Shown here piece by piece: positions 1 to 64,000 of a stretch of DNA of 64,000 nt. Below the pieces are notes generated by a model that did not search any database, had not been told where the DNA came from, and saw only the letters and a program-made list of their open reading frames with translations. The position numbers were made by a program, and so were the translations under genes. The DNA lies in assembly GCA_002373995.1 (NCBI GenBank), contig DFLB01000026.1, forward strand, positions 70,127-134,126, in the 5' to 3' direction. Positions within the stretch are counted from its first letter, which is position 1. Every line of letters begins with the position of its first letter. Source of the stretch: Bacteroidales bacterium UBA3630. Its GTDB lineage: Bacteria > Bacteroidota > Bacteroidia > Bacteroidales > P3.

Positions 1-59
1 TTGACGGGCTGCTGGGTCATTTCGACGTATTTCCTCTCTAAACCCTCACCGCTCATTCC

Positions 60-1205
60 CTACTCCACATTCCTGATTATATTGGTATTGCCTTGCGAGT
101 TCAGAAGTATTGCTTTAACGGTATAGGCATGGCCGTTGCGAACGTAGTCTACCTCCACCTCGTCGCCCGGCGAGAAGAGCCCCAGCTCCTCCGTCATCTC
201 GGCAAAGGTATTGACCTCCTTGCCAGCCACACGCACGATAACGTCACCCTGCTGGATGCCGGCACGCTCCGATGCACAATTGGGCACCACCTTCGCCACA
301 TAGAGACCTTTTATGTCGCGGGCACCGGTCTGTTTTGCCAGATTTGCGTTCAACTCAGTCACTTGCACTCCAAGATAGCCACGTTGCACATAGCCATAGC
401 GTTGCAGGTCGCCGGCCACTTTAACCGCAAGGTTCGATGGGATGGCAAACGAGTAGCCGATGTAATTGCCGTTGCCAGAAGCAATGGCGGTAACGATACC
501 TATCAGCTGCGCTTTCGAGTTCACCAATGCGCCTCCACTATTGCCTGAATTAACTGCCGCATCTGTTTGAAGGAACGACTCTAACGGTGTTTCATTGCTG
601 CGAGGATTATCAATAATGTGCATGTTGCGCGCCTTGGCGCTGATGATGCCACTGGTGACGGTAGAGGTGAGGTTGAAGGGGTTGCCGATGGCCAGCACTG
701 GCTCTCCGACCTTCACAAGGTCGCTGTTGCCGAAAGGCAGGTATGTAAGTCCCTCGGCCTCAATCTTGATAACCGCCAAGTCGGTGGCAGGGTCGTTGCC
801 CACCAAACGTGCCGGCAGTTCGCGTCGGTCGTTGAGGGTGACGCTGATGCTCTCGGCATCCTGCACCACATGGTTATTGGTCAGAATGTAACCGTCGGTG
901 GTAACGATAACACCCGAGCCGTATGCATTATACACCTGTTTCTGAACACCTTGCGGGATAATAAAACCGAAGAACGACTGGTAGAGTGGCGTCATCTGTG
1001 TCATCTCGGTCTTGATGTGCACCACAGCGTCGATGGTGGCCGCCGCCACATCGGTGAAGTCGGTGAGTGCCAGCTTCGAAGGGGCGCTTTGCTCCTCGAC
1101 GGAGACCACCGTGGGGCCCTCATGGGGCAACTCCTTATCATTCTGCGCATTGCACGATTGTATCGTCAGCGCAAGCATTATCAGTGAAACCTTCAGTATT
1201 CTCAT
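60..1205 (-). CDS. htrA: HtrA/DegP-family periplasmic serine endopeptidase (trypsin-like domain plus one PDZ)
   Basis: 381-aa ORF. Signal peptide MRILKVSLIMLALTIQSC. Protease motifs TNNHV, DLAVIK and GNSGGALVN. C-terminal PDZ-like segment GLYVAKVVPNCASERAGIQQGDVIV. Confidence 0.85.
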   Translation of the reverse strand: MRILKVSLIMLALTIQSCNAQNDKELPHEGPTVVSVEEQSAPSKLALTDFTDVAAATIDAVVHIKTEMTQMTPLYQSFFGFIIPQGVQKQVYNAYGSGVIVTTDGYILTNNHVVQDAESISVTLNDRRELPARLVGNDPATDLAVIKIEAEGLTYLPFGNSDLVKVGEPVLAIGNPFNLTSTVTSGIISAKARNMHIIDNPRSNETPLESFLQTDAAVNSGNSGGALVNSKAQLIGIVTAIASGNGNYIGYSFAIPSNLAVKVAGDLQRYGYVQRGYLGVQVTELNANLAKQTGARDIKGLYVAKVVPNCASERAGIQQGDVIVRVAGKEVNTFAEMTEELGLFSPGDEVEVDYVRNGHAYTVKAILLNSQGNTNIIRNVE

Positions 1206-1274
1206 GTTCTATGTTTTTTCCCCAATTAACGTCCGACGGTTGCAATTATTGTACTCGCTTGCAAAAAGATTATG

Positions 1275-1282
1275 TATCTTTG
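1275..1282 (+). promoter_or_regulatory. Bacteroidota-type -7 promoter box (TATCTTTG, consensus TAnnTTTG)
   Basis: The box ends 48 nt upstream of the ATG at 1330. Confidence 0.5.
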
Positions 1283-1329
1283 CAAGACGGAACTAAAGGT
1301 GCAAGTGCACCTTAAAATATTATGCTACA

Positions 1330-2043
1330 GTGAGTAATGGACGTTTGATACTTTTCCCCGTGCCCATCGGGGCCGAGGATATTGCCTATTCGTTGCCTGC
1401 CGTCAACGTCGAGTTGCTGGCCACGTGCCACACCTTTATCGTCGAGGAACTGCGCTCGGCACGCCGTTTCCTGAAGAAGGCCGGCTATCCACACCCCATC
1501 GACGACACTGTGTTTCTGGAGCTTAACGAGCATACCACCCACGATGACGTGGGTCATTACCTCGATGCCATCGAGCGTGGCGAGAACATAGGCCTGCTCA
1601 GCGAGGCGGGGCTGCCCTGCGTGGCCGACCCGGGGGCGATGATCACCAAGATAGCGCAGCAGCGCAGCATCGAGGTGGTGCCGCTGGTGGGGCCGTCGTC
1701 TCTGATGTTGGCGCTGATGGCCAGCGGGTTGAACGGCCAGCGTTTCGCCTTCAACGGCTATCTGCCCGTAGACCGCTCGGCGCGTGCCGCGGCCATCCGC
1801 CGATTGGAAGAGCGTGTGCGCCATAGTCATGAAACCCAGCTTTTTATCGAAGCCCCTTACCGCAACAACCAGATGCTGGAGGCCCTCGTTTCCGCTCTGC
1901 AACCTCAGATGCTGGTCTGTGTGGCCTGCGACCTGACGCTGCCCACGCAGTACATCCGCACTTTGCCCTGCAGCAAGTGGAAGGTGGCAAGAGAAAAGAT
2001 AGACCTCCACAAACGCAACACCGTGTTCCTGATTGGCGAATGA
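1330..2043 (+). CDS. SAM-dependent methyltransferase, tetrapyrrole-methylase fold (RsmI/YraL-like)
   Basis: 237-aa ORF. The LLSEAGLPCVADPG segment resembles the RsmI-type SAM pocket. A promoter box lies upstream. Confidence 0.7.
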   Translation: MSNGRLILFPVPIGAEDIAYSLPAVNVELLATCHTFIVEELRSARRFLKKAGYPHPIDDTVFLELNEHTTHDDVGHYLDAIERGENIGLLSEAGLPCVADPGAMITKIAQQRSIEVVPLVGPSSLMLALMASGLNGQRFAFNGYLPVDRSARAAAIRRLEERVRHSHETQLFIEAPYRNNQMLEALVSALQPQMLVCVACDLTLPTQYIRTLPCSKWKVAREKIDLHKRNTVFLIGE

Positions 2044-2222
2044 GCTATTGCCATTATTTAAACGGTAGATAATCAGCATTATCTGTATTCTTCCTCCGCA
2101 CCACCTCCGCACTTGGTCCGTACTTCCTCCGTACCAAGTCCGCAAAATTGCGGTGTGAGAACGGTGAGCGACCTTACCACGGCCGCCTGTCTCGTCAGCA
2201 TCGAGTCAAGGAAGCGGTTGCG

Positions 2223-2711
2223 TTACAGCGGCAGTTGGTAGTAGACGCAGTCGCTGTCGCGGTAGAACTCGCGGGCGCCCCACCGTTGCCAGTACTGGTG
2301 AGTCTTCAGGCGGTGGAGCACGGGGATGAAGACGAAGTCATAGTTGGCCTTCAGCTCCGGCATAATGCTCATAATCATGTCGTAGTTGAGGCGCGTGCCA
2401 CGGTATTCGGGCGCCACGATGAAGGAGAAGACGGCGGTGTAGCGGCGGGCGTTCATGGCGGCCAGCAGCTCCGGCTTCTCGCGGGCGATGAGGGGCGTCT
2501 CCTCCTCGATGCGGTAGTCACTCATGTTGAGCAACCCTATCACATTTCCACTTTCCACTGCCTTGACGCTCAACGGCCAGTTGAAGTGCAGGTCCCTCAC
2601 CCACCCTTCCACCTCGGCGCGGTCGAAGCCGTACTGCCGCACCATCCAGTCGACGGTCAACGGCGCATCGGCGGCTGTCATCCTTTGGAGAGTGTAGTCA
2701 TGCTTGCACAT
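2223..2711 (-). CDS. GNAT-like acetyltransferase (tentative)
   Basis: 162-aa ORF. The segment FIVAPEYRGTRLNYDMI resembles a GNAT acetyl-CoA motif. Codon usage matches the flanking genes. Confidence 0.45.
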   Translation of the reverse strand: MCKHDYTLQRMTAADAPLTVDWMVRQYGFDRAEVEGWVRDLHFNWPLSVKAVESGNVIGLLNMSDYRIEEETPLIAREKPELLAAMNARRYTAVFSFIVAPEYRGTRLNYDMIMSIMPELKANYDFVFIPVLHRLKTHQYWQRWGAREFYRDSDCVYYQLPL

Positions 2712-2744
2712 TTGTCTTATCTACTTAACTACTTATCTACTTAA

Positions 2745-3644
2745 CTACTGAATAGAAACGACGTTATAAGTCAACAGTATTTCAGGATGATACGACAGTT
2801 TGGCCTTCCGTAGGCCTTCGAGGCCCATGTCCTCCTCGCGGTTCACGTAGACATATTGTTCGGGCAGATGGGCACAGAACTGCTGGTTGATGACGGAGAA
2901 GAGGCCGTCGATATTGCGGTCGGCCTTCTCCACGCAGACGTCGATGCAGTCGTCGGTGACGGCGGCGCCGTAGGTGAAGGCCACCATGCGGCCGTCGAGC
3001 CAGATGCTGCCGCCCATCATGCTCAACTCGTCCCAATGGGCGAAGACGGTCTCCATGACGCGCTGTTCGGCCAGAATGGTGTCGCCGTATTCGGGGTTCA
3101 CATCTCCCCTTTCCTCGCGCCAGAGTATCTCCAGGCGGCGGCACTCGTCGAACATGGATGGTTCAAGGGGACGGTACTCGAAATCAGGATGCTCCGATAG
3201 GAACTTATTGACGTGGTTGCGCTTGGCCTTGAGCTTGCCGCCGGCCAACGAGTCCAGGTCGGCCCGGCGGTAGATGTAGTCGTACTGGTTGCGCTGGGGT
3301 TCGACGGTAATGTTGATTCCCTTGCTGCAAGCGTTCTGCTGCAGCTGGAGCGCCGCCTCGTCCTCGAGGCCGAGCAGCGTCATGCGTCCGCCGCAGTCGT
3401 CGCAGATGGCCTGCAGCAGGTCGCAACACGGCGTCCCGGCCATGCAAAGCATGTAGGTCCGCTCGCCGTCGAGCGTGAAACGCAGCACCACGGCATCGGG
3501 CAGGATGCACACTTCGGTGCGGAACCAGAACTGCCAGCCGACGAGGTTGGCGAAGGTGAAGTTGCAGTTACGCCGCCCGCTGCGGAGGCTGACGGCCTGG
3601 TATGCTTCGCGGTCGGCGATGGTGAGGGTGTGAAATTTCAGCAT
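2745..3644 (-). CDS. DUF2156-family protein (lysyl-PG synthase C-terminal-like fold)
   Basis: 299-aa ORF with family-typical strings RRNCNFTFANLVGWQFW, KAKRNHVNKF and NREEDMGLEGLRKAKLSYHP. Confidence 0.65.
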   Translation of the reverse strand: MLKFHTLTIADREAYQAVSLRSGRRNCNFTFANLVGWQFWFRTEVCILPDAVVLRFTLDGERTYMLCMAGTPCCDLLQAICDDCGGRMTLLGLEDEAALQLQQNACSKGINITVEPQRNQYDYIYRRADLDSLAGGKLKAKRNHVNKFLSEHPDFEYRPLEPSMFDECRRLEILWREERGDVNPEYGDTILAEQRVMETVFAHWDELSMMGGSIWLDGRMVAFTYGAAVTDDCIDVCVEKADRNIDGLFSVINQQFCAHLPEQYVYVNREEDMGLEGLRKAKLSYHPEILLTYNVVSIQ

Positions 3645-3928
3645 AATGTAGGTGTTATGATTACGTCGACCATGTCGCCGAAGGACTTTTCTATCGCCGC
3701 GCGGACGGCCTTAGTGATGCCGATGATGTAGCAGGTATTGCCGTCGGCGTCCTTGACACCCATATTGACTACGCTGCCGCTATAGGGCACGCCGTCGAAG
3801 GTGGCCTCCACCTTCAGCCGTCCCACACCATATTCCTTGCGTATGTCAATAGGTACAACGATATACCCGGCATCCATGTCGCCACTTTGCTCGATGGTGG
3901 CTGCGAACTGGTGGAACATGGCTACCAA
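3638..3928 (-). CDS. DUF1905-family small protein
   Basis: 96-aa ORF. VPIDIRKEYGVGRLKVEATFDGVPYSGSVVNMG matches the DUF1905 pattern. It overlaps its neighbours by a few nt, which looks operon-like. Confidence 0.6.
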   Translation of the reverse strand: MVAMFHQFAATIEQSGDMDAGYIVVPIDIRKEYGVGRLKVEATFDGVPYSGSVVNMGVKDADGNTCYIIGITKAVRAAIEKSFGDMVDVIITPTLC

Positions 3929-4767
3929 GGCTTATGTTTGCTCATATATTCGTCACGGATTTCCTTGCCGAAGGCATCCGCGCCCACGGCGCCGCCACCG
4001 TACTGGAAAACAACGCGCTCGTTGTAAGGAATCAGCTCCATCCATTCCATTGCGCAGGCTTTCTCTTCGTCGCTCATGGCAGTGTCGTATATTATGTAGT
4101 CGTACTTGCCGAAACCGACGCGGCGAAACCACACCTCGACCTTGTGCGGCGTGGTACGCGAAGCTTCGATACCGATGCACCCCGATTCCTGCAGCCTCTT
4201 ATGGATGCCGTCAAATTCTTCTTCTGTCAGGCCGACAACCTGCATCAGCGAGTCCTGCTTGCTGCGTGCATCTTCGTACCAGTAGTGGGCGTAGCAGCCA
4301 CCTGTGGGTTGCACAGCCGTGTCGTTGACATCGACGGTATTGCTGTTGAGTGGGTGGCAAATGTGGAACATCGACAGCTTACCCTTTTCCCATTCAAGTG
4401 TGACACCGCAGCTGTCGTCGAGGGCGTTGAGGGCATAGCTGCACAGCTCGTCCAGCTCTTCGGCGTGCTTCTCGTAGTGCTTCTCCATAATATCGGGGTT
4501 GCAGCTCTGCTGTGGGACACCGAAGATGATGTATGCTGCCAGCAGCAGCGCGTTGAACGCGCCATAAAACACGATAACCTTCTTTCCAACGGTGTTCATC
4601 TCCAGCGACATGAGGAAGAACACAATGGCTGCGATTGCTATGGGGACGGTAATCCACCAGATAATAAGGGCAAGCCAGAACGCCATAAAGTCGTCGTACC
4701 AGAAAGCCACAATCCCAGCGGTGACCACCACTGACGGCAACAATTTCAGTATGTCAGTCCACTTCAT
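3922..4767 (-). CDS. Membrane protein of unknown function (three N-terminal TM helices plus a soluble domain)
   Basis: 281-aa ORF. Hydrophobic N-terminal third, for example WLALIIWWITVPIAIAAIVFFLM. No family recognised. Confidence 0.5.
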   Translation of the reverse strand: MKWTDILKLLPSVVVTAGIVAFWYDDFMAFWLALIIWWITVPIAIAAIVFFLMSLEMNTVGKKVIVFYGAFNALLLAAYIIFGVPQQSCNPDIMEKHYEKHAEELDELCSYALNALDDSCGVTLEWEKGKLSMFHICHPLNSNTVDVNDTAVQPTGGCYAHYWYEDARSKQDSLMQVVGLTEEEFDGIHKRLQESGCIGIEASRTTPHKVEVWFRRVGFGKYDYIIYDTAMSDEEKACAMEWMELIPYNERVVFQYGGGAVGADAFGKEIRDEYMSKHKPW

Positions 4768-5720
4768 ATCATTTTAAGGTAGCCCACTTCCTTCTCAGTC
4801 AGTTCACGCCAGCGGCCACGTGGGAGGTCCTTCTTGGTGAGGCCGGCGAAGACGGTGCGGTCGAGCTTGTGCACCTCGTAGCCAAGGGCCTCGAAGAGGC
4901 GGCGCACGATGCGGTTGCGGCCGCTGTGCAGCTCGACGCCGACGACGCGCTTGTCGATGGTGCCTCCGGTGGCGGCATACTGTATGTCGTCCACATGCAT
5001 CGGGCCGTCTTCCAGCTCGATGCCTTCCAGGAGCTTCTTCATGTCCTCCTTGGTGACGGGCTTGTTGAGCTCCACCTGGTATATCTTGTAGACCTGCGTG
5101 CTGGGGTGCGTGAGTTTCTTGGCCAGCTCGCCGTCGTTGGTGAAGAGCAGCAGGCCGGTGGTGGCGCGGTCCAGTCGGCCGACGGGATAGATGCGCTCGG
5201 CACAGCAGCCGTCCATGAGCATCATCACGGTGCGGCGCTCCTGCGGGTCGTCGGTGGTGGTGATGAAGCCTTTGGGTTTGTTGAGCAGGAAGTAGCGCAG
5301 GCGCTCGCTGCGGAGCTTCTCGCCGCCGTACTGCACCTCGTCGCCGGGCATGACCATGTAGCCCATCTCGGTGACCACCTTGCCGTTCACCTTCACGCTG
5401 CCTGCGGCGATGAGTTCGTCGGCCTCGCGGCGCGAGCAGATGCCGGCATGGGCGATGTACTTGTTCAGGCGCATCGAGCCCTCGGGGTGCTCCTGCTTGG
5501 GCTTCTGCTTAATGGGCTTCGCTCCCATTCGGTCGCGTTGCCCACCAGCAGGCTTGCGGCCCGCAGGACGCGTGCCGCGCACCAGACGGTCGTAGGTTTT
5601 TCCATCGCCCCTATGAAGCTTTTCAGTCTTGGCCTCCTCGCTCTGGCGAGGCTTGCCGACTCTTTGACTCTTCGGCTCTTTGTCTTTTTGACCCTTAATT
5701 TTGTTGTCTTTCTTTATCAT
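4764..5720 (-). CDS. rluB: RluB/RsuA-family rRNA pseudouridine synthase with S4 domain and a basic N-terminal extension
   Basis: S4 motif MRLNKYIAHAGICSRREADELI. Catalytic-region motif YPVGRLDRATTGLLLFTNDG. Confidence 0.85.
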   Translation of the reverse strand: MIKKDNKIKGQKDKEPKSQRVGKPRQSEEAKTEKLHRGDGKTYDRLVRGTRPAGRKPAGGQRDRMGAKPIKQKPKQEHPEGSMRLNKYIAHAGICSRREADELIAAGSVKVNGKVVTEMGYMVMPGDEVQYGGEKLRSERLRYFLLNKPKGFITTTDDPQERRTVMMLMDGCCAERIYPVGRLDRATTGLLLFTNDGELAKKLTHPSTQVYKIYQVELNKPVTKEDMKKLLEGIELEDGPMHVDDIQYAATGGTIDKRVVGVELHSGRNRIVRRLFEALGYEVHKLDRTVFAGLTKKDLPRGRWRELTEKEVGYLKMI

Positions 5721-6189
5721 GTTCTTGTTGTTTTTTCCACTCGGTCAGTTCTTCGGCGGCGCGCACGTGTCCGCCGAAGTGCATCACGTAGGGCCAGGCG
5801 TACTCTTTTTCCTGATAGATGAGGAATTTCTCCGTCTCGCGGGCCAGCATGAGAAATATTTCAAGCTTGTTGGCGTAGAGCCATTTCACCGCCTGTTCGT
5901 TGCGTTTCGCGGCGAGGGCGTACATCATGTTCACCTTGGTGAGGTTGCGCTGCACCCACGCTATGGCCTTCTCGTCGCCGTCGCAGGCGTTGCTGAGGAT
6001 GGCCAGCCAGGCGAATTTGTGCTTGAAGAGCCACACCATCGCGTCGTCGTCGCCGCGGATGGCGTTGCTGAAGGCCGCCAGCTCGGGGTGCGGCCCCTGG
6101 ACGAGCACCTTGAAGAAATCGGTCCGCCCGCCGACACTCTTGACGAGCGCCAGCAACAGCTTCACATCATATTGCTCCAAGCCTTTCAT
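5695..6189 (-). CDS. Hypothetical helical-repeat protein
   Basis: 164-aa ORF with repeated A..WL helices (MVWLFKHKFAWL, AIAWVQRNL, AVKWLYANKL). No family recognised. Confidence 0.45.
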   Translation of the reverse strand: MKGLEQYDVKLLLALVKSVGGRTDFFKVLVQGPHPELAAFSNAIRGDDDAMVWLFKHKFAWLAILSNACDGDEKAIAWVQRNLTKVNMMYALAAKRNEQAVKWLYANKLEIFLMLARETEKFLIYQEKEYAWPYVMHFGGHVRAAEELTEWKKQQEHDKERQQN

Positions 6190-6276
6190 GCGTTAAATTA
6201 ACGTAACGTCCTCCGTATTATTGTCTAAAAATCATCCCCTGCGCAAAATAAATTTTGCCACCTCGCAGAATTGTCG

Positions 6277-6284
6277 TATCTTTG
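6277..6284 (+). promoter_or_regulatory. Strong Bacteroidota promoter (-33 TTTG at 6254-6257, -7 TATCTTTG)
   Basis: Both boxes are present with about 20-nt spacing. The promoter points into a 260-nt non-coding stretch. Confidence 0.6.
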
Positions 6285-6289
6285 CACCC

Positions 6290-6480
6290 GATTTCAACAG
6301 TGAAATCACCGAAGCGTTATACGCGTTCTGTGCAAAGGAACCTAGGAAATTCCATCGTGAAACAGAATCAGTGTAATGGGCTTCGCTGTTTTAGCGTGGG
6401 CTTATTGCATCTTCTTTTCACAAGGTTATTCCTAGGACCTCTTTGCAGGAAGCGGCATACGGCGCCACGCTTCTTTTATT
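6290..6480 (+). ncRNA. Candidate structured small RNA (long imperfect rod, 6S-like architecture); identity unproven
   Basis: It starts just after the promoter above. The 5' arm 6311-6350 pairs with the 3' arm 6430-6473 (GAAGCGT/ACGCTTC, TGCAAAG/CTTTGCA, CCTAGGAA/TTCCTAGG). There is an apical hairpin CGCT-GTTTT-AGCG and a T-run at 6474-6480. Confidence 0.35.
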
Positions 6481-6552
6481 ATTAATGCCCGACGCGGCGC
6501 GGGAGAGCGGAAAAACTGACGAGGCAACAGTATAAAACAGCCGTATAAACTA

Positions 6553-7158
6553 ATGAAAAACATAAAGATTTTATGCCTACTGGTAGCAGTTACATTTTCT
6601 ACCATCGCTTTAGCAAACCAGCCTACCGCAAGTAATGTTGGCCACAAAATCAATGGTTACAAGTATCTCTGTATGGAAAATCAAGGAAACAAGTATGACC
6701 TTGAAGACAAATTTAACTCATTCTTTGCAAGTATTGGTTTTACCATTCTTTCTGAAGATGACGAAGAGGAACTTGTCGAAAGTGAGAAGAAATATGTTTT
6801 GTATGGAACATATGAACACAATGCTGTTCCAGATGCACTTAATAATACCACATTGACATTAAGAAATAAGGATGGGAAAATTGTATTTAGTTCAACAAAA
6901 GAATCAGCATGTTTCATCAGCGTAAAAAGTTGTGCAAATAAAGGATCCGATAAAATAATCAATGAAATAAAAGCATTAAACTATTCTTTTGACCCCACAC
7001 TCGTAGACAAGAAAAAGAAAAGTGAAACTGATAGTCCCCAAGAACCCGCAAAAGTGGAAAAGATAAAACTTGCTCGTCAAATGAAAGCCGACGGAATGGC
7101 TACTGAACAAATCGAGAAGTACACGGGACTGACGTCAGAAGAAATTGATAAACTATAA
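6553..7158 (+). CDS. Secreted hypothetical protein in an AT-rich islet
   Basis: 201-aa ORF. Signal peptide MKNIKILCLLVAVTFSTIALA. C-terminal helix-turn-helix-like tail KADGMATEQIEKYTGLTSEEIDKL. Composition is markedly AT-rich compared with the flanks. Confidence 0.5.
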   Translation: MKNIKILCLLVAVTFSTIALANQPTASNVGHKINGYKYLCMENQGNKYDLEDKFNSFFASIGFTILSEDDEEELVESEKKYVLYGTYEHNAVPDALNNTTLTLRNKDGKIVFSSTKESACFISVKSCANKGSDKIINEIKALNYSFDPTLVDKKKKSETDSPQEPAKVEKIKLARQMKADGMATEQIEKYTGLTSEEIDKL

Positions 7159-7162
7159 AGCA

Positions 7163-7651
7163 ATGAGAGAAGATAAGAAATGGTTGTTTATATTACTAAT
7201 ATTGGCATCCATGCTTGCATGCAACAACTCTTCTGCCCAAGATAATGACAAGTGGAATCTTTCAGGCAAGGGGTACACAAGGGGTAGCGGCTTTGTAATC
7301 CGTCCAGAACTATACAGCGGACTATTCGCCACATTTGGCTACCAAATCAACCCTTATGTGCAACTCTCCGGTGGATTTGGTTTTGGTCTCGATGCTTATG
7401 GCGGATTCATCACTTCGCTTGGAGTACGAACTTATACATCGGATGCAAATTGGGCTGCAATGTTCGACTATCATATTGGGTTTATCAGTATTCAAGGACT
7501 AAATCTAACAAGGCATACCATTGTAGGTGGTGCAAGTTACAAAGATTTCGACTTTGGTGCAGGATTGATGTATATAACCGATGGATATGACAGCGGCATC
7601 GGCTTGTCAATAACACTTGGTTACAATATTAGATGTTATAAACATAGATAA
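7163..7651 (+). CDS. Small lipoprotein/outer-membrane beta-barrel-like protein (hypothetical)
   Basis: Start chosen at MREDKKWLFILLILASMLACNN (lipobox). Gly/aromatic-rich alternating segments. Followed by a terminator. Confidence 0.45.
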   Translation: MREDKKWLFILLILASMLACNNSSAQDNDKWNLSGKGYTRGSGFVIRPELYSGLFATFGYQINPYVQLSGGFGFGLDAYGGFITSLGVRTYTSDANWAAMFDYHIGFISIQGLNLTRHTIVGGASYKDFDFGAGLMYITDGYDSGIGLSITLGYNIRCYKHR

Positions 7652-7655
7652 AACA

Positions 7656-7688
7656 GAAGGCGGCTACAGATATGCCGCCTTCCTTTTA
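7656..7688. terminator. Bidirectional intrinsic terminator hairpin
   Basis: GAAGGCGGC-9 nt loop-GCCGCCTTC followed by CTTTT. It lies between convergent genes. Confidence 0.6.
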
Positions 7689-8045
7689 CCAAAAAACCAT
7701 CATAAATCCCCCCTGTCGATATTTATTATCCGTAGTCACGATATTTTTATACTTACTATATTTACCGCCACATAACGGAAGAACATATCCATGGCCAGAA
7801 ATAGCACCACTTTCTTCTAAACTCTTGGCATATAAATTAAGAGCATAAATTATCTCTGTACCATCAATTGGATGGTCAACATGGATGACAATTCCCTGCT
7901 GTTTATCATACGGAGTAAGCATAGTATGCATAAAAAGGCCATCAAATCCACTTACATGATTTTTTTCATTGACCATCTTTTCATTTGTAATGAAAACCAT
8001 TAATGTTGTTTTTTTCATTGTTTGAAATAATATTTGTTTAACCAT
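7686..8045 (-). CDS. Hypothetical protein (AT-rich islet)
   Basis: 119-aa ORF preceded by a minus-strand TAnnTTTG box. No recognisable family. The start could instead be the internal MKKTTL. Confidence 0.35.
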   Translation of the reverse strand: MVKQILFQTMKKTTLMVFITNEKMVNEKNHVSGFDGLFMHTMLTPYDKQQGIVIHVDHPIDGTEIIYALNLYAKSLEESGAISGHGYVLPLCGGKYSKYKNIVTTDNKYRQGGFMMVFW

Positions 8046-8088
8046 TATTTATAACATCAGTCAGAGTATGAGTCCGTAACTGACCATG

Positions 8089-8096
8089 CAAAAATA
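8089..8096 (-). promoter_or_regulatory. -7 box TATTTTTG (minus strand)
   Basis: The plus strand reads CAAAAATA. It lies 44 nt upstream of the ORF start at 8045. Confidence 0.4.
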
Positions 8097-8166
8097 CTTT
8101 TTTTTAAATATATGGGGAAATATTGAGTATAAAATAAACAAATATATTTGTTCAATCGATTTTAAA

Positions 8167-8330
8167 AACGGCTAAAATGAGTGTCACAAGGCCCAAACGA
8201 TTTTGGAAACGGCTAAAATGAGTGTCGCAAGGCCCAAACGATTTTGAAAACGGACAAAATGAGTGTCGCAAAGGCCAAACGATTTTGAAAACGGCAAAAA
8301 AGAGTGTCGCAAGGCTGTTTCAAAATTAAA
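8167..8330. repeat. Tandem repeat, four units of about 41 bp (AACGGCTAAAATGAGTGTCGCAAGGCCCAAACGATTTTGAA)
   Basis: Direct reading shows units at 8167-8207, 8208-8248 and 8249-8289, plus a degenerate fourth unit at 8290-8330. Confidence 0.85.
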
Positions 8331-8354
8331 ACACGGTTTCGCAGCTTGCGACAG

Positions 8355-8550
8355 GAGCCCCGTAGGGGCGACATTATTTAGCCGTGGGCGTAAGCCCACG
8401 GAATGAAATCGAGAAAACACTTTGAGCCCCGTAGGGGCGGCACATTCCAACGATGGTTATTGTGTCGCCCCTACGGGGCTCAGCTGTTTGGTTTATTGTC
8501 TACCATGGGCTCACGCCCACGGCTAACATCTGTCGCCCCTACGGGGCTCT
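8355..8550. repeat. Nested inverted repeats built from the GC-rich palindromes GAGCCCCGTAGGGGCGAC and CCGTGGGCGTAAGCCCACGG (REP/MITE-like)
   Basis: A 47-bp module at 8355-8401 recurs inverted at 8504-8550. An inner inverted pair lies at 8424-8440 and 8464-8481. Confidence 0.8.
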
Positions 8551-8553
8551 ACG

Positions 8554-11034
8554 CTATCCGCGGATTTTCGCGCCCAGCTGGGTCTCGAGGGTCTTCTGGA
8601 TCTTGGCCATAGTGGACTCGATCTGTTTGTCGTTGAGGGTCTTGTCCTTGTCCTGCAGGATGAAGCTGACGGCGTAGGATTTCATGCCCTCGGCGATGCC
8701 CTTGCCCTCGTAGACGTCGAAGAGACTGACGCGCTTGAGCAGTTTCTTCTCGCACTGCATAGCGGCCTGCTCGATGGCGGCGAAGGTGACGTCCTTCTTC
8801 AGGATGAGGGCCAGGTCGCGGCGCACCTCGGGGAACTTGGCCACTTCCTCGTACAGCACCTCCTTGGCGGGGTACTGCTTGAGGAGGAGCGTCCAGTTGA
8901 GGTCGGCATAGTAGACGGGCTGCTTGATGTCCATCTTCTTCAGCGTCTCGCGGCCGATGCGGCCGAGGGTGCCCAGCAGCTGCTTGCTGTCGCGCTGCAC
9001 GATGTCGAGGCCTTCGGCGAAGAATTTGTACTGCGTCGGAACCATCTCCACGCGGCCCATGTTGACGCGCATGCGGTGCAGGATGTCAATGACGTAGGCC
9101 TTGAGGTAGAAGAAGTCGGCCTCGGCGGGCTTCATCTTCCAGCTCTCGGGCGTCATGTTGCCGGTGAGGAAGATGCTGACATGCTCGGTCTCGTTGAAGC
9201 GCTTGGTGACAGGCAGCTCCTGGTTGGCGGCCTCGTCGGTCTTCACGTAGCTGCGGCCGAACTCGTAGAGCTTCTGGTCGTGGATCTTATAATTAATGTT
9301 ACGCGCGATGCACTCGAGGCCGCTGTAGAGCAGCGTCTGGCGCATGACGTTGAGTTCCTTCGACAGGGGGTTGATGATGGGGATGCAGCGGTCGGCCGGG
9401 AAGTCGGGGTTCTCGTCGTAGTATTCGCTCTTGGTGAGCGAGTTGTTCATTATCTCGCTGAAGCCGTTGTCGGTGAGGTAGTCGCTCACGGCGTTCTTCA
9501 GCTTGCGCGGGTCGGGCTTCTTGCCGTAGGAGAGGCAACTGTTGACCGTGGTGCCGATGTGGATGTTGTTGTAGCCGTAGATGCGCATGATTTCCTCCAC
9601 GATGTCGCACTCGCGCGTGACGTCGGCCTTGCAGGTGGGCACACGGAGGGTCATGCCCTCGGCGTCCTCACGCACAATCTCGATGTCGAGCGAGGTGAGG
9701 GCGGTGCGCACGGCCTCCAGCGGGATGTCCTGCCCCACGAGGTCGAACATGCGGCGGAAGTTCACCTCCACCGTCGGACGCTCAATCTTGTTGGGGTAGA
9801 GGTCCACCATCTGGCCGCAGATGTCGCCGCCAGCCAGTTCGCGGATGAGCTTCACGGCGCGGCGCAGGGCCCACTCGGTGATGTTGGGGTCGCAGGTGCG
9901 CTCGTAGCGGTAGCTGGCGTCGGTCTTCAGCGTGTGGCGCTGGCTGGTCTTGCGGATGCTCACGGGGTTGAAGAAGGCGCTCTCGAGGAAGACGTTCGTG
10001 GTCTCCATGCTCACGCCGCTCTTCTGTCCACCGAAGACACCGGCGATGCACATACCCTCGTTCTCGTCGCAGATCATCAGGTCGCGGGCGTCGAGCGTGC
10101 GCTCCACGCCGTCGAGGGTGACGAATTTGGTGCCCTGCGGCAGACGCTTCACGACGACATGGCCGCCGCCGATCTTGTCGGCGTCGAAGGCGTGCAGCGG
10201 CTGGCCCACCTCCATCATGACGAAGTTGGTGACGTCGACGATATTGTTGATGGGACGCAGGCCCACGGTGCGCAGACGGTTCTGCAGCCACTCGGGGCTC
10301 TCCCCTACCTTCACATTGCGCAGCGTGATGCCGGTGTAGCGCGGGCAGAGGTCGGGCTCCTCCACGGTGACGCGGATGGCCTTGTCACTTTCCACTTTCC
10401 ACTCTCCACTTTCCACTTCCGGCCACTTGATGGCCAACTGCTTCCCCTCGCGGGTGTTGCGGACGGCCACCACGTCGCGGGCCACGCCGATGTGCGAGAT
10501 GGCGTCCATGCGGTTGGCCGTGATGGCCACCTCCAACAGGCAGTCGTCCTTCACGTGGAAGTACTCCTTGGCGGGCATTCCCACCGGGGCGTCGTCTGGC
10601 AGCACCATGATGCCGGCATGGTCGGTACCGAGCTGCAGCTCGTCGGCAGCGCAGAGCATACCCTCGCTGACAGCGCCGCGCAGCTTGCCTTTCTTGATCT
10701 CGTAGTATTCGGTATCGGAGGTATAGATCTTGGTGCCTATCTGGGCGCACACCACCTTCTGGCCGGCGGCTACGTTGGGGGCGCCGCAGACGATGTTCAG
10801 CGGACGCTCGCCGCCCACGTCGACGGTGGTCAGGTGCAGGTGGTCGCTGTCGGGGTGCGACTCGCAGGTCAGCACCTGCGCTATCACCACATGCTCCAGA
10901 CCGCCCTTGATGGTCTCCACCTTCTCCATGCTGTCCACCTCCAGGCCGGAGAAAGTCAGCAGGTCGTCCAACTGTTGAGGAGTCATATCCTCAATATCCA
11001 CATACTCTTTAAGCCAGTCAAAAGAAATATTCAT
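8554..11034 (-). CDS. pheT: Phenylalanine--tRNA ligase beta subunit
   Basis: 826-aa ORF. Start MNISFDWLKEYVDI, followed by a tRNA-binding domain, B3/4, B5 and a C-terminal FDX-ACB domain ending SLFDVYEGKGI...SYAVSFILQD. Confidence 0.95.
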   Translation of the reverse strand: MNISFDWLKEYVDIEDMTPQQLDDLLTFSGLEVDSMEKVETIKGGLEHVVIAQVLTCESHPDSDHLHLTTVDVGGERPLNIVCGAPNVAAGQKVVCAQIGTKIYTSDTEYYEIKKGKLRGAVSEGMLCAADELQLGTDHAGIMVLPDDAPVGMPAKEYFHVKDDCLLEVAITANRMDAISHIGVARDVVAVRNTREGKQLAIKWPEVESGEWKVESDKAIRVTVEEPDLCPRYTGITLRNVKVGESPEWLQNRLRTVGLRPINNIVDVTNFVMMEVGQPLHAFDADKIGGGHVVVKRLPQGTKFVTLDGVERTLDARDLMICDENEGMCIAGVFGGQKSGVSMETTNVFLESAFFNPVSIRKTSQRHTLKTDASYRYERTCDPNITEWALRRAVKLIRELAGGDICGQMVDLYPNKIERPTVEVNFRRMFDLVGQDIPLEAVRTALTSLDIEIVREDAEGMTLRVPTCKADVTRECDIVEEIMRIYGYNNIHIGTTVNSCLSYGKKPDPRKLKNAVSDYLTDNGFSEIMNNSLTKSEYYDENPDFPADRCIPIINPLSKELNVMRQTLLYSGLECIARNINYKIHDQKLYEFGRSYVKTDEAANQELPVTKRFNETEHVSIFLTGNMTPESWKMKPAEADFFYLKAYVIDILHRMRVNMGRVEMVPTQYKFFAEGLDIVQRDSKQLLGTLGRIGRETLKKMDIKQPVYYADLNWTLLLKQYPAKEVLYEEVAKFPEVRRDLALILKKDVTFAAIEQAAMQCEKKLLKRVSLFDVYEGKGIAEGMKSYAVSFILQDKDKTLNDKQIESTMAKIQKTLETQLGAKIRG

Positions 11035-11120
11035 ATATGTATCAGTTTATTATCAATAAAACATTGTTTCAATATTCAAACTGCAAAAATACAACTTTTT
11101 CTGTAACCAGCAAAGATAAA

Positions 11121-12314
11121 TCACAATAGGTTTTCCAAATCACCGTTGAAGAACACCTCCAAAGGCATAGCAGGACCTCCCACAACAAGGGAATGTGTCG
11201 GATGAAAGCGTTCTCTGAAGGTTGCCAGGCCACTATTCATCTGGCGGTTACCGCTCTTCACTTCGATAGCCACTGTCTTGTCTCCACGAGTAATCACAAA
11301 GTCCACTTCCTCGTTGTTCTCACGCCAATAGTACAATTGGTATTCCAGTTCATCTGCCTTGTCGAGCAGGTGACATCCCACAGCCGACTCCACCCATCTC
11401 CCCCATAATTGCGGATTGGTGTAGGCTTTCTCAAATGTCATACCATCACTCATCACCGTCAACAATGCATTGTTGTACACCTGCAATTTGGGAATAGACT
11501 TGTATTTACGCGACATGCCAACCGTATATTTTTGCAACCCTGTGAGCAGTTTGCTTTCACCAAGCACCTCCATATAACTCGCCAGTGTAGTTGCATTTCC
11601 GGCATCCTGAAGCATACCCAACATCTTGTTATACGCAAGCAACTCTCCCGAATAGCCACAACCCAGCCTAAACAGTTGGTGCATCAACGCAGGTTTATAG
11701 ATATAAGTTGTCTGTAACACATCTTTCTCGATGGCCGGTGCCACAATGGCTTCTCGCATATACCTCCGCCAACGGCTCTCGTTGGGCAGGTAGCCAGCAC
11801 TCCCAGGATAACCACCGAAATAGACATACTGGTTGATGTCCCAGCCGAAAGCATCTTGCATCTCCTTAAACGACCAATGTCCCATCGGTATCAACTCGAA
11901 GCGTCCTGCCAATGACTCTGTCAGACCTTTTTTCAGCAGCAGCCTTGATGAGCCAAGCAAGATCACTTTCAAATTCACATCGTTAAAGGTATCCGCATCC
12001 CATTCTTTCTTTACTTGCTCGCTCCAGTTGTCAATCTTATGCACCTCGTCGATAGCGAGTAGAAACTCTTTGCTACCAGAGAACCGCATACTCGACCGAG
12101 CTTCCTCCCACCGTGCGGCAACCCACTCGTTATCATCAGGAGTGACAGCGTCGGCGTTGAAGTAAAGTGACGGCATCGAGACCTTCTCTATGAGTTGCTT
12201 TACCACTGTCGTCTTTCCAATTTGACGGGGACCTGCAATCACTTGGATTGTCTTCCTCGGCTCTTGCAACCTGGAAATCAACTCGTTTATTTGTCCTCTT
12301 ACTATCATAACCAT
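11121..12314 (-). CDS. AAA-type ATP-binding protein with DUF4143-like C-terminal domain
   Basis: Walker A motif GPRQIGKTT and Walker B-like LLAIDEVH. C-terminal EVDFVI...AIEVKSG is a restriction-endonuclease-like motif. Start moved to MVMIVRG because a -7 box overlaps the longer ORF start. Confidence 0.75.
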   Translation of the reverse strand: MVMIVRGQINELISRLQEPRKTIQVIAGPRQIGKTTVVKQLIEKVSMPSLYFNADAVTPDDNEWVAARWEEARSSMRFSGSKEFLLAIDEVHKIDNWSEQVKKEWDADTFNDVNLKVILLGSSRLLLKKGLTESLAGRFELIPMGHWSFKEMQDAFGWDINQYVYFGGYPGSAGYLPNESRWRRYMREAIVAPAIEKDVLQTTYIYKPALMHQLFRLGCGYSGELLAYNKMLGMLQDAGNATTLASYMEVLGESKLLTGLQKYTVGMSRKYKSIPKLQVYNNALLTVMSDGMTFEKAYTNPQLWGRWVESAVGCHLLDKADELEYQLYYWRENNEEVDFVITRGDKTVAIEVKSGNRQMNSGLATFRERFHPTHSLVVGGPAMPLEVFFNGDLENLL

Positions 12315-12329
12315 CTGTATTTCCGATTG

Positions 12330-12337
12330 CAAAGATA
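12330..12337 (-). promoter_or_regulatory. -7 box TATCTTTG (minus strand)
   Basis: The plus strand reads CAAAGATA, immediately upstream of the ATPase gene. Confidence 0.4.
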
Positions 12338-12338
12338 C

Positions 12339-12475
12339 AAAAAATCTTCAAATCTCCAACAAAAAATCTTCAATTCTATCAAAAAAAAATCTTCAATTCT
12401 CCAACAGAAAATCTTCAAATCTCCAACAAAAAATCTTCAATTCTTCCGAGAAAAATCTCCGATTCTTATTGCAAC
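12339..12475. repeat. Six tandem units of about 22 bp with phased A-tracts (AAAAAATCTTCAAATCTCCAAC)
   Basis: Read directly. A-tracts recur about every 11 bp. The array lies immediately upstream of the minus-strand promoter at 12330. Confidence 0.85.
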
Positions 12476-12603
12476 AACCATATATTTACCACCTCCAAAA
12501 TACAACAACATCTCGGTAATCCGTCGGTGTTCCTTCGGTGGTGGTGGCTCTTCGGTCATTCCTGGTAGGTTACATGTGGGTTCTTCTGTTCTTCGGTTTT
12601 TGA

Positions 12604-12640
12604 CATAAAAAAAGCATATCTTCTCTGTGTAAGATATGCT
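12604..12640 (-). terminator. Intrinsic terminator downstream of the LRR surface-protein gene
   Basis: AGCATATCTT-8 nt-AAGATATGCT. On the minus strand it is followed by TTTTTTT. Confidence 0.65.
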
Positions 12641-12671
12641 CTTTTTCCCGTGAAATTGTTCTTCTGCACGC

Positions 12672-14645
12672 CTACCTAATCACCACCACTTTACGGGCAG
12701 TGTGGTCGCCGACTTTCACAATATACACCCCTGCATTTTCCACTGGGATTATAACCTTTGATGACGACGACGGTACAGAAGCGACAGTCCTGCCATCAAT
12801 GCTGAATACTTTTATGCATTCACCTGCGGTTCCACTGATATGGATTTGATTACTCGTTGCATAAACCGCAATACCACATTCGTTAATATCATCGATGCCC
12901 TGTGTATCTTGGCTTATTTTTACATTGCCAACACCCAGCACAAATACATCATTGGTGTTATGGTGGCGGAACGCGATGCGGATGGTTTGGCCACGGTAAC
13001 TGTCAAGGCTTTTGCTGCGGCTTACAGCGTCGGGAGTGTTGAGCGTCTCGCTGAAGAGCTGCGTAGTGAAGTTGCTCGGGTTGTCGCCCGTCGTGGATAC
13101 ATACACAGAATAATTCTCTCTGTAGTAATCCTCGCTCATGCCCCGTGCCATCCACGAGAGCGAGTAGCTGCCGCTGGCGGGTACCTGTATCCGTCGGCTT
13201 ATCAGCCAGTTGTCCGGAGTCAGGCCACGGTTTGTGCCGTCGAAATAGGAGTACGACTCCGAAACCACATAGTCCTCGTAGTTTCTCCAGTTGTACCCGT
13301 CCCCGTCGGCGTCCACCGTCTTCCAGCACGTCAACTCCTCGTCGAAAGTGGCGTTCCACGGGAATGAACTCACGGCCGGACAATCGTCCTCGCTCGCGTC
13401 AGCCTCGAAATAAGCCGTGTAGGTAGCATCGCCCGTAACGGTGATTGTTCTCGGATTCTGCGTGTTGCCGTCCTGCCACCGCACAAAATGATACCCCGCA
13501 TTCGGCATAGCTGTCAAAGTTGCAGAAGCGCCCCCTTCATAATTGCCTCCACCGGTCACCGTACCCATTGTCGGGTTGGCACTCTCTGTAGTGAGAGTAT
13601 ATACTATATCATTCTCGCCGACAAATACTGCCGTTAACTCCACATCCTCCGTTACGGGGAATATATAAGGGTTAGCGGAGACGCCGTTACTCCACCGTAG
13701 AAAGCGGTAGCCGGTGTAGGCGGTGGCTGTCAGCGTACACGGCGCGTGATACTCGTAATCTCCGCCGCCACTTACGACTCCCCATGCAGTGTTGCTACTT
13801 GCTGCCGATACCGTATGTATGTCAATAGCAAAATATGCCTTCAGTTCATTGTGGATTTCTCCTCTCCCTAAGACATATACACTGCTGTTATAATTTTGAA
13901 TGGTTTGTTCGGCCGTATTATAATAATAATACGAATAACTCCATTTTACAAAATGATGATGCTCTATAGGTTCGGCTGTAAAAAATATTGTATCCCCAAA
14001 ACGCAGATTATAGTGGTTGCCAGCAACACTATCTGCAACTCTTATCGTTCCCATATTCGGATTTGCATTAGTGACCGTCATGTCGCACACATCTGGCTTG
14101 GCCATGTAATAAAGTCCATCGTAATTGTCTATGCAGGAAGCAGGCACAAGGATTTGATGAATATGAAAACTTTCCCCTTCTTGATTATACCCTATAGCAG
14201 ACGTAGGAACATCATACGGTGGGTAGCAGTTCTGCAGGAATATGTTTTTTTTGCAATTGTCTCCAGAACAATAGAATGCATATTCGCCAATGTTTAACGC
14301 AAAAACGGAGATTGTTTTAAGATTGTTGCAGAAGGCAAAAGCGTATTCGCCAATAGTACTGATACTGGTGGGAATGATTACGGAAGTTAGGTTGGAGTTG
14401 TTGGAAAATGCATGGCTACTGATGCTTCTGACGACATACGTCACTCCGTTATAGAATACACTGTCTGGGATGACGAGGTCTCCCCCGGGCTGGTCGCCGC
14501 CCATCACTTGTGCATTGCCACTTACAATGTTGTAGTACAATGTCTGCCCCGTAGGGGCGACAGCTGAGAAATCATAAGCCCACACGCTTTGCGGAATTGC
14601 CAATGCCATCATCAAGATGGCAAAAAATGATACTTTGTGTTTCAT
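12672..14645 (-). CDS. BspA-like leucine-rich-repeat surface protein with Listeria/Bacteroides-type repeats, a choice-of-anchor-J-like domain and a T9SS type A sorting domain
   Basis: Signal peptide. LRR block NLTSVIIPTSISTIGEYAFAFCNNLKTI. Repeats GYRFLRWSNG and GYHFVRWQDGNTQNP. C-terminal IKVFSIDGRTVA...AGVYIVKVGDHTARKVVVIR. Confidence 0.8.
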   Translation of the reverse strand: MKHKVSFFAILMMALAIPQSVWAYDFSAVAPTGQTLYYNIVSGNAQVMGGDQPGGDLVIPDSVFYNGVTYVVRSISSHAFSNNSNLTSVIIPTSISTIGEYAFAFCNNLKTISVFALNIGEYAFYCSGDNCKKNIFLQNCYPPYDVPTSAIGYNQEGESFHIHQILVPASCIDNYDGLYYMAKPDVCDMTVTNANPNMGTIRVADSVAGNHYNLRFGDTIFFTAEPIEHHHFVKWSYSYYYYNTAEQTIQNYNSSVYVLGRGEIHNELKAYFAIDIHTVSAASSNTAWGVVSGGGDYEYHAPCTLTATAYTGYRFLRWSNGVSANPYIFPVTEDVELTAVFVGENDIVYTLTTESANPTMGTVTGGGNYEGGASATLTAMPNAGYHFVRWQDGNTQNPRTITVTGDATYTAYFEADASEDDCPAVSSFPWNATFDEELTCWKTVDADGDGYNWRNYEDYVVSESYSYFDGTNRGLTPDNWLISRRIQVPASGSYSLSWMARGMSEDYYRENYSVYVSTTGDNPSNFTTQLFSETLNTPDAVSRSKSLDSYRGQTIRIAFRHHNTNDVFVLGVGNVKISQDTQGIDDINECGIAVYATSNQIHISGTAGECIKVFSIDGRTVASVPSSSSKVIIPVENAGVYIVKVGDHTARKVVVIR

Positions 14646-14991
14646 GTTGTTTGTGTTTTATGTGATTAAACATTTAATTCGTCGATTTCAAACAACATAT
14701 AAAAAGAGCGCGGGTTAAGTACTTTTGCTTATCCCGCTCTATTAGGCCTTCGCATTGCCTTTGACTACAGAATAAGCAATGCCGAAGCCCACGCATTATG
14801 GTATACAAAAAATGTACGCCAACCAAGTGGACGAGGAACATTGCGTTATTGCGGTAGTCATCAGAAGTTGCGAAGTTCAATAGAGCCGCAGATAAACGCC
14901 GTTACAACGTCTTTCTTATATGTCCTGTCGCCCTCCTCCGCTTTGACAAGACCGTATAAATCCCGCCTCGGCTTCGGTGGAAACGACGCTG

Positions 14992-14999
14992 CAAAGATA
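14992..14999 (-). promoter_or_regulatory. -7 box TATCTTTG (minus strand) giving a leader of about 340 nt
   Basis: The plus strand reads CAAAGATA. The distance to the ATG at 14645 is unusually long. Confidence 0.35.
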
Positions 15000-15181
15000 C
15001 AAACTTTTTCAAATATGGCAAAATTTCTTTTCCATACCCACCAAAAAAGTCTTCAAATGGGCATCAACCCATCGACAAATATTTTTTTTGAAAGGCAAAA
15101 AAGTTCAAATCAATATATGACTATGTTGTTATAGTCTTCTTTATCTCATTGTTTTGTTTTAGGCAGAAAAGAATAATCTTC

Positions 15182-16552
15182 CTAAAGCTGGTAGAGGCGG
15201 TATTTTTCTGTCGGGAGGGGCACCTCGCGGTAGAGGATATCCCAAGCGGCTGGCGGGGCGGCGTCGCGATCGGTGATCAGGTATTCGTGGGGCTCTTGAT
15301 AGTCGAGCGACACATGGTGGTAGAAGTAGAAATAACCATGCAGATTGTAATGTTCGAGCAGGTGGTTGGGGATGGAGACCACATCGCCGTCCTCGACCTG
15401 CGTCATAATCTCGTCCATATCGTGTAGCAGTGCCTTGTCACGCCCCGCCTTGCCAATATGCAGCACGTTGAGTACCAGTGCTGCAGCAAGAAATACCACC
15501 GCCACAACCGCTCCTCCTCGACTCTCGATGTCTTTTTGCCACCTGACGGTCCAGGGTTCCACCAGTGTTGCGGCAGAAAGCGCCATGTAGGGGTAGACGG
15601 TCAACAGATAATGAGGGTATTGCTTCGTGCTGACCATCATCGGCAGTGTGCCACACAGGGTCAGGACGAACATCAATCCTGCGTTATTCCAGTGCTTGGC
15701 ATCGATAGCTGGCGTCTGCCCTTTACCGACAAGCGACGCTATCACAGCCACAGCCACAATGCTGAGCGCCAAGGCAGAACGGCTGAAGAGCACCTCCACC
15801 ACGTAGCCACGCGACGAGAGACTTGCCTGCATGCCATGCATCACCTGCTGCTGCAGGTATTCGTGCATGTACTGCCCCGCCTCGTGCGACAGCAGCAACA
15901 TCGCCGCCATCGGCACAGCGGCCCCCGCTGCTATCAGCATTGTGCCGCCTGCCATACGCCAGAACCCTTTTACACGTCCGAAGAGCCACAGCAACAGCGG
16001 CATCGCCAGCGGGAAAAGTCCCGTGGGGCCTTTGGTCAAAAACGCCAGGAAAAGCATTGCGCCAGCGGCCAAATTCCACCAACTGCCACGCAACGCGAAA
16101 GCCACCGCCGCCAGGGCAAAGACCAGCATCGTGCTCTCCAAGAAGTTGTTGCACGACAGCAACGGCACGTCGAAGATAATCACCCACAACAGTAGTGGTA
16201 CCCATCCCGTGCGCTGCCCGAAACCCATCAATCTCCAAACCACGACCATCAACACTGCCGCTGCCAGCACCATCAACAGCGCATAGCATTTGGCGGCCAG
16301 CATCGACGTGCCGACGATCCTGAACCACAAGCTCAAGAGCCACATCATCAGCGGAGGATGCCCGTTGAAGTGAGTGTCAATAGTCTGCGTGTAGCACGGA
16401 TGCCAAAAGTCGCCGATACCATGCGCCATGTTGTCGGCCACGGAACTATAGATGAGTCCATCCATGAACATGCCGCGCGTCAACACATTGTTGCACGCCA
16501 GCAACAAGAACACTGCCGTCACAAAGATGTATGGCACCGTCCTCTTCAGCAT
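15182..16552 (-). CDS. Glycosyltransferase family 39 (ArnT/PMT-like) polytopic membrane protein
   Basis: 456-aa ORF that is hydrophobic throughout. N-terminal loop GMFMDGLIYSSVADNMAHG...FNGHPPLMMW is typical of GT39. Confidence 0.65.
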   Translation of the reverse strand: MLKRTVPYIFVTAVFLLLACNNVLTRGMFMDGLIYSSVADNMAHGIGDFWHPCYTQTIDTHFNGHPPLMMWLLSLWFRIVGTSMLAAKCYALLMVLAAAVLMVVVWRLMGFGQRTGWVPLLLWVIIFDVPLLSCNNFLESTMLVFALAAVAFALRGSWWNLAAGAMLFLAFLTKGPTGLFPLAMPLLLWLFGRVKGFWRMAGGTMLIAAGAAVPMAAMLLLSHEAGQYMHEYLQQQVMHGMQASLSSRGYVVEVLFSRSALALSIVAVAVIASLVGKGQTPAIDAKHWNNAGLMFVLTLCGTLPMMVSTKQYPHYLLTVYPYMALSAATLVEPWTVRWQKDIESRGGAVVAVVFLAAALVLNVLHIGKAGRDKALLHDMDEIMTQVEDGDVVSIPNHLLEHYNLHGYFYFYHHVSLDYQEPHEYLITDRDAAPPAAWDILYREVPLPTEKYRLYQL

Positions 16553-16579
16553 CAGCCTTGCTTTAATGTTCTTAAACCA

Positions 16580-18283
<1,704 letters not shown>

Positions 18284-18336
18284 AACGATTTGAAAATATA
18301 ATTGTTAAGTGTTAATCTAATGTTATAGTTATTCTG

Positions 18337-18344
18337 CAAAGATA
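18337..18344 (-). promoter_or_regulatory. -7 box TATCTTTG (minus strand) for glnS
   Basis: The plus strand reads CAAAGATA, 54 nt upstream of the glnS ATG. Confidence 0.5.
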
Positions 18345-18431
18345 ATAAAAAAAAGCAAAAGCCACCCAAAAAAACAGCATTTCATCAATCTTTTTTCTGC
18401 CGGTATTGATTTTTTTTCATACTTTTGCAGC

Positions 18432-19028
18432 ATGAAAAAGATAACCCTTGTATTGGTCCTTGCAGGTAGTATCCTGCTGAGTTCGTGCGACGTGCTGTTG
18501 CAAGTCGCCAATCAGTTTTCGAGTGTGGCGAACCTGGCAAACTGCGATTTCGCCCTAAAGAACGTCTCCAATGTCAGTGTGGCGGGCGTCAATGTCAAAA
18601 ACCTGACCAAAGGCAACCTGAGTGCCACAGATGTGGTGAAATTGGTGGCGGCATATCAAACGAAGCAAGTGCCGTTGGCGATGGATGTCAACGTTGACGT
18701 CACAAATCCGACGACCACGCAGGCTGCCATGACAGCATTGGACTGGATACTGGCCATTGACGGGAAAGACATGGCCAACGGCGTTAACACGAAGAGCTAC
18801 ACCATCAAGCCCAGCGCTACCACGACGGTGCCCCTGGGTGTGAACACAGACCTGGGCAACCTCTTCTCGCAGCAGGGCCTTGATGCGCTGAAGACATTTG
18901 CCAGCAGCTTTTCCAACGAAGGCATCTCGTCGAAAGTGGGGCTTCGTGTAAAACCCAGCATTGCCGTGGGTACTACGCAGGTGCCATTCCCCAACTACAT
19001 CAACTTAGAGAAGAAGACGGGGAAGTAG
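18432..19028 (+). CDS. LEA type-2-like lipoprotein
   Basis: Lipobox LLSSC. Pattern FALKNVSNVSVAGV...VDVTNPTT...LDWILAIDGKDMANG resembles LEA_2. Confidence 0.5.
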   Translation: MKKITLVLVLAGSILLSSCDVLLQVANQFSSVANLANCDFALKNVSNVSVAGVNVKNLTKGNLSATDVVKLVAAYQTKQVPLAMDVNVDVTNPTTTQAAMTALDWILAIDGKDMANGVNTKSYTIKPSATTTVPLGVNTDLGNLFSQQGLDALKTFASSFSNEGISSKVGLRVKPSIAVGTTQVPFPNYINLEKKTGK

Positions 19029-19048
19029 GAGTTGGCAGTTGACAGTTG

Positions 19049-19091
19049 ACAGTGGGTAGTTGACAGATGCGGTTACCCACTGTTTTTTTTC
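19049..19091 (+). terminator. Intrinsic terminator partly built from 7-nt repeats
   Basis: ACAGTGGGTA-15 nt-TACCCACTGT followed by TTTTTTT. The five GTTGRCA-type units at 19031-19066 supply the left arm. Confidence 0.65.
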
Positions 19092-19107
19092 ATTGCCAAG
19101 TATTCCG

Positions 19108-20238
19108 CTACTCATTAACGACCAGAGAGACAGCCAGACGGAAGAACAGCTGCGCAGCTGGCTCGATGAGGGCGTCGGGAAATTCGTAAGATGGATGGTG
19201 GAGTTCGGGCTGATGCTCGCCGCTGCCGATACCGAACATAGCACCATTGTAGTGCAGCAAATATTCGGCAAAGTCCTCGCTCCATCGGTTGGGCTGGTCT
19301 TGAAATTGAAAATTGAGAATTGAGAATTGAGAATTATCCTGCGGGGTGGGTGCTTCGCAGGCTTTCCTTATCTCCTCCACGCAGTCGGGAGTGTTCTCGG
19401 TGGCGTGGAAGGGTTCCTGGAGCATGCGGGAGACCTTGAGGCCGTGGCGGGTGGCGATTTCGTCGACGGCGGCGTTGGCGTCGGCGAGGAGGCGCTGCAT
19501 GACGTCGTTGGTAAAGGCGCGGAGGGTGAACATCACATCGGCATGGCCGGCCGAGGTGCCGAAAGCGGGCTCTCCCACCCTCACACAGATGAGTGTGGAC
19601 TGACGGAATGGGCCAGGTTGCCCGTTAAAGGCATTGAACCTGCCGATTATCTCACTGACTGCCAGGCCGGGGTTGAGTCCCAGCTCAGGTGTAGAGGCAT
19701 GGGTTTCGCGGCCGTCGAGGTGGTAGATGACACCTGTGGAGGCAGCGGCGAAAGTATTCGGACAAAGGACAACGGTGCCCAACGGGTAGCCGGGGAGGTT
19801 GTGCAGGCCGTAGAAGCGCACAATATTGTACTGCTGGAGGATGCCGCTGTCGAGCACAGCTTGCGAACCGGTGCCGGTCTCTTCGGCCGGCTGCCAAAGA
19901 AGGAGAATGTTGTGAGAGTTTTTGCGTGTTGCAACAGTGTTGCAACATACATGACCATCGACGAGTTCGGCGAGGCGGAGGAGGATGGTGGTGTGACCGT
20001 CGTGACCACAACGGTGGCCGATGGGGAGGGCGTCAGTGTCGGCGCGGAAAGCGACGGTGGGAGCCTGCGGGTCTTTGCCCCAGACAGCGATGACGCCATA
20101 GCCCCCCACATGAGTGTAGACTTTGTCGGGGTGGAGCTGCTGGAGGTGACGGATGATAGTGTTATGGGCAAAGCGCTCGTTGCCGGCGGTCTGCGGGTGC
20201 TCGTGGAGCTGGTGGCGTATCTCTTTATAATCAATCAT
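19108..20238 (-). CDS. M20-family amidohydrolase (aminoacylase/HipO-like)
   Basis: 376-aa ORF. Motifs HEHPQTAGNE, AFRADTDALPI and HRCGHDGH. Confidence 0.85.
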   Translation of the reverse strand: MIDYKEIRHQLHEHPQTAGNERFAHNTIIRHLQQLHPDKVYTHVGGYGVIAVWGKDPQAPTVAFRADTDALPIGHRCGHDGHTTILLRLAELVDGHVCCNTVATRKNSHNILLLWQPAEETGTGSQAVLDSGILQQYNIVRFYGLHNLPGYPLGTVVLCPNTFAAASTGVIYHLDGRETHASTPELGLNPGLAVSEIIGRFNAFNGQPGPFRQSTLICVRVGEPAFGTSAGHADVMFTLRAFTNDVMQRLLADANAAVDEIATRHGLKVSRMLQEPFHATENTPDCVEEIRKACEAPTPQDNSQFSILNFQFQDQPNRWSEDFAEYLLHYNGAMFGIGSGEHQPELHHPSYEFPDALIEPAAQLFFRLAVSLVVNE

Positions 20239-20246
20239 AATGTTTT

Positions 20247-20678
20247 CTCAATCAGATCTTATAATCTCATACTTTCAATCAGATTTTAAAAGATTATTTT
20301 TTCTCAATCAGAACGAAAAGAACTTGAAGATTATTGTTTTTTTCAATCAGATTTTAAAAGATTTTTCTTTTTTTTTCTCAATCAGAATGAAAAGAATTTA
20401 GAAAATATTGTTCAATCAGATTTTAAAAGATTTTAAAAGATTTTTCTTTTTTTTCTCAATCAGAATGAAAAGAATTTAGAAAATATTGTTCAATCAGATT
20501 TTAAAAGATTTTAAAAGATTATTTTTTTTCTCAATCAGAATGAAAAGAACTTAAAGAATATGTTCATTTTTCAATCAAATTTTAAAGGATTTTTCAATCA
20601 GATTGTAAAAGATTGTAAAAGAGACAAAATGGCGGATGCAGGGAACGGTTCTTTTCAAATCTTTTACAATCTGATTGA
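20247..20678. repeat. AT-rich complex tandem repeat (units of about 75-78 bp) ending in a perfect 21-bp inverted repeat
   Basis: Near-identical units start at 20377, 20455 and 20530, with degenerate copies on both sides. TCAATCAGATTGTAAAAGATT at 20594-20614 is the exact reverse complement of 20658-20678. Confidence 0.85.
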
Positions 20679-20681
20679 GTC

Positions 20682-22019
20682 TTATTTTTTGAGCTTTAAA
20701 ATCTGTTCACGGTAGAAGTCGCCGCGGTGCTCGAAATTGCGGAAAGCATCGTAGCTGGCGGCGGCGGGGGAAAGGAGGACTACCCCACCCTGCGGGGTGT
20801 GGGAGGCGCACCAGGGGACAATCTTGGTGTAGTCGTTCTCGACGATATAAGTTGGCAGTTGGCAGTTGGCAGTTGACAGTATTCTGCGGCCGGCGGCACC
20901 GACGAAGACAAGGTTAGGGACGGGATGCTCCTGCAGGAAGTCGACGAGGGGGGTGTAGTCGATGCCGCGGTCGAAGCCGCCGAGGATAAGTGTGTCGACA
21001 CGACCAAGGGCGCGCACAGCAGCGATGGCGGCGGCAGGAATGGTGGAGATGCTGTCGTCGTACCAGGTGATGCCCTGCACCTCGCCGATGCACTCCAAGC
21101 GATGGCGAAGGCCATGGAAAGTTGAAAGTTGAAAGTTGAAAGTTGAAAGTGGCTGACGCGTAACCAGACTTGCCACACGGCAGGCCACGAGGGCGTTGCT
21201 GCGGTTGTGGTCGCCCTCCAGAGGGCAGGCGTCGAGGAGTTGCCGCTCTTCGTCGGTGATGTCGTGGAGGCTATAGGGGTGGAGGGAGGAGTGTGGATGA
21301 GTGGGAGGATAATAGTGGATGTGCGCCGCAAGCGGTGCATCACAGGACAAAGCGGCATTGGTGACAGAGTGGGCAACGAGGTCGCGAAGCTCGGCGTTGT
21401 CGGTGCAGTAGAAGAAGTGGTCGCCTTCGCGCTGGCGGAGAGCTATCTGGAACTTAGCCATCTTGTAGCCGAGGTAGTTCTCGTAGTGGTCGAGATGCTC
21501 TTGGAAAAGATTGAGCAGTACGGCGATATGCGGGGCGCGGCGGATGTTCTCAAGTTGGTGGCAGCTGAGTTCGGCCACAACGAGGCTGTCTTCACGAAGC
21601 TCGTCGAGAATATCGAAGAGGGGGATGCCTATATTGCCGGCGAGGATGGAGCCGGGCAGCAGGTGATGGATGAGGGAAGCGGTGGTAGACTTGCCTTTAG
21701 TGCCGGTGACGCCGATAGTGAGGTCGCCATAGACCTGCAGGAAGAGGTCGGTGAGGGAAGAAAGTTGGTAGTTGGCAGTTGGCAATTGAAAGTTAGGGAT
21801 GCCGGGGGACTTGATGACAAGGTCGAAGGGCCAGTCGGTATGCCATTGGTCGTCAGGGGATTTCCAGCGGCCGTCAACGACTTGGGTAGCGATGGTGTAA
21901 TGAGCCTCGGGCATGAGGCGTTGTATCAGGCGCTCGGCGCTTTGGCCTTCGCGACCGTAGCCAGCAATCAATATGCGACGGTCGAGGAGAAGGGCTTTCA
22001 GTTGATCTTCTCTGTACAT
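20682..22019 (-). CDS. MurD-like UDP-N-acetylmuramoyl-L-alanine--glutamate ligase (possible MurD2 type)
   Basis: Start set at [11 protein letters not shown]. Rossmann motif ILIAGYGREGQS and Mur-ligase P-loop VTGTKGKSTT. The longer 507-aa reading overlaps the upstream gene. Confidence 0.8.
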   Translation of the reverse strand: MYREDQLKALLLDRRILIAGYGREGQSAERLIQRLMPEAHYTIATQVVDGRWKSPDDQWHTDWPFDLVIKSPGIPNFQLPTANYQLSSLTDLFLQVYGDLTIGVTGTKGKSTTASLIHHLLPGSILAGNIGIPLFDILDELREDSLVVAELSCHQLENIRRAPHIAVLLNLFQEHLDHYENYLGYKMAKFQIALRQREGDHFFYCTDNAELRDLVAHSVTNAALSCDAPLAAHIHYYPPTHPHSSLHPYSLHDITDEERQLLDACPLEGDHNRSNALVACRVASLVTRQPLSTFNFQLSTFHGLRHRLECIGEVQGITWYDDSISTIPAAAIAAVRALGRVDTLILGGFDRGIDYTPLVDFLQEHPVPNLVFVGAAGRRILSTANCQLPTYIVENDYTKIVPWCASHTPQGGVVLLSPAAASYDAFRNFEHRGDFYREQILKLKK

Positions 22020-23536
22020 GCAACTTGAAGTATTTGGCGTTCTTCGGGGGTGAGGTTGCCGATGGGAGACAGAATGGATAGCGAGGATAGAGGGGATAGC
22101 GGGGATAGTTGTATTGATTGCAATAGATTGGGTTTCTTTTCTTTGTACCAGCGTTGGACGGCCATCTGGAGGGCTTGGCGCACCTCGCTGACGGTGCCGA
22201 CGCACTCGAAGGGTTTGGTCTCGGCCAGCCCGAGGAGCTGGCGGAACTCAAGTTCGAGGGAAGTGTCGTCGAGCATCGATTTGCCGAAGATGGCGTTGAG
22301 GCGGTCAGGAGCTATGAAGGGAGAAAGAATGATGTAGGCGAAGAGGCATTTGGCGCAATGGCCGCACCAGATGTCCTGCTTGCTGCCGACGTTGCAGGAG
22401 CGGAAGACGTCGTGGTAGGCCGAGAAGCGGCTAAAGAGCATGGCTATCTGCAACTCGCTCAGCGGGCGGAGAAAGGAGAAGTAGTTGTAAGTGGGCAGTT
22501 GGCAGTTGGCAGTTGGCAGTGGGTAGTTGGCAGTGGGCAGTTGGTAGTTGGCAGTGGGCAGTTGGTAGTTGGCAGTGGGCAGTGGGCAGTGGGCAGTGGG
22601 CAGTTGGTAGTTGGCAGTGGGCAGTGGGTAGTGGGCGACATAGCTGCGGAAGTCGTCTTCGAACTCAAGGCTTTTGCTGTATTGGTGGTTGACGCTGGTG
22701 CCGAGGACAGTGCTCTCGTTAGCGGAGTTCTCATTGCTGAGAGCCACATTGGGGATGCCGCTGATGACGGCTGCCAGATGGGTGTAGAAAGCCAACATTG
22801 CGCTGAAAGGCGTGTGGCCATTGAGATAACGGTGAACGGTCGCTCCTGTTTGGTCGCGTTCAGTTTCACTGTTGAGATCGAGGAGAGTCTTGTCAATGGT
22901 GCGGCGGATGACAAGGACTTCATCTATTGGAAATCCAGCCACGCGAGCGCACTCGATGGTGGCTCCGCGGGGGTTCATGATCAGAGGACGGATAGATTTG
23001 CCCGCCCGACGCAGCAGTTCAAGTGTGACGACGCTGTCCTTGCCCCCTCCGATGGGGACGAGGTAGAGGTCGGAGGTATGAGGTATGAGGTCAGAGGTTT
23101 TCTTTGGTTTAGAGTTTTCGGTTCTGTTCTCCGACTTCATACATCCAACCTGCATAAAGGCCTCGGCCGACTCGCTGATGCCGTTGGTGTAGAAGAACTC
23201 GCCGAGGCCGTGCCAGTAGAGTTTGCGCCAGAAGGAGATCTGATTGTCGGTCAGGCTGCCGCAGTGAATTCGAACAGTGGGCGGGCAGGCGCATTTCCAG
23301 TAGCTTATCAGTTCAATCATGCCGATATTGAACACCAGGAGTTCGAGGTTGCCTGCAGAGAAGTCGAGGAAAGGGCGGCGTTCGATGAGGGCTGTGGGGT
23401 GGAACTCCACTGGGCCCATGCGGAAGTCGAAGCGCAGGTGCAGGCCGTCGGGTTCCACGTGCCAGTGGTAGTCCTCATAGTCGAAAAACGGGTACTGTGC
23501 CCGCAACTGATTGTATTTGCTCATCATGACGATCAA
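21998..23536 (-). CDS. PP-loop (adenine nucleotide alpha-hydrolase-like) protein, candidate MurL-type UDP-MurNAc-L-Ala-L-Glu epimerase
   Basis: 512-aa ORF. PP-loop-like [12 protein letters not shown] and C-terminal CGHCAKC. Overlaps the start of the MurD-like gene by 22 nt. Contains three in-frame short-period repeat arrays. Confidence 0.55.
22484..22637. repeat. Heptanucleotide microsatellite, about 22 units of GTKGGYA
   Basis: Counted unit by unit on the plus strand. On the minus strand it is translated as (PTANYQL)n. Confidence 0.95.
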
Positions 23537-23543
23537 GCCATTA

Positions 23544-24503
23544 TTACCGTGTGCGGCGGCGGAAGTAGATAATCAAGAGTGTGGTCAGGATGACCATAGT
23601 AAGGAGGATGCACCAGAAGGCGGTGTGCCCCATCTTGAAGGGGAAGTCGACGTTCATGCCGAAGAAGCCGGTGACCACTGTCAGGGGGAGCATGATGGTG
23701 GAGAAGTAGGTGAGCACGCGCATGATTTGGTTAGTGCGGTTGGTCAGCAGGGAGTCGAAAGTCTGCGAGAGGCCTTCGATCAACTCGCCGTAGTCTTCGA
23801 TTGAGTCGAACATTTTCTGGTACTGGTCGAGGATGTTGCCCCAGTAGTCTTCCATGTCAATCAGTTCAGGATCGACAAAACCGCGGATGCCGCCGCTTTC
23901 GAACATGTGCAGCACGCGGAGTTGGGGTTTGAAGGTGGTGTTGAGCATGATGATGTTGCGGCGGGTGACGGAGATTTGCTCGATGATGTTGCGGGCGCGG
24001 CGGTTGAAGATGTCGTAGTTGATGAGGTCTACTTCGGCGCCGATGCGTTGCACGAGGGTGTTGGTTTCGAGCATGAGGCGGTTGAGGATGTGGTAGAGCA
24101 GCTGGTCGCTGGTGGCCATCATGCGCTGGGTGTCTTCGTCGCCGTCGGCGAGGTCTTCCTGGATTTCGTCGAAGAATTTTTTGACCACCCAGTGGGCTTT
24201 GCCGACGGTGATGATATAGTCGCGTCCCCAGAATAGTTTTACTTCGCGGATGCGGACGTTTTTGTTGTCCTTGTCGAAATAGGGGAAATGCAGGATGAGG
24301 AAGAAGTAGTCGTCGTACTCGTCTATTTTGGGACGCTGGTTTGTGCCACGGCAGTCCTCGATGTCCAAGGGGTGGAAATGATAGTCGTCTAAAAGCAGAC
24401 GGTAGTCATCTTCGCTGGGGTTGGTTATATCCAGCCATTCGATTTGGCGGCCTGCAGCCACGCCATCACCGTTCAGCGGCTGATACTGGATTCTTTCTAT
24501 CAT
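23544..24503 (-). CDS. corA: CorA-family magnesium/cobalt transporter
   Basis: C-terminal TM pair with the signature YFSTIMLPLTVVTGFFGMNV. Confidence 0.9.
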   Translation of the reverse strand: MIERIQYQPLNGDGVAAGRQIEWLDITNPSEDDYRLLLDDYHFHPLDIEDCRGTNQRPKIDEYDDYFFLILHFPYFDKDNKNVRIREVKLFWGRDYIITVGKAHWVVKKFFDEIQEDLADGDEDTQRMMATSDQLLYHILNRLMLETNTLVQRIGAEVDLINYDIFNRRARNIIEQISVTRRNIIMLNTTFKPQLRVLHMFESGGIRGFVDPELIDMEDYWGNILDQYQKMFDSIEDYGELIEGLSQTFDSLLTNRTNQIMRVLTYFSTIMLPLTVVTGFFGMNVDFPFKMGHTAFWCILLTMVILTTLLIIYFRRRTR

Positions 24504-24581
24504 GACAAACCTCCTTTTTTACGTGAGAACTATGTGGTTTACAGTGGTCTACATTCGAGTATGGGTATTTAAATCCGTCTG

Positions 24582-24589
24582 CAAAGATA
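24582..24589 (-). promoter_or_regulatory. -7 box TATCTTTG (minus strand) for corA
   Basis: The plus strand reads CAAAGATA, about 80 nt upstream of the corA start. Confidence 0.45.
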
Positions 24590-24691
24590 CATAAAAATTT
24601 GGAATTCGGGAAGCGAAAGATGAAAAAGGGTATATTTTGCGTTATGGATTTGGGATTTTTGCGGATATGGTTTCGTGTTTTTTTCATACCA

Positions 24692-24760
24692 ATATGCAGA
24701 GGATATGCAGAGGATATGCCTTGGTTGCGCAGAGGATGTGCTTTGGTTGAGGTGTAAGAT
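24692..24760. repeat. 11-bp phased tandem repeat (ATATGCAGAGG and variants)
   Basis: Six consecutive 11-mers were read directly. The array lies about 100-150 bp upstream of the promoter at 24851. Confidence 0.75.
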
Positions 24761-24850
24761 ATGTGGTTTTCAGGGATATAGATGGCAATATAGGGTGGAG
24801 AGGGTTGTATAATATTTATTGTGTGATATTCATTATTCACTATTTTTTTG

Positions 24851-24858
24851 TATATTTG
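24851..24858 (+). promoter_or_regulatory. -7 box TATATTTG
   Basis: Lies 43 nt upstream of the ATG at 24901. Confidence 0.5.
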
Positions 24859-24900
24859 CAGCGTGAAATTTGGATCAACAACAATTAATAACAATTCATT

Positions 24901-25344
24901 ATGAAACGTTTAGGACTTTTGATGATGTGCGTCGCCGCGCTGGCGATGACTTCGTGCAGTTTGTTTAACGCGGCTGCGAGCAGTAATGCTGTGGCCCAGG
25001 CTTCGGGACAGACGTGCGGCACTGCCGTGCAGGGTTTGTACAGCAGCTACCAGAAGACCGGCACCGTCAATCTGGCGGATGCCACGAACCTCAACAATGC
25101 GCTTGCGGTGGCTTCGGCCTACACGAACCTGAAGCAGAACAAGGACAACAAGGCTTACCGTCAGTCGTTTACCAACGGGCTGATTGCTTCGTCGGCGGGA
25201 CTGATTACGTCGGCCAACGCTACGGCTTTTGTCGACCAGTTGCTTGCTTCGTCGGGTTTGGCGAACGTCAATTCGCAGACCATCACGCAGACGGCGACGA
25301 CGGCGATGGCTATCATGACCATTCTCAACACGCTGAAGCAGTGA
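24901..25344 (+). CDS. Hypothetical lipoprotein (Ala/Ser/Thr-rich)
   Basis: Lipobox LAMTSC. 147 aa. Its stop overlaps the next start (ATGA). Confidence 0.55.
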   Translation: MKRLGLLMMCVAALAMTSCSLFNAAASSNAVAQASGQTCGTAVQGLYSSYQKTGTVNLADATNLNNALAVASAYTNLKQNKDNKAYRQSFTNGLIASSAGLITSANATAFVDQLLASSGLANVNSQTITQTATTAMAIMTILNTLKQ

Positions 25345-25865
25345 TGAACACGGCAGCATTGGAGAACATGAAAACGCGGCGCAGTTGCCGCGTTTTTTCT
25401 GACCGTATGCCGGAGCGGGAGTTGGTGGAGGCCATCTGCGAGGCTGGCACATATGCTCCGACGGGTCACGGGAGACAGAGTCCGGTGATACTTGCCGTTA
25501 CCGATCGGGCGTTGCGCGACCGCTTGTCGCGGATGAATGCGGCCATTATGGGCACGGAGGGTGATCCGTTTTATGGAGCGCCGGTGGTGCTGGTGGTGGT
25601 GGCGGACCGGAGCGTGGTGACGGCGGAGTATGACGGTTGCTGCGTGATGGCCAACCTGCTGAATGCCGCCCATGCGGTGGGGCTTGATTCGTGTTGGATA
25701 CACAGGGCGAAGGAGGAGTTTGAGAGTGCAGAGGGCAAAGAGATCCTGCGAGCGGCGGGTTTGGAGGGCGACTATGTTGGCATCGGGCACTGCATCGTAG
25801 GCTACGGGATGCAGAAGCCCACTCCCGCACGTCCACGCAAGGCGGACTACGTCAGGTGGATGTGA
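25344..25865 (+). CDS. Nitroreductase-family protein
   Basis: Start at MNTAALENMKTRRSCRVF, which contains the typical RRS.R motif. Also APTGHGRQS and a conserved C-terminal region. Confidence 0.8.
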   Translation: MNTAALENMKTRRSCRVFSDRMPERELVEAICEAGTYAPTGHGRQSPVILAVTDRALRDRLSRMNAAIMGTEGDPFYGAPVVLVVVADRSVVTAEYDGCCVMANLLNAAHAVGLDSCWIHRAKEEFESAEGKEILRAAGLEGDYVGIGHCIVGYGMQKPTPARPRKADYVRWM

Positions 25866-25902
25866 GGGGCAGTTGACAGTTGACAGTTGGCAGTCTGGTC
25901 TG

Positions 25903-26613
25903 TTATGCCATGTTGTGGAAGACGTTGACGACGTCGTCGTCGTTTTCGAGGCGCTCGATGAGTGCGTTGACGTCTTCTTGTTCTTCGGGCGATAGCTCGC
26001 GCAGGGTGAGGGGAATACGCTCAAACTTGAAGCTCTTGATTTCAAGACCTTTGTCTTCGAGGTATTTGCTGATGGGGCCGTAGTTGGCGAAGTCGGCATA
26101 GATCATGATTTCGTCTTCGTCGCGAAAGACTTCGTCGATGTCGCAATCGATGAGTTCAAGTTCGAGTTCGTCCATGTCGATGCTGTCCTGCCAAGCGACG
26201 ACGAAGGAGCATTTGCGCTCGAATAGGAAGTCGTTCATGCCCATGGTGCCGAGTTCGCCTTTGCCGCGGACGAATGCTGCGCGGAGGTTGGCGACGGTGC
26301 GCGTGGGGTTGTCGGTGGCGGTTTCGACAACGACAGCGATGCCGTGGGGTCCTTTGCCGTCGTAGACGACTTCTTTGTAGGCCGACCGGTCTTTCTCGGT
26401 GGCGCGTTTGATAGCGCGTTCGACGTTGTCCTTGGGCATAGACTCGCTCTTGGCGGTCTGCATGAGGAGACGGAGTCGGAGGTTGGAGGAGGGATCGGGG
26501 CCGCCGGCGAGGACGGCGAGTTCGATTTCCTTGCCGATTTTGGTAAAGGTGCGGGCCATGTGGCCCCAACGTTTGAGTTTGCGTGCTTTGCGATATTCAA
26601 ATGCTCGACCCAT
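25903..26613 (-). CDS. yebC: YebC/PmpR-family transcriptional regulator
   Basis: MGRAFEYRKARKLKRWG...MPKDNVERAIKRA. Confidence 0.9.
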   Translation of the reverse strand: MGRAFEYRKARKLKRWGHMARTFTKIGKEIELAVLAGGPDPSSNLRLRLLMQTAKSESMPKDNVERAIKRATEKDRSAYKEVVYDGKGPHGIAVVVETATDNPTRTVANLRAAFVRGKGELGTMGMNDFLFERKCSFVVAWQDSIDMDELELELIDCDIDEVFRDEDEIMIYADFANYGPISKYLEDKGLEIKSFKFERIPLTLRELSPEEQEDVNALIERLENDDDVVNVFHNMA

Positions 26614-26634
26614 AATGATAAGATATTATTGTTT

Positions 26635-28374
26635 TTAATGTTTAAGCTGGTTACGGAGGTAGGCCGTGCACTCTTCAAATGTCTTGAAGGTGTGCTCTTC
26701 GGGGATTACCTCGGGGATGACTCTCATGCGGGTGAGCATGTAGAGGGGTTGCGGCTGGATGATGGTCATCAGGACGGTAACACCACGGGCTTGGAGGTCT
26801 TTGACGGCTTCTTCCATTGCGTAGAGGCCGCTTTGGTCCATGAAGGAGACGAGTCGCATGCGGATGATGACGATTTTGGCGGTGGGTGGCACATCGGTCA
26901 TCACTTCTTTGAATTTGGTGATGGAGCCGAAGAAGATGGGGCCATTGAGTCGTTGGATGTAGATGTGCTGGCGCATTTCGTCGGTGATGCCGCCTTCATC
27001 TTCCCAGGGGAGAGATTTGTCGAAATTGGGTTGCGGGGGTGCCGGCAATCCACGCCGGAGGTCGCTGTCGGTCATTACGGCTGAGCTGTAGCCTCCTTCG
27101 ACGAGGTCGGAGGCACGCTTCATGAAGAGGACGCAGGCGATGACCATGCCGATGCCGACGGCGGTAAGGAGGTCGACAAAGACTGTGACGAAGAAGACGA
27201 CGAGGAGCACGACGGCATCGGCTCGCGGTATCTTCAGCAGGTCGCGGAAACCACGGAAGTCGATGATGCCCCAACCAACGGTGATAAGGATACCAGCCAA
27301 TACCGACAGAGGTACGTACTGGACGAGGCCGCCTAAGCCCAGAAGGATGGCCAGAAGGAGGAGGGCATGCACCATGCCGGAGAGCTGGGTGCGTCCACCG
27401 CTCTTGACATTAACGACGGTGCGCATGGTGGCACCGGCACCGGGGAGTCCGCAGAAGAGGCCGGCGATAGCGTTGCCAATGCCCTGCCCTATCAATTCAC
27501 GGTTGCTGTCGTGCTTGGTCTTAGTGATATTGTCGGCCACAACAGAGGTGAGGAGGGTATCTATAGAGCCGAGTCCAGCCAGGGTCAATCCGGGGACGAT
27601 AGCGGCCATGAGGATGGAGCCCCAATCAAGCCCAGCAAGCGATACCTTGCTGTTGGCGAAGAACGGCATAGGTATACCGGAGGGTATTTTGCCGATGACG
27701 GGCACGCCATCCATATTGATAAAGAGAGAGATAACGGTCATTACGAGGAGGGCCACCAGTGTGGATGGCACTTTTTTGGTAAGTAGGGGGAAAAGGTAGA
27801 TAATCAACACAGTACCAAGACCAAGGAGGAGAGCTGTCAGGCTGATATGGGTGCACGCCTCGGGGAGGCCCATCAGCAGAGAGAGCATGGAGCCGCTACC
27901 GCTTTGGCCCAACAGAGGGTAGATTTGTTGCAGAATGATGATGACGCCGATGCCGCTCATGAAGCCCGAAAGGACAGGATAAGGGATGTAGCGGACATAC
28001 TTGCCTATCTTGATGACACCGAAGAGGATCTGGAAAAGGCCGCAGAATATTGCCGCCAGAGCCATCGAGACCAATACGGCCGAGAAGCTGCCGCTGCCGG
28101 AGGAAGTCCATGCACCGGAGACGAGGGTGGCGGTGATGACGGTCATGGGCCCTGTGGGTCCGCTAATCTGGCTATGGGTACCGCCGAAGAGGGCTGCGAA
28201 GAAGCCCAGCAAGAGGGCACCGACGAGTCCGGCATATGCACCCATCGAGGCGGCCTCGGGGTCGTTGATGCCGCTAAAAGCTTGTATGCCAAAGGCGAGG
28301 GCCAGAGGCAGAGCGACGATACCAGCTGTGATGCCGCCGAAGATGTCGCCCTTGAGGTTGTTAAATTTTATCAT
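26635..28374 (-). CDS. SulP-family anion transporter with C-terminal STAS domain
   Basis: 579 aa. N-terminal GDIFGGITAGIVALPLALAF. STAS-like tail with IYIQRLNGPIFFGS. Confidence 0.9.
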   Translation of the reverse strand: MIKFNNLKGDIFGGITAGIVALPLALAFGIQAFSGINDPEAASMGAYAGLVGALLLGFFAALFGGTHSQISGPTGPMTVITATLVSGAWTSSGSGSFSAVLVSMALAAIFCGLFQILFGVIKIGKYVRYIPYPVLSGFMSGIGVIIILQQIYPLLGQSGSGSMLSLLMGLPEACTHISLTALLLGLGTVLIIYLFPLLTKKVPSTLVALLVMTVISLFINMDGVPVIGKIPSGIPMPFFANSKVSLAGLDWGSILMAAIVPGLTLAGLGSIDTLLTSVVADNITKTKHDSNRELIGQGIGNAIAGLFCGLPGAGATMRTVVNVKSGGRTQLSGMVHALLLLAILLGLGGLVQYVPLSVLAGILITVGWGIIDFRGFRDLLKIPRADAVVLLVVFFVTVFVDLLTAVGIGMVIACVLFMKRASDLVEGGYSSAVMTDSDLRRGLPAPPQPNFDKSLPWEDEGGITDEMRQHIYIQRLNGPIFFGSITKFKEVMTDVPPTAKIVIIRMRLVSFMDQSGLYAMEEAVKDLQARGVTVLMTIIQPQPLYMLTRMRVIPEVIPEEHTFKTFEECTAYLRNQLKH

Positions 28375-28386
28375 GGTTGCATGTAT

Positions 28387-29013
28387 TTAATCTAAGATCC
28401 AATAGGTGATGCTTGTGCAAAGTATACCCAACCCTGCGCCGGCCAGCACGTCGCCGGCCCAATGGCGGTTGTTATAGATACGCATGGCTCCAACGAGGGC
28501 AGCAGTGGCATAGCCCATAATAGCAATCCAGGGATAGTTCTCACCGTATTCGCGACGAAGAATCTCGGCACCGGTGAAAGCAGTGAAAGTGTGACCGCTG
28601 GGAAAACTATTGAAAGTTGACTCGTCAGGTCGCTGGATGGCTAAACCATACTTGGCGACATTGAGGACAGTGGCACCGAGCAGGTAACTGCCCCCTTCGA
28701 GCAGAGCCAAACGCCAGAAGGAGTGGCGACCTTTGATGCCACAGAGGTTCAGTGCCACGGGTGCAACAGCCGGTAAATATTGCAGATAGTCGTCGAAGGG
28801 CTGACGGATATGGCCGTCGGACTGGACGTTGTCGCGCAGAGCAACGGCTTGCGTCTTAAGGTAAGGATTATAAGTGAATAAAGAGCCGCTGGCAATCAGA
28901 GTGGTACCGATGGCTGGGGATAGTAGAGGTTCGCGGATAGCGGATGCTGTGTCCCATTGTGCCCTGACGGGTACAATGGCTACAAGCATCAGTATAACCA
29001 ACATCCGCCTCAT
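28387..29013 (-). CDS. PAP2-family phosphatase
   Basis: The three PAP2 motifs are present: IQRPDES, FPSGHT and NRHWAGDV. Confidence 0.75.
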   Translation of the reverse strand: MRRMLVILMLVAIVPVRAQWDTASAIREPLLSPAIGTTLIASGSLFTYNPYLKTQAVALRDNVQSDGHIRQPFDDYLQYLPAVAPVALNLCGIKGRHSFWRLALLEGGSYLLGATVLNVAKYGLAIQRPDESTFNSFPSGHTFTAFTGAEILRREYGENYPWIAIMGYATAALVGAMRIYNNRHWAGDVLAGAGLGILCTSITYWILD

Positions 29014-29711
29014 AGGGTAAGTGTGCCGTTTTTGAGGACAGGTACTACGGGACAGGTGTCCTGTTTGAACGCAAAGGGTATGTCAACTTCAGCACCAAGA
29101 CGCTGCAAACGAAGCACATGTGAAGCATTGGCGCAGTAGGACAACGGGTCGCCATTAGTGGCTTTCCAGAGGGCTGAAGTCATGGCGGCAGCATCGCCAT
29201 GAGGTTGGGCGGCATTGCCGAGGGCTTCTATCAGAGCTCCCGCCACCAAGGTGTCTTCAAGACAGAAGTCGTTTTTCCAGCCACTACAGAGGAGTACAAC
29301 ATCTTGAGCATCACGTTGCAAGCGGGCTGCCAATGCGTGTATGTTGGCGAAGGCCCCCACCAGCGTCAGGTCGGCATCGGCGGCCCTGAGAATGGATACA
29401 GTACCATTGGTGGTGCTGTAGGCAATACGTTGGCCAGCAAGATTGTAGCGTAGATACTCTGTCGGAGAATTGCCATATTCTGCACCTGCCACCTTTTCCC
29501 CATTGCGTTCGGCTGCCAGATGATAGCCAAGGGGTCGATAAACCTCCAACGCCTCAAGGTTGTCCAGTGGTACCACTTCGATACAGCCGGCTTGGAAAGC
29601 GGCACAAATGGCAGTGGTGGCCCGCAGGACATCTATTGCCACAGTGGTATGGTGCTCTGTCAGCGTGCGGTAAGGGTAAAGTGCGGGAGATAAGGATACC
29701 TCAATTCTCAT
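29010..29711 (-). CDS. comB: 2-phosphosulfolactate phosphatase family (ComB-like)
   Basis: 233 aa. VAIDVLRATTAICAAF and a conserved GERNG-type segment (AAERNGEKVAG). Confidence 0.75.
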   Translation of the reverse strand: MRIEVSLSPALYPYRTLTEHHTTVAIDVLRATTAICAAFQAGCIEVVPLDNLEALEVYRPLGYHLAAERNGEKVAGAEYGNSPTEYLRYNLAGQRIAYSTTNGTVSILRAADADLTLVGAFANIHALAARLQRDAQDVVLLCSGWKNDFCLEDTLVAGALIEALGNAAQPHGDAAAMTSALWKATNGDPLSYCANASHVLRLQRLGAEVDIPFAFKQDTCPVVPVLKNGTLTL

Positions 29712-30456
29712 TCGTCTTCAATAGTTCGACGCCCCCATTGGGGTTGATATTCAGATTAAAATACTCCGGGTGGGAGACGGTGTAACGTTCAATACCCGCC
29801 CCCCGACTACGACTGCCAGAAGGAATGTCCCTGAGAACGTACATATTAACCAGTTCGACCAGGCGGCATCGCTGTGCCGTTTCAAGGTCGCAACCATATT
29901 TTTCGGCAAAGGCTATATCTTCGCCAAGGGGCTTAGGGTTGCCTTTGAAGTCGGTCCACAATTGCTTCGAGGCTTTAACAAAGACGTGCATCACCTCGTT
30001 GCCGGTGCGTGTTGAGCGGAGTGCGTATTCGATTTCAGCCGCCCAGGGGTTGCCACCTTCGTTCCAAGAATGCAGGGTGATGAAGAGCACTGCGTCGATG
30101 CCAAGTTGGTCGTAGTAATCGTTGATATTGTCGTTGCGCAGTTGTTTACCCGTGCGGGTCTCGGTGGCTGCAAGTTGTGCCGACGCGAGTGGACCAAGAG
30201 CGTAATAGCCTTTGAGTATCAAAGGGTCGGAAGCAGTAAGGAATAGATGTTTGGTGGCGGTGTTGAGGGAGGCGTTATAGAGGGAGTCGTCGAGCGTGCG
30301 CATAGGATGCCTGAGGGAATGGTCGACAAGCGGCGCAATGTAGATCGTCTGGGGTCTCTCTTTATAGACTTCGTCGTAGTGGGTCAGTTTTTTTTGTCCT
30401 TTACATCCGGAAAACAGGAGTGCGGCGGTGGCTATCACCCATACGAATTTCCTCAT
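29701..30456 (-). CDS. DUF799 (GNA1162-like) lipoprotein
   Basis: Lipobox LFSGC. IYIAPLVDHS...DAVLFITLHSW resembles DUF799. Confidence 0.55.
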   Translation of the reverse strand: MRKFVWVIATAALLFSGCKGQKKLTHYDEVYKERPQTIYIAPLVDHSLRHPMRTLDDSLYNASLNTATKHLFLTASDPLILKGYYALGPLASAQLAATETRTGKQLRNDNINDYYDQLGIDAVLFITLHSWNEGGNPWAAEIEYALRSTRTGNEVMHVFVKASKQLWTDFKGNPKPLGEDIAFAEKYGCDLETAQRCRLVELVNMYVLRDIPSGSRSRGAGIERYTVSHPEYFNLNINPNGGVELLKTNEN

Positions 30457-31274
30457 TTTTTGCCTCCTTTCTTGCTCTGTTGGGCTTTGCGTTCGGCAGC
30501 TTTTTTCTGGCGTTCCTTTTTACGCTGTTTCTCGAGGCGTTTTTTCTCTTTCTGAGCTATTTTCTTGGCCTTTTCTTTCTCCTTCTTGGCTTTCTCGCGT
30601 TCTATTTTTTGCTGTTTTCGGTCATCGATCTTTTTCTGCTTGGCGGCGGCGACAGAATCCTGGTGCGCCTGCCGCAGTCTCTCGGTTTCAGCCTGTTGTT
30701 CGGCGAGCATCTCGCGTTTCTGGTTGGCGGTGAGACGGATGGGATACTCCACCGAGTCGGAGGGGGTCTGCTTGCCGATCCATTCCAGGTCGGTGCTGTC
30801 AATGACTGAAGGGACCCGAGGCAGCGGGTTGAGTGCGGTGATGGAGTCGTAGGCCCACTTTGCCAGAATGGTTCTGTCGATGGTGTCACCGGGAAGGGTG
30901 AGCGTGTCGGTCATCATTTCCGGTACCATCCGTTGCTTGATGCGCAGGACGATACGTCGGCTTTGTGGGAAGGCCTTGATTTCGGTGTTGAACATACGGC
31001 TTGCCATTTCCTTATGCCCCATCTGGGATAACGCCACCCCACAGTCGGCATAGAGGCCGGGGTGGAGCGTGTCTGCCTTGATAGCTTCGTTGATGGCATC
31101 AGCATAGGAGGTGGCGAGGGAGTAGAGCGTGCCGTAGGTGGCTTGTGTCTGATAGGTCAGAACCTGTTCGCGGGGCATGCCCTTGTATTGTCCGGAACAG
31201 GCGGCGAGCAATAGCGCTGTCGCGAGGAGAGCGATTGCCTTTCCCTTGTCCTTTTTCCTCTGTCCTATTCCCAT
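30453..31274 (-). CDS. DUF4810-like lipoprotein with a Lys/Glu-rich C-terminal extension
   Basis: Lipobox LAACSG. LHPGLYADCGVALSQMGHKEMASRMFNTEIKAFPQS matches the DUF4810 pattern. The tail reads KKEKEKAKKIAQKEKKRLEKQRKKERQKK. Confidence 0.5.
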   Translation of the reverse strand: MGIGQRKKDKGKAIALLATALLLAACSGQYKGMPREQVLTYQTQATYGTLYSLATSYADAINEAIKADTLHPGLYADCGVALSQMGHKEMASRMFNTEIKAFPQSRRIVLRIKQRMVPEMMTDTLTLPGDTIDRTILAKWAYDSITALNPLPRVPSVIDSTDLEWIGKQTPSDSVEYPIRLTANQKREMLAEQQAETERLRQAHQDSVAAAKQKKIDDRKQQKIEREKAKKEKEKAKKIAQKEKKRLEKQRKKERQKKAAERKAQQSKKGGKK

Positions 31275-31307
31275 ATTCCGTATTTCATTTTCACTTTCAA
31301 CAAAAAA

Positions 31308-31697
31308 GGCGAGGGCCTGTAAGCCGGGTTCTGTCGTGTTCTATCATTAATCTACTACCGCCGTCGCCGACGGTCTCTATCGACCTACCCCCCAACGAAT
31401 TGGTTTTCGGGCGAGCCGGCCCTTATGCGTTGGTATATGTGGTCTTTCAGCCCATGAGGCTTGCCATCGCCACTGTCACCAGTGTACGTCGTGAGCTCTT
31501 GCCTCGCGTTTTCACCCTTACCACCTTGAAGCTCAAGCCTCAAAGGGGCGGTATCTTTTCTGTGGCGCTTGCTGTCACCCGTGGCGGTTGTTATCCAAAC
31601 ACGGGTGCCTTCCCGTTAGGAAGCATGGTGGCTCGTGCTGCCCGGACTTTCCTCTCGGCATTGCTGCCCAGCGATAGAACGACCCTCGCTGCTTTTT
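31308..31697 (-). ncRNA. rnpB: RNase P RNA, bacterial type A
   Basis: The minus strand reads GAGAGGAAAGTCCGGGC near the 5' end and ACAGAACCCGGCTTACAGGCCCTCGCC at the 3' end. P1 pairs GCGAGGGUC with GGCCCUCGC. Confidence 0.9.
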
Positions 31698-31703
31698 CAG
31701 GCT

Positions 31704-31711
31704 GCAAAAGT
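31704..31711 (-). promoter_or_regulatory. -7 box TACTTTTG (minus strand) for rnpB
   Basis: The plus strand reads CAAAAGTA, a few nt upstream of the predicted rnpB 5' end. Confidence 0.55.
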
Positions 31712-31753
31712 ACAACTATTTTTCCAAACGGAAAAATAATTCTGCTTACTACC

Positions 31754-32632
31754 TTATCTTATGATGGTTACGGTTCCTTTTTCCTCACGCAACACACCCT
31801 CGCTGTCGCGGAAACGGGCCACCCAGACGTATGTTCCCTGCGGCAGATGTTGTCCGTCGTAGGTGGCATCCCATCCGCGGTTGATGTCGGTGGAGGAGAA
31901 GACCTGGCGTCCGCCGCGGTTGAAGATGTAGAGGTGCAGGTCAGACACGGGCGACGCCGCCGACAGGCGGAATATCCTGTTCTGTTCGTCGTCGCTCGAC
32001 GGCATGATGACGTTCGGGGCCCACAGGGTGTTGCTCTGCTGCGTGGCAACAGTTTGATTTGAAAGCTTGTAGCCGGTAGATTGCAGCGGCTGCGGGCTGT
32101 CGGTTGCGGGCGGGTTCTCTTCGGTCTTGCTGGCTTCGAAGTCGGGTTCTGGCGTTGACGATTGATTGTTGACAGCTGGCAGTTGGCGGTTGGCGGTTGG
32201 CGGCACAACGGCTGACACCGCATTCGGCTCGCCGCTCGCCGTATTGTTTTCCGCCATCTGACTTTCCGCTACTGGCGGCAGCTGGATACTGGTAGCAGAT
32301 GACTGGTCGGTCACATGCTCACGGCCGATGGGTGTCCTTGTATCGGGCTCAGGGCTGACGGTTGCCGGTTCGACGGCCGTCGTGGTGGGGCTGGAGGTTG
32401 TAACCTGCTGGTGGTATGACGGTTGAGGGCTGACGGCTGAGGCCTGAGGACCAGATGCCGACCTCCGGGTTCCGAGTTCCATGGCAGCAGCCACTCCAGC
32501 AACCACCAGGAGCACGCCCGCTGCCACCCCGCCCACGCGCATCCAGCGGCGGCGACGGAGGCGGCGCTCTATTCTCTCAAACATTCCCTCGTCGGGATCC
32601 ACGTTATACTTCTTCAAATCAATCATATCCAT
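31754..32632 (-). CDS. Anti-sigma-like membrane protein with a C-terminal T9SS type B (gliding-motility CTD) domain
   Basis: N-terminal FERIERRLRRRRW plus one TM helix. Low-complexity linker. C-terminal NVIMPSSDDEQNRIF...WDATYDGQHLPQGTYVWVARF...GTVTIIR. Confidence 0.6.
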   Translation of the reverse strand: MDMIDLKKYNVDPDEGMFERIERRLRRRRWMRVGGVAAGVLLVVAGVAAAMELGTRRSASGPQASAVSPQPSYHQQVTTSSPTTTAVEPATVSPEPDTRTPIGREHVTDQSSATSIQLPPVAESQMAENNTASGEPNAVSAVVPPTANRQLPAVNNQSSTPEPDFEASKTEENPPATDSPQPLQSTGYKLSNQTVATQQSNTLWAPNVIMPSSDDEQNRIFRLSAASPVSDLHLYIFNRGGRQVFSSTDINRGWDATYDGQHLPQGTYVWVARFRDSEGVLREEKGTVTIIR

Positions 32633-32636
32633 TGTT

Positions 32637-33164
32637 TCATTCTTCGTTTCTCGATACCCTCAGTTCTGCACGCAAGGCGGCACAGGCCCTGGAGTAGAGA
32701 GCCCTCACGTTCACCTCCGTGCAGTGCAGTTTCTGCGCAGCTTCCTTGTAGCTGTATTCCTCGACGGCCACGAGGTTGAAGACCACCTGTTGCTGCGGGG
32801 CGATACGTTGCAGGGCCAGCACAATCTCCTCGCTGCCAAAGGGGTCGGCGGGCCATACAGCGGCATCCACTCCCCCTTCCGTCTCGGCCATCGGCAACCG
32901 CTGACGGCGGAAATGCCGCAGACACTCGTTGACCATCACACTCCGCACCCACGCCGCCGTCTTTTCGGCATCCTTCAGCTGGCCGATGTGCTCAAAGACC
33001 CTGACAAAGCCGTCCTGCACCAGGTCGCGAGCCTCCTCCCTGTTCCGCACATAGCGCATACACACACCCATCGCCATCGGCGCCAAGCGCTCATACAGTT
33101 CACGTTGCGCCTGCCGCTGGTGCCGTCGGCACCCTTCCACAATCTCTGTATACTCTCCTGCCAT
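32637..33164 (-). CDS. ECF-type RNA polymerase sigma-70 factor
   Basis: Region 2 DLVQDGFVRVF and a region 4 HTH, YKEAAQKLHCTEVNVRALYSRA. Confidence 0.85.
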   Translation of the reverse strand: MAGEYTEIVEGCRRHQRQAQRELYERLAPMAMGVCMRYVRNREEARDLVQDGFVRVFEHIGQLKDAEKTAAWVRSVMVNECLRHFRRQRLPMAETEGGVDAAVWPADPFGSEEIVLALQRIAPQQQVVFNLVAVEEYSYKEAAQKLHCTEVNVRALYSRACAALRAELRVSRNEE

Positions 33165-33255
33165 GTTTTTTTTCGCACTTATAGATGCACTGTGAGACTC
33201 AAATGTTGTCAGATTAACATTTTTTAATAGTATGCACTTCGATCTTCAAGCGACT

Positions 33256-33335
33256 TCGGACCGCCAATCGTCCGTCTTTCATCGGACCACCCTCGGACCA
33301 TCATCGGACCATCCTCGGACCATCCCCGGACCAAG
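33256..33335. repeat. 11-12-bp phased tandem repeat (TCGGACCATCC type)
   Basis: Consecutive units at 33282, 33293, 33304 and 33315, with degenerate copies upstream. The array lies 90-170 bp upstream of the sigma-factor start. Confidence 0.7.
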
Positions 33336-33370
33336 AGCGGAGCAAAAGGTTATGTCGGGATATGAGACTC

Positions 33371-34087
33371 TTAGGTTTTAGGGTTCTTGGAATCAATGAC
33401 TTGCAGCACGGAGACGTATTCGTCGGCCACGGAGAAGCGGATTTCCCACTGGCTGTAGCGGATGGCGTAGACGCGGTTTGCGTCGTTTTGGTACTGGGGG
33501 CGAGGGTCTTGCAGGAGGCATTGGGTGACGGCGTGCCTGTCGGCTGGCGGCAGGAGGAGCAGGAGGCCGTGGTCGTCCACTATACCCTGGAGGGGTGTGG
33601 GAGGGGTGTGGGCGAAGCCGCTCCGTGCCAATGGGTGGCTGTCGGCGTAAGGGATGTAGGGTTTTATGTCGAGTATGGGGGTGCCGTCGACGAGGTCGGC
33701 ACCGGCTATGTGGAGGAGGGGCCCCAAGGTTGGTGATTGTTCCACTTGCAGTAGGCGGACGCTGGAGAGTCCGATGGCGTTGGGGCGGAAGGGGCTTCGG
33801 GTGGCGAAGACCCCTACCCTTTTGTTGCCGCCCAAGCGGGGCGGGCGGACGGTGGGCTTGAAAGCCGGTTGCCGGCAGTCGGCAGTTGACTGTGTGGGGT
33901 TGGCAGAGGCTAAGTGGAAGAGCCAGATGAGCCAGATGTATTCGAACTCTTCGAGGCCGCGCACGGCTTCGGAGACGCGGTACTGGGGTTCGAAGACGAT
34001 GCGGGCGGTGCTGTCCACGAGTCCCGCTTGCCGCGGTATACCGAATTTGTCTTTGAAGGGTGATTCTATGTGGGCTATCGGGGACAT
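33371..34087 (-). CDS. trmO: tRNA (t6A37-N6)-methyltransferase TrmO (YaeB family)
   Basis: IAHIESPFKDKFGIPRQAGLV...GLEEFEYIWLIWLFH. Start set at MSPIAHI. A longer reading to 34156 would translate the repeat hairpin. Confidence 0.8.
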   Translation of the reverse strand: MSPIAHIESPFKDKFGIPRQAGLVDSTARIVFEPQYRVSEAVRGLEEFEYIWLIWLFHLASANPTQSTADCRQPAFKPTVRPPRLGGNKRVGVFATRSPFRPNAIGLSSVRLLQVEQSPTLGPLLHIAGADLVDGTPILDIKPYIPYADSHPLARSGFAHTPPTPLQGIVDDHGLLLLLPPADRHAVTQCLLQDPRPQYQNDANRVYAIRYSQWEIRFSVADEYVSVLQVIDSKNPKT

Positions 34088-34102
34088 AGGCGGCTGGTGG
34101 AT

Positions 34103-34185
34103 GGTAGCTGGTAGCTGATAGCTGGTAGCTGGGAGCGAGTAGTCATGGTCAACCATAAGCTTCCAGCTACCAGCTACCAGCTACC
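34103..34185. repeat. Inverted pair of heptanucleotide arrays, (GGTAGCT)4-5 and (CCAGCTA)3, forming a long hairpin
   Basis: The left arm is 34103-34136 and the right arm 34163-34185. The loop contains the palindrome ATGGTCAACCAT. The hairpin spans the stop of the upstream gene and the 5' end of trmO. Confidence 0.85.
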
Positions 34186-35200
34186 TGCTTATGTTACGCC
34201 ATACGGCGTCGAAGTCGGCTTTGTTTTTGAGCAGGGTGTTGGGGATGTCGAGGGAATAGGGGCAGCGGCTTTTGCAGAGGTTGCAGTGGACGCAGAGGTC
34301 TATCTTGTCCATTTCGCGGCGCCAGGAGTCGGTGACGTAAACGCTGTGCGGGGCGCGTTGGAGGAAGAGGCTCATGCGGTTGCAGTCTTGTATTTGGATG
34401 CCGACGGTGCAGGGTTGGCAGTAGCCGCAGCCGCGGCAGAAGTCGCCGGAGAGCTCACGGCGGTCTTTTTCGATCAGTTGCAGCATATCTGCTGTCAGCG
34501 CCGGCGGGTTGTCCTGATAGGACAGCCATTCGTCGAGCTCGGTTTCTTTCTGTATGCCCCAGATGGGGGCCACCTCGTATTGTGCCAGCCAAGCGTAGGC
34601 GGCGGCGGAGTGGGTGATGAGGCCACCGCTGAGGCCTTTCATGCAGATGAAGCCCATATCAGAGGCGAGAGTGCGTTGCACGATGTCGATGTCGGCTTGC
34701 GAAGCCAGGTAGCTGAAGGGGTATTGGAGGGTTTCGTAGAGGCCGCTTTCGATGGCTTCCACGGCCACGCGCTGACGGTGGTTGGTGATGCCGATATGCA
34801 GCACTTTGCCCTCACTCACAGCTTGTTCCATTGCCTCGTAGAGTCCGCTGCCGTCGCCGGGTTTGGGGCAGAACGGGAGGTTGTGGAACTGGTAGAGGTC
34901 GACATGGTCAGTGCGCAGCAGGCGCAAGCTGGTTTCGAGGTCTTTGCGGAAACCCTCGGCGGTTGTGGCACCTGTTTTGGTGCTAATTATCACCTCGTTG
35001 CGGCGGCCTTCGAGGGCGATGCCGAGCTTCTCCTCGCTGTCGGTGTAGAAGCGGGCGGTGTCGAAGTAGTACATGCCGCCGTCGAGGGCGCGGCGGACGA
35101 GCCTGACGGCGTCGGCCTGGCTGATGCGTTGTATGGGGAGGGCCCCGAATCCGTTGCGCGGCACGACGAGGCCGCTGCGTCCAAGTCTTACTTTCTGCAT
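34181..35200 (-). CDS. Aldo/keto reductase with C-terminal 4Fe-4S cluster domain
   Basis: Start at MQKVRLGRSGLVVPRNGFG. AKR core. C-terminal CRGCGYCQPC and CVHCNLCKSRCP. Confidence 0.8.
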   Translation of the reverse strand: MQKVRLGRSGLVVPRNGFGALPIQRISQADAVRLVRRALDGGMYYFDTARFYTDSEEKLGIALEGRRNEVIISTKTGATTAEGFRKDLETSLRLLRTDHVDLYQFHNLPFCPKPGDGSGLYEAMEQAVSEGKVLHIGITNHRQRVAVEAIESGLYETLQYPFSYLASQADIDIVQRTLASDMGFICMKGLSGGLITHSAAAYAWLAQYEVAPIWGIQKETELDEWLSYQDNPPALTADMLQLIEKDRRELSGDFCRGCGYCQPCTVGIQIQDCNRMSLFLQRAPHSVYVTDSWRREMDKIDLCVHCNLCKSRCPYSLDIPNTLLKNKADFDAVWRNISR

Positions 35201-36219
35201 ATTTCTTCTTTTAGTGCGTTTACGAAATCGTAGATATCCTGTTCGGTGGTGTCGAAGGAGCACATCCAGCGCACGATGTCGGCGTCTTCGTCCCAATCGT
35301 AGAAGAAGTACCGTTGCTGCAGTCTTTTCCAGACCTCGCGCGGCAGCTGGGCGAAAACGCTGTTTGCCTGCACGGGGTACATGATTTTCACTCCTTCCAC
35401 TTTTTCCACCTCGGCGCACAGCAGCCGGGCCATGAGGTTGCTGTGCAGGGCGTTGCGGCGCCACATGCCGCTTTCAAGGTAGCATTCCATCTGGGCTGCC
35501 ATGAAGCGCATTTTGCTGCCGAGTTGCGTCATCTGTTTGCGGCGGTACTTGATGTCGATATCGAGTGCTGAATTTAAAAGGATGCAGCTTTCGCCCATGA
35601 TCAAGCCGTTTTTGGTGCCGCCGAAGCTGAGGGCGTCCACGCCACAGTCTGTGGTCATTTGCCTGAAGGAGCAACCCATAGCCACAGCTGCATTTGCCAG
35701 CCGAGCGCCGTCGAGGTGCAGGTACATGCCGTGAGAGTGCGCCAGGTCGGCCAGTGCCTTGATTTCTTCGAGGGTGTAGAGTGTTCCGAGTTCGGTGGGC
35801 TGACTGATGCTGATGGCTCGTGGCTGGCTGTGGTGTTCGAAGCCGAACCCGTGCAGGCGGGTTTTGACGAGGGCTGGTGTCAGTTTGCCGTCGGGGGTGG
35901 CGACGGTCAGCAGGCGGCATCCCACCACACGTTGCGGCGCACCGCATTCGTCGACGTTGATATGCGCCGTTTCGGCACAGACCACGGCCTCGTGGCTGCG
36001 GCACATGGCGTCGATGGAGAGCACGTTGGCTCCCGTGCCGTTAAACACGAGATAGCTACGGGCCTGGTCGCCGAATTCCTTTTTGACCAAGGCTTTCAAC
36101 CGCGCTGTTATTTCGTCGTCGCCATAGGCCAGTGCGTGTGCATCGTTGGCGCGTTGCAGAGCTTCCAGCACTTCGGGGCTGAAACCAGAATGGTTGTCGC
36201 TTCCAAATCCTCTTTGCAT
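35188..36219 (-). CDS. ltaE: Low-specificity L-threonine aldolase family (PLP-dependent)
   Basis: FGSDNHSGFSPEVLEAL...NGTGANVLS...SFGGTKNG, which contains the PLP-lysine context. Confidence 0.8.
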   Translation of the reverse strand: MQRGFGSDNHSGFSPEVLEALQRANDAHALAYGDDEITARLKALVKKEFGDQARSYLVFNGTGANVLSIDAMCRSHEAVVCAETAHINVDECGAPQRVVGCRLLTVATPDGKLTPALVKTRLHGFGFEHHSQPRAISISQPTELGTLYTLEEIKALADLAHSHGMYLHLDGARLANAAVAMGCSFRQMTTDCGVDALSFGGTKNGLIMGESCILLNSALDIDIKYRRKQMTQLGSKMRFMAAQMECYLESGMWRRNALHSNLMARLLCAEVEKVEGVKIMYPVQANSVFAQLPREVWKRLQQRYFFYDWDEDADIVRWMCSFDTTEQDIYDFVNALKEEICRK

Positions 36220-36266
36220 ATAGTAATCAATTCATTAAGAATAATTCAACTGTCTGTCGGCAACTG

Positions 36267-36274
36267 CAAAGATA
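36267..36274 (-). promoter_or_regulatory. -7 box TATCTTTG (minus strand) for ltaE
   Basis: The plus strand reads CAAAGATA, 48 nt upstream of the ATG at 36219. Confidence 0.5.
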
Positions 36275-36319
36275 CGAAAAAAGTGGAGAGTGGAGAGAGG
36301 AAAGTGGGGATATCCTGCA

Positions 36320-36356
36320 TAAAAAGGGTGAGAGCGCCCATTCGGACGCTCCCACC
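36320..36356 (-). terminator. Intrinsic terminator after clpB
   Basis: The minus strand reads GGTGGGAGCG-loop-CGCTCTCACC followed by CTTTTTAT. Confidence 0.55.
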
Positions 36357-36388
36357 ACAATGAAAAAAACAAGTATTATGAAAAAGAT

Positions 36389-38992
36389 TTACTTCTGCTT
36401 CTGCGCGGGGTTGTAGAAGACAAACTGACCGTCGATGACATCGATGATGATGGATTCGTTGGAGTGGATCTTTCCTTCGAGGAGTTGTCGACTCATCTCG
36501 TTGAGTATCTCGCGCTGAATGACACGTTTGACCGGACGTGCACCCATAGCGGGGTCGAAGCCTATCTCGGCCAGATGGTTGACAGCCTCGTCGGTGGCGG
36601 AGATGGTGATCTCGTTCTGCTCCAGCATCTTGGCCACAACCTTCAACTGTATGCGCACGATGTCGCGTATCTGGCTCTGCGTGAGAGGCTGGAACATGAT
36701 GATCTCGTCGATACGGTTCAGGAACTCGGGACGTATGCGCTGTTTGAGCAGCTCCATGACGGCTTCCTTCGTCTCGTCAAGCTCGTAGGGCGTAGGCATC
36801 TGCTTCTGATCCAGCTTTTCGCGGATGATGTCGGAGCCCATGTTGGAGGTCATGATGATGATGGTGTTCTTGAAGTCGCAGGTGCGGCCTTTGTTGTCGG
36901 TCAGACGACCGTCTTCGAGCACTTGTAGCAAGATATTGAACACGTCGGGGTGAGCCTTCTCGATCTCGTCGAAGAGGACAATGGAGTAAGGTTTGCGGCG
37001 GACGGCCTCGGTCAGCTGGCCGCTCTCGTCGTAGCCCACATACCCTGGAGGCGCACCGATGAGCCGGCTGACGCTGTGGCGTTCCTGATACTCGGACATA
37101 TCAATACGGACCATCATATTCTCGTCGTCGAAGAGCACTTCGGCGAGTGCTTTTGCAAGTTCGGTCTTGCCGACGCCGGTGGTGCCGAGGAAGATGAAGG
37201 AGCCGATGGGTCGCTTGCCGTCAGAGAGGCCTGCACGGGAGCGGCGGACGGCGTTGGCGATGACAGAGATGGCCTCGTCCTGGCCCACAACACGTTTATG
37301 CAGTTCGTCTTCGAGATGCAGCAGGCGTTCGCGTTCGCTCTGCAGCATGCGGGTGACGGGGATGCCGGTCCACTTGGAGACGACTTCGGCGATCTGCTCG
37401 CTGTCCACCTCCTCATTAATCAGAGCGCCAGAGGCCTGCATCTGCTTCAGTTGCAGTTTGAGGTCCTGCACTTTCTTTTCGGCCTCCTTGATGCGTCCGT
37501 AGCGCAATTCGGCCACGCGGCCGTAGTCGCCCTGCCGTTCGGCCTGTTCAGCCTCGAACTTAAAGGACTCAATGTTCTTCACCTCGGCTTGGATGGCCTC
37601 GACAATCTGTTTTTCGTTCTGCCAACGGGCTTTCATTTGGTCGCGCTGTTCACGCAGACCGGAGAGTTCCTTGTCAATCTGGGCTATCTTGTTCTGATCG
37701 TTTTCGCGCTTGATGGCTTCGCGCTCGATTTCCAGCTGGCGTATGCGGCGCTCTATCTCGTCGAGTTCCTCAGGCACCGAGTCGATCTCTAAGCGTAACT
37801 TAGCGGCAGCCTCATCAATCAGGTCTATGGCCTTGTCTGGCAGGAAACGGTCAGAGATATAGCGGTGGGAGAGCTCGGCGGCAGCGATGATGGCTTCGTC
37901 CTTGATACGGACACGATGGTGCACCTCATAGCGCTCCTTCAGACCACGCAGGATGGAGATGGTGTCAGGCACCGATGGTTCATCGATGAGGACGCTCTGG
38001 AAACGGCGTTCGAGGGCTTTGTCTTTCTCGAAATACTTTTGGTATTCGGCCAGCGTGGTGGCACCGATGGCGCGGAGTTCGCCACGTGCCAACGCAGGCT
38101 TGAGGATATTGGCGGCATCCATTGCACCTTCGCCACCGCCGGCACCGACGAGGGTATGAATTTCGTCGATGAAGAGGATGATCTCGCCATCGGCCTCGTT
38201 GATTTCACGGATGACGCTCTTCAAGCGCTCCTCGAACTCGCCCTTGTATTTGGCGCCGGCTATCAGGGCACCCATGTCGAGGCTGTAGATTGTCTTGCTC
38301 TTCAGGTTTTCTGCCACGTCGCCGCTGACGATACGTTGCGCCAGCCCTTCGGCGATAGCCGTCTTGCCGACGCCGGGTTCGCCGATAAGGATGGGGTTGT
38401 TTTTTGTCCTACGGGAAAGGATTTGCAGCACACGCCTAATCTCCTCGTCACGACCAATGACGGGATCCAGCTTGCCGGCTTGAGCCAGCTGGTTGAGGTT
38501 CTTGGCATACTTGCCGAGAGCGTTCATGGTCTGCTCCTGGTTTTGGCTCGTCACCTTGCTGCCCTTGCGCAGGTCGGCGATGGCAGCTTGGAGACCTTTC
38601 TCGCTGCAGCCAGCGTCCTTCATCAACTGAGCCACGCGGTCGCGGCCGCTCACCAATCCCAGCAGCAGATGCTCGACGCTGACAAACTCGTCGCCCATCT
38701 TGGTTGCCCGTTGCGAAGCAGCGACAAGCGCCTGATTAGCATCGTTGCTCAGGTAGACCTGTCCGCCACTGACATGCGGCTGACTGTTCAAAATGTCGTC
38801 CACTTGCTGCGTCAGCCGCGGGAGGTTCACCTCCATCTTTTTCAGCAAGTAAGGAGTCACATTCTCATCCTCGGCCAACAGCCCTTTCAGCAAGTGGGCC
38901 GTCTCGATGGTAGGATGTTGCTGTCCGAGGGCGATTTCCTGTGCCTTTTGGACAGCCTCCTGTGCTTTGATTGTGAAATTATTCAGATTCAT
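36389..38992 (-). CDS. clpB: ATP-dependent chaperone ClpB
   Basis: 867 aa. Two AAA+ modules (GEPGVGKTA and GTTGVGKTE), a coiled-coil middle domain and an N-terminal Clp_N domain. Confidence 0.97.
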
Positions 38993-39248
38993 ATCTTTTA
39001 AGGTTTTAGGTTTTTCTCAACTACCCATAGAAGAACAACAATCATACCAACCGGTGGGTGGACTGACAATTTGTCAGTTTTCGACTGCCAAATTGCATCT
39101 TGGGCAACAAAGAGGCACCACAAAGGAATGATTTTAAACCTTTCGGCCAAAGGGCCTTATATTGCATGGTGTCCAGTCGCGACAAAGGACAAACGTCAAA
39201 TCAACATCAAAACAAACAAACAAAAAAAAAAAGAAAGGAAACAACATT

Positions 39249-39896
39249 ATGGCAAAAAGCAATTACAACAGTCTCAACCTATGGCGTGGCCGCATCGCCG
39301 GCCAGGTGTACAAAGCGGTGCGCGGCAAACAGGTCATCTCGACCTATGTGCCCGGACGGAACCCCAACACGATGGCACAGCAACTGGTGCGAGCCAAGTT
39401 GACCGTCGTGGCGAAACTGACCCGTGTATTCCGCTACGTGATACGCCTTGGTTTTGCCGAGGATGCCGGCAGCAAGCGTTCGATTCCGATAGCCCGCTTT
39501 GTCAAGCACAACTTTGGCAACATCAGCGGTGACAGTCCCGATATCGTCAGCCTGGACCCGAGCAAGATTATCCTTGCCGAAGGCAGCCGGACCGGAGCCA
39601 CCTTCAATCCGGTCCTCGACATTGACACGCAGCCTGGCGAAGTTGTCATCGGCATCACCAATGCCGTGAGCCCTTACGAGGACGAGCAGGAGGACCTGGT
39701 CTTCGGCGTTCTCTACGCTCCCGACCTCAAACAGGCCATCCTCTCAGAAGGCGTGGCACGCACGTCGAACAAGATCCGCATGGCGTTGCCTACCGACTGG
39801 ACCGGCATCGAGATCCATGCCTATGGCTTCGTCATCGGCGGACAGAACCTGCAGGCATCCCCCTCGCGCTACATAGGCCATGTCAACCTTGACTGA
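39249..39896 (+). CDS. Hypothetical protein, resembles the DUF6266 family
   Basis: Start at MAKSNYNSL. RGKQVISTYVPGRNPNTMAQQLVRAKL and C-terminal IHAYGFVIG...SPSRYIGHV fit my recollection of DUF6266. Followed by a strong terminator. Confidence 0.4.
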   Translation: MAKSNYNSLNLWRGRIAGQVYKAVRGKQVISTYVPGRNPNTMAQQLVRAKLTVVAKLTRVFRYVIRLGFAEDAGSKRSIPIARFVKHNFGNISGDSPDIVSLDPSKIILAEGSRTGATFNPVLDIDTQPGEVVIGITNAVSPYEDEQEDLVFGVLYAPDLKQAILSEGVARTSNKIRMALPTDWTGIEIHAYGFVIGGQNLQASPSRYIGHVNLD

Positions 39897-39925
39897 GTGA
39901 TGCGGAGGCATCCGGATGCAGAAAA

Positions 39926-39956
39926 GCCCCGACGGTTTCCCGTCGGGGCTTTTTCT
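39926..39956. terminator. Bidirectional intrinsic terminator
   Basis: GCCCCGACGG-TTTC-CCGTCGGGGC, flanked by an A-run and a T-run. Confidence 0.75.
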
Positions 39957-39964
39957 TTGCCATT

Positions 39965-40306
39965 TCAATATAATAATAAAGGTAACCCGTTGGCGGAATA
40001 AACCAGAGCATATTTGACTCTGTCAATCGCGCTGTCTCCGTATTTTTCGAGGTGGTTGCACATAAGGCGATAAGAGTCTTTGGTTTTGGGCTTGACATTT
40101 GCGGACGTGGCATAGGCTTTGGCATATTGCAGCAGACTGATGGACGGTCTCTCCTCAGCTTGTCCGTTGCCGAGACTGGCGGAGTATTGGTAATGAGCAC
40201 CAGATGAAAAATCGTCGGAAGACAGACAAATGCTGAGTTCCCCTGTGGACGTATATTGGATAGAGACCACAGAAAACTGGAAATCGGAGTCAATCTTAAT
40301 ATCCAC
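39965..40306 (-). pseudogene. Probable N-terminal remnant of a tyrosine recombinase/integrase
   Basis: 113-aa ORF. LLQYAKAYATSANVKPKTKDSYRLMCNHLEKYGD resembles the SAM-like N-domain of Bacteroidota integrases. No catalytic domain follows. Confidence 0.3.
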
Positions 40307-40536
40307 AATGTCAATTGTTTATATTGCACACCTGTTTAAAAGTCGGAAATAAAGATACAAAAAGTTGTCTAATTGAAAGAAAATTAGTTTTTTTGCAACG
40401 AAGAAAAAGCAACAATAATGCAACAGGATTACACCATATTATCGGGGAAAAATGCCATGTCAGAAAGCGGCATTTTGAAGGTGTATTTTGATACTTTTTC
40501 TTCAAAAAGTGGACTTTGGACAACTTTTATAAACAA

Positions 40537-41022
40537 CTACAAACAAAGTTGTTCCATCAACTTTAAGTGCTGTTCTTTGCCGGTGAAAGTGTACTGGCCA
40601 AGGCGGGGGTCGAGGTTGTTCTGAATGTCCACCCAGTCTTCACCGTAGGGCAGGTAGTTGAGCGTCTGGATGACGCCGCCGTGATAGGTCAGATAGGCTG
40701 CGATGCCGCCCTCTTCTCCCCGTTCCATAAAGGCTTGGAGCCGATTGGCTGCGCCAACGCAGCTTTGGCTCGGAAAAGCAAGTAAACTTGCTCTTCTCTC
40801 GCTTTGAGCAGCTACGTCCTCGGTCCAGCAGAGGAAGCGCCTGTTCTCAAGCTGGCCACGCGCGTTGTCAGTTCTGCGCGTTCCTCTGGAACTTGCACCA
40901 TTGCCGTTTGCTCCACTTCGGTCGCAGGCCGTTCGCATCCGCTCAGGCAGGAAAACAAAGGGGTAATACCGCATGGTTTTCGTGCGGTTTAGAGGTGTGT
41001 GGGGGTATGCTAAAGAGGTCAT
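40537..41022 (-). pseudogene. Rhs/YD-repeat core remnant
   Basis: NYLPYGEDWVDIQNNLDPRLGQYTFTGKE is the end of an Rhs core and is truncated right after FTGKE. A second vestige, TMRYYPFVF, lies at the 5' end. Confidence 0.5.
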
Positions 41023-41133
41023 AATGTTTAGAGTTTTTTGGCAACCTTTCCGTCGGGGCTGGGATTGGCGTGAAAACTAAATTGTAGCCAGCTTTTGTGG
41101 GACACTTCAGTGTCTGCCCCCTATTCATTTCTT

Positions 41134-41691
41134 TTATTTTTCGTGGGAGGTGTCGATGTACTTATCGCCATTGAGATTTACAGATGAATAGATATTTTCC
41201 CCACAGAAATGCTCTACCATTAGCCACCGGTTTTCGAAAAGTAGCTCTACTGGTTGAAATAGTGGAGTATTTATTGGAGCAAGTGGTGACAGCTCGAAAT
41301 AATAAACTTCCCCAACTTTTAGAGATTTACCTTTATAATTAGGTTTATCCATCAAAGAGAGGACTTGTTTGCATCTTAATGGAGAGTCCGACATATCATC
41401 CAAAAAAAACACAACAACACCAAATTCTTTTTCTTTCCATATTTCTTTAACACGGAAATTACCCTTTAAGGTCTTAGGGTCAGCAATGTCGGGGTGTTCA
41501 TTTTTCCATGCATCGCACAAAGAGTCTTGTAGTCTTTTCTTATAGCCAAATGCTTCTTCTGAATATTCATCATTAGCATAGATGATAGGCCAACATGTGT
41601 AGCAGTTGTCTCGGGCAAGATATTCAGTACTAGTGCAGCTTGTTATTAGATTGCAAAAACAAATAGCAATTATTATGGTTAATTTTTTCAT
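41134..41691 (-). CDS. Lipoprotein, putative immunity protein for the upstream Rhs C-terminal toxin
   Basis: Start at MKKLTIIIAICFCNLITSC (lipobox). AT-rich. Lies immediately downstream of the toxin module. The assignment is positional only. Confidence 0.4.
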   Translation of the reverse strand: MKKLTIIIAICFCNLITSCTSTEYLARDNCYTCWPIIYANDEYSEEAFGYKKRLQDSLCDAWKNEHPDIADPKTLKGNFRVKEIWKEKEFGVVVFFLDDMSDSPLRCKQVLSLMDKPNYKGKSLKVGEVYYFELSPLAPINTPLFQPVELLFENRWLMVEHFCGENIYSSVNLNGDKYIDTSHEK

Positions 41692-41725
41692 AATGAAACA
41701 TGTAGAATTATTAATAAACAAACTA

Positions 41726-42544
41726 TCATCTAAGGTATTCGGATTTTAATTTTATTTTTCCATTGGTTCCAGGACCAAATTCTGCCCAAAAAATGGAATT
41801 GGCTTTTGCATGCGCCATATTGTAATCAGAACTGTTCATTTCTAACTTCCTATCAAATTTTCTGGCCAATAAACAGCCTTCAATTCCTTCCGAAAATTCG
41901 TGCAAGATAATTCTTCCTGGATATTTCTTTGATTCATCATCATTCCCACAGATAGCACCCAGTCTGTTGATATTTAGATATTGCACTCCTTCCACTCGAA
42001 TTATTTTTCCTTTATCCTCTCGCTGCAAATCACTAGTGCCACCAAATAGTGTAGGGTTCCCTGGTTGCATTTTTTCATGATCTGTCTCCATAATCTTGAT
42101 AACACATATATTATTAGGGTTTTCGATTATTTCCTTAATGTATTTGTCTGTATGGGTCTTGATCTCTGAACCAGGAAGATCGGTATTTAAAGTAAGATAG
42201 CCCTTCTCATCACATTGGAAGGTTAATTTACTATATTGATGTAAATAGTCCAAAACCTTTTGTCTTTGATCTTCTGTGCCATCCAGACGTATGCTATCTC
42301 CGCTGGGGTCCGTTAACTTAATCGGGTTCCAAGCGCAGTATGCATACGGAGATATGAAGGGATATTTGGATGCATATCTGTCAACGGAGATGAACGACGT
42401 CATCAAGCTATGATCCATGTACCTCGCGCCGAAGTAGCCGTAGCCGGTTTCCTCGTCGCGTTCTTTCCCGGTGAAAACGATGGGGTAAAACCGCATAGTT
42501 TGAGTGCGGTTTACCCCTTCGGTTTTATATGCTTGTCGGTTCAA
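41726..42544 (-). CDS. Orphan Rhs C-terminal module: core end (FTGKERDEETGYGYFGARYMD...NPIKLTDPSGD) plus a variable toxin domain of about 190 aa
   Basis: 272-aa ORF. The conserved Rhs core-tip motifs are followed by an unrelated AT-rich C-terminal domain. There is no upstream YD-repeat shell. Confidence 0.6.
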   Translation of the reverse strand: MNRQAYKTEGVNRTQTMRFYPIVFTGKERDEETGYGYFGARYMDHSLMTSFISVDRYASKYPFISPYAYCAWNPIKLTDPSGDSIRLDGTEDQRQKVLDYLHQYSKLTFQCDEKGYLTLNTDLPGSEIKTHTDKYIKEIIENPNNICVIKIMETDHEKMQPGNPTLFGGTSDLQREDKGKIIRVEGVQYLNINRLGAICGNDDESKKYPGRIILHEFSEGIEGCLLARKFDRKLEMNSSDYNMAHAKANSIFWAEFGPGTNGKIKLKSEYLR

Positions 42545-42626
42545 TTAGTTTATTCTTTTGAGGGGGAGGAGGACGGGTACCTATTCCTTGTCGCCCAATT
42601 GCCATACAATGGCTCTTTATCACAAA

Positions 42627-43196
42627 TTACGGTTTAGCATATTTGGCTACGGAATCACAATATTGCAGATGTAGCATGGGATCTTTTAAGTCTGCGTCGT
42701 ACTTACCATTGTAGATTTCCGTAAGCCATTCCGCTGCAACAAATTTTGTCAGAGCATCAGCAGCAGTGTCGCACATGGCTTGCAACAACAATCTTTCCGC
42801 CTCTCTTACTATGGCCGAATCTACTGCAATTATATTATTGTCAACATCAATAAAATAATACGAAACAAAATCTGTCGCAGCATCAGAACTACCATCTCTA
42901 ATTGCAAATATATAGCAATACAATAGATAATCTCTATGAGAGAGTGGACAATTGTCATATCCTTTCCGCAACTTAAAATGTTCTATATTACATTTCAAAT
43001 AAGCGCTGTCGTCTCCAGAAATAACCATACAATCCATTGGGGTTAATGATTCTGATATGGGAAGCAACTGGGTCAACTCTTTTTGCAATTCAGCGTTCCT
43101 TCGCTTGTAATCATACCATTTATACAAGGAGTAACAAAGAATGCATAGTGCAGAAAAAAGCACTAGTATAAAAATGGTTCTGGCCTTATTATTCAT
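42627..43196 (-). CDS. Membrane-anchored protein, putative immunity protein
   Basis: 189 aa. N-terminal TM helix IFILVLFSALCILCYSLY. Overlaps the stop of the upstream toxin module by 8 nt. Confidence 0.4.
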   Translation of the reverse strand: MNNKARTIFILVLFSALCILCYSLYKWYDYKRRNAELQKELTQLLPISESLTPMDCMVISGDDSAYLKCNIEHFKLRKGYDNCPLSHRDYLLYCYIFAIRDGSSDAATDFVSYYFIDVDNNIIAVDSAIVREAERLLLQAMCDTAADALTKFVAAEWLTEIYNGKYDADLKDPMLHLQYCDSVAKYAKP

Positions 43197-44694
43197 TATG
43201 GTTTTGGATTTTTTCTAATACTTTGTTGATACCGCCCTGCCTGTTTATCCATGCTTGTGGAGCGCCTCTAAACGATGACACCTTTTCCCCATTAACATAT
43301 ATATTCCAGTTCTGGCGGGAGCCTTTTTTGGGGTTTTTAGCGGTTCCTATATTTTTCGCATTATCAATTGTGGTCTGACCATTTTTATTAATGCCAGCCC
43401 AAACCACACCTTCTGGAGCAATCACGACGGATGATTCCAATTCTTTTGATAACTGTTGGCCAAAACAATCTTCCCCTTGACCGGTATTGCAGGAATACAG
43501 AATTATTATTGTCGATTTGCCCTTTTCTAAATTGTCCACGTATAGGGAAGAGCCATCTGTCATGTTTGTTATCCTATCCGCCATTTGCTTTGCTGTCAGA
43601 GGTTTAGTTACTTCGCCATTTCCGGTGGACGTTTGCATCTCTTTGGAAGAGCCATGCATGGCGATGGCTAGTACATGTGGACTGTCTCCAATGTTTCTAA
43701 TACATTCCCCAAGTCTTTGATTTTTTCTGTTCTGTTCAGCATCTAGAGTTCTGCATGCGAATGAGATGATTGTATCTAGACCATCCGGATCAACCAACTT
43801 TACGGGATTCCAAGCACAATACGCATATGGCGAAATGCTCGGGTACTTGTCTGCCATCGGGTCGACGGAGAGCCACATGGTCATGAGCTCGTGGTCCATG
43901 TACCTCGCCCCGAAGTAGCCATAGCCGGTCTCCTCGTCGCGTTCTTTCCCGGTGAAAGTGAATCTTTCCTGATATCCTGCCGGATGTTGATCAACAAAAG
44001 GTTGGCCAAAGGGTAAGTATTGCAGGTGTTGAACGGGATTGCCGTCACCATCCGTTATCCAACTGGCTCCGCCAAGATGGTCGCTGTGATAGAAAAACAC
44101 TTCGGGTTCTTCCGGAGGATAGCTCGGTGCTGACGGATGGCTGGGCCAAGATAAGTTTTCAATAATCTTGTGTAGTTTCCATGGCTCAATTTTTATCTCA
44201 GCATGTAAATGCAGTGGGATTTTATCCCTGTTGAACTTATATGCCTCGTCCAGTATTTCCCCGTCGATGCGTACAATATCCAGTTTCTCTGGCTTTCGAT
44301 ATTCGTATTTGTTAATTCTCTCCCATATATGCCAGAATAAATGATCTGTTCTGCGCGCCATTTGATCGTTGCGAATAATACATGAGGTATCATGACTCAA
44401 TCCGCCACTGCCAAGACGTGCCGCCACGCGCTTGCGGATGTCCTCGCACAGGCCGGCGGTGTACTTGCGGCGGTCGTTGTACTGTCGGCGTGAAATCAGG
44501 TTCGGCATAAGCTCTGTGTGGCTTTTCGGCATCGAGAACAGGCGGCTCTCGCTGTCGATGCTTTCCGTCTCGGCCGTCAACGCCAGCGCGATAACCTCAA
44601 AGTCGGAGAACTTGGGGACGACACCCCGTCGTGGCATATTGCCGTGCCCGCCCGCCAAATCTTTTGAGATATGCTTGTTATTTAATTCCGCCAA
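43189..44694 (-). CDS. Chimeric ORF: transposase N-terminal remnant fused in frame to an Rhs core end and a C-terminal toxin domain
   Basis: Residues 1-100 are transposase-like. Residues from about 195 read FFYHSDHLGGASWITDGDGNPVQHLQYLPFGQ...FTFTGKERDEETGYGYFGARYMD...NPVKLVDPDG, followed by a unique domain of about 190 aa. Confidence 0.55.
   Translation of the reverse strand: MAELNNKHISKDLAGGHGNMPRRGVVPKFSDFEVIALALTAETESIDSESRLFSMPKSHTELMPNLISRRQYNDRRKYTAGLCEDIRKRVAARLGSGGLSHDTSCIIRNDQMARRTDHLFWHIWERINKYEYRKPEKLDIVRIDGEILDEAYKFNRDKIPLHLHAEIKIEPWKLHKIIENLSWPSHPSAPSYPPEEPEVFFYHSDHLGGASWITDGDGNPVQHLQYLPFGQPFVDQHPAGYQERFTFTGKERDEETGYGYFGARYMDHELMTMWLSVDPMADKYPSISPYAYCAWNPVKLVDPDGLDTIISFACRTLDAEQNRKNQRLGECIRNIGDSPHVLAIAMHGSSKEMQTSTGNGEVTKPLTAKQMADRITNMTDGSSLYVDNLEKGKSTIIILYSCNTGQGEDCFGQQLSKELESSVVIAPEGVVWAGINKNGQTTIDNAKNIGTAKNPKKGSRQNWNIYVNGEKVSSFRGAPQAWINRQGGINKVLEKIQNHNE
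44395..44694 (-). mobile_element. IS982-family-like transposase 5' fragment
   Basis: PKFSDFEVIALALTAETESIDSESRLF...NLISRRQYNDRRK matches my recollection of IS982-type N-termini. The GC content differs from the AT-rich toxin part. No DDE domain is present. Confidence 0.4.
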
Positions 44695-44706
44695 CGGGTA
44701 AAGGTA

Positions 44707-46587
44707 TTACTTATCCATTGTATAAAGGAACTCTTCGTTGGTGCGAGTGTTGCGCATCTGCTTCTGCAGGAACTCCATAGCCTCGAGGGGGGTGAGGTCG
44801 GTGAGGTGGTTGCGGAGGACGACGCTGCGTGCAAGAATGTCGGGTTTGACGAGCAGGTCGTCGCGACGGGTGCTGGAGGCGGCAAGGTCGATGGAGGGAT
44901 AGACACGCTTGTTGGAAAGACGGCGGTCGAGTTGCAGTTCCATGTTGCCGGTGCCTTTGAATTCCTCGAAGATGACGTCGTCCATCTTGGATCCTGTCTC
45001 GGTGAGAGCGGTAGCGATAATCGTCAGGCTGCCGCCGCCTTCGATGTTTCTGGCAGCGCCGAAGAAACGTTTGGGTTTCTGGAGCGCATTGGCTTCAACG
45101 CCACCGGAGAGCACCTTGCCGGAGGCCGGCTGGACGGTGTTGTAAGCGCGCGCCAGACGCGTGATGCTGTCGAGGACAATCATCACGTCGTGGCCGCACT
45201 CAGTGAGGCGTTTGGCCTTTTCGAGCACGATGTTGGCGATGCGCACATGGCGGTCGGCGGGCTCGTCGAAGGTAGAGGCAATCACCTCGGCTTTGACAGA
45301 GCGCTGCATGTCGGTCACTTCCTCGGGGCGTTCGTCGATGAGCAGGACCATCAGGTAGACCTCGGGGTGGTTGTAGGCGATGGCATTGGCGACCTCCTTC
45401 AAGAGAGTGGTTTTACCGGTCTTAGGCTGGGCGACTATGAGGCCGCGCTGACCTTTTCCGATGGGAGTGAAGAGGTCGATGATGCGTGTGGAGAGGGTTT
45501 CTTGCGGGTGGCCGGTGAGGGTGAACTTCTGGTCGGGGAAGAGGGGTGTGAGGCTTTCGAAGGGTATGCGGTCGCGGACACGCTCGGGCGAGAGGCCGTT
45601 GATTTCGAGAATCTTCACCATGGGGAAGAACTTGTCGCCTTCGCGAGGAGGGCGGACGGTGCCGCGGAGGGTGTCGCCGGTTTTGAGGCCATAGTTGCGG
45701 ATTTGCTGCGGGCTGATATAGATGTCGTCGGGGCTGGAGAGGTAGTTGTAGTCGCTGGAACGGAGGAAGCCGTATCCGTCAGGCACAATCTCAAGGACAC
45801 CTTCAGACTCGATGACGCCTTCGGTTTCGAAGGCGTAGTGTTTCTTCTTCGATTGTTTGTCGCCGGTGCGCTCGGGTTCTTTCTTTTCTATTATATTATT
45901 GTTCTGCGGTTGCTCGACGGGTGCGGGTGCCACCTGCGGGGCGGGAGTTTCGGCCACGGGTGTTTTTTCGGTGGGGGCAGCGTCTTGATTGGCTTCCGGT
46001 TTGGTTTCGGGCGCCGGTTCCTGCTGGGTGGGCAGTGGATTTTTGCGCGGCCGGCCGCGCTTGCGTTTGGCCGGTGCCTGAGCGGGGGCCTGTGGTTCCA
46101 CGGAGGGTTCCGAGGGCTGGGGGTCCTGCTGGGGTTCGGTATCGTTTTTTTCGCGGCGGAAGAGGAAGCGTCCTTCTGGCGAGAGCACGTCGGGAATCTC
46201 GGGTACGGTGGGCATTTCCATGTCCATGATGTTGATTGGCGCTGGCATGGGGGCTACCTCTGTTATGGCCGGTTGGGGCATGGCGACGAACTCTTTAGGG
46301 CGGTTGGTGCCGGCATTGTCCTTTCTGTGATTGGCTCTTTTGTGCACTTCGGGGTTTTTGACCGATGACTCGGCGAGGAGTTGCGGTTTCATGTGCTGCC
46401 GGCGACGCTGGGTGTTGTCGGCCTGCAAGGATGCGGCTTCAGGGCCCGGGTTGGCGGCCTGATGGTCGAGGATGCTGTAGATGAGTTCTTGCTGGTTGAG
46501 GCGCGTGGCCTTTGAGACACCCATTTGGCGGGCGATGTCGATAAGCTCGATTTGGGCTTTGTTTTCTAACTCGGTTTTACTGAACAT
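44707..46587 (-). CDS. rho: Transcription termination factor Rho with a long Bacteroidota-type N-terminal insertion
   Basis: Start chosen at [23 protein letters not shown]; an upstream in-frame ATG at 46659 is also possible. RNA-binding motif GYGFLRS and P-loop AQPKTGKTT. Confidence 0.93.
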
Positions 46588-46693
46588 ATAGTTTCGTTGG
46601 GTGATACAACTTGCGTTGTCAGGAAAAATATCATACTGGAAATCAGGGCTGTCAATCACACATTCGCTTCGGAGCCCTTTTGTTTTGACGGTG

Positions 46694-46701
46694 CAAAATT
46701 A
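46694..46701 (-). promoter_or_regulatory. -7 box TAATTTTG (minus strand) for rho
   Basis: The plus strand reads CAAAATTA, upstream of both candidate rho starts. Confidence 0.45.
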
Positions 46702-46763
46702 CACATTTTTCCGGAACTGAAAGAAAAAAAATGATTTTTCGGGCTCAATTTAAAAAAAAGGTG

Positions 46764-46771
46764 TATTTTTG
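46764..46771 (+). promoter_or_regulatory. -7 box TATTTTTG for gcvH
   Basis: Lies 48 nt upstream of the ATG at 46819. Confidence 0.5.
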
Positions 46772-46818
46772 CACCGTCGAAAGCGAACAATTATTAATCA
46801 CATAACACCGTAAAAGAC

Positions 46819-47196
46819 ATGAACATTCCTGCAAATCTGAAGTATACCCAGGATGATGAATGGGTACGCGTAGAGGGCGAATTTGCCTATGTTGGTATTA
46901 CAGACTATGCCCAGCACGAGCTTGGCGACATCGTTTTTGTCGATGTGACTTGCGAGGGCGACACAGTGGAAGCCGGCGAGCCTTTTGGCAGCGTTGAGGC
47001 TGTGAAGACTGTGGCTGACTTGCTGATGCCTGTGAAGGGTGAGGTGGTGGAGTTTAACGCCGACCTCGACGATGCCAGCGCTATCAATGCCGATCCTTAT
47101 GGCAAGGGCTGGATTATCAAGGTGCGTCCGGAGAACATGGCTGACATCGACGCTTTGATGGATGCCGCCGCTTACACTGCCAAGATTGGTGCGTAA
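46819..47196 (+). CDS. gcvH: Glycine cleavage system protein H
   Basis: 125 aa. Lipoyl-lysine context [11 protein letters not shown]-terminal YTQDDEWV. Confidence 0.95.
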
Positions 47197-47230
47197 GACG
47201 CGTTGAGACGTTGAGACGTTGAGTAAAAAA

Positions 47231-47257
47231 AGGCTCTTTTGGTGGAGCCTTTTTTTT
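47231..47257 (+). terminator. Intrinsic terminator after gcvH
   Basis: AGGCTC-8 nt-GAGCCT followed by TTTTTTTT. Confidence 0.55.
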
Positions 47258-47272
47258 AGGTGCAGAAAAAAC

Positions 47273-47300
47273 AAAAGAGACTCCGCGGGGGAGTCTCTTT
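47273..47300. terminator. Bidirectional terminator hairpin (serves ilvE on the minus strand)
   Basis: GAGACTCC-GCGG-GGAGTCTC with T-runs on both strands. Confidence 0.65.
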
Positions 47301-47324
47301 TGAGTTTGCCTGAAGCAAAAGCGA

Positions 47325-48338
47325 TTAGTCCATGACGGTGTTCCAGCCGTGCTTGTCCTCGGCTTCGCCGAGCTGGATGGCGCGGAGGGCGTTGTAGAGC
47401 TTGGTGCTGTAGGGGCCGGGCTCTTTGCCGAAGACGTAGCTCTTGCCGGTTTCGGGGTCGTCGAGGCGCTCGATGGGGCTGATGACGGCAGCGGTGCCGC
47501 AGGCGCCGGCTTCCTGGAAGGTGCTGAGTTCTTCGACGTCGATGGGGCGGCGTTCGACTTTCATGCCCATGTCTTCAGCGAGCTGCATGAGGCTCTTGTT
47601 GGTGATGGAGGGCAGGATGGAAGTGCTCTTGGGAGTGATGTAGGCACCGTCTTTGATGCCGAAGAAGTTGGCGGCGCCGGCTTCGTCGACGTATTTCTTT
47701 TCCTTGGCGTCGAGGTAGAACTCGCAGGCGTATTGACCACCGTGGCAGGCTTCGACGTGGGCCCTGAGGGAAGCGGCGTAGTTGCCACCGACTTTATAGA
47801 TACCTGTGCCGAGGGGGGCGGAGCGGTCGTATTTGCGTGTGATGACGTAGGGGTTGGCTTTGAAGCCGCCTTTGAAGTAGGGTCCGACGGGAGTGACGAA
47901 GATGAGGAAGAGGTATTCGTCGGCGGGTTTGACACCGACGGTGATGCCAGTGCCGATGAGCAGCGGGCGGAGGTAGAGGCTGGCGCCGGTGCCGTAGGGC
48001 GGGATGAAGCGTTCGTTGAGTTTGATGACGCGTTTGCACATTTCGACGAATTTCTCGGTGGAGAGCTCGGGCATCATGATGCCGCGGCAGGTGCTCTGGA
48101 GGCGTTCGGCGTTGGCTTCGGGGCGGAAGATGCGGATTTTGCCGTCTTTGCAGCGGTAGGCTTTGAGGCCTTCGAAGGCTTCCTGGCCGTAGTGGAGGCT
48201 GGAGGCAGCCATGTGCATTTCGATGTGTTCGGAGCTTGAGGTTTCGATTTCACCCCACTGACCATTGCGGAACCAGCAGCGCACGTTGTAGTCCGTTTTT
48301 ACGTAACCAAACGGGAGGTTTTGCCAATCTATATTCAT
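47325..48338 (-). CDS. ilvE: Branched-chain-amino-acid aminotransferase (class IV)
   Basis: Start at MNIDWQNLPFGY. LHYGQEAFEGLKAY...YLRPL...GGNYAASL. Confidence 0.9.
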   Translation of the reverse strand: MNIDWQNLPFGYVKTDYNVRCWFRNGQWGEIETSSSEHIEMHMAASSLHYGQEAFEGLKAYRCKDGKIRIFRPEANAERLQSTCRGIMMPELSTEKFVEMCKRVIKLNERFIPPYGTGASLYLRPLLIGTGITVGVKPADEYLFLIFVTPVGPYFKGGFKANPYVITRKYDRSAPLGTGIYKVGGNYAASLRAHVEACHGGQYACEFYLDAKEKKYVDEAGAANFFGIKDGAYITPKSTSILPSITNKSLMQLAEDMGMKVERRPIDVEELSTFQEAGACGTAAVISPIERLDDPETGKSYVFGKEPGPYSTKLYNALRAIQLGEAEDKHGWNTVMD

Positions 48339-48457
48339 GGTAATGTGTTTTTTAGGTAACTTTAATGTTATTTTAACTGGCGACAAATATACAAAAAAAA
48401 TTATTAGTGGGGAGGAAAAACGAAAAATAAAACGGCGGGATGTGCGGCCTTGGATGT

Positions 48458-48545
48458 GCTTAGGATATGCTTAGGATATGCTTAGGATATGCTTAGGATA
48501 TGCTTAGGATATGCTTAGGATATGCTTAGGGAAGGGTTAGGGTAC
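48458..48545. repeat. 11-bp tandem repeat: GCTTAGGATAT in six perfect units plus two degenerate units
   Basis: Counted directly, with units starting at 48458, 48469, 48480, 48491, 48502 and 48513. The array lies about 110-200 bp upstream of the tRNA promoter. Confidence 0.95.
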
Positions 48546-48653
48546 GGAGAGGAGGGGTGGCGAGGAAAAGATTTTGGGGTTAAGAATTAGGCAGTTGCGT
48601 AGTGATGAGGGGGGCGTTTGGAAAAAATATTTTGCCATATCGGAAATTTGTAG

Positions 48654-48661
48654 TAATTTTG
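48654..48661 (+). promoter_or_regulatory. Promoter for the tRNA (-33 TTTG at 48631-48634, -7 TAATTTTG)
   Basis: Both boxes are present with 19-nt spacing. The tRNA starts 35 nt downstream. Confidence 0.6.
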
Positions 48662-48695
48662 CACCCGCTTTTGCGACGAGAAGAGAACGCAAAAC

Positions 48696-48769
48696 GGCCC
48701 CTTAGCTCAGTTGGTTAGAGCAGCTGACTCATAATCAGCGGGTCCTTGGTTCGAACCCGAGAGGGGCCA
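48696..48769 (+). tRNA. tRNA with CAT anticodon (Met, or Ile2 if lysidine-modified)
   Basis: The cloverleaf was read by eye. Acceptor stem GGCCCCT/AGGGGCC, D-arm AGCTCAGTTGGTTAGAGC, anticodon loop CTCATAA, T-arm GGTTCGAACC. Confidence 0.9.
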
Positions 48770-48777
48770 CAAAAGGA

Positions 48778-48834
48778 GGAAAGTGGGAAGTGGAAAGTGC
48801 AAGACGGCTTTCGACTTTCCACTTTTGACTTTAC
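48778..48834 (+). terminator. Hairpin made of inverted GGAAAGT heptamers downstream of the tRNA
   Basis: AAGTGGAAAGT at 48788-48798 pairs with ACTTTCCACTT at 48814-48824. T-rich sequence follows. Confidence 0.5.
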
Positions 48835-48843
48835 AGAGAGGCG

Positions 48844-49260
48844 ATGGGACGAATAATGGCAATAGACTATGGGCGTGTGCGCACGGGGCTGGCGGTGACG
48901 GACCCGATGCGGATAATAGCTACAGCGCTGGCGACGGTGGAGACGGGTCGGGTGATGCAATATATAAAAGAATATTGCGCGCGCGAGGAGGTGGATGTGT
49001 TTGTGGTGGGCGATGCGAAGAGGATGGATGGGAGCCCGTCGGAGTCGATGCAGATTATAGAGCCTTTTGTGGCGGCGCTACGGGAGGTGTTTCCCGAGAA
49101 GGAGGTGGCGCGGGTGGACGAGCGCTTCACGTCGAAGATGGCGTTCCAGACGATGATAGACAGTGGATTGAAGAAGAAAGACCGTCGCGACAAGGGGATG
49201 ATAGACCGTGTGGCGGCGACGATTATGCTGCAGGATTACATGCGGGGAGTGAGAGGATAA
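48844..49260 (+). CDS. ruvX: Holliday junction resolvase-like protein RuvX (YqgF)
   Basis: MGRIMAIDYGRVRTGLAVTD...DERFTS. Confidence 0.9.
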   Translation: MGRIMAIDYGRVRTGLAVTDPMRIIATALATVETGRVMQYIKEYCAREEVDVFVVGDAKRMDGSPSESMQIIEPFVAALREVFPEKEVARVDERFTSKMAFQTMIDSGLKKKDRRDKGMIDRVAATIMLQDYMRGVRG

Positions 49261-49314
49261 TGCTTGAATTTTAAACCATTATACGTTAGAACGTAAACTT
49301 AAAAGAGATAAGAG

Positions 49315-49875
49315 ATGATACTACCGATTGTGGGCTATGGAGCCCCGATACTGCGCAAGGTGGCGCAACCGATAGACCAGAGCTATCCGAACCTCAAGGA
49401 GCTGGTAGCCAACATGTACGAGACGATGTATGCCGCCGACGGCGTAGGGTTGGCGGCTCCGCAGGTGGATTTGCCGATACGGTTGGTGGTGATTGGCTTC
49501 CGGCCCTACGACGAGAAGACCGACAGCTACGGCGAGGTGACGGAGCAGCACACGCTGGTCAATCCGGAGATTGTGGCTTTCGGCGAGAAGAAAGACTACT
49601 ACAATGAAGGCTGCCTGTCGGTGCCTGACATTCACGAGGATGTGTTGCGTCCGACAACGGTGCGGGTGCACTACTGGGACGAAGACTGGGTGGAGCACAC
49701 GGACGATGCCACAGGCCTCTATGCCCGCGTGGTGCAGCATGAGGTGGACCACTTGGACGGGAAGGTGTTTACCGACCGCTTGAGCAACCTTCGCCGGACG
49801 ATGTTGCGCCGCAAGCTGAACGACATTGTTGCCGGCAAGGTGCATACGAAATATCGCATGAAGAGAGCGAAGTAA
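49315..49875 (+). CDS. def: Peptide deformylase
   Basis: The three deformylase motifs are present: GVGLAAPQV, EGCLSVP and HEVDHLDG. Confidence 0.95.
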   Translation: MILPIVGYGAPILRKVAQPIDQSYPNLKELVANMYETMYAADGVGLAAPQVDLPIRLVVIGFRPYDEKTDSYGEVTEQHTLVNPEIVAFGEKKDYYNEGCLSVPDIHEDVLRPTTVRVHYWDEDWVEHTDDATGLYARVVQHEVDHLDGKVFTDRLSNLRRTMLRRKLNDIVAGKVHTKYRMKRAK

Positions 49876-49903
49876 ATATTTCTCACATAAAAGGAACACA
49901 ATC

Positions 49904-50434
49904 ATGGATAAAGGAAGAATAAAAGTGCACGCAATGGCAGGGCTGATGGTTGCTTTGTGCGTAGCGACACTGGTGGGCTGCGGGCCCAACCGCGAGAAGC
50001 AGATACAGGCGATCGAGGCGCACGAGCAGAGCCTCTCGATGCCCGACTTAGAGACGGAAGATAGCGTCTTCACCGAACTGATAGGGCTTTATCGGGCTTT
50101 TGCCGCCGACTTTCCGGACGACAGCCTGGCTCCGGTCTACCTGATGCGAGCCGCCGATGCGAGCATCAGCGCCGGTCAACCCGAACAGGCCGTGGAGTTG
50201 CTGGACAACGTGATAGACCAGTACCCCGGATTTGAAGACATGGGGGGGTGCTGGTTTCTGAAGGGTTACGCCTACGAGACAGCCGAACGCTTCGACGAAG
50301 CACGAGAAGCCTACACGTATTTCGTGGACAACTACCCAGACCATTACCTTGCCGCTGATACGCGCAAGACCCTCCCCTACCTGGGCATGACGGCCGAAGA
50401 GATGTTTGAGGCCATCATGGAGGCGGCGAAGTAG
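49904..50434 (+). CDS. TPR-like lipoprotein
   Basis: Lipobox LVGCG. Helical repeats such as AVELLDNVIDQYP and AREAYTYFVDNYPDH, which are YbgF/TPR-like. Confidence 0.5.
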   Translation: MDKGRIKVHAMAGLMVALCVATLVGCGPNREKQIQAIEAHEQSLSMPDLETEDSVFTELIGLYRAFAADFPDDSLAPVYLMRAADASISAGQPEQAVELLDNVIDQYPGFEDMGGCWFLKGYAYETAERFDEAREAYTYFVDNYPDHYLAADTRKTLPYLGMTAEEMFEAIMEAAK

Positions 50435-50458
50435 TGTACGATGTTCAGTGTTTAGCGG

Positions 50459-53116
50459 GTGGAGATGAAGATTAAGCGTTTTCGCATCAGGGCCAGCTAT
50501 CCGAACTTCTTCATGGTTAATCTCTATGCCCGGGAAGGGCGTGAAATATTCAACCACGACAGCGAAGATCCGGAGAACCAACTGGAAGGCAATAAGCCAG
50601 GCACCGTCATCTACCAGCTGGAAGGCGACAGCGACGATACCGTGCGCGAGTTTCCGCCGCGGTGGTACGACATGTACAGCCTGCTCAAACAGTCGGTCGA
50701 AGAACGTCGCCGCTACATCGAGATGCTGCTGGAAGAGAAAGAGAGCGGCCAAGCCTGTGCAAGACTGGAAGAGAAGCGCAACGCCTTTCGCGAGGAATGC
50801 CGCCAATACACCAGCCACCATCCGCTGACCGACAACGAATACCTGATCACCACGCTCACCGAGGGCGAGTTTACCGACGAGGGCATCAGCTACAAAGGGC
50901 GAATGCTGCTGGATTTGACCCACAACAGCTATCCGGTGCCGGACTTCTGCATACTGACAGCCAAGTCGTTCAACCAGCCCGACCTGCTGCCGGAGTTGAT
51001 GGAGACAGCCATCAGCAACCTGGAGACCATGACCAACTGTACGTTGGGCGACAGCCACAATCCGCTCGTCTTCGCCATACGGTGCGCCATGCCGCAGTAT
51101 ATACCGGGCCTGATGCCGACGTTGCTCAACATCGGCGTCACACGGACGGCCTACGAAGGGCTGAGGAACATGTATGCCGACGCCATGGCCAACCGCGTGT
51201 ATCTCAGCACCCTGCACTCGATTGCCGAGATGCTCGGCATCGAACACCGCTACGAGCGGGCCGACATCAGCCTCAGCCCCGAAGAACAGCAAGACCGCAT
51301 TGCCCACCTTGAAACCTGCATTGGTCAGGTGGACGGCAGGCTGCTAAGCGACGCCCACTATCAGGCCCTGCAATTGATACAGCATGTGCGGCGATTCTAC
51401 CTCGACAACTCGGACCTCATCCTTACCTTCATGCAAGGGAAGCAGGCCTTTCCGAGCATGATACTGCAACGCATGGTGTGGACCATCGGCAACAACGAGA
51501 GCTATCCCGGGGTGCTCTACAGCCGCCATTCGCGCACGGGCACCGGCAAGCAAGTGGAAAGCTACCGCAATATCTTCGGTGAAGAGATAATGACGGGCGA
51601 TGTAACGACAGAAGACCTGGCCTACAGCGACCGAGCGGAGATACGGCAACAATTTCCTGCCGTCTACCACTTCGACCCGTTGCTCAAGAAACTCGAGTCG
51701 CGATACCATACGCCCGTCACCATCGAGTTTGCCGTCGAGACACGTCCACACGAAGTGAGCCTCTTCTCCGTGTTGCAGCTCAATGCCAGCGAGATGACCG
51801 GCCGCGCGGCCCTGGTCTCGGCCATAAACCTGCGCAACGAAGGCCTTGTGGAAGACATCCACGTGATGGATCTCATCAAGCCCTACCACCTGCGCCAGAT
51901 CATCTCGGCCTCGATCGACGACCGCTCCATCTCCAGGCTGCAACCCTTTTCGCACGGGCTCTCCGTGCTGCCCCGTACAGCCATCTCCGCGCGGCTCTGC
52001 CTATCGATAGCCAGCGCGCGTGAATGGAAATCGAAAGGGCAGAACGTCTGCCTCTGCCAGCAACACTTTGTGCCCGAAGACACCATCACGCTCAACGAAG
52101 TAGACGCCATCCTGTCCATCATGCCTGCCGCCATCCACGTTGTCACCGCCTGCCGAGGATACGGCATCCCTGCCTTTATGGACCTTCAGTCCTATGGAGT
52201 GAAGATAGAAGGCACCAGCATAGTCAACGCCGAGGGTGTGAGAATTGACGAAGGCGAGATGCTCACCGTCAGTTCGCGGAGACAGAGCATCTATCGCGGC
52301 CAGGCAGCATTCCGACCGGCGCGATTCACAAAATACCTGCAAGGGATGAAAGTGGAACTCACCCCGGAAGAAGAGACCTTCTTCGAGGAGATGAAGACCG
52401 CTTACCAACAATACCAAAACATCGTCGGTGAACAGCAAGCCTCGTACATCACCGATCTTGGCAAACTGGCACGTCTGATACGCATCGATATGAAAGACGA
52501 TCCGAAGAAAGCTGCCGGCATCGTCAACATCTGGTACGAAAGTCATCCTGGCGACTACGTGGACGGCGTGCTGCAAAGCCGTATGGGAGACCACAACGAC
52601 CAAAGCCGACTCTTCAACCTGCTGCGCACGACGAACAAAGTCGACTTCTTCCGGCGCGTGTATCACACCTGCCGCGAACGGGCCATCTCAGGGCTTACGG
52701 CCGGCAGTTTCATGATTGGACGCTTCGTTGCGCGGCCGCTGCCCGTTGCCATGTGGAACAGCCTCTCCGATGCAGTGGTAGCCTTCCTGCTCAACGAATA
52801 TGTGCTCTACGAAAAGTACATACAAGTGCTGCAAGAAGTGGGCGAAATCAAGCTTGCCCGAGCCCACTCACGCATTGAGACGGAAGGTATCGACAACATG
52901 GTGCTACGCAACTTCGACCTCACCAACTTCATACCCCTGCTACGCTCGACACACGACTGGCAACAAGTGGCCAACGGGCTCGAACTCATCGAGCATCAGG
53001 ACAACACACATCTGCTTGTAGAAATGCTCAGCCAGCCCCTCGAACAACTGTTCGACATGAAAAGTGCCTGGAAACGCTCGATAGTAGAGCAGGTGATGAA
53101 AGAAGCCGGCGAATAA
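50459..53116 (+). CDS. PPDK-related protein: N-terminal extension, PPDK-type nucleotide-binding domain, phosphohistidine swivel domain and an unrelated helical C-terminal domain
   Basis: 885 aa. NPLVFAIRCAMPQYIPGLMPTLLNIGV aligns by eye with PPDK NPLLVSVRSGA..SMPGMMDTVLNLGL. AAIHVVTACRGYGIPAF aligns with TSHAAVVARGMGKP. No PEP/pyruvate TIM-barrel motifs were seen. Confidence 0.65.
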   Translation: MEMKIKRFRIRASYPNFFMVNLYAREGREIFNHDSEDPENQLEGNKPGTVIYQLEGDSDDTVREFPPRWYDMYSLLKQSVEERRRYIEMLLEEKESGQACARLEEKRNAFREECRQYTSHHPLTDNEYLITTLTEGEFTDEGISYKGRMLLDLTHNSYPVPDFCILTAKSFNQPDLLPELMETAISNLETMTNCTLGDSHNPLVFAIRCAMPQYIPGLMPTLLNIGVTRTAYEGLRNMYADAMANRVYLSTLHSIAEMLGIEHRYERADISLSPEEQQDRIAHLETCIGQVDGRLLSDAHYQALQLIQHVRRFYLDNSDLILTFMQGKQAFPSMILQRMVWTIGNNESYPGVLYSRHSRTGTGKQVESYRNIFGEEIMTGDVTTEDLAYSDRAEIRQQFPAVYHFDPLLKKLESRYHTPVTIEFAVETRPHEVSLFSVLQLNASEMTGRAALVSAINLRNEGLVEDIHVMDLIKPYHLRQIISASIDDRSISRLQPFSHGLSVLPRTAISARLCLSIASAREWKSKGQNVCLCQQHFVPEDTITLNEVDAILSIMPAAIHVVTACRGYGIPAFMDLQSYGVKIEGTSIVNAEGVRIDEGEMLTVSSRRQSIYRGQAAFRPARFTKYLQGMKVELTPEEETFFEEMKTAYQQYQNIVGEQQASYITDLGKLARLIRIDMKDDPKKAAGIVNIWYESHPGDYVDGVLQSRMGDHNDQSRLFNLLRTTNKVDFFRRVYHTCRERAISGLTAGSFMIGRFVARPLPVAMWNSLSDAVVAFLLNEYVLYEKYIQVLQEVGEIKLARAHSRIETEGIDNMVLRNFDLTNFIPLLRSTHDWQQVANGLELIEHQDNTHLLVEMLSQPLEQLFDMKSAWKRSIVEQVMKEAGE

Positions 53117-53131
53117 AGAAACTGCCCGTGG

Positions 53132-56995
<3,864 letters not shown>

Positions 56996-56999
<4 letters not shown>

Positions 57000-57481
57000 T
57001 AGTCAATCTGGGGGAAGAGCTTGCGCATGGCGGCCAAGTTGGGGTTGCTTTTAAGCATGGCGTTGTACTTATCAGTAGGCGAATAAACGAGTTCGTTCTG
57101 CTCTACAAACAGCGGGTTCACCTTGGCATCGAGCATAGGCATACCGGTCTTCTTGCGCAGCTGTTCCATGACGGCAATCTTGTGGGGCTTGAAATCGTCG
57201 TAGAACCATGTAGCCTGAGCGTCGATCTCGATGCGTCCGGTATGTTCGCCGAGGCGCACTTTAGCGTGGGAGAGGAGTTCTTCGAGGTTTAATTCGCGAG
57301 CGGTTTCCTGCCAGTAGCGTTCGAGGTCCTCCTGGATGAGGGCTTTGGGTTCGGCCTGCAAGGAGGGCGCTGCCGGGGTAGCGGCAGTTTTGAGTTGACT
57401 GATAGAGGGGGTGAGGTGGGGAGCCGGGAGCGGAGAGCTGGCAGCGGGTGGTTGCTTGAGGGAGGCGGGTTTCTGTTCCAC
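56996..57481 (-). CDS. dnaX: C-terminal (tau-specific) part of DnaX, separated from the N-terminal part only by one in-frame TAG
   Basis: Same reading frame as 57611-58735. The frame is open from 57610 down to 56999. The ORF-track start at 57481 is a GTG. Pro/Ala/Lys-rich linker followed by a conserved-looking C-terminal domain. Confidence 0.6.
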
Positions 57482-57610
57482 GGGTTCTTCCTTTGGCGCT
57501 ACGGACTCGGGGTGTTGCGCTTTGGGTACTACGCTATCCTCCTTAGGCTTTGCGGCTGCCGGCTTGGGGTCAACATTGTCCGTGCCTGCCCTTGCGGGGC
57601 CTCTTGCAAT

Positions 57611-58735
57611 CTATCCTTGTGCCTGCGGCATGGAGACCGCGGCCATCTTCATCAGCCCTATTTCGACGAAGAGGCGCTTGTTGTTAGCCTCACGGAAACG
57701 GTATTCGAAGTCGCTGGCGGTGCCAAGATAATTGAGCAGCAGCGGCAAGCCACACTGTTGCGCCTGCTGGCCGAGGCGAGCACGCAATTTCTCGCCGCCT
57801 TCGACCAAGGACAGTGTCTGCGGGTCGAGGCTGACCATCAGATTGCGGAGGTGTTCGCAGAGGCCTGTGAGGAAATGCTGGCCGCCGAAGCCACGGGCAG
57901 TGATGTCCTGGTAGAGGAGTAGCGACTGGCTGAGGTCGCCAGCACGCAGACAGTCGACCAGGCGGAAATAGTAGTCGGTGTCAAGGACATTGAGGTTTTC
58001 GAGGCAGCCTTGATAGGTGAGGTTGCCCTGGGTGAAGTTGACTAGTTGGTCGAAGGTACTCAGGGCGTCGCGCATGCCTCCTTCGGCCTTAGAAGCAATG
58101 AGTTCGAGGGCTTCGGGCTCGAAAGTTACGCCTTCGTTGCGGGCAACAAATTCGAGGTGGTGCACAATATCCGGGACCTCAATGCGTTTAAAGTCGAAGA
58201 CTTGGCAACGGCTCAGAATGGTGGGGATGACTTTGTTTTTTTCTGTGGTGGCGAGGATGAATTTGGCGTAGGCTGGCGGTTCCTCGAGGGTTTTGAGGAA
58301 AGCGTTGAAAGCGCCGGTGCTGAGCATGTGAACCTCGTCGATGATGTAGACCTTGTAGCGGCCAGTCTGCGGGGGGATGTAGACCTGCTGAGTGAGTTCA
58401 CGCATGTTGTCGACGCCGTTGTTGCTTGCGGCATCGAGTTCGAAGATATTCATCGAGGCGCCGTCGTTGAAGGAGCGGCAGCTTTCGCACTCGTTGCAGG
58501 CCTCGCCGTCGGGGGTGCGGTGCTCGCAGTTGATGGTTTTGGCCAGGATGCGTGCACAGGTTGTCTTGCCCACCCCGCGGCTGCCACAGAAGAGGAAGGC
58601 CTGTGGCAGCTGGCCGGTGAGGATGGCATTCTTCAGCGTGCGCGTGATATGTTCTTGGCCTACGACGGTGGCGAATGTCGCAGGACGGTATTTTCTTGCC
58701 GAGACTACAAAGTTATCCATATGTTTAATATTCAA
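57611..58735 (-). CDS. dnaX: DNA polymerase III subunit gamma/tau, N-terminal ATPase domains I-III (ends at an in-frame TAG)
   Basis: RPATFATVVGQEH, P-loop GSRGVGKTT, zinc module CNECESC and SRC motif LSRCQ. Confidence 0.9.
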   Translation of the reverse strand: MNIKHMDNFVVSARKYRPATFATVVGQEHITRTLKNAILTGQLPQAFLFCGSRGVGKTTCARILAKTINCEHRTPDGEACNECESCRSFNDGASMNIFELDAASNNGVDNMRELTQQVYIPPQTGRYKVYIIDEVHMLSTGAFNAFLKTLEEPPAYAKFILATTEKNKVIPTILSRCQVFDFKRIEVPDIVHHLEFVARNEGVTFEPEALELIASKAEGGMRDALSTFDQLVNFTQGNLTYQGCLENLNVLDTDYYFRLVDCLRAGDLSQSLLLYQDITARGFGGQHFLTGLCEHLRNLMVSLDPQTLSLVEGGEKLRARLGQQAQQCGLPLLLNYLGTASDFEYRFREANNKRLFVEIGLMKMAAVSMPQAQG

Positions 58736-58823
58736 ATGTTAATAGGCATCACCCCCACCAAATCAATCTTGCAAATATACAAAATTATTTTGATGTGAAG
58801 CCTACTTCGCGAAAAAAAAGATG

Positions 58824-60215
58824 CTACTGTTTTATCAGGGCCTTGGGGGTGGTGCCGGCGGGGGTGGAGACCATGAGCAGGTAGCGGCCGGCGGGGAGGG
58901 CGGAGAGGTCGATGCTGATGTGCTGGCTGCCGACGGGCTGGTTCCAGAGGTGGCGGCCGGCGGCGTCGTAGAGGTCGAGCGAGAGGATGACGTAGTCGCT
59001 GCTGACGGCGACACTCCCGGTGGCCGGGTTGGGATGGAGGGTGGTGTGTTGCGACAGCGCGGAGGGTTGGAGGATGGCCGTGGTGCTGTCTTCAAGGGTG
59101 AAGCCTACGGCTTGGCACCAGTCGGAGATGTCGATTTCCTCGGCGTCGCAGAAGCCCCGCACGCGCACGTAGTAGCCGCGGCCGGCCTGCAGGCCGTCTA
59201 TCTGGATGAAGTTCTGCTCGCTGTAGCGGGTTGTCCATGCCGACGTGGGCTGTCCGACGGAGCCTGTCTGCACGTCGTAGCCGTAGCGGTGGTCTGGGTG
59301 GGCGTCCCAGGAGATTTGCACGGTGCCGCCGCCGAGGTTTTCGACGCGGAGGTTCTCAACTGGCGGACAGTATTGCGCCGGAGGCACCGTGGTGTCGACG
59401 CGGATGATGGGGAAGACCAGGGGAATCCAGTGGAAATTGGCATACAACGTATCGTTGGCATCTAATGATGCTACAGGGTAAGAATATCCGATGCGGATAG
59501 TAGGCCAGGAGAGATCACATATTGCATTACCACTCTGAGAATCCTCTTCATCTTCCCACCTGCACCCTTTTCTGGCATGATCAGTATAGGCTCCCCATTG
59601 TGAGTATGAAAGACACAATGGAGAGGTTGCTGCTGAATAATCGCTATATCCCACGTAAAAGGAGTCGTACACCGTGACGGGGCTGTCAAAATAATACTCT
59701 GTCAGCGGGACAAGGTGATCCCATCGGATACCGTCACAGCATCGACTTGTATCAGAAGTTTCATTGCCACGATGCATTCTTCCACGGACATGGATGTGCC
59801 GCGAGGTGTCGGCGTATGGATCTATTGGATACTCCGCCACTTTAAAAACAGAGTCCGGAGTTGCTTCGTAAATCAAGAGATATTCCTGCCGTGTGGGCGG
59901 TACAAAACTTTGCGTAAGCTGATCCCACGGACGCAAGAGAGTAGCCGTGGCCACCCCTATCACTTCAAGAGGTGCCGGCGTGAAATGATACGACAGAAGC
60001 TCTTTCGCATATGGCCCTCCTCCCATTATCACAGCTGTGCGACCACGCGAATGGTAGGACTCTTCGAAGCCCCACCAACCATGATAGTATATAGGGCTGT
60101 CGTATTGTATGGTGTCGCCGGTGCGGTGGTAGTAGAGGTGGGAGTATTGCGCTTGCAGCGTGCCGGCGGAGAGCAGCAAGAGCATTACCGGAGGGAGGAT
60201 TTTGGTGTTTTTCAT
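58824..60215 (-). CDS. Secreted protein with an FN3-like domain and a T9SS type A sorting domain
   Basis: Start at MKNTKILPPVMLLLLSAGTLQAQ. FN3-like VQISWDAHPD...GRGYYVRVRGFC. C-terminal LHPNPATGSV...LPAGRYLLMVSTPAGTTPKALIKQ. Confidence 0.7.
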   Translation of the reverse strand: MKNTKILPPVMLLLLSAGTLQAQYSHLYYHRTGDTIQYDSPIYYHGWWGFEESYHSRGRTAVIMGGGPYAKELLSYHFTPAPLEVIGVATATLLRPWDQLTQSFVPPTRQEYLLIYEATPDSVFKVAEYPIDPYADTSRHIHVRGRMHRGNETSDTSRCCDGIRWDHLVPLTEYYFDSPVTVYDSFYVGYSDYSAATSPLCLSYSQWGAYTDHARKGCRWEDEEDSQSGNAICDLSWPTIRIGYSYPVASLDANDTLYANFHWIPLVFPIIRVDTTVPPAQYCPPVENLRVENLGGGTVQISWDAHPDHRYGYDVQTGSVGQPTSAWTTRYSEQNFIQIDGLQAGRGYYVRVRGFCDAEEIDISDWCQAVGFTLEDSTTAILQPSALSQHTTLHPNPATGSVAVSSDYVILSLDLYDAAGRHLWNQPVGSQHISIDLSALPAGRYLLMVSTPAGTTPKALIKQ

Positions 60216-60330
60216 TGTGGTTTCCTTTCTGTTTCCAGATGGTTTTACGGGTGCAAAAATAGGGATTAAATTTGGAAGTTGCAAGTTTTTTTACAAAAAA
60301 AATGCAAGGTTACAGAGGTTGGGGGGATGG

Positions 60331-60420
60331 GTATGCCTATGTAATGCTTAGGATATGCCTACGTTGTGCTTAGGATGAGCTTAGGATATGCTTAGGGTGA
60401 GCTTGGGGTGAGGGGGATTG
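60331..60420. repeat. Degenerate 11-bp phased repeat related to GCTTAGGATAT
   Basis: Successive 11-mers read ATGCTTAGGAT, GTGCTTAGGAT, GAGCTTAGGAT, ATGCTTAGGGT and GAGCTTGGGGT. The array lies 40-130 bp upstream of the promoter at 60457. Confidence 0.75.
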
Positions 60421-60456
60421 GGGATAAAAAATTTGTATGGAATGCGGTTTTTTTTG

Positions 60457-60464
60457 TATATTTG
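60457..60464 (+). promoter_or_regulatory. -7 box TATATTTG for the mce-mmd operon
   Basis: Lies about 140 nt upstream of the mce ATG. Confidence 0.5.
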
Positions 60465-60521
60465 CATTTTCAAATGTGCGGTAGAAATCCCCTAACAGGC
60501 TAAGGGTTAGGGAATAAGAGT

Positions 60522-60583
60522 GGGGATTGAAGATTAAGAATTAAGGATTGAGAATGAGGAGTGGGGATTGAGGATTGAGAATT
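60522..60583. repeat. Heptanucleotide array (GGGGATT/GAAGATT/AAGAATT/GAGGATT/GAGAATT) in the mce leader
   Basis: Read directly. There are about nine units with one 6-nt slip. Confidence 0.85.
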
Positions 60584-60607
60584 GCTAATATTAAAAACCA
60601 AGAAGAT

Positions 60608-61015
60608 ATGACACCATCACACATTGAACACATCGGCATTGCCGTGACGAACCTTGAGGAGGCTATCCGCTACTGGGAGGAGGTCATGGGATTGAAGTGC
60701 TATGCTATCGAGGAGGTCAAGGACCAGAAGGTGAAGACGGCCTTTTTCCGCTGCGGCGACGTGAAGATTGAGTTGCTGGAGCCCACGTGCCCAGAGAGCA
60801 CGATAGCCGCTTTTATAGAGAAGAATGGCGGCAAGGGCGGTATGCACCACATTGCATTTGCGATGGAGGATACGGACAAGGCTTTGGAGGAGGCGAAGGA
60901 GAAGGGTATGCGTCTGATTGACGAGAAGAGCCGTCCGGGAGCGGAGGGGCTGAAGATAGGGTTCCTGCATCCGAAGAGCACGCTGGGTGTGTTGACGGAG
61001 TTTTGCTGCAAGTGA
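60608..61015 (+). CDS. mce: Methylmalonyl-CoA epimerase (VOC family)
   Basis: Start at MTPSHIEHIGIAV. HHIAF and LHPKSTLGVLTE. Confidence 0.85.
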   Translation: MTPSHIEHIGIAVTNLEEAIRYWEEVMGLKCYAIEEVKDQKVKTAFFRCGDVKIELLEPTCPESTIAAFIEKNGGKGGMHHIAFAMEDTDKALEEAKEKGMRLIDEKSRPGAEGLKIGFLHPKSTLGVLTEFCCK

Positions 61016-61060
61016 ATCAAGTTATTAGATTGGTAGCACAAAAAAAAACAATAATAAGTT

Positions 61061-62620
61061 ATGGCTTTTGAACAGAAGATAAAGGAGCTGCTGGATAAGC
61101 GCAGCGAGGCCAAGATTGGCGGAGGCCAGAAGGGAATCGACAAGCAGCACGACGCGGGCAAGTTGACTGCACGCGAGCGCATTGCGTTGTTGCTGGACGA
61201 GGGTTCGTTTGAGGAGTTTGACATGTTTGTCACGCACCGTTGTACGAACTTTGACATGCAGAAGAAGTCGTTTCTTGGCGACGGCGTGGTGACGGGTTAC
61301 GGCACCATCGGCGGCCGCCAGGTGTATGTTTTTGCGCAGGATTTTACGGTGTTTGGCGGATCGCTGAGTGAGACGATGGCACTGAAGATATGCAAGGTGA
61401 TGGACCAGGCGATGAAGGTTGGCGCCCCTGTGATTGGCCTGAACGATTCAGGTGGAGCGCGTATCCAGGAGGGTATCAACGCTTTGGCCGGTTTTGCCGA
61501 GATTTTCGAGCGTAATATACTGGCCAGCGGTGTGGTGCCGCAGATATCGGCCATCTTCGGTCCTTGCGCCGGCGGGTCGGTCTACAGTCCGGCGTTGACG
61601 GATTTCATTTTGATGAGCAAGGAGAACAGCTATATGTTCCTGACGGGTCCGAAGGTGGTGAAGACTGTTACGGGCGAGGATGTCACGGTGGACAAGCTGG
61701 GCGGAGCCATGGTGCATGCGACGAAGAGCGGCGTGGCGCATTTTGTTGGAGAGACAGAGGAGAGCACGCTGCAGTTGATACGCGACTTGGTGAGCTATAT
61801 CCCGAGCAATAACTTCGAGGAGGCTCCTTTTGTTCCGACGGAGGATCCCATTGACCGCTTGGAGGATGGGTTGAACCATATCATTCCGGAAAATCCGAAC
61901 GAGGCATACGACGTCAAGGAGGTTATCCGCGCGATTGTGGACGACGGGAAGTTCCTGGAGGTGCACGAGAAGTTTGCTCCGAACTTGGTGGTTGGCTTTG
62001 CCCGCATGGGCGGCATGAGTGTCGGCGTGGTGGCTAACCAGCCGAAGTCGATGGCCGGCGTGCTGGATTGCAACGCAAGTCGCAAAGGGGCGCGCTTTGT
62101 GCGTTTCTGCGACGCGTTCAACATACCGTTGGTGACGCTGGTGGATGTGCCCGGCTTCCTGCCCGGCACGGGTCAGGAATACAATGGCGTGATTGCCCAC
62201 GGTGCGAAGATGCTCTTTGCATACGGTGAGGCCACGGTGCCGAAGGTGACGGTGACGCTGCGCAAGAGCTACGGCGGAGCCCACATTGTGATGAGCTGCA
62301 AGCAGTTGCGCAGCGACATCAATTATGCATGGCCCACAGCACAGATAGCCGTCATGGGTGCCAGCGGTGCCACGGAGGTGCTGCATGGTCGCGCCCTGAA
62401 GGAGATCACCGATCCTGAAGAGAAGGCCAAGTTTATCGCGGAGAAGGAGAAGGAATACAACGACCTGTTTGCCAATCCCTACAACGCTGCGAAGTATGGC
62501 TACATCGACGATGTGATAGAGCCGCGCAACACCCGTTTCCGTGTGATACGCGCGCTGCAGGCCCTTCAGACGAAGAAAGACAGCCTGCCGATGAAGAAGC
62601 ACTGCAACCTGCCGCTGTAA
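61061..62620 (+). CDS. mmdA: Methylmalonyl-CoA decarboxylase alpha subunit / acyl-CoA carboxyltransferase
   Basis: 519 aa. GKLTARERI, QDFTVFGGSL and the carboxyltransferase N and C halves. Confidence 0.92.
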   Translation: MAFEQKIKELLDKRSEAKIGGGQKGIDKQHDAGKLTARERIALLLDEGSFEEFDMFVTHRCTNFDMQKKSFLGDGVVTGYGTIGGRQVYVFAQDFTVFGGSLSETMALKICKVMDQAMKVGAPVIGLNDSGGARIQEGINALAGFAEIFERNILASGVVPQISAIFGPCAGGSVYSPALTDFILMSKENSYMFLTGPKVVKTVTGEDVTVDKLGGAMVHATKSGVAHFVGETEESTLQLIRDLVSYIPSNNFEEAPFVPTEDPIDRLEDGLNHIIPENPNEAYDVKEVIRAIVDDGKFLEVHEKFAPNLVVGFARMGGMSVGVVANQPKSMAGVLDCNASRKGARFVRFCDAFNIPLVTLVDVPGFLPGTGQEYNGVIAHGAKMLFAYGEATVPKVTVTLRKSYGGAHIVMSCKQLRSDINYAWPTAQIAVMGASGATEVLHGRALKEITDPEEKAKFIAEKEKEYNDLFANPYNAAKYGYIDDVIEPRNTRFRVIRALQALQTKKDSLPMKKHCNLPL

Positions 62621-62697
62621 AAAAGCGAAAGGTTGTTGGCAATATGAGAACAAAACAATTAAAGTTATACAAACAACATTTAAAACATCAAAACAAA

Positions 62698-63123
62698 ATG
62701 AAGAAAGTTCTGTTTACCGCAATGGCAGCCGTGGCCATGTTCGCAATGGTTGCCTGCAACAACAACAAGAATGTCGAGGCCGTTGAAGACACGACAGCCA
62801 CGGAATGCATGAAGCAGTGCGACAAGCACCAGTGCGATGGCAGCTGCTGCCAGTGCAGCGAAGAGTGCAAAGCCGCCAAGTGCGCCGACTGCACGAAGTG
62901 CGGCACCGCAGAGTGCTGCGGCGAGAACGCAGAGAAGTGCTGCAAGGCCAAGGCTGAGGAGCACAAGTGCATGTGCGGCGACGAGTGCGCTGCCAAGAAC
63001 TGCGAAGGCTGCACGAACCACGGCACCGAGAATTGCTGCAAAGCAAAGGCTGCTGCCGAGGGTCAGGCTTGCGAGAAAGCTTGCGAGAAGAAGTGCGAGA
63101 AAGCTTGCGAGAAGGCCAAGTAA
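62698..63123 (+). CDS. Cysteine-rich (26 Cys) lipoprotein, metallothionein-like composition
   Basis: Start at MKKVLFTAMAAVAMFAMVAC (lipobox). The mature part is full of CxxC, CC and CxC, and ends in the repeat ACEKACEKKCEKACEKAK. Confidence 0.6.
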   Translation: MKKVLFTAMAAVAMFAMVACNNNKNVEAVEDTTATECMKQCDKHQCDGSCCQCSEECKAAKCADCTKCGTAECCGENAEKCCKAKAEEHKCMCGDECAAKNCEGCTNHGTENCCKAKAAAEGQACEKACEKKCEKACEKAK

Positions 63124-63220
63124 GATGATGGTGATTGTGGAATGGTGGATGTGAATTCACCATTCCACAAACCATTACAGCCTGTTTTGATGTTTGAGAA
63201 ACCAAATGTAGAGAAAAGTA

Positions 63221-64000
63221 ATGAATACATTTAATAGAATGCTGATTGCAGGTCTGCTGGCACTGACCATGCTGACGGCCACAGCACAACCCGCCGCCCA
63301 ACCCGCGGAGGGCGAGGCGCCCCACCCGGGATGCCCGATGCATGCGCTGACGCCGTCGGTGGATTTTGCCAGTGTGAAGATCTGCTATGCGCCCGACTTG
63401 GGTGCATTTGTGGCGATAGACAGCGTGGAGTGCGCGGTGCACATGGTGAAGATGGTTGAAGGCCGGTTAGACACCGTAGGCAGCTACCATACCGACGTCA
63501 CGTACAAACGTCACGACCTGAAGAATATCCTGCGTCCGGTGAGCGTCAGCGCCATGGGGCCTTACGTGCTGGTACTGGCCTCGGCTGTTAACGATTCGGC
63601 CTATATAGCCATACTGGACGGGGAGATGAAAGAGTTGGCTCGTCGTCCGTTCCAGAGCCCGATGTATGCCATGCACCGCGAGCATGGGGTGCTGATGGTG
63701 GCAGGCCGCAATCCCTACGGCTATGACATCAACATCCTTCCCCTGCGCGGCCTTGACTTCGAGGCTTTTGCCCGGGGAGAAATTCTGACGCACCACTACC
63801 GTGTGGCCAAGCAAGCTGAGAAGATCAAGCAGAGCGACCCCGTCGGCATAGGTTTGACGGCGGTAGCTGTGGCAGTAGTGTTCCTGGCTTTGGTATGCAT
63901 AGCCCTCATTCTGAGTGGTTCCGGCAAACTCATGATGGGTATGGAAGAGAGACAGAAAGCCTCTGGCAAGGAGAAGAAGAGTCCTGCCATCAAGCCCGTC
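63221..64000 (+). CDS. OadG-family (decarboxylase gamma/delta-like) membrane subunit with a large N-terminal domain; 3' end lies outside the window
   Basis: I translated this by hand from the ATG at 63221, and the frame is open to the window edge. Signal peptide MNTFNRMLIAGLLALTMLTATAQ. OadG-like TM segment GIGLTAVAVAVVFLALVCIALIL. Confidence 0.55.
   Translation, partial: MNTFNRMLIAGLLALTMLTATAQPAAQPAEGEAPHPGCPMHALTPSVDFASVKICYAPDLGAFVAIDSVECAVHMVKMVEGRLDTVGSYHTDVTYKRHDLKNILRPVSVSAMGPYVLVLASAVNDSAYIAILDGEMKELARRPFQSPMYAMHREHGVLMVAGRNPYGYDINILPLRGLDFEAFARGEILTHHYRVAKQAEKIKQSDPVGIGLTAVAVAVVFLALVCIALILSGSGKLMMGMEERQKASGKEKKSPAIKPV

What the first reader, a model, noticed from the sequence alone, without database searches (positions are those of the whole stretch)
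10386..60583. One family of purine-rich 7-nt tandem repeats recurs at about twenty sites: in ORFs, in leaders and at gene ends
Sites I located by reading:
- 10386-10420 (pheT)
- 16722-16750 (glnS)
- 19031-19066 (3' of the LEA-like gene)
- 19300-19335 (M20 hydrolase)
- 20851-20880, 21116-21150 and 21760-21794 (murD-like gene)
- 22484-22637 and 23060-23101 (MurL-like gene)
- 25868-25895 (between convergent genes)
- 32164-32205 (anti-sigma-like gene)
- 33864-33891 (trmO)
- 34103-34136 and 34163-34185 (inverted pair)
- 36283-36310 (upstream of the ltaE promoter)
- 48778-48798 and 48814-48834 (inverted pair)
- 55859-55900 (ligA)
- 60522-60583 (mce leader)
- 47196-47224, which is an 8-nt variant

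The unit variants are GGCAGTT, GACAGTT, GGTAGTT, GAAAGTT, GGAAAGT, GAGAATT, GAGGATT and GGTAGCT. They share a skeleton of G, purine-rich core, then T(T). In ORFs they yield heptad peptides: AACTGCC x3 gives NCQLPTA, AATTCTC x3 gives NSQFSIL, and ACTTTCA x3 gives TFNFQLS.

This density and reuse of one repeat grammar across coding and non-coding contexts is not explained by any feature type I know for Bacteroidota. It suggests either a genome-specific repeat-seeding mechanism or selection for a shared function such as hairpins or protein binding.
Basis: partly seen in the sequence, partly recalled or inferred. Interest (0 to 1): 0.7.

Follow-up and report, generated by a model that had tools for sequence, protein, structure and literature searches.

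The report
Clade-wide heptanucleotide repeat family in genes
An uncultured group of rumen Bacteroidales is peppered, inside essential genes as well as between them, with short 7-base tandem repeats that share one sequence pattern, which makes it a good system for asking how such repeats arise.

Summary
The window holds about 20 period-7 arrays where about 1 is expected by chance, and their units fit one consensus, GARARTK.

It is not peculiar to this genome. The window comes from an uncultured rumen Bacteroidales. Its close relatives carry 11-27 such arrays per 100 kb with the same units. More distant relatives of similar GC content carry few or none, so base composition does not explain it. 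Periods 7, 8 and 11 dominate, and the 8- and 11-nt units share the same 3' core (RGTT followed by G).

About 60-74% of arrays lie in frame inside housekeeping genes, in variable loops. Most are not insertions. 78 of 147 have the same length as the most common ortholog length, and length differences are multiples of 3, not 7.

Arrays recur at the same loops in different species with different units, or in opposite orientation. Long and non-coding arrays vary in copy number between strains. About 20% form inverted pairs (hairpins).

Best reading: a hypermutable, self-homogenising simple-sequence family driven by slippage plus short-patch templated exchange and filtered by selection. That mechanism is inferred, not shown. 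The family is a new variant of the known bacterial heptanucleotide repeats (STRR, GGGAATC, TAACTGA).

The parts
10386..10418 (-). (GAAAGTG)x4.7 inside pheT. The purine strand is the sense strand and encodes EVESGEWKVES.
   Evidence: TRF, 92% matches. Translation. Seven of 13 orthologous sites have the same length.
16721..16750 (+). GTTGRCA-type array in a loop of the C-terminal domain of glnS, encoding STVNCQLAT.
   Evidence: The loop falls in a 9-residue gap against the P. aeruginosa GlnRS structure 5bnz. Relatives have either no array here or a GAAAGTG array in the opposite orientation.
19030..19066 (+). GGCAGTT/GACAGTT array starting 2 nt after the LEA_2 stop codon. Its last units form the 5' arm of a terminator-like hairpin (19048-19084) followed by a T run.
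   Evidence: -20.5 kcal/mol, z = -2.6.
19300..19335 (+). GAAAATT/GAGAATT array in the M20 peptidase gene, encoding [11 protein letters not shown].
   Evidence: Strains L083/L084 carry a divergent allele without the array that is 9 aa shorter at this site.
20850..20880 (+). (GGCAGTT)x4.4 in the MurD-like ligase, C-terminal loop, encoding STANCQLPT.
   Evidence: The same alignment position holds arrays of other units in most close relatives.
21117..21150 (+). (GAAAGTT)x4.9, a perfect array in the MurD-like ligase, encoding LSTFNFQLSTF.
   Evidence: Strains differ only by point changes.
21760..21794 (+). GAAAGTT GGTAGTT GGCAGTT GGCAATT GAAAGTT in the MurD-like ligase after KSPGIP, encoding [11 protein letters not shown].
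   Evidence: The tract is 33 nt in 31 of the 32 array-bearing species listed (36 nt in L019), with species-specific units, and a subclade has the non-repeat GVPMRVMGGVEC instead.
22481..22636 (+). About 21 units of GGCAGTT/GGCAGTG/GGTAGTT in a loop of MurL, encoding (YQLPTAN)x7.
   Evidence: MurL Pfam domains. Strain alleles are 154, 133, 49 and 42 nt, and the 42-nt allele breaks the frame. In relatives the loop is a hot spot holding very different repeats.
23060..23098 (+). GAGGTAK-type array in MurL, encoding [13 protein letters not shown].
   Evidence: Its length is stable in all strains.
25868..25895 (+). (GRCAGTT)x4 filling the 37-nt spacer between the convergent stop codons of the nitroreductase and YebC genes.
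   Evidence: Strains carry 2-4 units and also vary in a G run. No secondary structure (z = 0.5).
32164..32205 (+). GGCAGTT/GGCGGTT array in the CHU_C-domain protein encoded next to an ECF sigma factor.
32417..32449 (+). Additional period-7/14 array (TGACGGC/TGAGGGC) in the same CHU_C gene.
33864..33891 (+). Degenerate heptamer run in the linker of TrmO.
   Evidence: No TRF row. Strains show two alleles at this site, the other being (GGAGGTC)x3 plus an inverted arm.
34093..34136 (+). (GGTAGCT)x6, the left arm of an inverted pair that ends about 6 nt upstream of the TrmO start codon.
   Evidence: As mRNA the pair folds to -59 kcal/mol (z = -8.4). The unit type differs between strains: GGTAGCT, GGTAGTT or GGCAGTT.
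34158..34189 (-). (AGCTACC)x4.6, the right arm of that pair, overlapping the stop codon of the aldo/keto reductase gene.
   Evidence: Strain L086 has a deletion that fuses the two arms.
36282..36310 (+). GAGAGTG/GAAAGTG array between the clpB stop codon and the ltaE start codon.
   Evidence: Its length is invariant in strains.
47196..47224 (+). 8-nt variant (GAGACGTT)x3 directly after the gcvH stop codon.
   Evidence: Strains carry 2 or 3 copies. It has the same G...RGTT|G skeleton as the heptamers.
48778..48799 (+). GGAAAGT-type array, the left arm of a hairpin directly after tRNA-Met (48696-48770) and upstream of ruvX.
   Evidence: -29.9 kcal/mol, z = -6.0.
48808..48834 (-). ACTTTCC-type array, the right arm of that hairpin.
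55859..55900 (+). (GAGAATT)x4.6 in ligA, just N-terminal of the KxDG adenylation motif, encoding [12 protein letters not shown].
   Evidence: More than 70 relatives lack it: their segment is 48 nt against 66 nt here. The periodicity runs into the native flanks CTC...CAGTT.
60518..60584 (+). About 9 degenerate units (GGGGATT, GAAGATT, AAGAATT and similar) in the leader of the methylmalonyl-CoA epimerase gene.
   Evidence: Absent from the same leader in 4 relatives.
48452..48530 (+). Sister array with an 11-nt unit, (GGATATGCTTA)x7. A second, related one lies at 60344-60412.
   Evidence: Strains carry about 7-9 copies. Period 11 is the third most common period in the clade.
33282..33333 (+). 11-nt array (TCGGACCATCC)x4.7 between trmO and the ECF sigma factor gene.

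Best explanation
What it is. The sites are members of one lineage-specific family of simple-sequence DNA.
- They are short tandem arrays of a heptanucleotide with consensus GARARTK.
- Tracts are typically 4-5 units, about 30 nt.
- Rarer arrays with 8- or 11-nt units share the same 3' core, RGTT followed by G.
- The family pervades a clade of uncultured rumen Bacteroidales at roughly one array per 4-9 kb.

How it most likely works.
1. Arrays are mutation hot spots. Replication slippage changes copy number in 7-nt steps. This is shown between strains.
2. Short patches of about 30 nt are copied from one array register, from another array, or from the complementary strand, by template switching or gene conversion seeded on the conserved core. 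This is inferred. It would keep arrays homogeneous without changing their length. It would let new unit variants spread to many sites in a genome. It would plant arrays at new sites. It would create inverted pairs.
3. Selection only filters the outcome. Inside genes, arrays persist only in variable surface loops and linkers. There they stay in frame, on the strand without stop codons, with loop length roughly kept. Elsewhere they sit in intergenic spacers. Some hairpin pairs have been co-opted as terminator-like stems or leader hairpins.

I propose no function for the family as such.
For: SHOWN
- Excess over chance and over other periods.
- One unit consensus, with the core shared by the 8- and 11-mers.
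- Clade-specific, not compositional, and replicated in a second genomic region and a second data source.
- Strain polymorphism. The MurL array is 154/133/49/42 nt. The spacer array has 2-4 units. The 8-mer has 2-3 copies and the 11-mer about 7-9.
- Coding arrays sit in loops that are gapped or variable against solved structures.
- Orientation in ORFs follows the stop-codon rule. Antisense to sense is 124:36 overall, but 23:15 for GAAAGTG/GAGAGTG, which carry no stop codon in the purine orientation.
- Arrays are enriched outside genes relative to gene coverage: 12 of 20 are coding against 88.5% coverage, p = 0.001.
- Length changes. 78 of 147 coding arrays equal the most common ortholog length. 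Every difference is a multiple of 3, and only 4 of 69 are multiples of 7.
- Array sequence is unrelated to the same-length non-repeat ortholog: identity 0.34 against a control of 0.24.
- The same loop is occupied independently. GlnRS has GAAAGTG in the sense orientation in 12 loci, GTTGRCA in the antisense orientation in the window, and no array in 7 loci. The MurL loop holds at least 6 different repeat types.
- MurD site 1 is 33 nt in 31 of the 32 array-bearing species listed (36 nt in L019), but homogeneous for a different unit in each species.
- 42 of 216 arrays have an inverted copy within 90 nt, against 5.7 expected.

SUGGESTIVE of exchange between arrays
- The window's MurD site 1 has inner units of the species' own GGCAGTT pool flanked by ancestral GAAAGTT units.
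- The GGCAGTT pool is present at 8 or more sites here and is rare elsewhere.
- The TrmO-leader array has different units in different strains.
- The MurL and TrmO-leader arrays of strain L086 share an exact 38-nt stretch.
- The LigA array's periodicity extends into native microhomologies on both sides.
Against: - Exchange between arrays is inferred, not observed. The 38-nt match could arise by chance given the small pool of variants.
- Across all genomes, units are only marginally more alike within a genome than between genomes: distance 2.68 against 2.79, permutation p = 0.08.
- Array versus no-array differences between close relatives can also come from ordinary homologous recombination of old alleles. 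This is seen for M20 and TrmO.
- The model does not explain why the register is 7 (with 8 and 11 as minors), nor why 4-5 units is the preferred tract length.
- Strong conservation of unit positions 4-7 would equally fit purifying selection for a binding factor.
- Counts over orthologous sites are not phylogenetically independent.
Confidence: 0.5

Rival explanations
1. Selected cis-element. The arrays are recognition sites, four to five phased copies of GARARTK, for a lineage-specific protein that binds DNA or RNA. Candidates are a nucleoid or segregation factor, or a DNA-uptake or recombination signal that spreads by biased uptake plus allelic replacement. Purifying selection or drive on the motif would keep them homogeneous.
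For: - Unit positions 4-7 are strongly conserved while positions 2-3 vary.
- Tract length peaks sharply at 4.x units (103 of 160 coding arrays).
- Arrays occur in either orientation and in both coding and non-coding DNA at roughly one per 3-9 kb.
- Species differ in their preferred units, like 'dialects'.
- Array and array-free alleles of equal length are swapped between strains by recombination.
- Inverted pairs sit at gene ends and act as terminator-like hairpins.
- Several of these features resemble uptake sequences in Neisseria and Haemophilus. That comparison rests on my own knowledge and was not tested here.
Against: - Many different units coexist in one genome. The window alone has GGCAGTT, GAAAGTT, GAAAGTG, GAGAATT, GGTAGCT and GAGGTAT.
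- Non-coding arrays are not conserved in position among relatives: the mce leader array is absent in 4 of 4.
- No orientation polarity with GC skew.
- No positional rule relative to start or stop codons in the window.
- Arrays decay freely in many lineages.
- No candidate binding protein was identified.
Confidence: 0.2
2. Plain microsatellites. Each array grew where it sits from a chance near-repeat, by replication slippage alone. Slippage would be favoured at a 7-nt register by a property of this clade's replisome, as in the polymerase-contact idea attributed to Mrazek 2007. The common grammar would be a by-product of mutation bias and of what proteins tolerate.
For: - Copy-number polymorphism in whole units.
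- Heptamers are the commonest long SSR class in many bacteria (PMC4679880 and PMC4692102, citing Mrazek 2007).
- The lineage restriction fits a replisome trait.
- dnaX in this clade has an unusual in-frame TAG. This shows only that the replisome genes are atypical.
Against: - Random seeds should give random units, but the observed units carry 7.0 bits against 2.7 for random heptamers. The same units appear in independent acquisitions.
- Arrays bear no similarity to the sequence they replace.
- Most coding arrays involve no net length change, and length differences are not multiples of 7.
- The short coding arrays compared at MurD site 1 and the LigA C-terminal linker stay near-perfect while almost never varying in length.
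- Tract length peaks at 4 units rather than declining geometrically.
Confidence: 0.17
3. A dedicated writer. An enzyme with its own template or sequence specificity deposits the repeats at breaks or hairpins. Candidates are a reverse transcriptase copying a short RNA template in the manner of telomerase, a primase-polymerase, or an HUH/RAYT-type nuclease acting on the hairpin forms. A change in the template would explain species-specific units.
For: - Discrete unit lengths (7, 8, 11) with a common 3' core.
- A species-wide pool of a derived unit at 8 or more sites in the window's species.
- Complete replacement of the native sequence.
- 20% of arrays are hairpin forms, as REP/REPIN elements are.
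Against: - No reverse transcriptase, RAYT or transposase gene turned up among the window ORFs I scanned with Pfam, or in the gene tables of the strain loci.
- Several unit types coexist in each genome.
- Interior-patch patterns and constant-length turnover fit conversion better than end addition.
- No target-site duplications were seen.
Confidence: 0.07
4. Artefact or chance. The arrays are compositional noise, amino-acid repeats, or assembly errors.
For: None found. The window and most relatives are metagenome assemblies, so the possibility had to be checked.
Against: - Shuffles give about 1 array against about 20 observed.
- The repeat is periodic at 7 nt, not 3 or 21.
- Identical arrays are recovered in independent assemblies from different studies and assemblers.
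- Most arrays are about 30 nt, well below read length.
- GC-matched distant relatives lack them.
Confidence: 0.01

Closest known systems
Long simple sequence repeats (LSSR) of 5-11 nt in prokaryotes (Mrazek, Guo and Shah 2007, as summarised in PMC4679880 and PMC4692102)
   Same: - Tandem units of 5-11 nt that are longer than chance allows.
- Heptamers are the dominant class.
- Sporadic, lineage-specific distribution.
- Slippage is the proposed cause.
- No link to virulence genes.
   Different: - In the published surveys, units whose length is not a multiple of 3 are depleted in coding regions. Here 60-74% are in ORFs of housekeeping genes.
- All units here obey one consensus.
- Most coding arrays replace native sequence without changing its length.
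- The host group, rumen Bacteroidales, has not been reported in what I could search.
GGGAATC repeats of Xanthomonas and GGGGA(C/T)T repeats of Nostoc (Rehm et al. 2015, PMC4692102). The Nostoc repeats resemble the cyanobacterial STRR heptamers (own knowledge, not stated in PMC4692102)
   Same: - A heptamer family spread over the whole genome.
- Preference for about four units.
- Found at the same intergenic sites in related species, with variation in length and sequence.
- Occasional inverted pairs.
- No functional class bias among host genes.
- Function unknown.
   Different: - Those units are G-tract repeats that form G-quadruplexes and are strongly biased to non-coding DNA.
- Here only one array in the window fits a G4 motif (22576).
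- The published units are absent from 2.5 Mb of this clade's DNA (0-1 tandem sites).
TAACTGA direct repeats of Beggiatoaceae, Cyanobacteria and five Bacteroidetes (MacGregor 2015, PMC4679880)
   Same: - A heptamer with patchy phylogenetic distribution that includes Bacteroidetes (Paludibacter, Flexibacter and others).
- When the repeats lie inside ORFs, they are read on the stop-free strand and encode a 7-residue peptide repeat at protein peripheries.
- Mobility was suspected, but no mechanism is known.
   Different: - TAACTGA repeats are mostly intergenic, in the forward orientation a few nucleotides upstream of start codons. They are a single unit sequence, and related heptamers are rare.
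- TAACTGA is absent here (0 tandem sites).
- Here there are many units, most arrays are coding, and there is no rule tying them to start codons.
SSR contingency loci (phase variation) of host-adapted pathogens
   Same: - Hypermutable tandem repeats.
- Changes in unit number between strains.
- One MurL allele is out of frame.
   Different: - The hosts here are essential housekeeping genes (pheT, glnS, ligA, murD/murL), not surface or virulence genes.
- Arrays are kept in frame.
- Short coding arrays do not vary in length between strains.
Small palindromic dispersed repeats (REP/REPIN, and the small dispersed repeats of Nostoc, Elhai 2008; the latter recalled from memory because the paper is not held)
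   Same: - About 20% of arrays are hairpin pairs in intergenic spacers.
- A very small, dispersed, self-similar family.
- In-frame occurrence inside genes has been reported for the cyanobacterial elements (from memory).
   Different: - Most arrays here are not palindromic.
- Their arms are themselves tandem repeats.
- No associated RAYT or transposase was seen.

Membership tests
Prokaryotic long SSR (5-11 nt units) | Head-to-tail copies of a 5-11 nt unit, longer or more frequent than expected for the sequence's composition | tested here: met
   17 period-7 arrays plus 6 of period 14/21, against 1.1 in shuffles. In the clade: period 7 = 187, period 8 = 34, period 11 = 30, all other periods 6 or fewer.
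Prokaryotic long SSR (5-11 nt units) | Copy number changes by whole units between strains (slippage) | tested here: met
   MurL array 154/133/49/42 nt. Spacer array 2-4 units. 8-mer 2-3 copies. 11-mer about 7-9 copies. Short coding arrays do not vary.
Prokaryotic long SSR (5-11 nt units) | Units whose length is not a multiple of 3 are depleted in coding DNA (a typical property, not strictly defining) | tested here: not met
   12 of 20 arrays in the window and 160 of 216 in the clade lie in long ORFs.
Cyanobacterial STRR and Nostoc/Xanthomonas G-rich heptamers | Unit sequence CCCCAGT, TTGGTCA, CAACAGT, GGGAATC or GGGGA(C/T)T | tested here: not met
   0-1 tandem sites for each unit in 2.5 Mb of clade DNA.
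Cyanobacterial STRR and Nostoc/Xanthomonas G-rich heptamers | Four or more G tracts able to form a G-quadruplex | tested here: not met
   Only the MurL array (22576) among the window's arrays fits G3N1-7 x4. The common units GAAAATT, GAAAGTG and GAGAATT have no G tracts.
TAACTGA repeats | TAACTGA unit in the forward orientation, just upstream of start codons | tested here: not met
   No TAACTGA tandem sites. Arrays here are mostly intragenic.
Phase-variation contingency loci | Repeat in the 5' coding region or promoter of a surface or virulence gene, with unit changes switching expression on and off | tested here: not met
   Hosts are pheT, glnS, ligA, murD-like, murL, trmO and an M20 peptidase. 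All alleles but one are in frame.
REP/REPIN-type palindromic elements | Imperfect palindrome, extragenic, dispersed | tested here: inconclusive
   42 of 216 arrays have an inverted partner within 90 nt, against 5.7 expected. Some of these pairs lie inside ORFs, and 80% of arrays have no partner.
REP/REPIN-type palindromic elements | Associated RAYT (IS200-like) transposase in the genome | not testable with these tools
   Whole genomes could not be scanned. None appears in the window or strain loci that I annotated.
DNA uptake sequences (DUS/USS) | One specific 9-12 nt motif at about one per kb in a naturally competent species, with biased uptake | not tested
   This is only an analogy: both orientations, coding loops, inverted pairs as terminators. 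The motif here is degenerate and tandem. Competence is unknown.

The most novel reading that the evidence does not exclude
The arrays are written, not grown. A lineage-specific templated process overwrites roughly 30-nt stretches of unconstrained DNA with GARARTK-type repeats. It would work either through a network of template switching between arrays seeded on the conserved ARTK|G core, or through a dedicated enzyme or uptake-and-recombination drive. It would act inside essential genes, preserving length and reading frame. That would make these arrays a new class of non-autonomous 'mobile microsatellite', and it would give a mechanistic answer to why heptamer repeats are over-represented in scattered bacterial lineages.
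Probability: 0.25. Interest if true: 0.85.

Novelty: new variant of a known kind. Interest (0 to 1): 0.6.

Why it matters
Heptanucleotide repeats have been known in cyanobacteria since 1990 (own knowledge), and were reported in 2007 to be over-represented in many bacteria (as cited in PMC4679880 and PMC4692102). The two papers I read say their origin and role remain unexplained.

This clade offers an unusually informative case for three reasons:
- Arrays are dense, and most sit inside conserved genes. Orthologs therefore give a precise 'before and after' at hundreds of sites.
- Many related metagenome-assembled genomes and strain-level contigs already exist.
- The data already show features that simple slippage does not predict: one unit grammar across periods 7, 8 and 11, replacement without length change, repeated occupation of the same loops, and inverted pairs.

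The arrays also matter practically:
- They put hypervariable 7-residue peptide repeats into essential enzymes.
- They create strain markers.
- They can break assemblies and gene calls in rumen metagenomes.

Tried and rejected
- **Compositional effect: rejected.** Shuffle controls and GC-matched distant relatives both argue against it.
- **Replication-strand polarity: no support.** The purine strand lies on the locally G-rich strand in 14 of 22 non-coding singles and 19 of 31 unconstrained coding arrays (p about 0.28 each). The near-uniform '+' orientation in the window follows from most host genes being on the minus strand combined with the stop-codon rule.
- **Genome-wide homogenisation of units: weak.** Within-genome distance 2.68 against 2.79 between genomes, p = 0.08.
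- **In-place 'periodisation' of the local sequence: rejected.** Arrays share only 0.34 identity with same-length non-repeat orthologs, against a control of 0.24.
- **Recent recombination explaining the shared LigA array of the window and L114: no support.** There is no patch of raised identity around the array. W and L114 are not nearest relatives. Whether this reflects independent gain or old allele sharing stays open.
- **Conserved regulatory role for the mce-leader array: rejected.** It is absent in 4 of 4 relatives.
- **G-quadruplex idea: rejected as a general explanation**.
- **Rfam:** no known RNA family overlaps the arrays.
- **Literature:** I found no report of heptamer repeats in Bacteroidales beyond MacGregor 2015. 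Elhai 2008 could not be read.
- **Low-GC island:** Pfam and PADLOC gave no hits.

Full report

Yes. The sequences read as described. After removing overlaps there are 17 arrays of period 7 plus 6 of period 14/21. Thirty dinucleotide-preserving shuffles of the window give a mean of 1.1 period-7 arrays, with a maximum of 3. A stricter self-match scan finds 10 arrays at period 7 and 0-1 at every other period from 4 to 15.

The weakest site is 33864-33891. It is a degenerate run that TRF does not report. Pfam supports the gene labels.

**2. Where does the window come from, and is the trait genome-specific?**

The MurD-like protein finds its best relatives in metagenome-assembled genomes labelled uncultured Bacteroidales from rumen and hindgut. 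They are 62-77% identical, and no species is named. Exact-protein look-ups recover contigs of the same species from several rumen metagenome studies. One of them (L081/L095) is identical to the window.

Scanning 705 kb from close relatives (MurD at least 62% identical) gives 187 arrays of period 7, 34 of period 8 and 30 of period 11. Every other period from 4 to 15 gives 6 or fewer. That is 26.5 heptamer arrays per 100 kb. In 702 kb from more distant relatives the figure is 4.1 per 100 kb. Several distant loci with the same GC content (0.53-0.57) have none.

An independent set confirms this. It comprises 1.11 Mb around ligA in JGI/ENA metagenome contigs. It shows the same spectrum (period 7 = 122, period 8 = 23, period 11 = 22) and the same leading units. 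Period 7 is special, and GC-matched relatives outside the clade lack the arrays. The trait belongs to a clade, however, not to one genome.

**3. The grammar**

The consensus units of 216 arrays align to G/A, A, R, A (93%), R (98%), T (92%), K (99%). This is 7.0 bits of information, against 2.7 bits for random heptamers put through the same alignment.

The commonest units are:
- GAAAATT (36)
- GAAAGTG (25)
- GAGAATT (16)
- GAGAGTG (13)
- GAAAGTT (12)

The window's favourite, GGCAGTT/GACAGTT, is almost private to its species. Five of the six exact tandem sites found in 2.5 Mb are in the window. L019, L024 and L027 do have similar units at single sites. The 8- and 11-nt units share the skeleton G...RGTT followed by G. 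Examples are GAGACGTT, GATACGTT, GGGTCGGAGTT and GGTAAGTCGTT. None of the published heptamers occurs in tandem more than once in this DNA. These are TAACTGA, the three STRR units, GGGAATC and GGGGAYT.

**4. Context**

In the window, 12 of 20 heptamer arrays lie in genes while genes cover 88.5% of the sequence. Arrays are therefore enriched in spacers (p = 0.001), but most are still coding. In the clade, 160 of 216 lie in ORFs of at least 200 codons. This is a crude ORF call.

The host genes are ordinary housekeeping genes: pheT, glnS, ligA, a MurD-like ligase, the MurL epimerase, trmO and an M20 peptidase. Because 7 is not a multiple of 3, each array is read in all three phases and yields a 7-residue peptide repeat.

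The purine-rich strand is antisense in 124 of 160 coding arrays. Units ending in TT create TGA at the unit junction on the purine strand. The two commonest units without that problem (GAAAGTG, GAGAGTG) occur 15 times sense and 23 times antisense. Stop codons therefore explain the orientation.

Against solved structures, the LigA array replaces a short segment just before the KxDG motif. The GlnRS array falls in a 9-residue gap of a C-terminal-domain loop. Coding tracts are remarkably uniform. The median is 30.5 nt, and 103 of 160 have 4.x units.

**5. Arrays are mostly replacements, not insertions**

At MurD site 1 the tract is 33 nt in 31 of the 32 array-bearing species listed (36 nt in L019). 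It is homogeneous for a different unit in different species: AATTTTC, AATTCTC, ACTTTCC, ACCTTTC, AACTGTC or AACTGCC. A subclade and the outgroups have the non-repeat GVPMRVMGGVEC instead.

At the LigA C-terminal linker, GAAAGTG or AGTGGTC arrays occupy exactly the 66 nt that are non-repetitive in most of the 82 orthologs.

Over 147 coding arrays with at least 10 orthologous sites:
- 78 have the most common ortholog length, 46 are longer and 23 are shorter.
- All differences are multiples of 3, and only 4 of the 69 non-zero differences are multiples of 7.
- 51 arrays have at least three same-length orthologs with no periodicity.

These counts are not phylogenetically independent. Array sequence is essentially unrelated to the same-length non-repeat ortholog: identity 0.34, against a control of 0.24 and 0.58 in the adjacent flanks. 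The array is therefore not a partly overwritten copy of the local sequence.

**6. Recurrence at the same sites**

The GlnRS loop is array-free in 7 loci. It carries a sense-strand GAAAGTG array in 12 loci. In the window it carries an opposite-strand GTTGRCA array that retains the QFPDGIA flank of the array-free type. This indicates independent acquisitions.

The MurL loop is a fixed 8-residue loop in all distant relatives. Within the clade it is shortened, or filled with AATTTTC, GAATGAA or TTCGGAG arrays, or with inverted pairs of GGCAGTT-type or 8-nt TGCGTTAA-type units. In the window it holds 21 units.

The LigA N-terminal array is present only in the window's species and in L114. More than 70 relatives have 48 nt where the window has 66. 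The array's periodicity continues into the native CTC on the left and the native CAGTT on the right. The window and L114 are not each other's nearest relatives, and no recombination patch is visible.

**7. Variation within the species**

- The MurL array is 154, 154 (with a different internal order), 133, 49 or 42 nt. The 42-nt allele splits the gene.
- The spacer array at 25868 has 2-4 units.
- The 8-mer at 47196 has 2-3 copies.
- The 11-mer at 48452 has about 7-9 copies.
- Short coding arrays keep their length and differ only by point changes.
- The TrmO-leader array has a different unit in different strains: GGTAGCT in the window, matching its inverted partner perfectly, and GGTAGTT or GGCAGTT elsewhere. 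One strain has a deletion that fuses the two arms.
- TrmO 33864 and the M20 site exist as two very different alleles embedded in near-identical or recombinant flanks.

**8. Hairpins**

42 of 216 arrays have an inverted 14-mer within 90 nt, against 5.7 (maximum 11) in a flank-swap control. The window has three:
- The TrmO leader pair: -59 kcal/mol, z = -8.4.
- The pair right after tRNA-Met: -29.9 kcal/mol, z = -6.0.
- The end of the 19030 array, which pairs with downstream sequence ahead of a T run as a terminator-like hairpin.

Single arrays are unstructured. Inverted pairs also occur inside ORFs.

**9. Tests that came out negative**

- There is no orientation bias relative to local GC skew.
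- Within-genome unit similarity is only marginally higher than between genomes.
- The mce-leader array is not conserved in relatives.
- There is no Rfam family at the arrays.
- The G-quadruplex motif occurs at only one array.

**10. Interpretation**

What is shown:
- A clade-wide, hypermutable family of heptanucleotide arrays with one unit consensus.
- It is tolerated in protein loops and in spacers.

What is inferred:
- The mechanism behind the common grammar.
- How arrays stay homogeneous without changing length.
- Why the same loops are occupied repeatedly.
- How inverted pairs arise.

The explanation I favour is slippage plus short-patch template switching or gene conversion among arrays, seeded on the conserved 3' core. 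Indirect evidence comes from four observations:
- The interior-patch pattern at the window's MurD site 1.
- The species-wide GGCAGTT pool.
- Unit swaps between strains.
- The microhomologies at the LigA junction.

A selected binding or uptake-type signal remains a serious rival, because it predicts the same conserved core and the peak at four units. Slippage alone fits poorly. A dedicated enzyme is possible but has no direct support. None of these accounts explains why the register is 7.

**11. Relation to known systems**

The arrays meet the definition of prokaryotic long SSRs. They resemble the heptamer families of Xanthomonas and Nostoc and the TAACTGA repeats (PMC4692102, PMC4679880). The shared features are the period, the preference for about four units, a patchy phylogenetic distribution and an unknown function.

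They differ in four ways:
- the unit sequences;
- the host lineage;
- being mostly intragenic in essential genes;
- the replacement-without-length-change pattern.

I therefore class them as a new variant of a known kind.

Noticed in passing
window 56996-58735 (- strand); stop codon at 57611-57613; relatives L101-L179: dnaX is a single reading frame interrupted by one in-frame TAG (...MPQAQG*IARGPARAGT...). The part before the stop holds DnaX domains I-III. The part after it is a low-complexity linker plus a C-terminal domain (tau-like by position, not checked against any family). In all 47 relatives where both parts are present, they are in the same frame with exactly one stop. The stop is TAG in 32 of 32 inspected. 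It is followed by a conserved ATWGCAAGR and a short hairpin with apparently compensatory changes. This looks like programmed UAG readthrough producing gamma and tau. I found no report of it. TAG is used as a normal stop elsewhere in the window, for example in the M20 gene.
   Followed up: partly
window about 39900-44700: A low-GC island (GC 0.42 against about 0.55) with five or six ORFs lies between a DUF6266 gene and rho. None of these ORFs has a Pfam or PADLOC hit. Most conspecific strains lack the island, and one strain (L099) has a different insert at the same place.
   Followed up: partly
window 20243-20672; 12337-12466; 8153-8315: Intergenic regions hold larger AT-rich tandem repeats: 78-nt x2.8 with nested 10-nt AGATTTTAAA, 22-nt x5.9, and 41-nt x4. 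The 22-nt unit contains AATTCTC. I did not analyse them.
   Followed up: no
window 8356-8401 (-) and 8503-8548 (+): Two copies of the Rfam motif Acido-Lenti-1 RNA (56.8 and 49.8 bits) lie in opposite orientation. They sit between the 41-nt repeat array and the end of pheT.
   Followed up: no
window 20682-23527; loci L055, L057, L059, L061, L066, L067, L069, L072, L073: The MurD-like ligase overlaps a gene with MurL_N and MurL_epimerase_C domains. From my own knowledge this is the L-Glu ligase plus epimerase route to D-Glu in peptidoglycan. In several distant relatives the two appear fused into one ORF of 790-930 residues.
   Followed up: partly
window 39200-39240: An (AAAC)n plus poly-A tract about 10 nt upstream of the DUF6266 gene's start codon varies between strains by several A residues and one AAAC unit. 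It is a possible phase-variable leader.
   Followed up: no
window 20000-28000: GC skew on the + strand is very strong (+0.20 to +0.26) although nearly all genes there are on the - strand. The sense strands are therefore markedly C-rich. The cumulative skew has its minimum near 12-16 kb.
   Followed up: no
window 44707-46587 (rho) and strain loci L091-L100: The Rho protein is 620, 626, 627 or 630 residues long in different strains of the same species. The part that varies was not located: the one tandem-repeat site in rho that I compared across strains (45640-45690) does not vary.
   Followed up: no
L102, L110, L115, L125 (dnaX linker downstream of the TAG): In several relatives the linker following the dnaX stop is itself built from short tandem peptide repeats. 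Examples are QDQGSKFKDQSSKFQDQGSKF and VESEVKSVESEEKAVESG. The latter looks like a GAAAGTG-type array. The repeat family therefore also shapes this linker.
   Followed up: no
window 31304-31690 (-): RNase P RNA, bacterial class A (231 bits), lies between the DUF4810-like gene and the CHU_C gene.
   Followed up: no

Follow-up and report, generated by a model that had tools for sequence, protein, structure and literature searches.

The window, as we call the whole 64,000-nucleotide (nt) stretch of Bacteroidales bacterium UBA3630 analyzed here (contig DFLB01000026.1, positions 70,127 to 134,126), carries two overlapping genes on its minus strand, one of which is interrupted by a long tandem repeat with a unit of seven bases. 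The features considered below are as follows:

20682..22019, minus strand: gene for a MurD2-type Mur ligase, 445 amino acids (aa) (TIGR01087 murD)
21998..22019, minus strand: 22-nt overlap of the murL stop and the murD2 start (ORF coordinates, conspecific gene calls)
21998..23527, minus strand: murL homologue, 509 aa (NCBIfam NF041275; Pfam domains on homologues)
22066..22108, minus strand: 9-nt array of GGATAGCGG type near the C-terminus (tandem repeats by TRF at 22076-22108, period 9 x 3.7)
22483..22636, minus strand: heptanucleotide array (TRF, unit parsing, ORF translation)
23033..23059, minus strand: PP-loop-like motif VPIGGGKDS (invariant columns in two alignments of orthologues, A1 and A2)
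23060..23098, minus strand: short heptanucleotide array of GAGGTAT type (TRF, period 7, 4.7-5.7 copies)

A heptanucleotide array inside a murL homologue

Judged by its sequence, the array-bearing gene is a MurL homologue, predicted to encode a cytoplasmic peptidoglycan-precursor enzyme. Its longest ORF begins at a TTG at position 23536 and its product is identical to a public protein (P0121). NF041275 matches this product with an E value of 4.9e-66, the match falling into two parts on either side of the array (223 bits; equivalog cut-off, 700), and precomputed annotation places Pfam MurL_N and MurL_epimerase_C on close homologues; ATP-dependent L-to-D epimerase activity is putative. We take VPIGGGKDS to be a counterpart of the SGGxDS-type ATP pyrophosphatase motif. 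MurL produces AMP, consistent with a PP-loop ATP pyrophosphatase motif (PMC8788868). No MurL relative was found by sequence among solved structures, and a Foldseek search against the PDB returned nothing below E = 0.68, with only faint resemblances to PP-loop ATP pyrophosphatases.

The adjoining ligase gene scores 250 bits against TIGR01087 (cut-off 212) and contains three short heptanucleotide arrays of its own (TRF; 20850-20880, 21115-21150 and 21760-21794). Aligned to Pseudomonas aeruginosa MurD, its product reads LNLFQEHLD against LNVSEDHMD and GGFDRGID against GGDGKGAD, which places Glu and Arg at the two positions deciding between L-Glu and D-Glu. From known motifs, these positions presumably correspond to E. 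coli D182 and K348. The residues that set the L-Glu specificity of the MurD2-type ligase are named in PMC8788868. As a separate observation, the MurD2/MurL route to D-glutamate has been described as restricted to a few proteobacterial and actinobacterial genera, but has thousands of homologues in rumen Bacteroidales. The 22-nt overlap of the two genes, reported in a first-pass annotation made from the letters of the window, is real in that the murD2 start (22019) lies within the end of murL (21998), and it is repeated in conspecific gene calls; translation of murL and murD2 may be coupled through it.

The array itself comprises 21-22 tandem AGTKGGY units at 22483-22636 or, on the coding strand, 21 units of (C/A)ACT(G/A)CC with degenerate edges. 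TRF describes it both at period 7 (22490-22636, 21.0 copies, 85% matches, score 189) and at period 21 (22481-22636, 7.4 copies, score 242). The first-pass annotation had counted about 22 GTKGGYA units, and starting from 22484 we find 20 that fit, flanked on either side by a single degenerate unit (GTTGTAA and GTGGGCG). Its reading of an in-frame translation with a seven-residue period also holds: the minus-strand ORF at 21998..23536 crosses the array, which is read in all three phases to give seven heptads of (Y/C)(P/Q)LPTA(N/H), and stays intact on both sides, with VPIGGGKDS upstream and CGHCAKC downstream. These heptads, Pro/Thr-rich in the coding orientation, occupy approximately residues 302-350 of 512, that is, the middle of the gene rather than its 5' end. 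Conservation of the frame suggests that the array is translated as part of murL. No inverted partner of the array was found, and no Rfam RNA family matched on or near it.

The array site as a variable loop between two MurL domains

At the array site, 28 of the 67 aligned orthologues have just six residues (for example, AYCPSF), compared with 53 in the window, which makes the array an insertion rather than an ancestral domain, the alternative that the first-pass annotation had named. That the site is a domain boundary follows from natural out-of-frame alleles (described below), in which gene callers predict MurL_N and MurL_epimerase_C as distinct products. An AlphaFold2 model gives residues 305-348 a pLDDT of ~26-27 and no secondary structure. 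The array is thus an insertion at the MurL_N / MurL_epimerase_C junction, in a loop that the model predicts to be disordered and that appears dispensable.

Because the tract sits exactly between two Pfam domains and its Pro/Thr-rich sequence is typical of linkers, it might instead have a function as a linker, its length adjusting MurL activity or two-domain geometry, so that allele lengths would be adaptive. In-frame alleles of 6 to 21 units do coexist within one species and, according to work cited in PMC13001214, the activity of NeuO, encoded by another heptanucleotide-bearing gene, increases with repeat number. We nevertheless judge this reading clearly improbable. The connection is only six residues long in the 28 orthologues above, the site holds unrelated sequences in other species (hairpins with 8-nt units or GAATGAA arrays), and the heptads display no conservation beyond that imposed by the DNA repeat. 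In addition, a neighbor-joining tree of the flanks, of low resolution at 240 residues, puts different site states side by side. A single ancient insert inherited vertically is not supported by the same tree, in which neighbors show the base state, a hairpin and a one-armed array. The array shows that a core cell-wall enzyme can bear ~50 residues of hypermutable, repeat-encoded loop.

Length alleles and the reading frame

We gathered conspecific alleles with an N-terminal protein query, which catches truncated and full-length products alike. Contigs of 95-98.7% nucleotide identity carry in-frame alleles of 21, 21, 18, 12, 9 and 6 units, in agreement with the earlier prediction that only changes of three units keep the frame; the two 21-unit alleles, from the window and L081, differ in the internal order of their units. 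The companion prediction, that smaller slips truncate the protein, is borne out by two natural out-of-frame alleles of 5 (L097) and 10 (L093) units, both of which encode a truncated MurL and are split by gene callers into an MurL_N fragment and a separate MurL_epimerase_C ORF. L097 is identical to L099 over 7,587 nt except for one 7-nt unit, and L093 differs from its 12-unit twin L094 by one mismatch and a 14-nt gap. Near-identical contigs thus differ by exactly one or two units, a copy-number polymorphism made by slippage. Scans of JGI metagenomes found no match to the exact flank pattern, and a codon-degenerate pattern for LPTYNYFSF gave one chance match, one match in another species and no conspecific allele.

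All of these alleles come from short-read metagenome assemblies, and an array of ~150 nt is close to a typical read length, so the unit numbers given for the long alleles (18 and 21) may be inexact. An assembly artefact in the array or its length might also be suspected from the two contig pairs with identical ends that disagree by one or two units, as could result from double assembly; the contig with the 10-unit allele has 3.4x coverage and ends identical to those of its 12-unit twin, and the pair may represent the same reads assembled twice. As an account of the array, however, artefact is highly improbable. An independent ENA assembly record (L096) reproduces the window array without a single difference (100% identity over 9,530 nt), another sample yielded a different 21-unit allele, and alleles of 18, 12, 9 and 6 units between consistent flanks came from others. 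One read can readily cover a short allele (35-63 nt), and random errors would not prefer multiples of three.

Of 10 distinct conspecific alleles, 8 are in frame with a multiple of three units, as are 23 of the 25 contigs. At a chance of 1/3 per allele, the probability of at least 8 in 10 is 0.0034, a rough figure given some dependence among the alleles. The two out-of-frame alleles were each encountered a single time, on a background near-identical to that of an in-frame allele, and in-frame alleles recur across several samples. This spectrum argues for purifying selection on the frame over free phase switching.

The array is probably an in-frame repeat that is prone to slippage and whose length variants are filtered by selection on the reading frame. 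Replication slippage gains or loses 7-nt units, as shown by the contig pairs above, and any change other than a multiple of three would shift the frame and stop MurL ~12-20 codons beyond the array. Such alleles would arise and then fail to persist, in keeping with the observation that alleles on diverged backgrounds are all multiples of three (6, 9, 12, 18 and 21). The encoded heptads would act as a tolerated linker. Natural populations would then display both a mutation process, in single-unit slips, and a selective filter, in the persistence of multiples of three, and the array offers a ready strain-typing marker for an uncultured rumen lineage.

A close comparison is neuO of E. coli K1, in which 5'-AAGACTC-3' repeats lie in the coding sequence and 65.6% of genomes are out of frame (PMC13001214). 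Both genes have a 7-nt unit that is read in all three phases, yield full-length protein only at unit numbers that are multiples of three, vary highly in copy number (3-53 in neuO, 5-21 in the murL array) and have been observed to slip by single units. Their unit sequences, however, have no similarity, and neuO, a freely switching, prophage-borne, capsule-modifying gene, has its tract at the 5' end, whereas the murL tract is in the middle of a chromosomal gene for a peptidoglycan-precursor enzyme, with 8 of 10 alleles in frame.

The murL array also shares with classical contingency loci a repeat tract within an ORF, a unit not divisible by three and frameshifts through slippage. It could accordingly be a true contingency locus itself, in which reversible on/off switching of murL, and possibly of the coupled murD2, maintains a bet-hedging mix of precursor states. 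The array is long, and a 21-unit neuO tract leaves ~7% of cells slipped (PMC13001214). Both out-of-frame alleles appear as assembly consensus beside an in-frame twin of the same background, which could mean that such cells sometimes dominate populations and would fit phase variation better, and in L097 the premature stop is followed 18 nt later by an ORF that starts with ATG and covers the C-terminal domain. We still regard switching as unlikely. The frame is lost in just 2 of 10 alleles (2 of 25 contigs), compared with the ~2/3 expected and observed for neuO, and the product is a cytoplasmic housekeeping enzyme rather than a surface or restriction-modification function. Equivalent arrays occur in PheT, GlnRS and LigA, where switching makes no sense, and many species have no array at the MurL site. 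By comparison with neuO, then, the array is probably a hypermutable heptanucleotide repeat rather than a free on/off switch.

Period-7 arrays and hairpins in related rumen Bacteroidales

The murL array is one of many. In the window we identified 13 period-7 arrays, compared with 0-2 for each of periods 5, 6, 8, 9, 10 and 12 and with none at the same threshold in mononucleotide shuffles of the window. Across 72 related loci (831 kb) there are 207 period-7 arrays (24.9 per 100 kb, versus 0.6 to 5.3 per 100 kb for other periods). Period 7 therefore dominates every other repeat period in these rumen Bacteroidales, a pattern that bears on why seven bases are a favored slippage unit in bacteria. No period-7 arrays were found in Pseudobutyrivibrio loci with the murL/murD2-type gene pair. 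Most arrays (167 of 220, ~76%) lie within ORFs of at least 200 aa, a share close to the coding fraction of 85.5%, among them genes for PheT, GlnRS, LigA, peptidase M20 and MurD2, and more than 40 classes of heptamer unit coexist.

The MurL array site is a hot spot, holding in-frame hairpins in other species. In relatives, one arm is built of GGCAGTT units and its partner of CCACTGC units; folding energies of hairpins at this site are -42 kcal/mol (L059) and -39 kcal/mol (L015). Most related species also have in-frame hairpins with heptamer arms in a second loop, immediately before the PP-loop (z down to -13.7). Orthologous hairpins in MurL loops span 72-90 nt and reach -43 kcal/mol at the array site and -74 kcal/mol before the PP-loop. 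Across 31 hairpins, assessed by register scans and per-sequence folds, mismatches are symmetric (23 G.U versus 23 A.C), suggesting palindromes at the DNA level rather than selected mRNA structure, an idea that we dropped for lack of support. RNAalifold found no consensus for the 84-nt hairpins before the PP-loop, as their repeat arms have several alternative pairing registers. We rejected a single mobile element family, since the unit changes from site to site within a genome and, at a given site, from species to species.

Within this setting, the murL array would have originated in a clade-wide process of 7-nt tandem duplication, often coupled with palindrome building, in permissive protein loops. 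It resembles the CCACTGC arm alone of the relatives' hairpin, expanded to 21 units. Such resemblance suggests that deletion of the left arm may have turned a hairpin into a one-armed array, although the change may have run the other way. Together, period-7 arrays and repeat-armed palindromes at recurring loop positions of housekeeping genes amount to a natural test of which protein loops can accept insertions.

Dispersed heptameric repeats are known from other prokaryotes (Mrazek 2007, as summarized in PMC4679880), including GGGAATC in Xanthomonas and GGGGAYT in Nostoc (PMC4692102) and TAACTGA in Beggiatoaceae, cyanobacteria and five Bacteroidetes (PMC4679880). As here, period 7 exceeds all other periods and arrays are scattered over the genome, typically with 4-6 units, occasionally long and occasionally as inverted pairs. 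TAACTGA resembles the AACTG core of the murL unit CAACTGC, and its reverse-orientation repeats are also translated as heptads (LSVISYQ); the quadruplex repeats of Xanthomonas share a G3N4 spacing with GGGCAGT variants of the murL array. Those families, however, have essentially one unit per genome rather than more than 40, are mostly intergenic rather than ~76% within long ORFs, and in genes lie at the protein periphery, whereas the present arrays occupy internal loops within housekeeping enzymes. Rickettsia palindromic elements (RPEs) likewise lie in frame in protein-coding genes (reviewed in PMC10969869), and the hairpins in relatives' MurL loops resemble them as short palindromic DNA compatible with the folds of unrelated housekeeping proteins. 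In contrast to the arms of MurL hairpins, which are tandem repeats with a unit that varies by site and species, RPEs form ~150-bp families with conserved sequence and encoded peptide and are thought to be mobile; the window array, moreover, lacks an inverted partner altogether. Our literature search turned up no account of heptanucleotide arrays within coding genes of Bacteroidales.

These bacteria might possess a hitherto undescribed process acting on DNA, be it an active system or a defect of replication or repair peculiar to the lineage, that builds and continually remodels heptamer arrays and palindromes at fixed hot-spot loops of essential genes (MurL, MurD2, PheT, GlnRS and LigA), but we give this idea only a small chance of being right. 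If true, it would supply the core proteome with hypervariable linkers, and long arrays such as that of murL would become switchable knock-outs of the cell-wall pathway.

Finally, TRF recovers two further short-period arrays in the murL ORF that the first-pass annotation had listed, at 23060-23098 (period 7) and 22076-22108 (period 9). The first adjoins the PP-loop on its upstream side, in the loop that bears hairpins in most related species, and is unchanged among conspecifics, and the AlphaFold2 model has pLDDT <50 over the corresponding residues 131-153. The second falls in a segment (22066-22108) that varies among orthologues, with pLDDT <50 at residues 483-495. Both arrays are read as part of the murL ORF, with predicted translations of their own repeats.

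The murL array and its gene

The features at the locus, in window positions, are as follows.
21998..23536, minus strand: murL open reading frame
22483-22636: tandem 7-nt array within murL
22567-22594, plus strand (template strand of murL): canonical G-quadruplex motif, G3-N4-G3-N4-G3-N4-G3, made of four successive GTGGGCA units
22839-22871: non-repetitive, 33-nt in-frame insertion in murL of the window strain
20243-20680: AT-rich block with nested 10-, 23-, 35- and 78-nt tandem repeats (TCAATCAGATTTTAAAAGATT type), in the spacer between the murD2 3' end and the peptidase M20 5' end
20594-20678: 29-nt inverted repeat within the AT-rich block

Tandem Repeats Finder scored the murL array both as period 7 (21.0 copies, score 189) and as period 21 (7.4 copies, score 242). 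Its plus-strand units are AGTTGGC, AGTGGGC, AGTTGGT and AGTGGGT, corresponding to (C/A)ACT(G/A)CC on the coding strand. No other of the 220 period-7 arrays across the window and 72 related loci reaches the length of this one, and mononucleotide shuffles of the window contained no such arrays. The reading frame is uninterrupted across it, from which we infer translation into seven heptads, (Y/C)(P/Q)LPTA(N/H), followed by NYFSFLRPL. The repeat call and the intact frame agree with the first-pass annotation, which had described an array translated in frame; the two further short-period arrays that it placed in the same gene were also recovered, and both its observation and its interpretation hold. 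Spacing within the G-quadruplex motif is that of the quadruplex-forming GGGAATC repeats of Xanthomonas (PMC4692102).

The murL homologue matches NCBIfam NF041275 (E 4.9e-66) in two stretches split by the array, with a score of 223 bits that lies below the equivalog cut-off of 700, and Pfam MurL_N and MurL_epimerase_C are present on its close homologues. Read from MMSKY, the protein has 509 residues and is identical to a public protein (P0121; NCBI and ENA, on a 183,832-nt contig), and the window is reproduced at 100% over 9,530 nt in an ENA assembly (L096). Downstream, a murD-type ligase that exceeds the TIGR01087 cut-off (250 bits) starts 22 nt within the end of murL and aligns Glu and Arg at both positions known to determine whether MurD2 takes L-Glu or D-Glu (PMC8788868). 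Based on the murL family matches and the adjoining ligase with these specificity residues, we predict a gene pair of the MurD2/MurL type. As an ATP-dependent epimerase, MurL releases AMP, and the invariant VPIGGGKDS motif (PP-loop) is consistent with this activity. At least 7,993 of 8,000 scored candidate proteins were homologues of the pair at E ≤ 1e-10. Genome-derived relatives (loci L001-L080) are mostly uncultured rumen or gut Bacteroidales, plus Pseudobutyrivibrio; in a 2021 review, the pathway is ascribed only to some Gamma- and Alphaproteobacteria and rare actinobacteria.

At the array site, 28 of 67 aligned orthologues have only six residues (for example, AYCPSF) and the window protein has 53, showing that the array is an insertion; the first-pass annotation had suggested such an alignment to see whether it was. 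In an AlphaFold2 model built on the orthologue alignment (mean pLDDT 67), residues 305-348 have a pLDDT of about 26-27 and no secondary structure, and lie between a helix (290-301) and a strand (351-354); the other two repeat-derived segments (residues 131-153 and 483-495) have a pLDDT below 50. Gene callers render frameshifted alleles as two products, MurL_N and MurL_epimerase_C, which marks the array as the domain junction.

Array length within the species

Conspecific contigs, with 95–98.7% nucleotide identity to the window and a common gene order, came from sheep and other rumen assemblies, and all data are short-read metagenome assemblies. Because the first retrieval of alleles favoured full-length proteins, it was repeated with the N-terminal 297 residues, which catches truncated and intact products alike. 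This search yielded one extra conspecific cluster, P0124 (307 residues), which is the 5-unit allele of contig L097; P0123 is the 10-unit allele of L093.

Alleles of the murL array (L numbers, contigs; P numbers, proteins)
Units; source; frame
21; window, L096; in frame
21, other unit order; L081; in frame
18; L095; in frame
12; L094; in frame
10; L093; out of frame
9; L082-L085; in frame
6; L086-L090; in frame
6; P0004 (number inferred from protein sequence); in frame
6; L098-L100; in frame
5; L097; out of frame

In-frame lengths dominate: the out-of-frame alleles (2 of 10 alleles and 2 of 25 contigs) were each found once, and the in-frame alleles were found repeatedly, in several samples. If the number of units were unconstrained, the probability of at least 8 of 10 alleles being in frame would be 0.0034, a rough value given that alleles are not independent. 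It had been predicted that only changes of three units would keep the frame and that smaller slips would disrupt the gene; the in-frame alleles indeed have 6, 9, 12, 18 or 21 units, and the 5- and 10-unit alleles give truncated MurL. Over 7,587 nt, one 7-nt unit is the sole difference between L097 and L099, while L093 differs from L094 by a 14-nt gap and one mismatch. Slippage by one or two units, with the rest of the background unchanged, therefore does occur and truncates MurL.

The short arrays of murL and murD2, with 3-5 units, were stable over the same contigs, with the exception of the murD2 array at 20850-20880 (CAACTGC × 4), where L085 instead has another heptamer, of CTACCCA type, gaining 9 nt net and keeping the frame. 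An intergenic array at 25868 differs by one and two units among conspecific contigs. The AT-rich block also seems to vary in length among strains, based on several overlapping BLAST matches to conspecific contigs. Neither the compared conspecific contigs nor any other conspecific protein allele has the 33-nt murL insertion, which may be a recombination tract; substitutions cluster immediately upstream of it.

We propose that slipped-strand mispairing in replication would alter the number of units, that out-of-frame alleles would be purged because the MurD2/MurL route provides D-Glu for peptidoglycan, and that the heptads would act as a passive linker. The murL array itself belongs to the known in-frame heptanucleotide repeats. 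Its closest functional analogue is phase-variable neuO, with which it has in common a 7-nt unit, translation into heptads and a frame kept when the number of units is divisible by three. The two are unlike in position, gene class and allele spectrum: 65.6% of genomes are out of frame at neuO, and a 21-repeat neuO strain had about 7% slipped cells (PMC13001214).

Repeats and hairpins at MurL loops of related species

In other species the orthologous site, between LEFEDDFR and YFSFLRPL, is occupied by in-frame inserts ranging from 9 to 90 nt.

Inserts at the orthologous MurL site
Loci; insert; folding energy
L059; hairpin of four GGCAGTT units, loop and four CCACTGC units; −42.1 kcal/mol
L015; heptamer-armed hairpin; −38.7 kcal/mol
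L002, L003, L004, L006, L012, L027, L028, L068; hairpins of 8-nt units (ACGCATTA type); −19 to −43 kcal/mol
L016, L019, L032, L051; one-armed GAATGAA array
L007, L035; one-armed CAATTTT array
L020, L026; one-armed TTCGGAG array
L014, L030; minimal 9-bp palindromes

The window array has the right-arm units of the L059-type hairpin, and no inverted partner of it was found. In a neighbour-joining tree of low resolution (240 flanking residues), the six-residue state, hairpins and one-armed arrays occur in adjacently placed sequences; since neighbours differ in this way, the site appears to have been remodelled often rather than to hold one inherited ancient insert. In most species (most of L001-L072), the loop before the PP-loop contains an in-frame hairpin with four heptamers per arm (example peptide, VESGKRKVES...LSTFHFSLST), energies down to −74 kcal/mol and z-scores down to −13.7; heptamers differ by species and the arms remain complementary. 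Across both loops, the in-frame hairpins of other species span 72-114 nt, with arms of tandem 7-nt or 8-nt repeats. Selection for RNA structure on the sense strand was considered and rejected, as G.U and A.C mismatches were equal (23 each) in 31 hairpins from both sites, a result that favours palindromes at the DNA level.

Period-7 arrays across the window and clade

The window contains 13 period-7 arrays, five of period 11 and 0-2 each of periods 5, 6, 8, 9, 10 and 12. In 72 Bacteroidales loci fetched via MurL (831 kb) 207 period-7 arrays were counted (24.9 per 100 kb), with corresponding densities of 0.6 (period 6), 5.3 (period 8), 3.1 (period 9) and 5.3 (period 11). No period-7 arrays occurred in seven Pseudobutyrivibrio loci that carry this gene pair, and more distant Bacteroidales loci (MurL identity ≤55%) were mostly without them. 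The 220 arrays usually have 4-6 units and fall into more than 40 unit classes, most commonly GAAAATT, GGAAAGT, GAGAATT, GGAGAGT and GAAAGTT. Coding sequence is barely avoided, as 167 arrays (76%) lie within open reading frames of ≥200 residues, which cover 85.5% of bases. Translated 4-6-unit arrays in the window (10381-10418, 16721-16748, 19300-19335, 20850-20880, 21115-21150, 21760-21794, 32162-32203 and 55859-55896) occur, in this order, in PheT, GlnRS, a peptidase M20, MurD2 (three), a CHU_C protein of type IX secretion and NAD-dependent DNA ligase (LigA); the LigA array is immediately upstream of the KYDG adenylation motif.

A lineage-specific bias to tandem duplication of 7 nt, together with template switching inside quasi-palindromes, could be the source of the clade's arrays and palindromes. 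Such switching, a known mutational mechanism, would transfer an expansion from one hairpin arm to the other. Mrazek (2007), as summarised in PMC4679880, proposed that polymerase contacts favour 7 nt. The genome-wide pattern resembles the dispersed heptameric repeats of Xanthomonas, Nostoc and Beggiatoaceae, although those have one unit per genome and are mainly intergenic, and the in-frame MurL hairpins recall Rickettsia palindromic elements but have no conserved element sequence. In the literature searched we found no description of such behaviour in Bacteroidales, although one may have been published elsewhere. Throughout the clade, translated heptamer arrays and palindromes with repeat arms abound in recurrent loops of essential genes; this pattern is a variation on known systems and merits its own genome-wide study.

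Other repeats in the window include the following.
34088-34189: extragenic inverted pair, GCTGGTA and TACCAGC, upstream of a TrmO-family gene; 31-nt arms, 90% complementary
48780-48832: extragenic inverted pair, GGAAAGT and ACTTTCC, immediately after a tRNA (48696-48769)
48452-48530, 60344-60412, 33282-33333: arrays of the second favoured period, 11 nt, also enriched in related loci; examples are GGATATGCTTA × 7.2 (98% matches), a related ATGCTTAGGAT array and TCGGACCATCC × 4.7
8356-8401 (minus) and 8503-8548 (plus): two Acido-Lenti-1 RNA matches in opposite orientation
8423-8482: palindrome with a 22-nt perfect stem, between the Acido-Lenti-1 matches
8153-8315: 41-nt tandem repeat, 4 copies, adjoining the Acido-Lenti-1 matches
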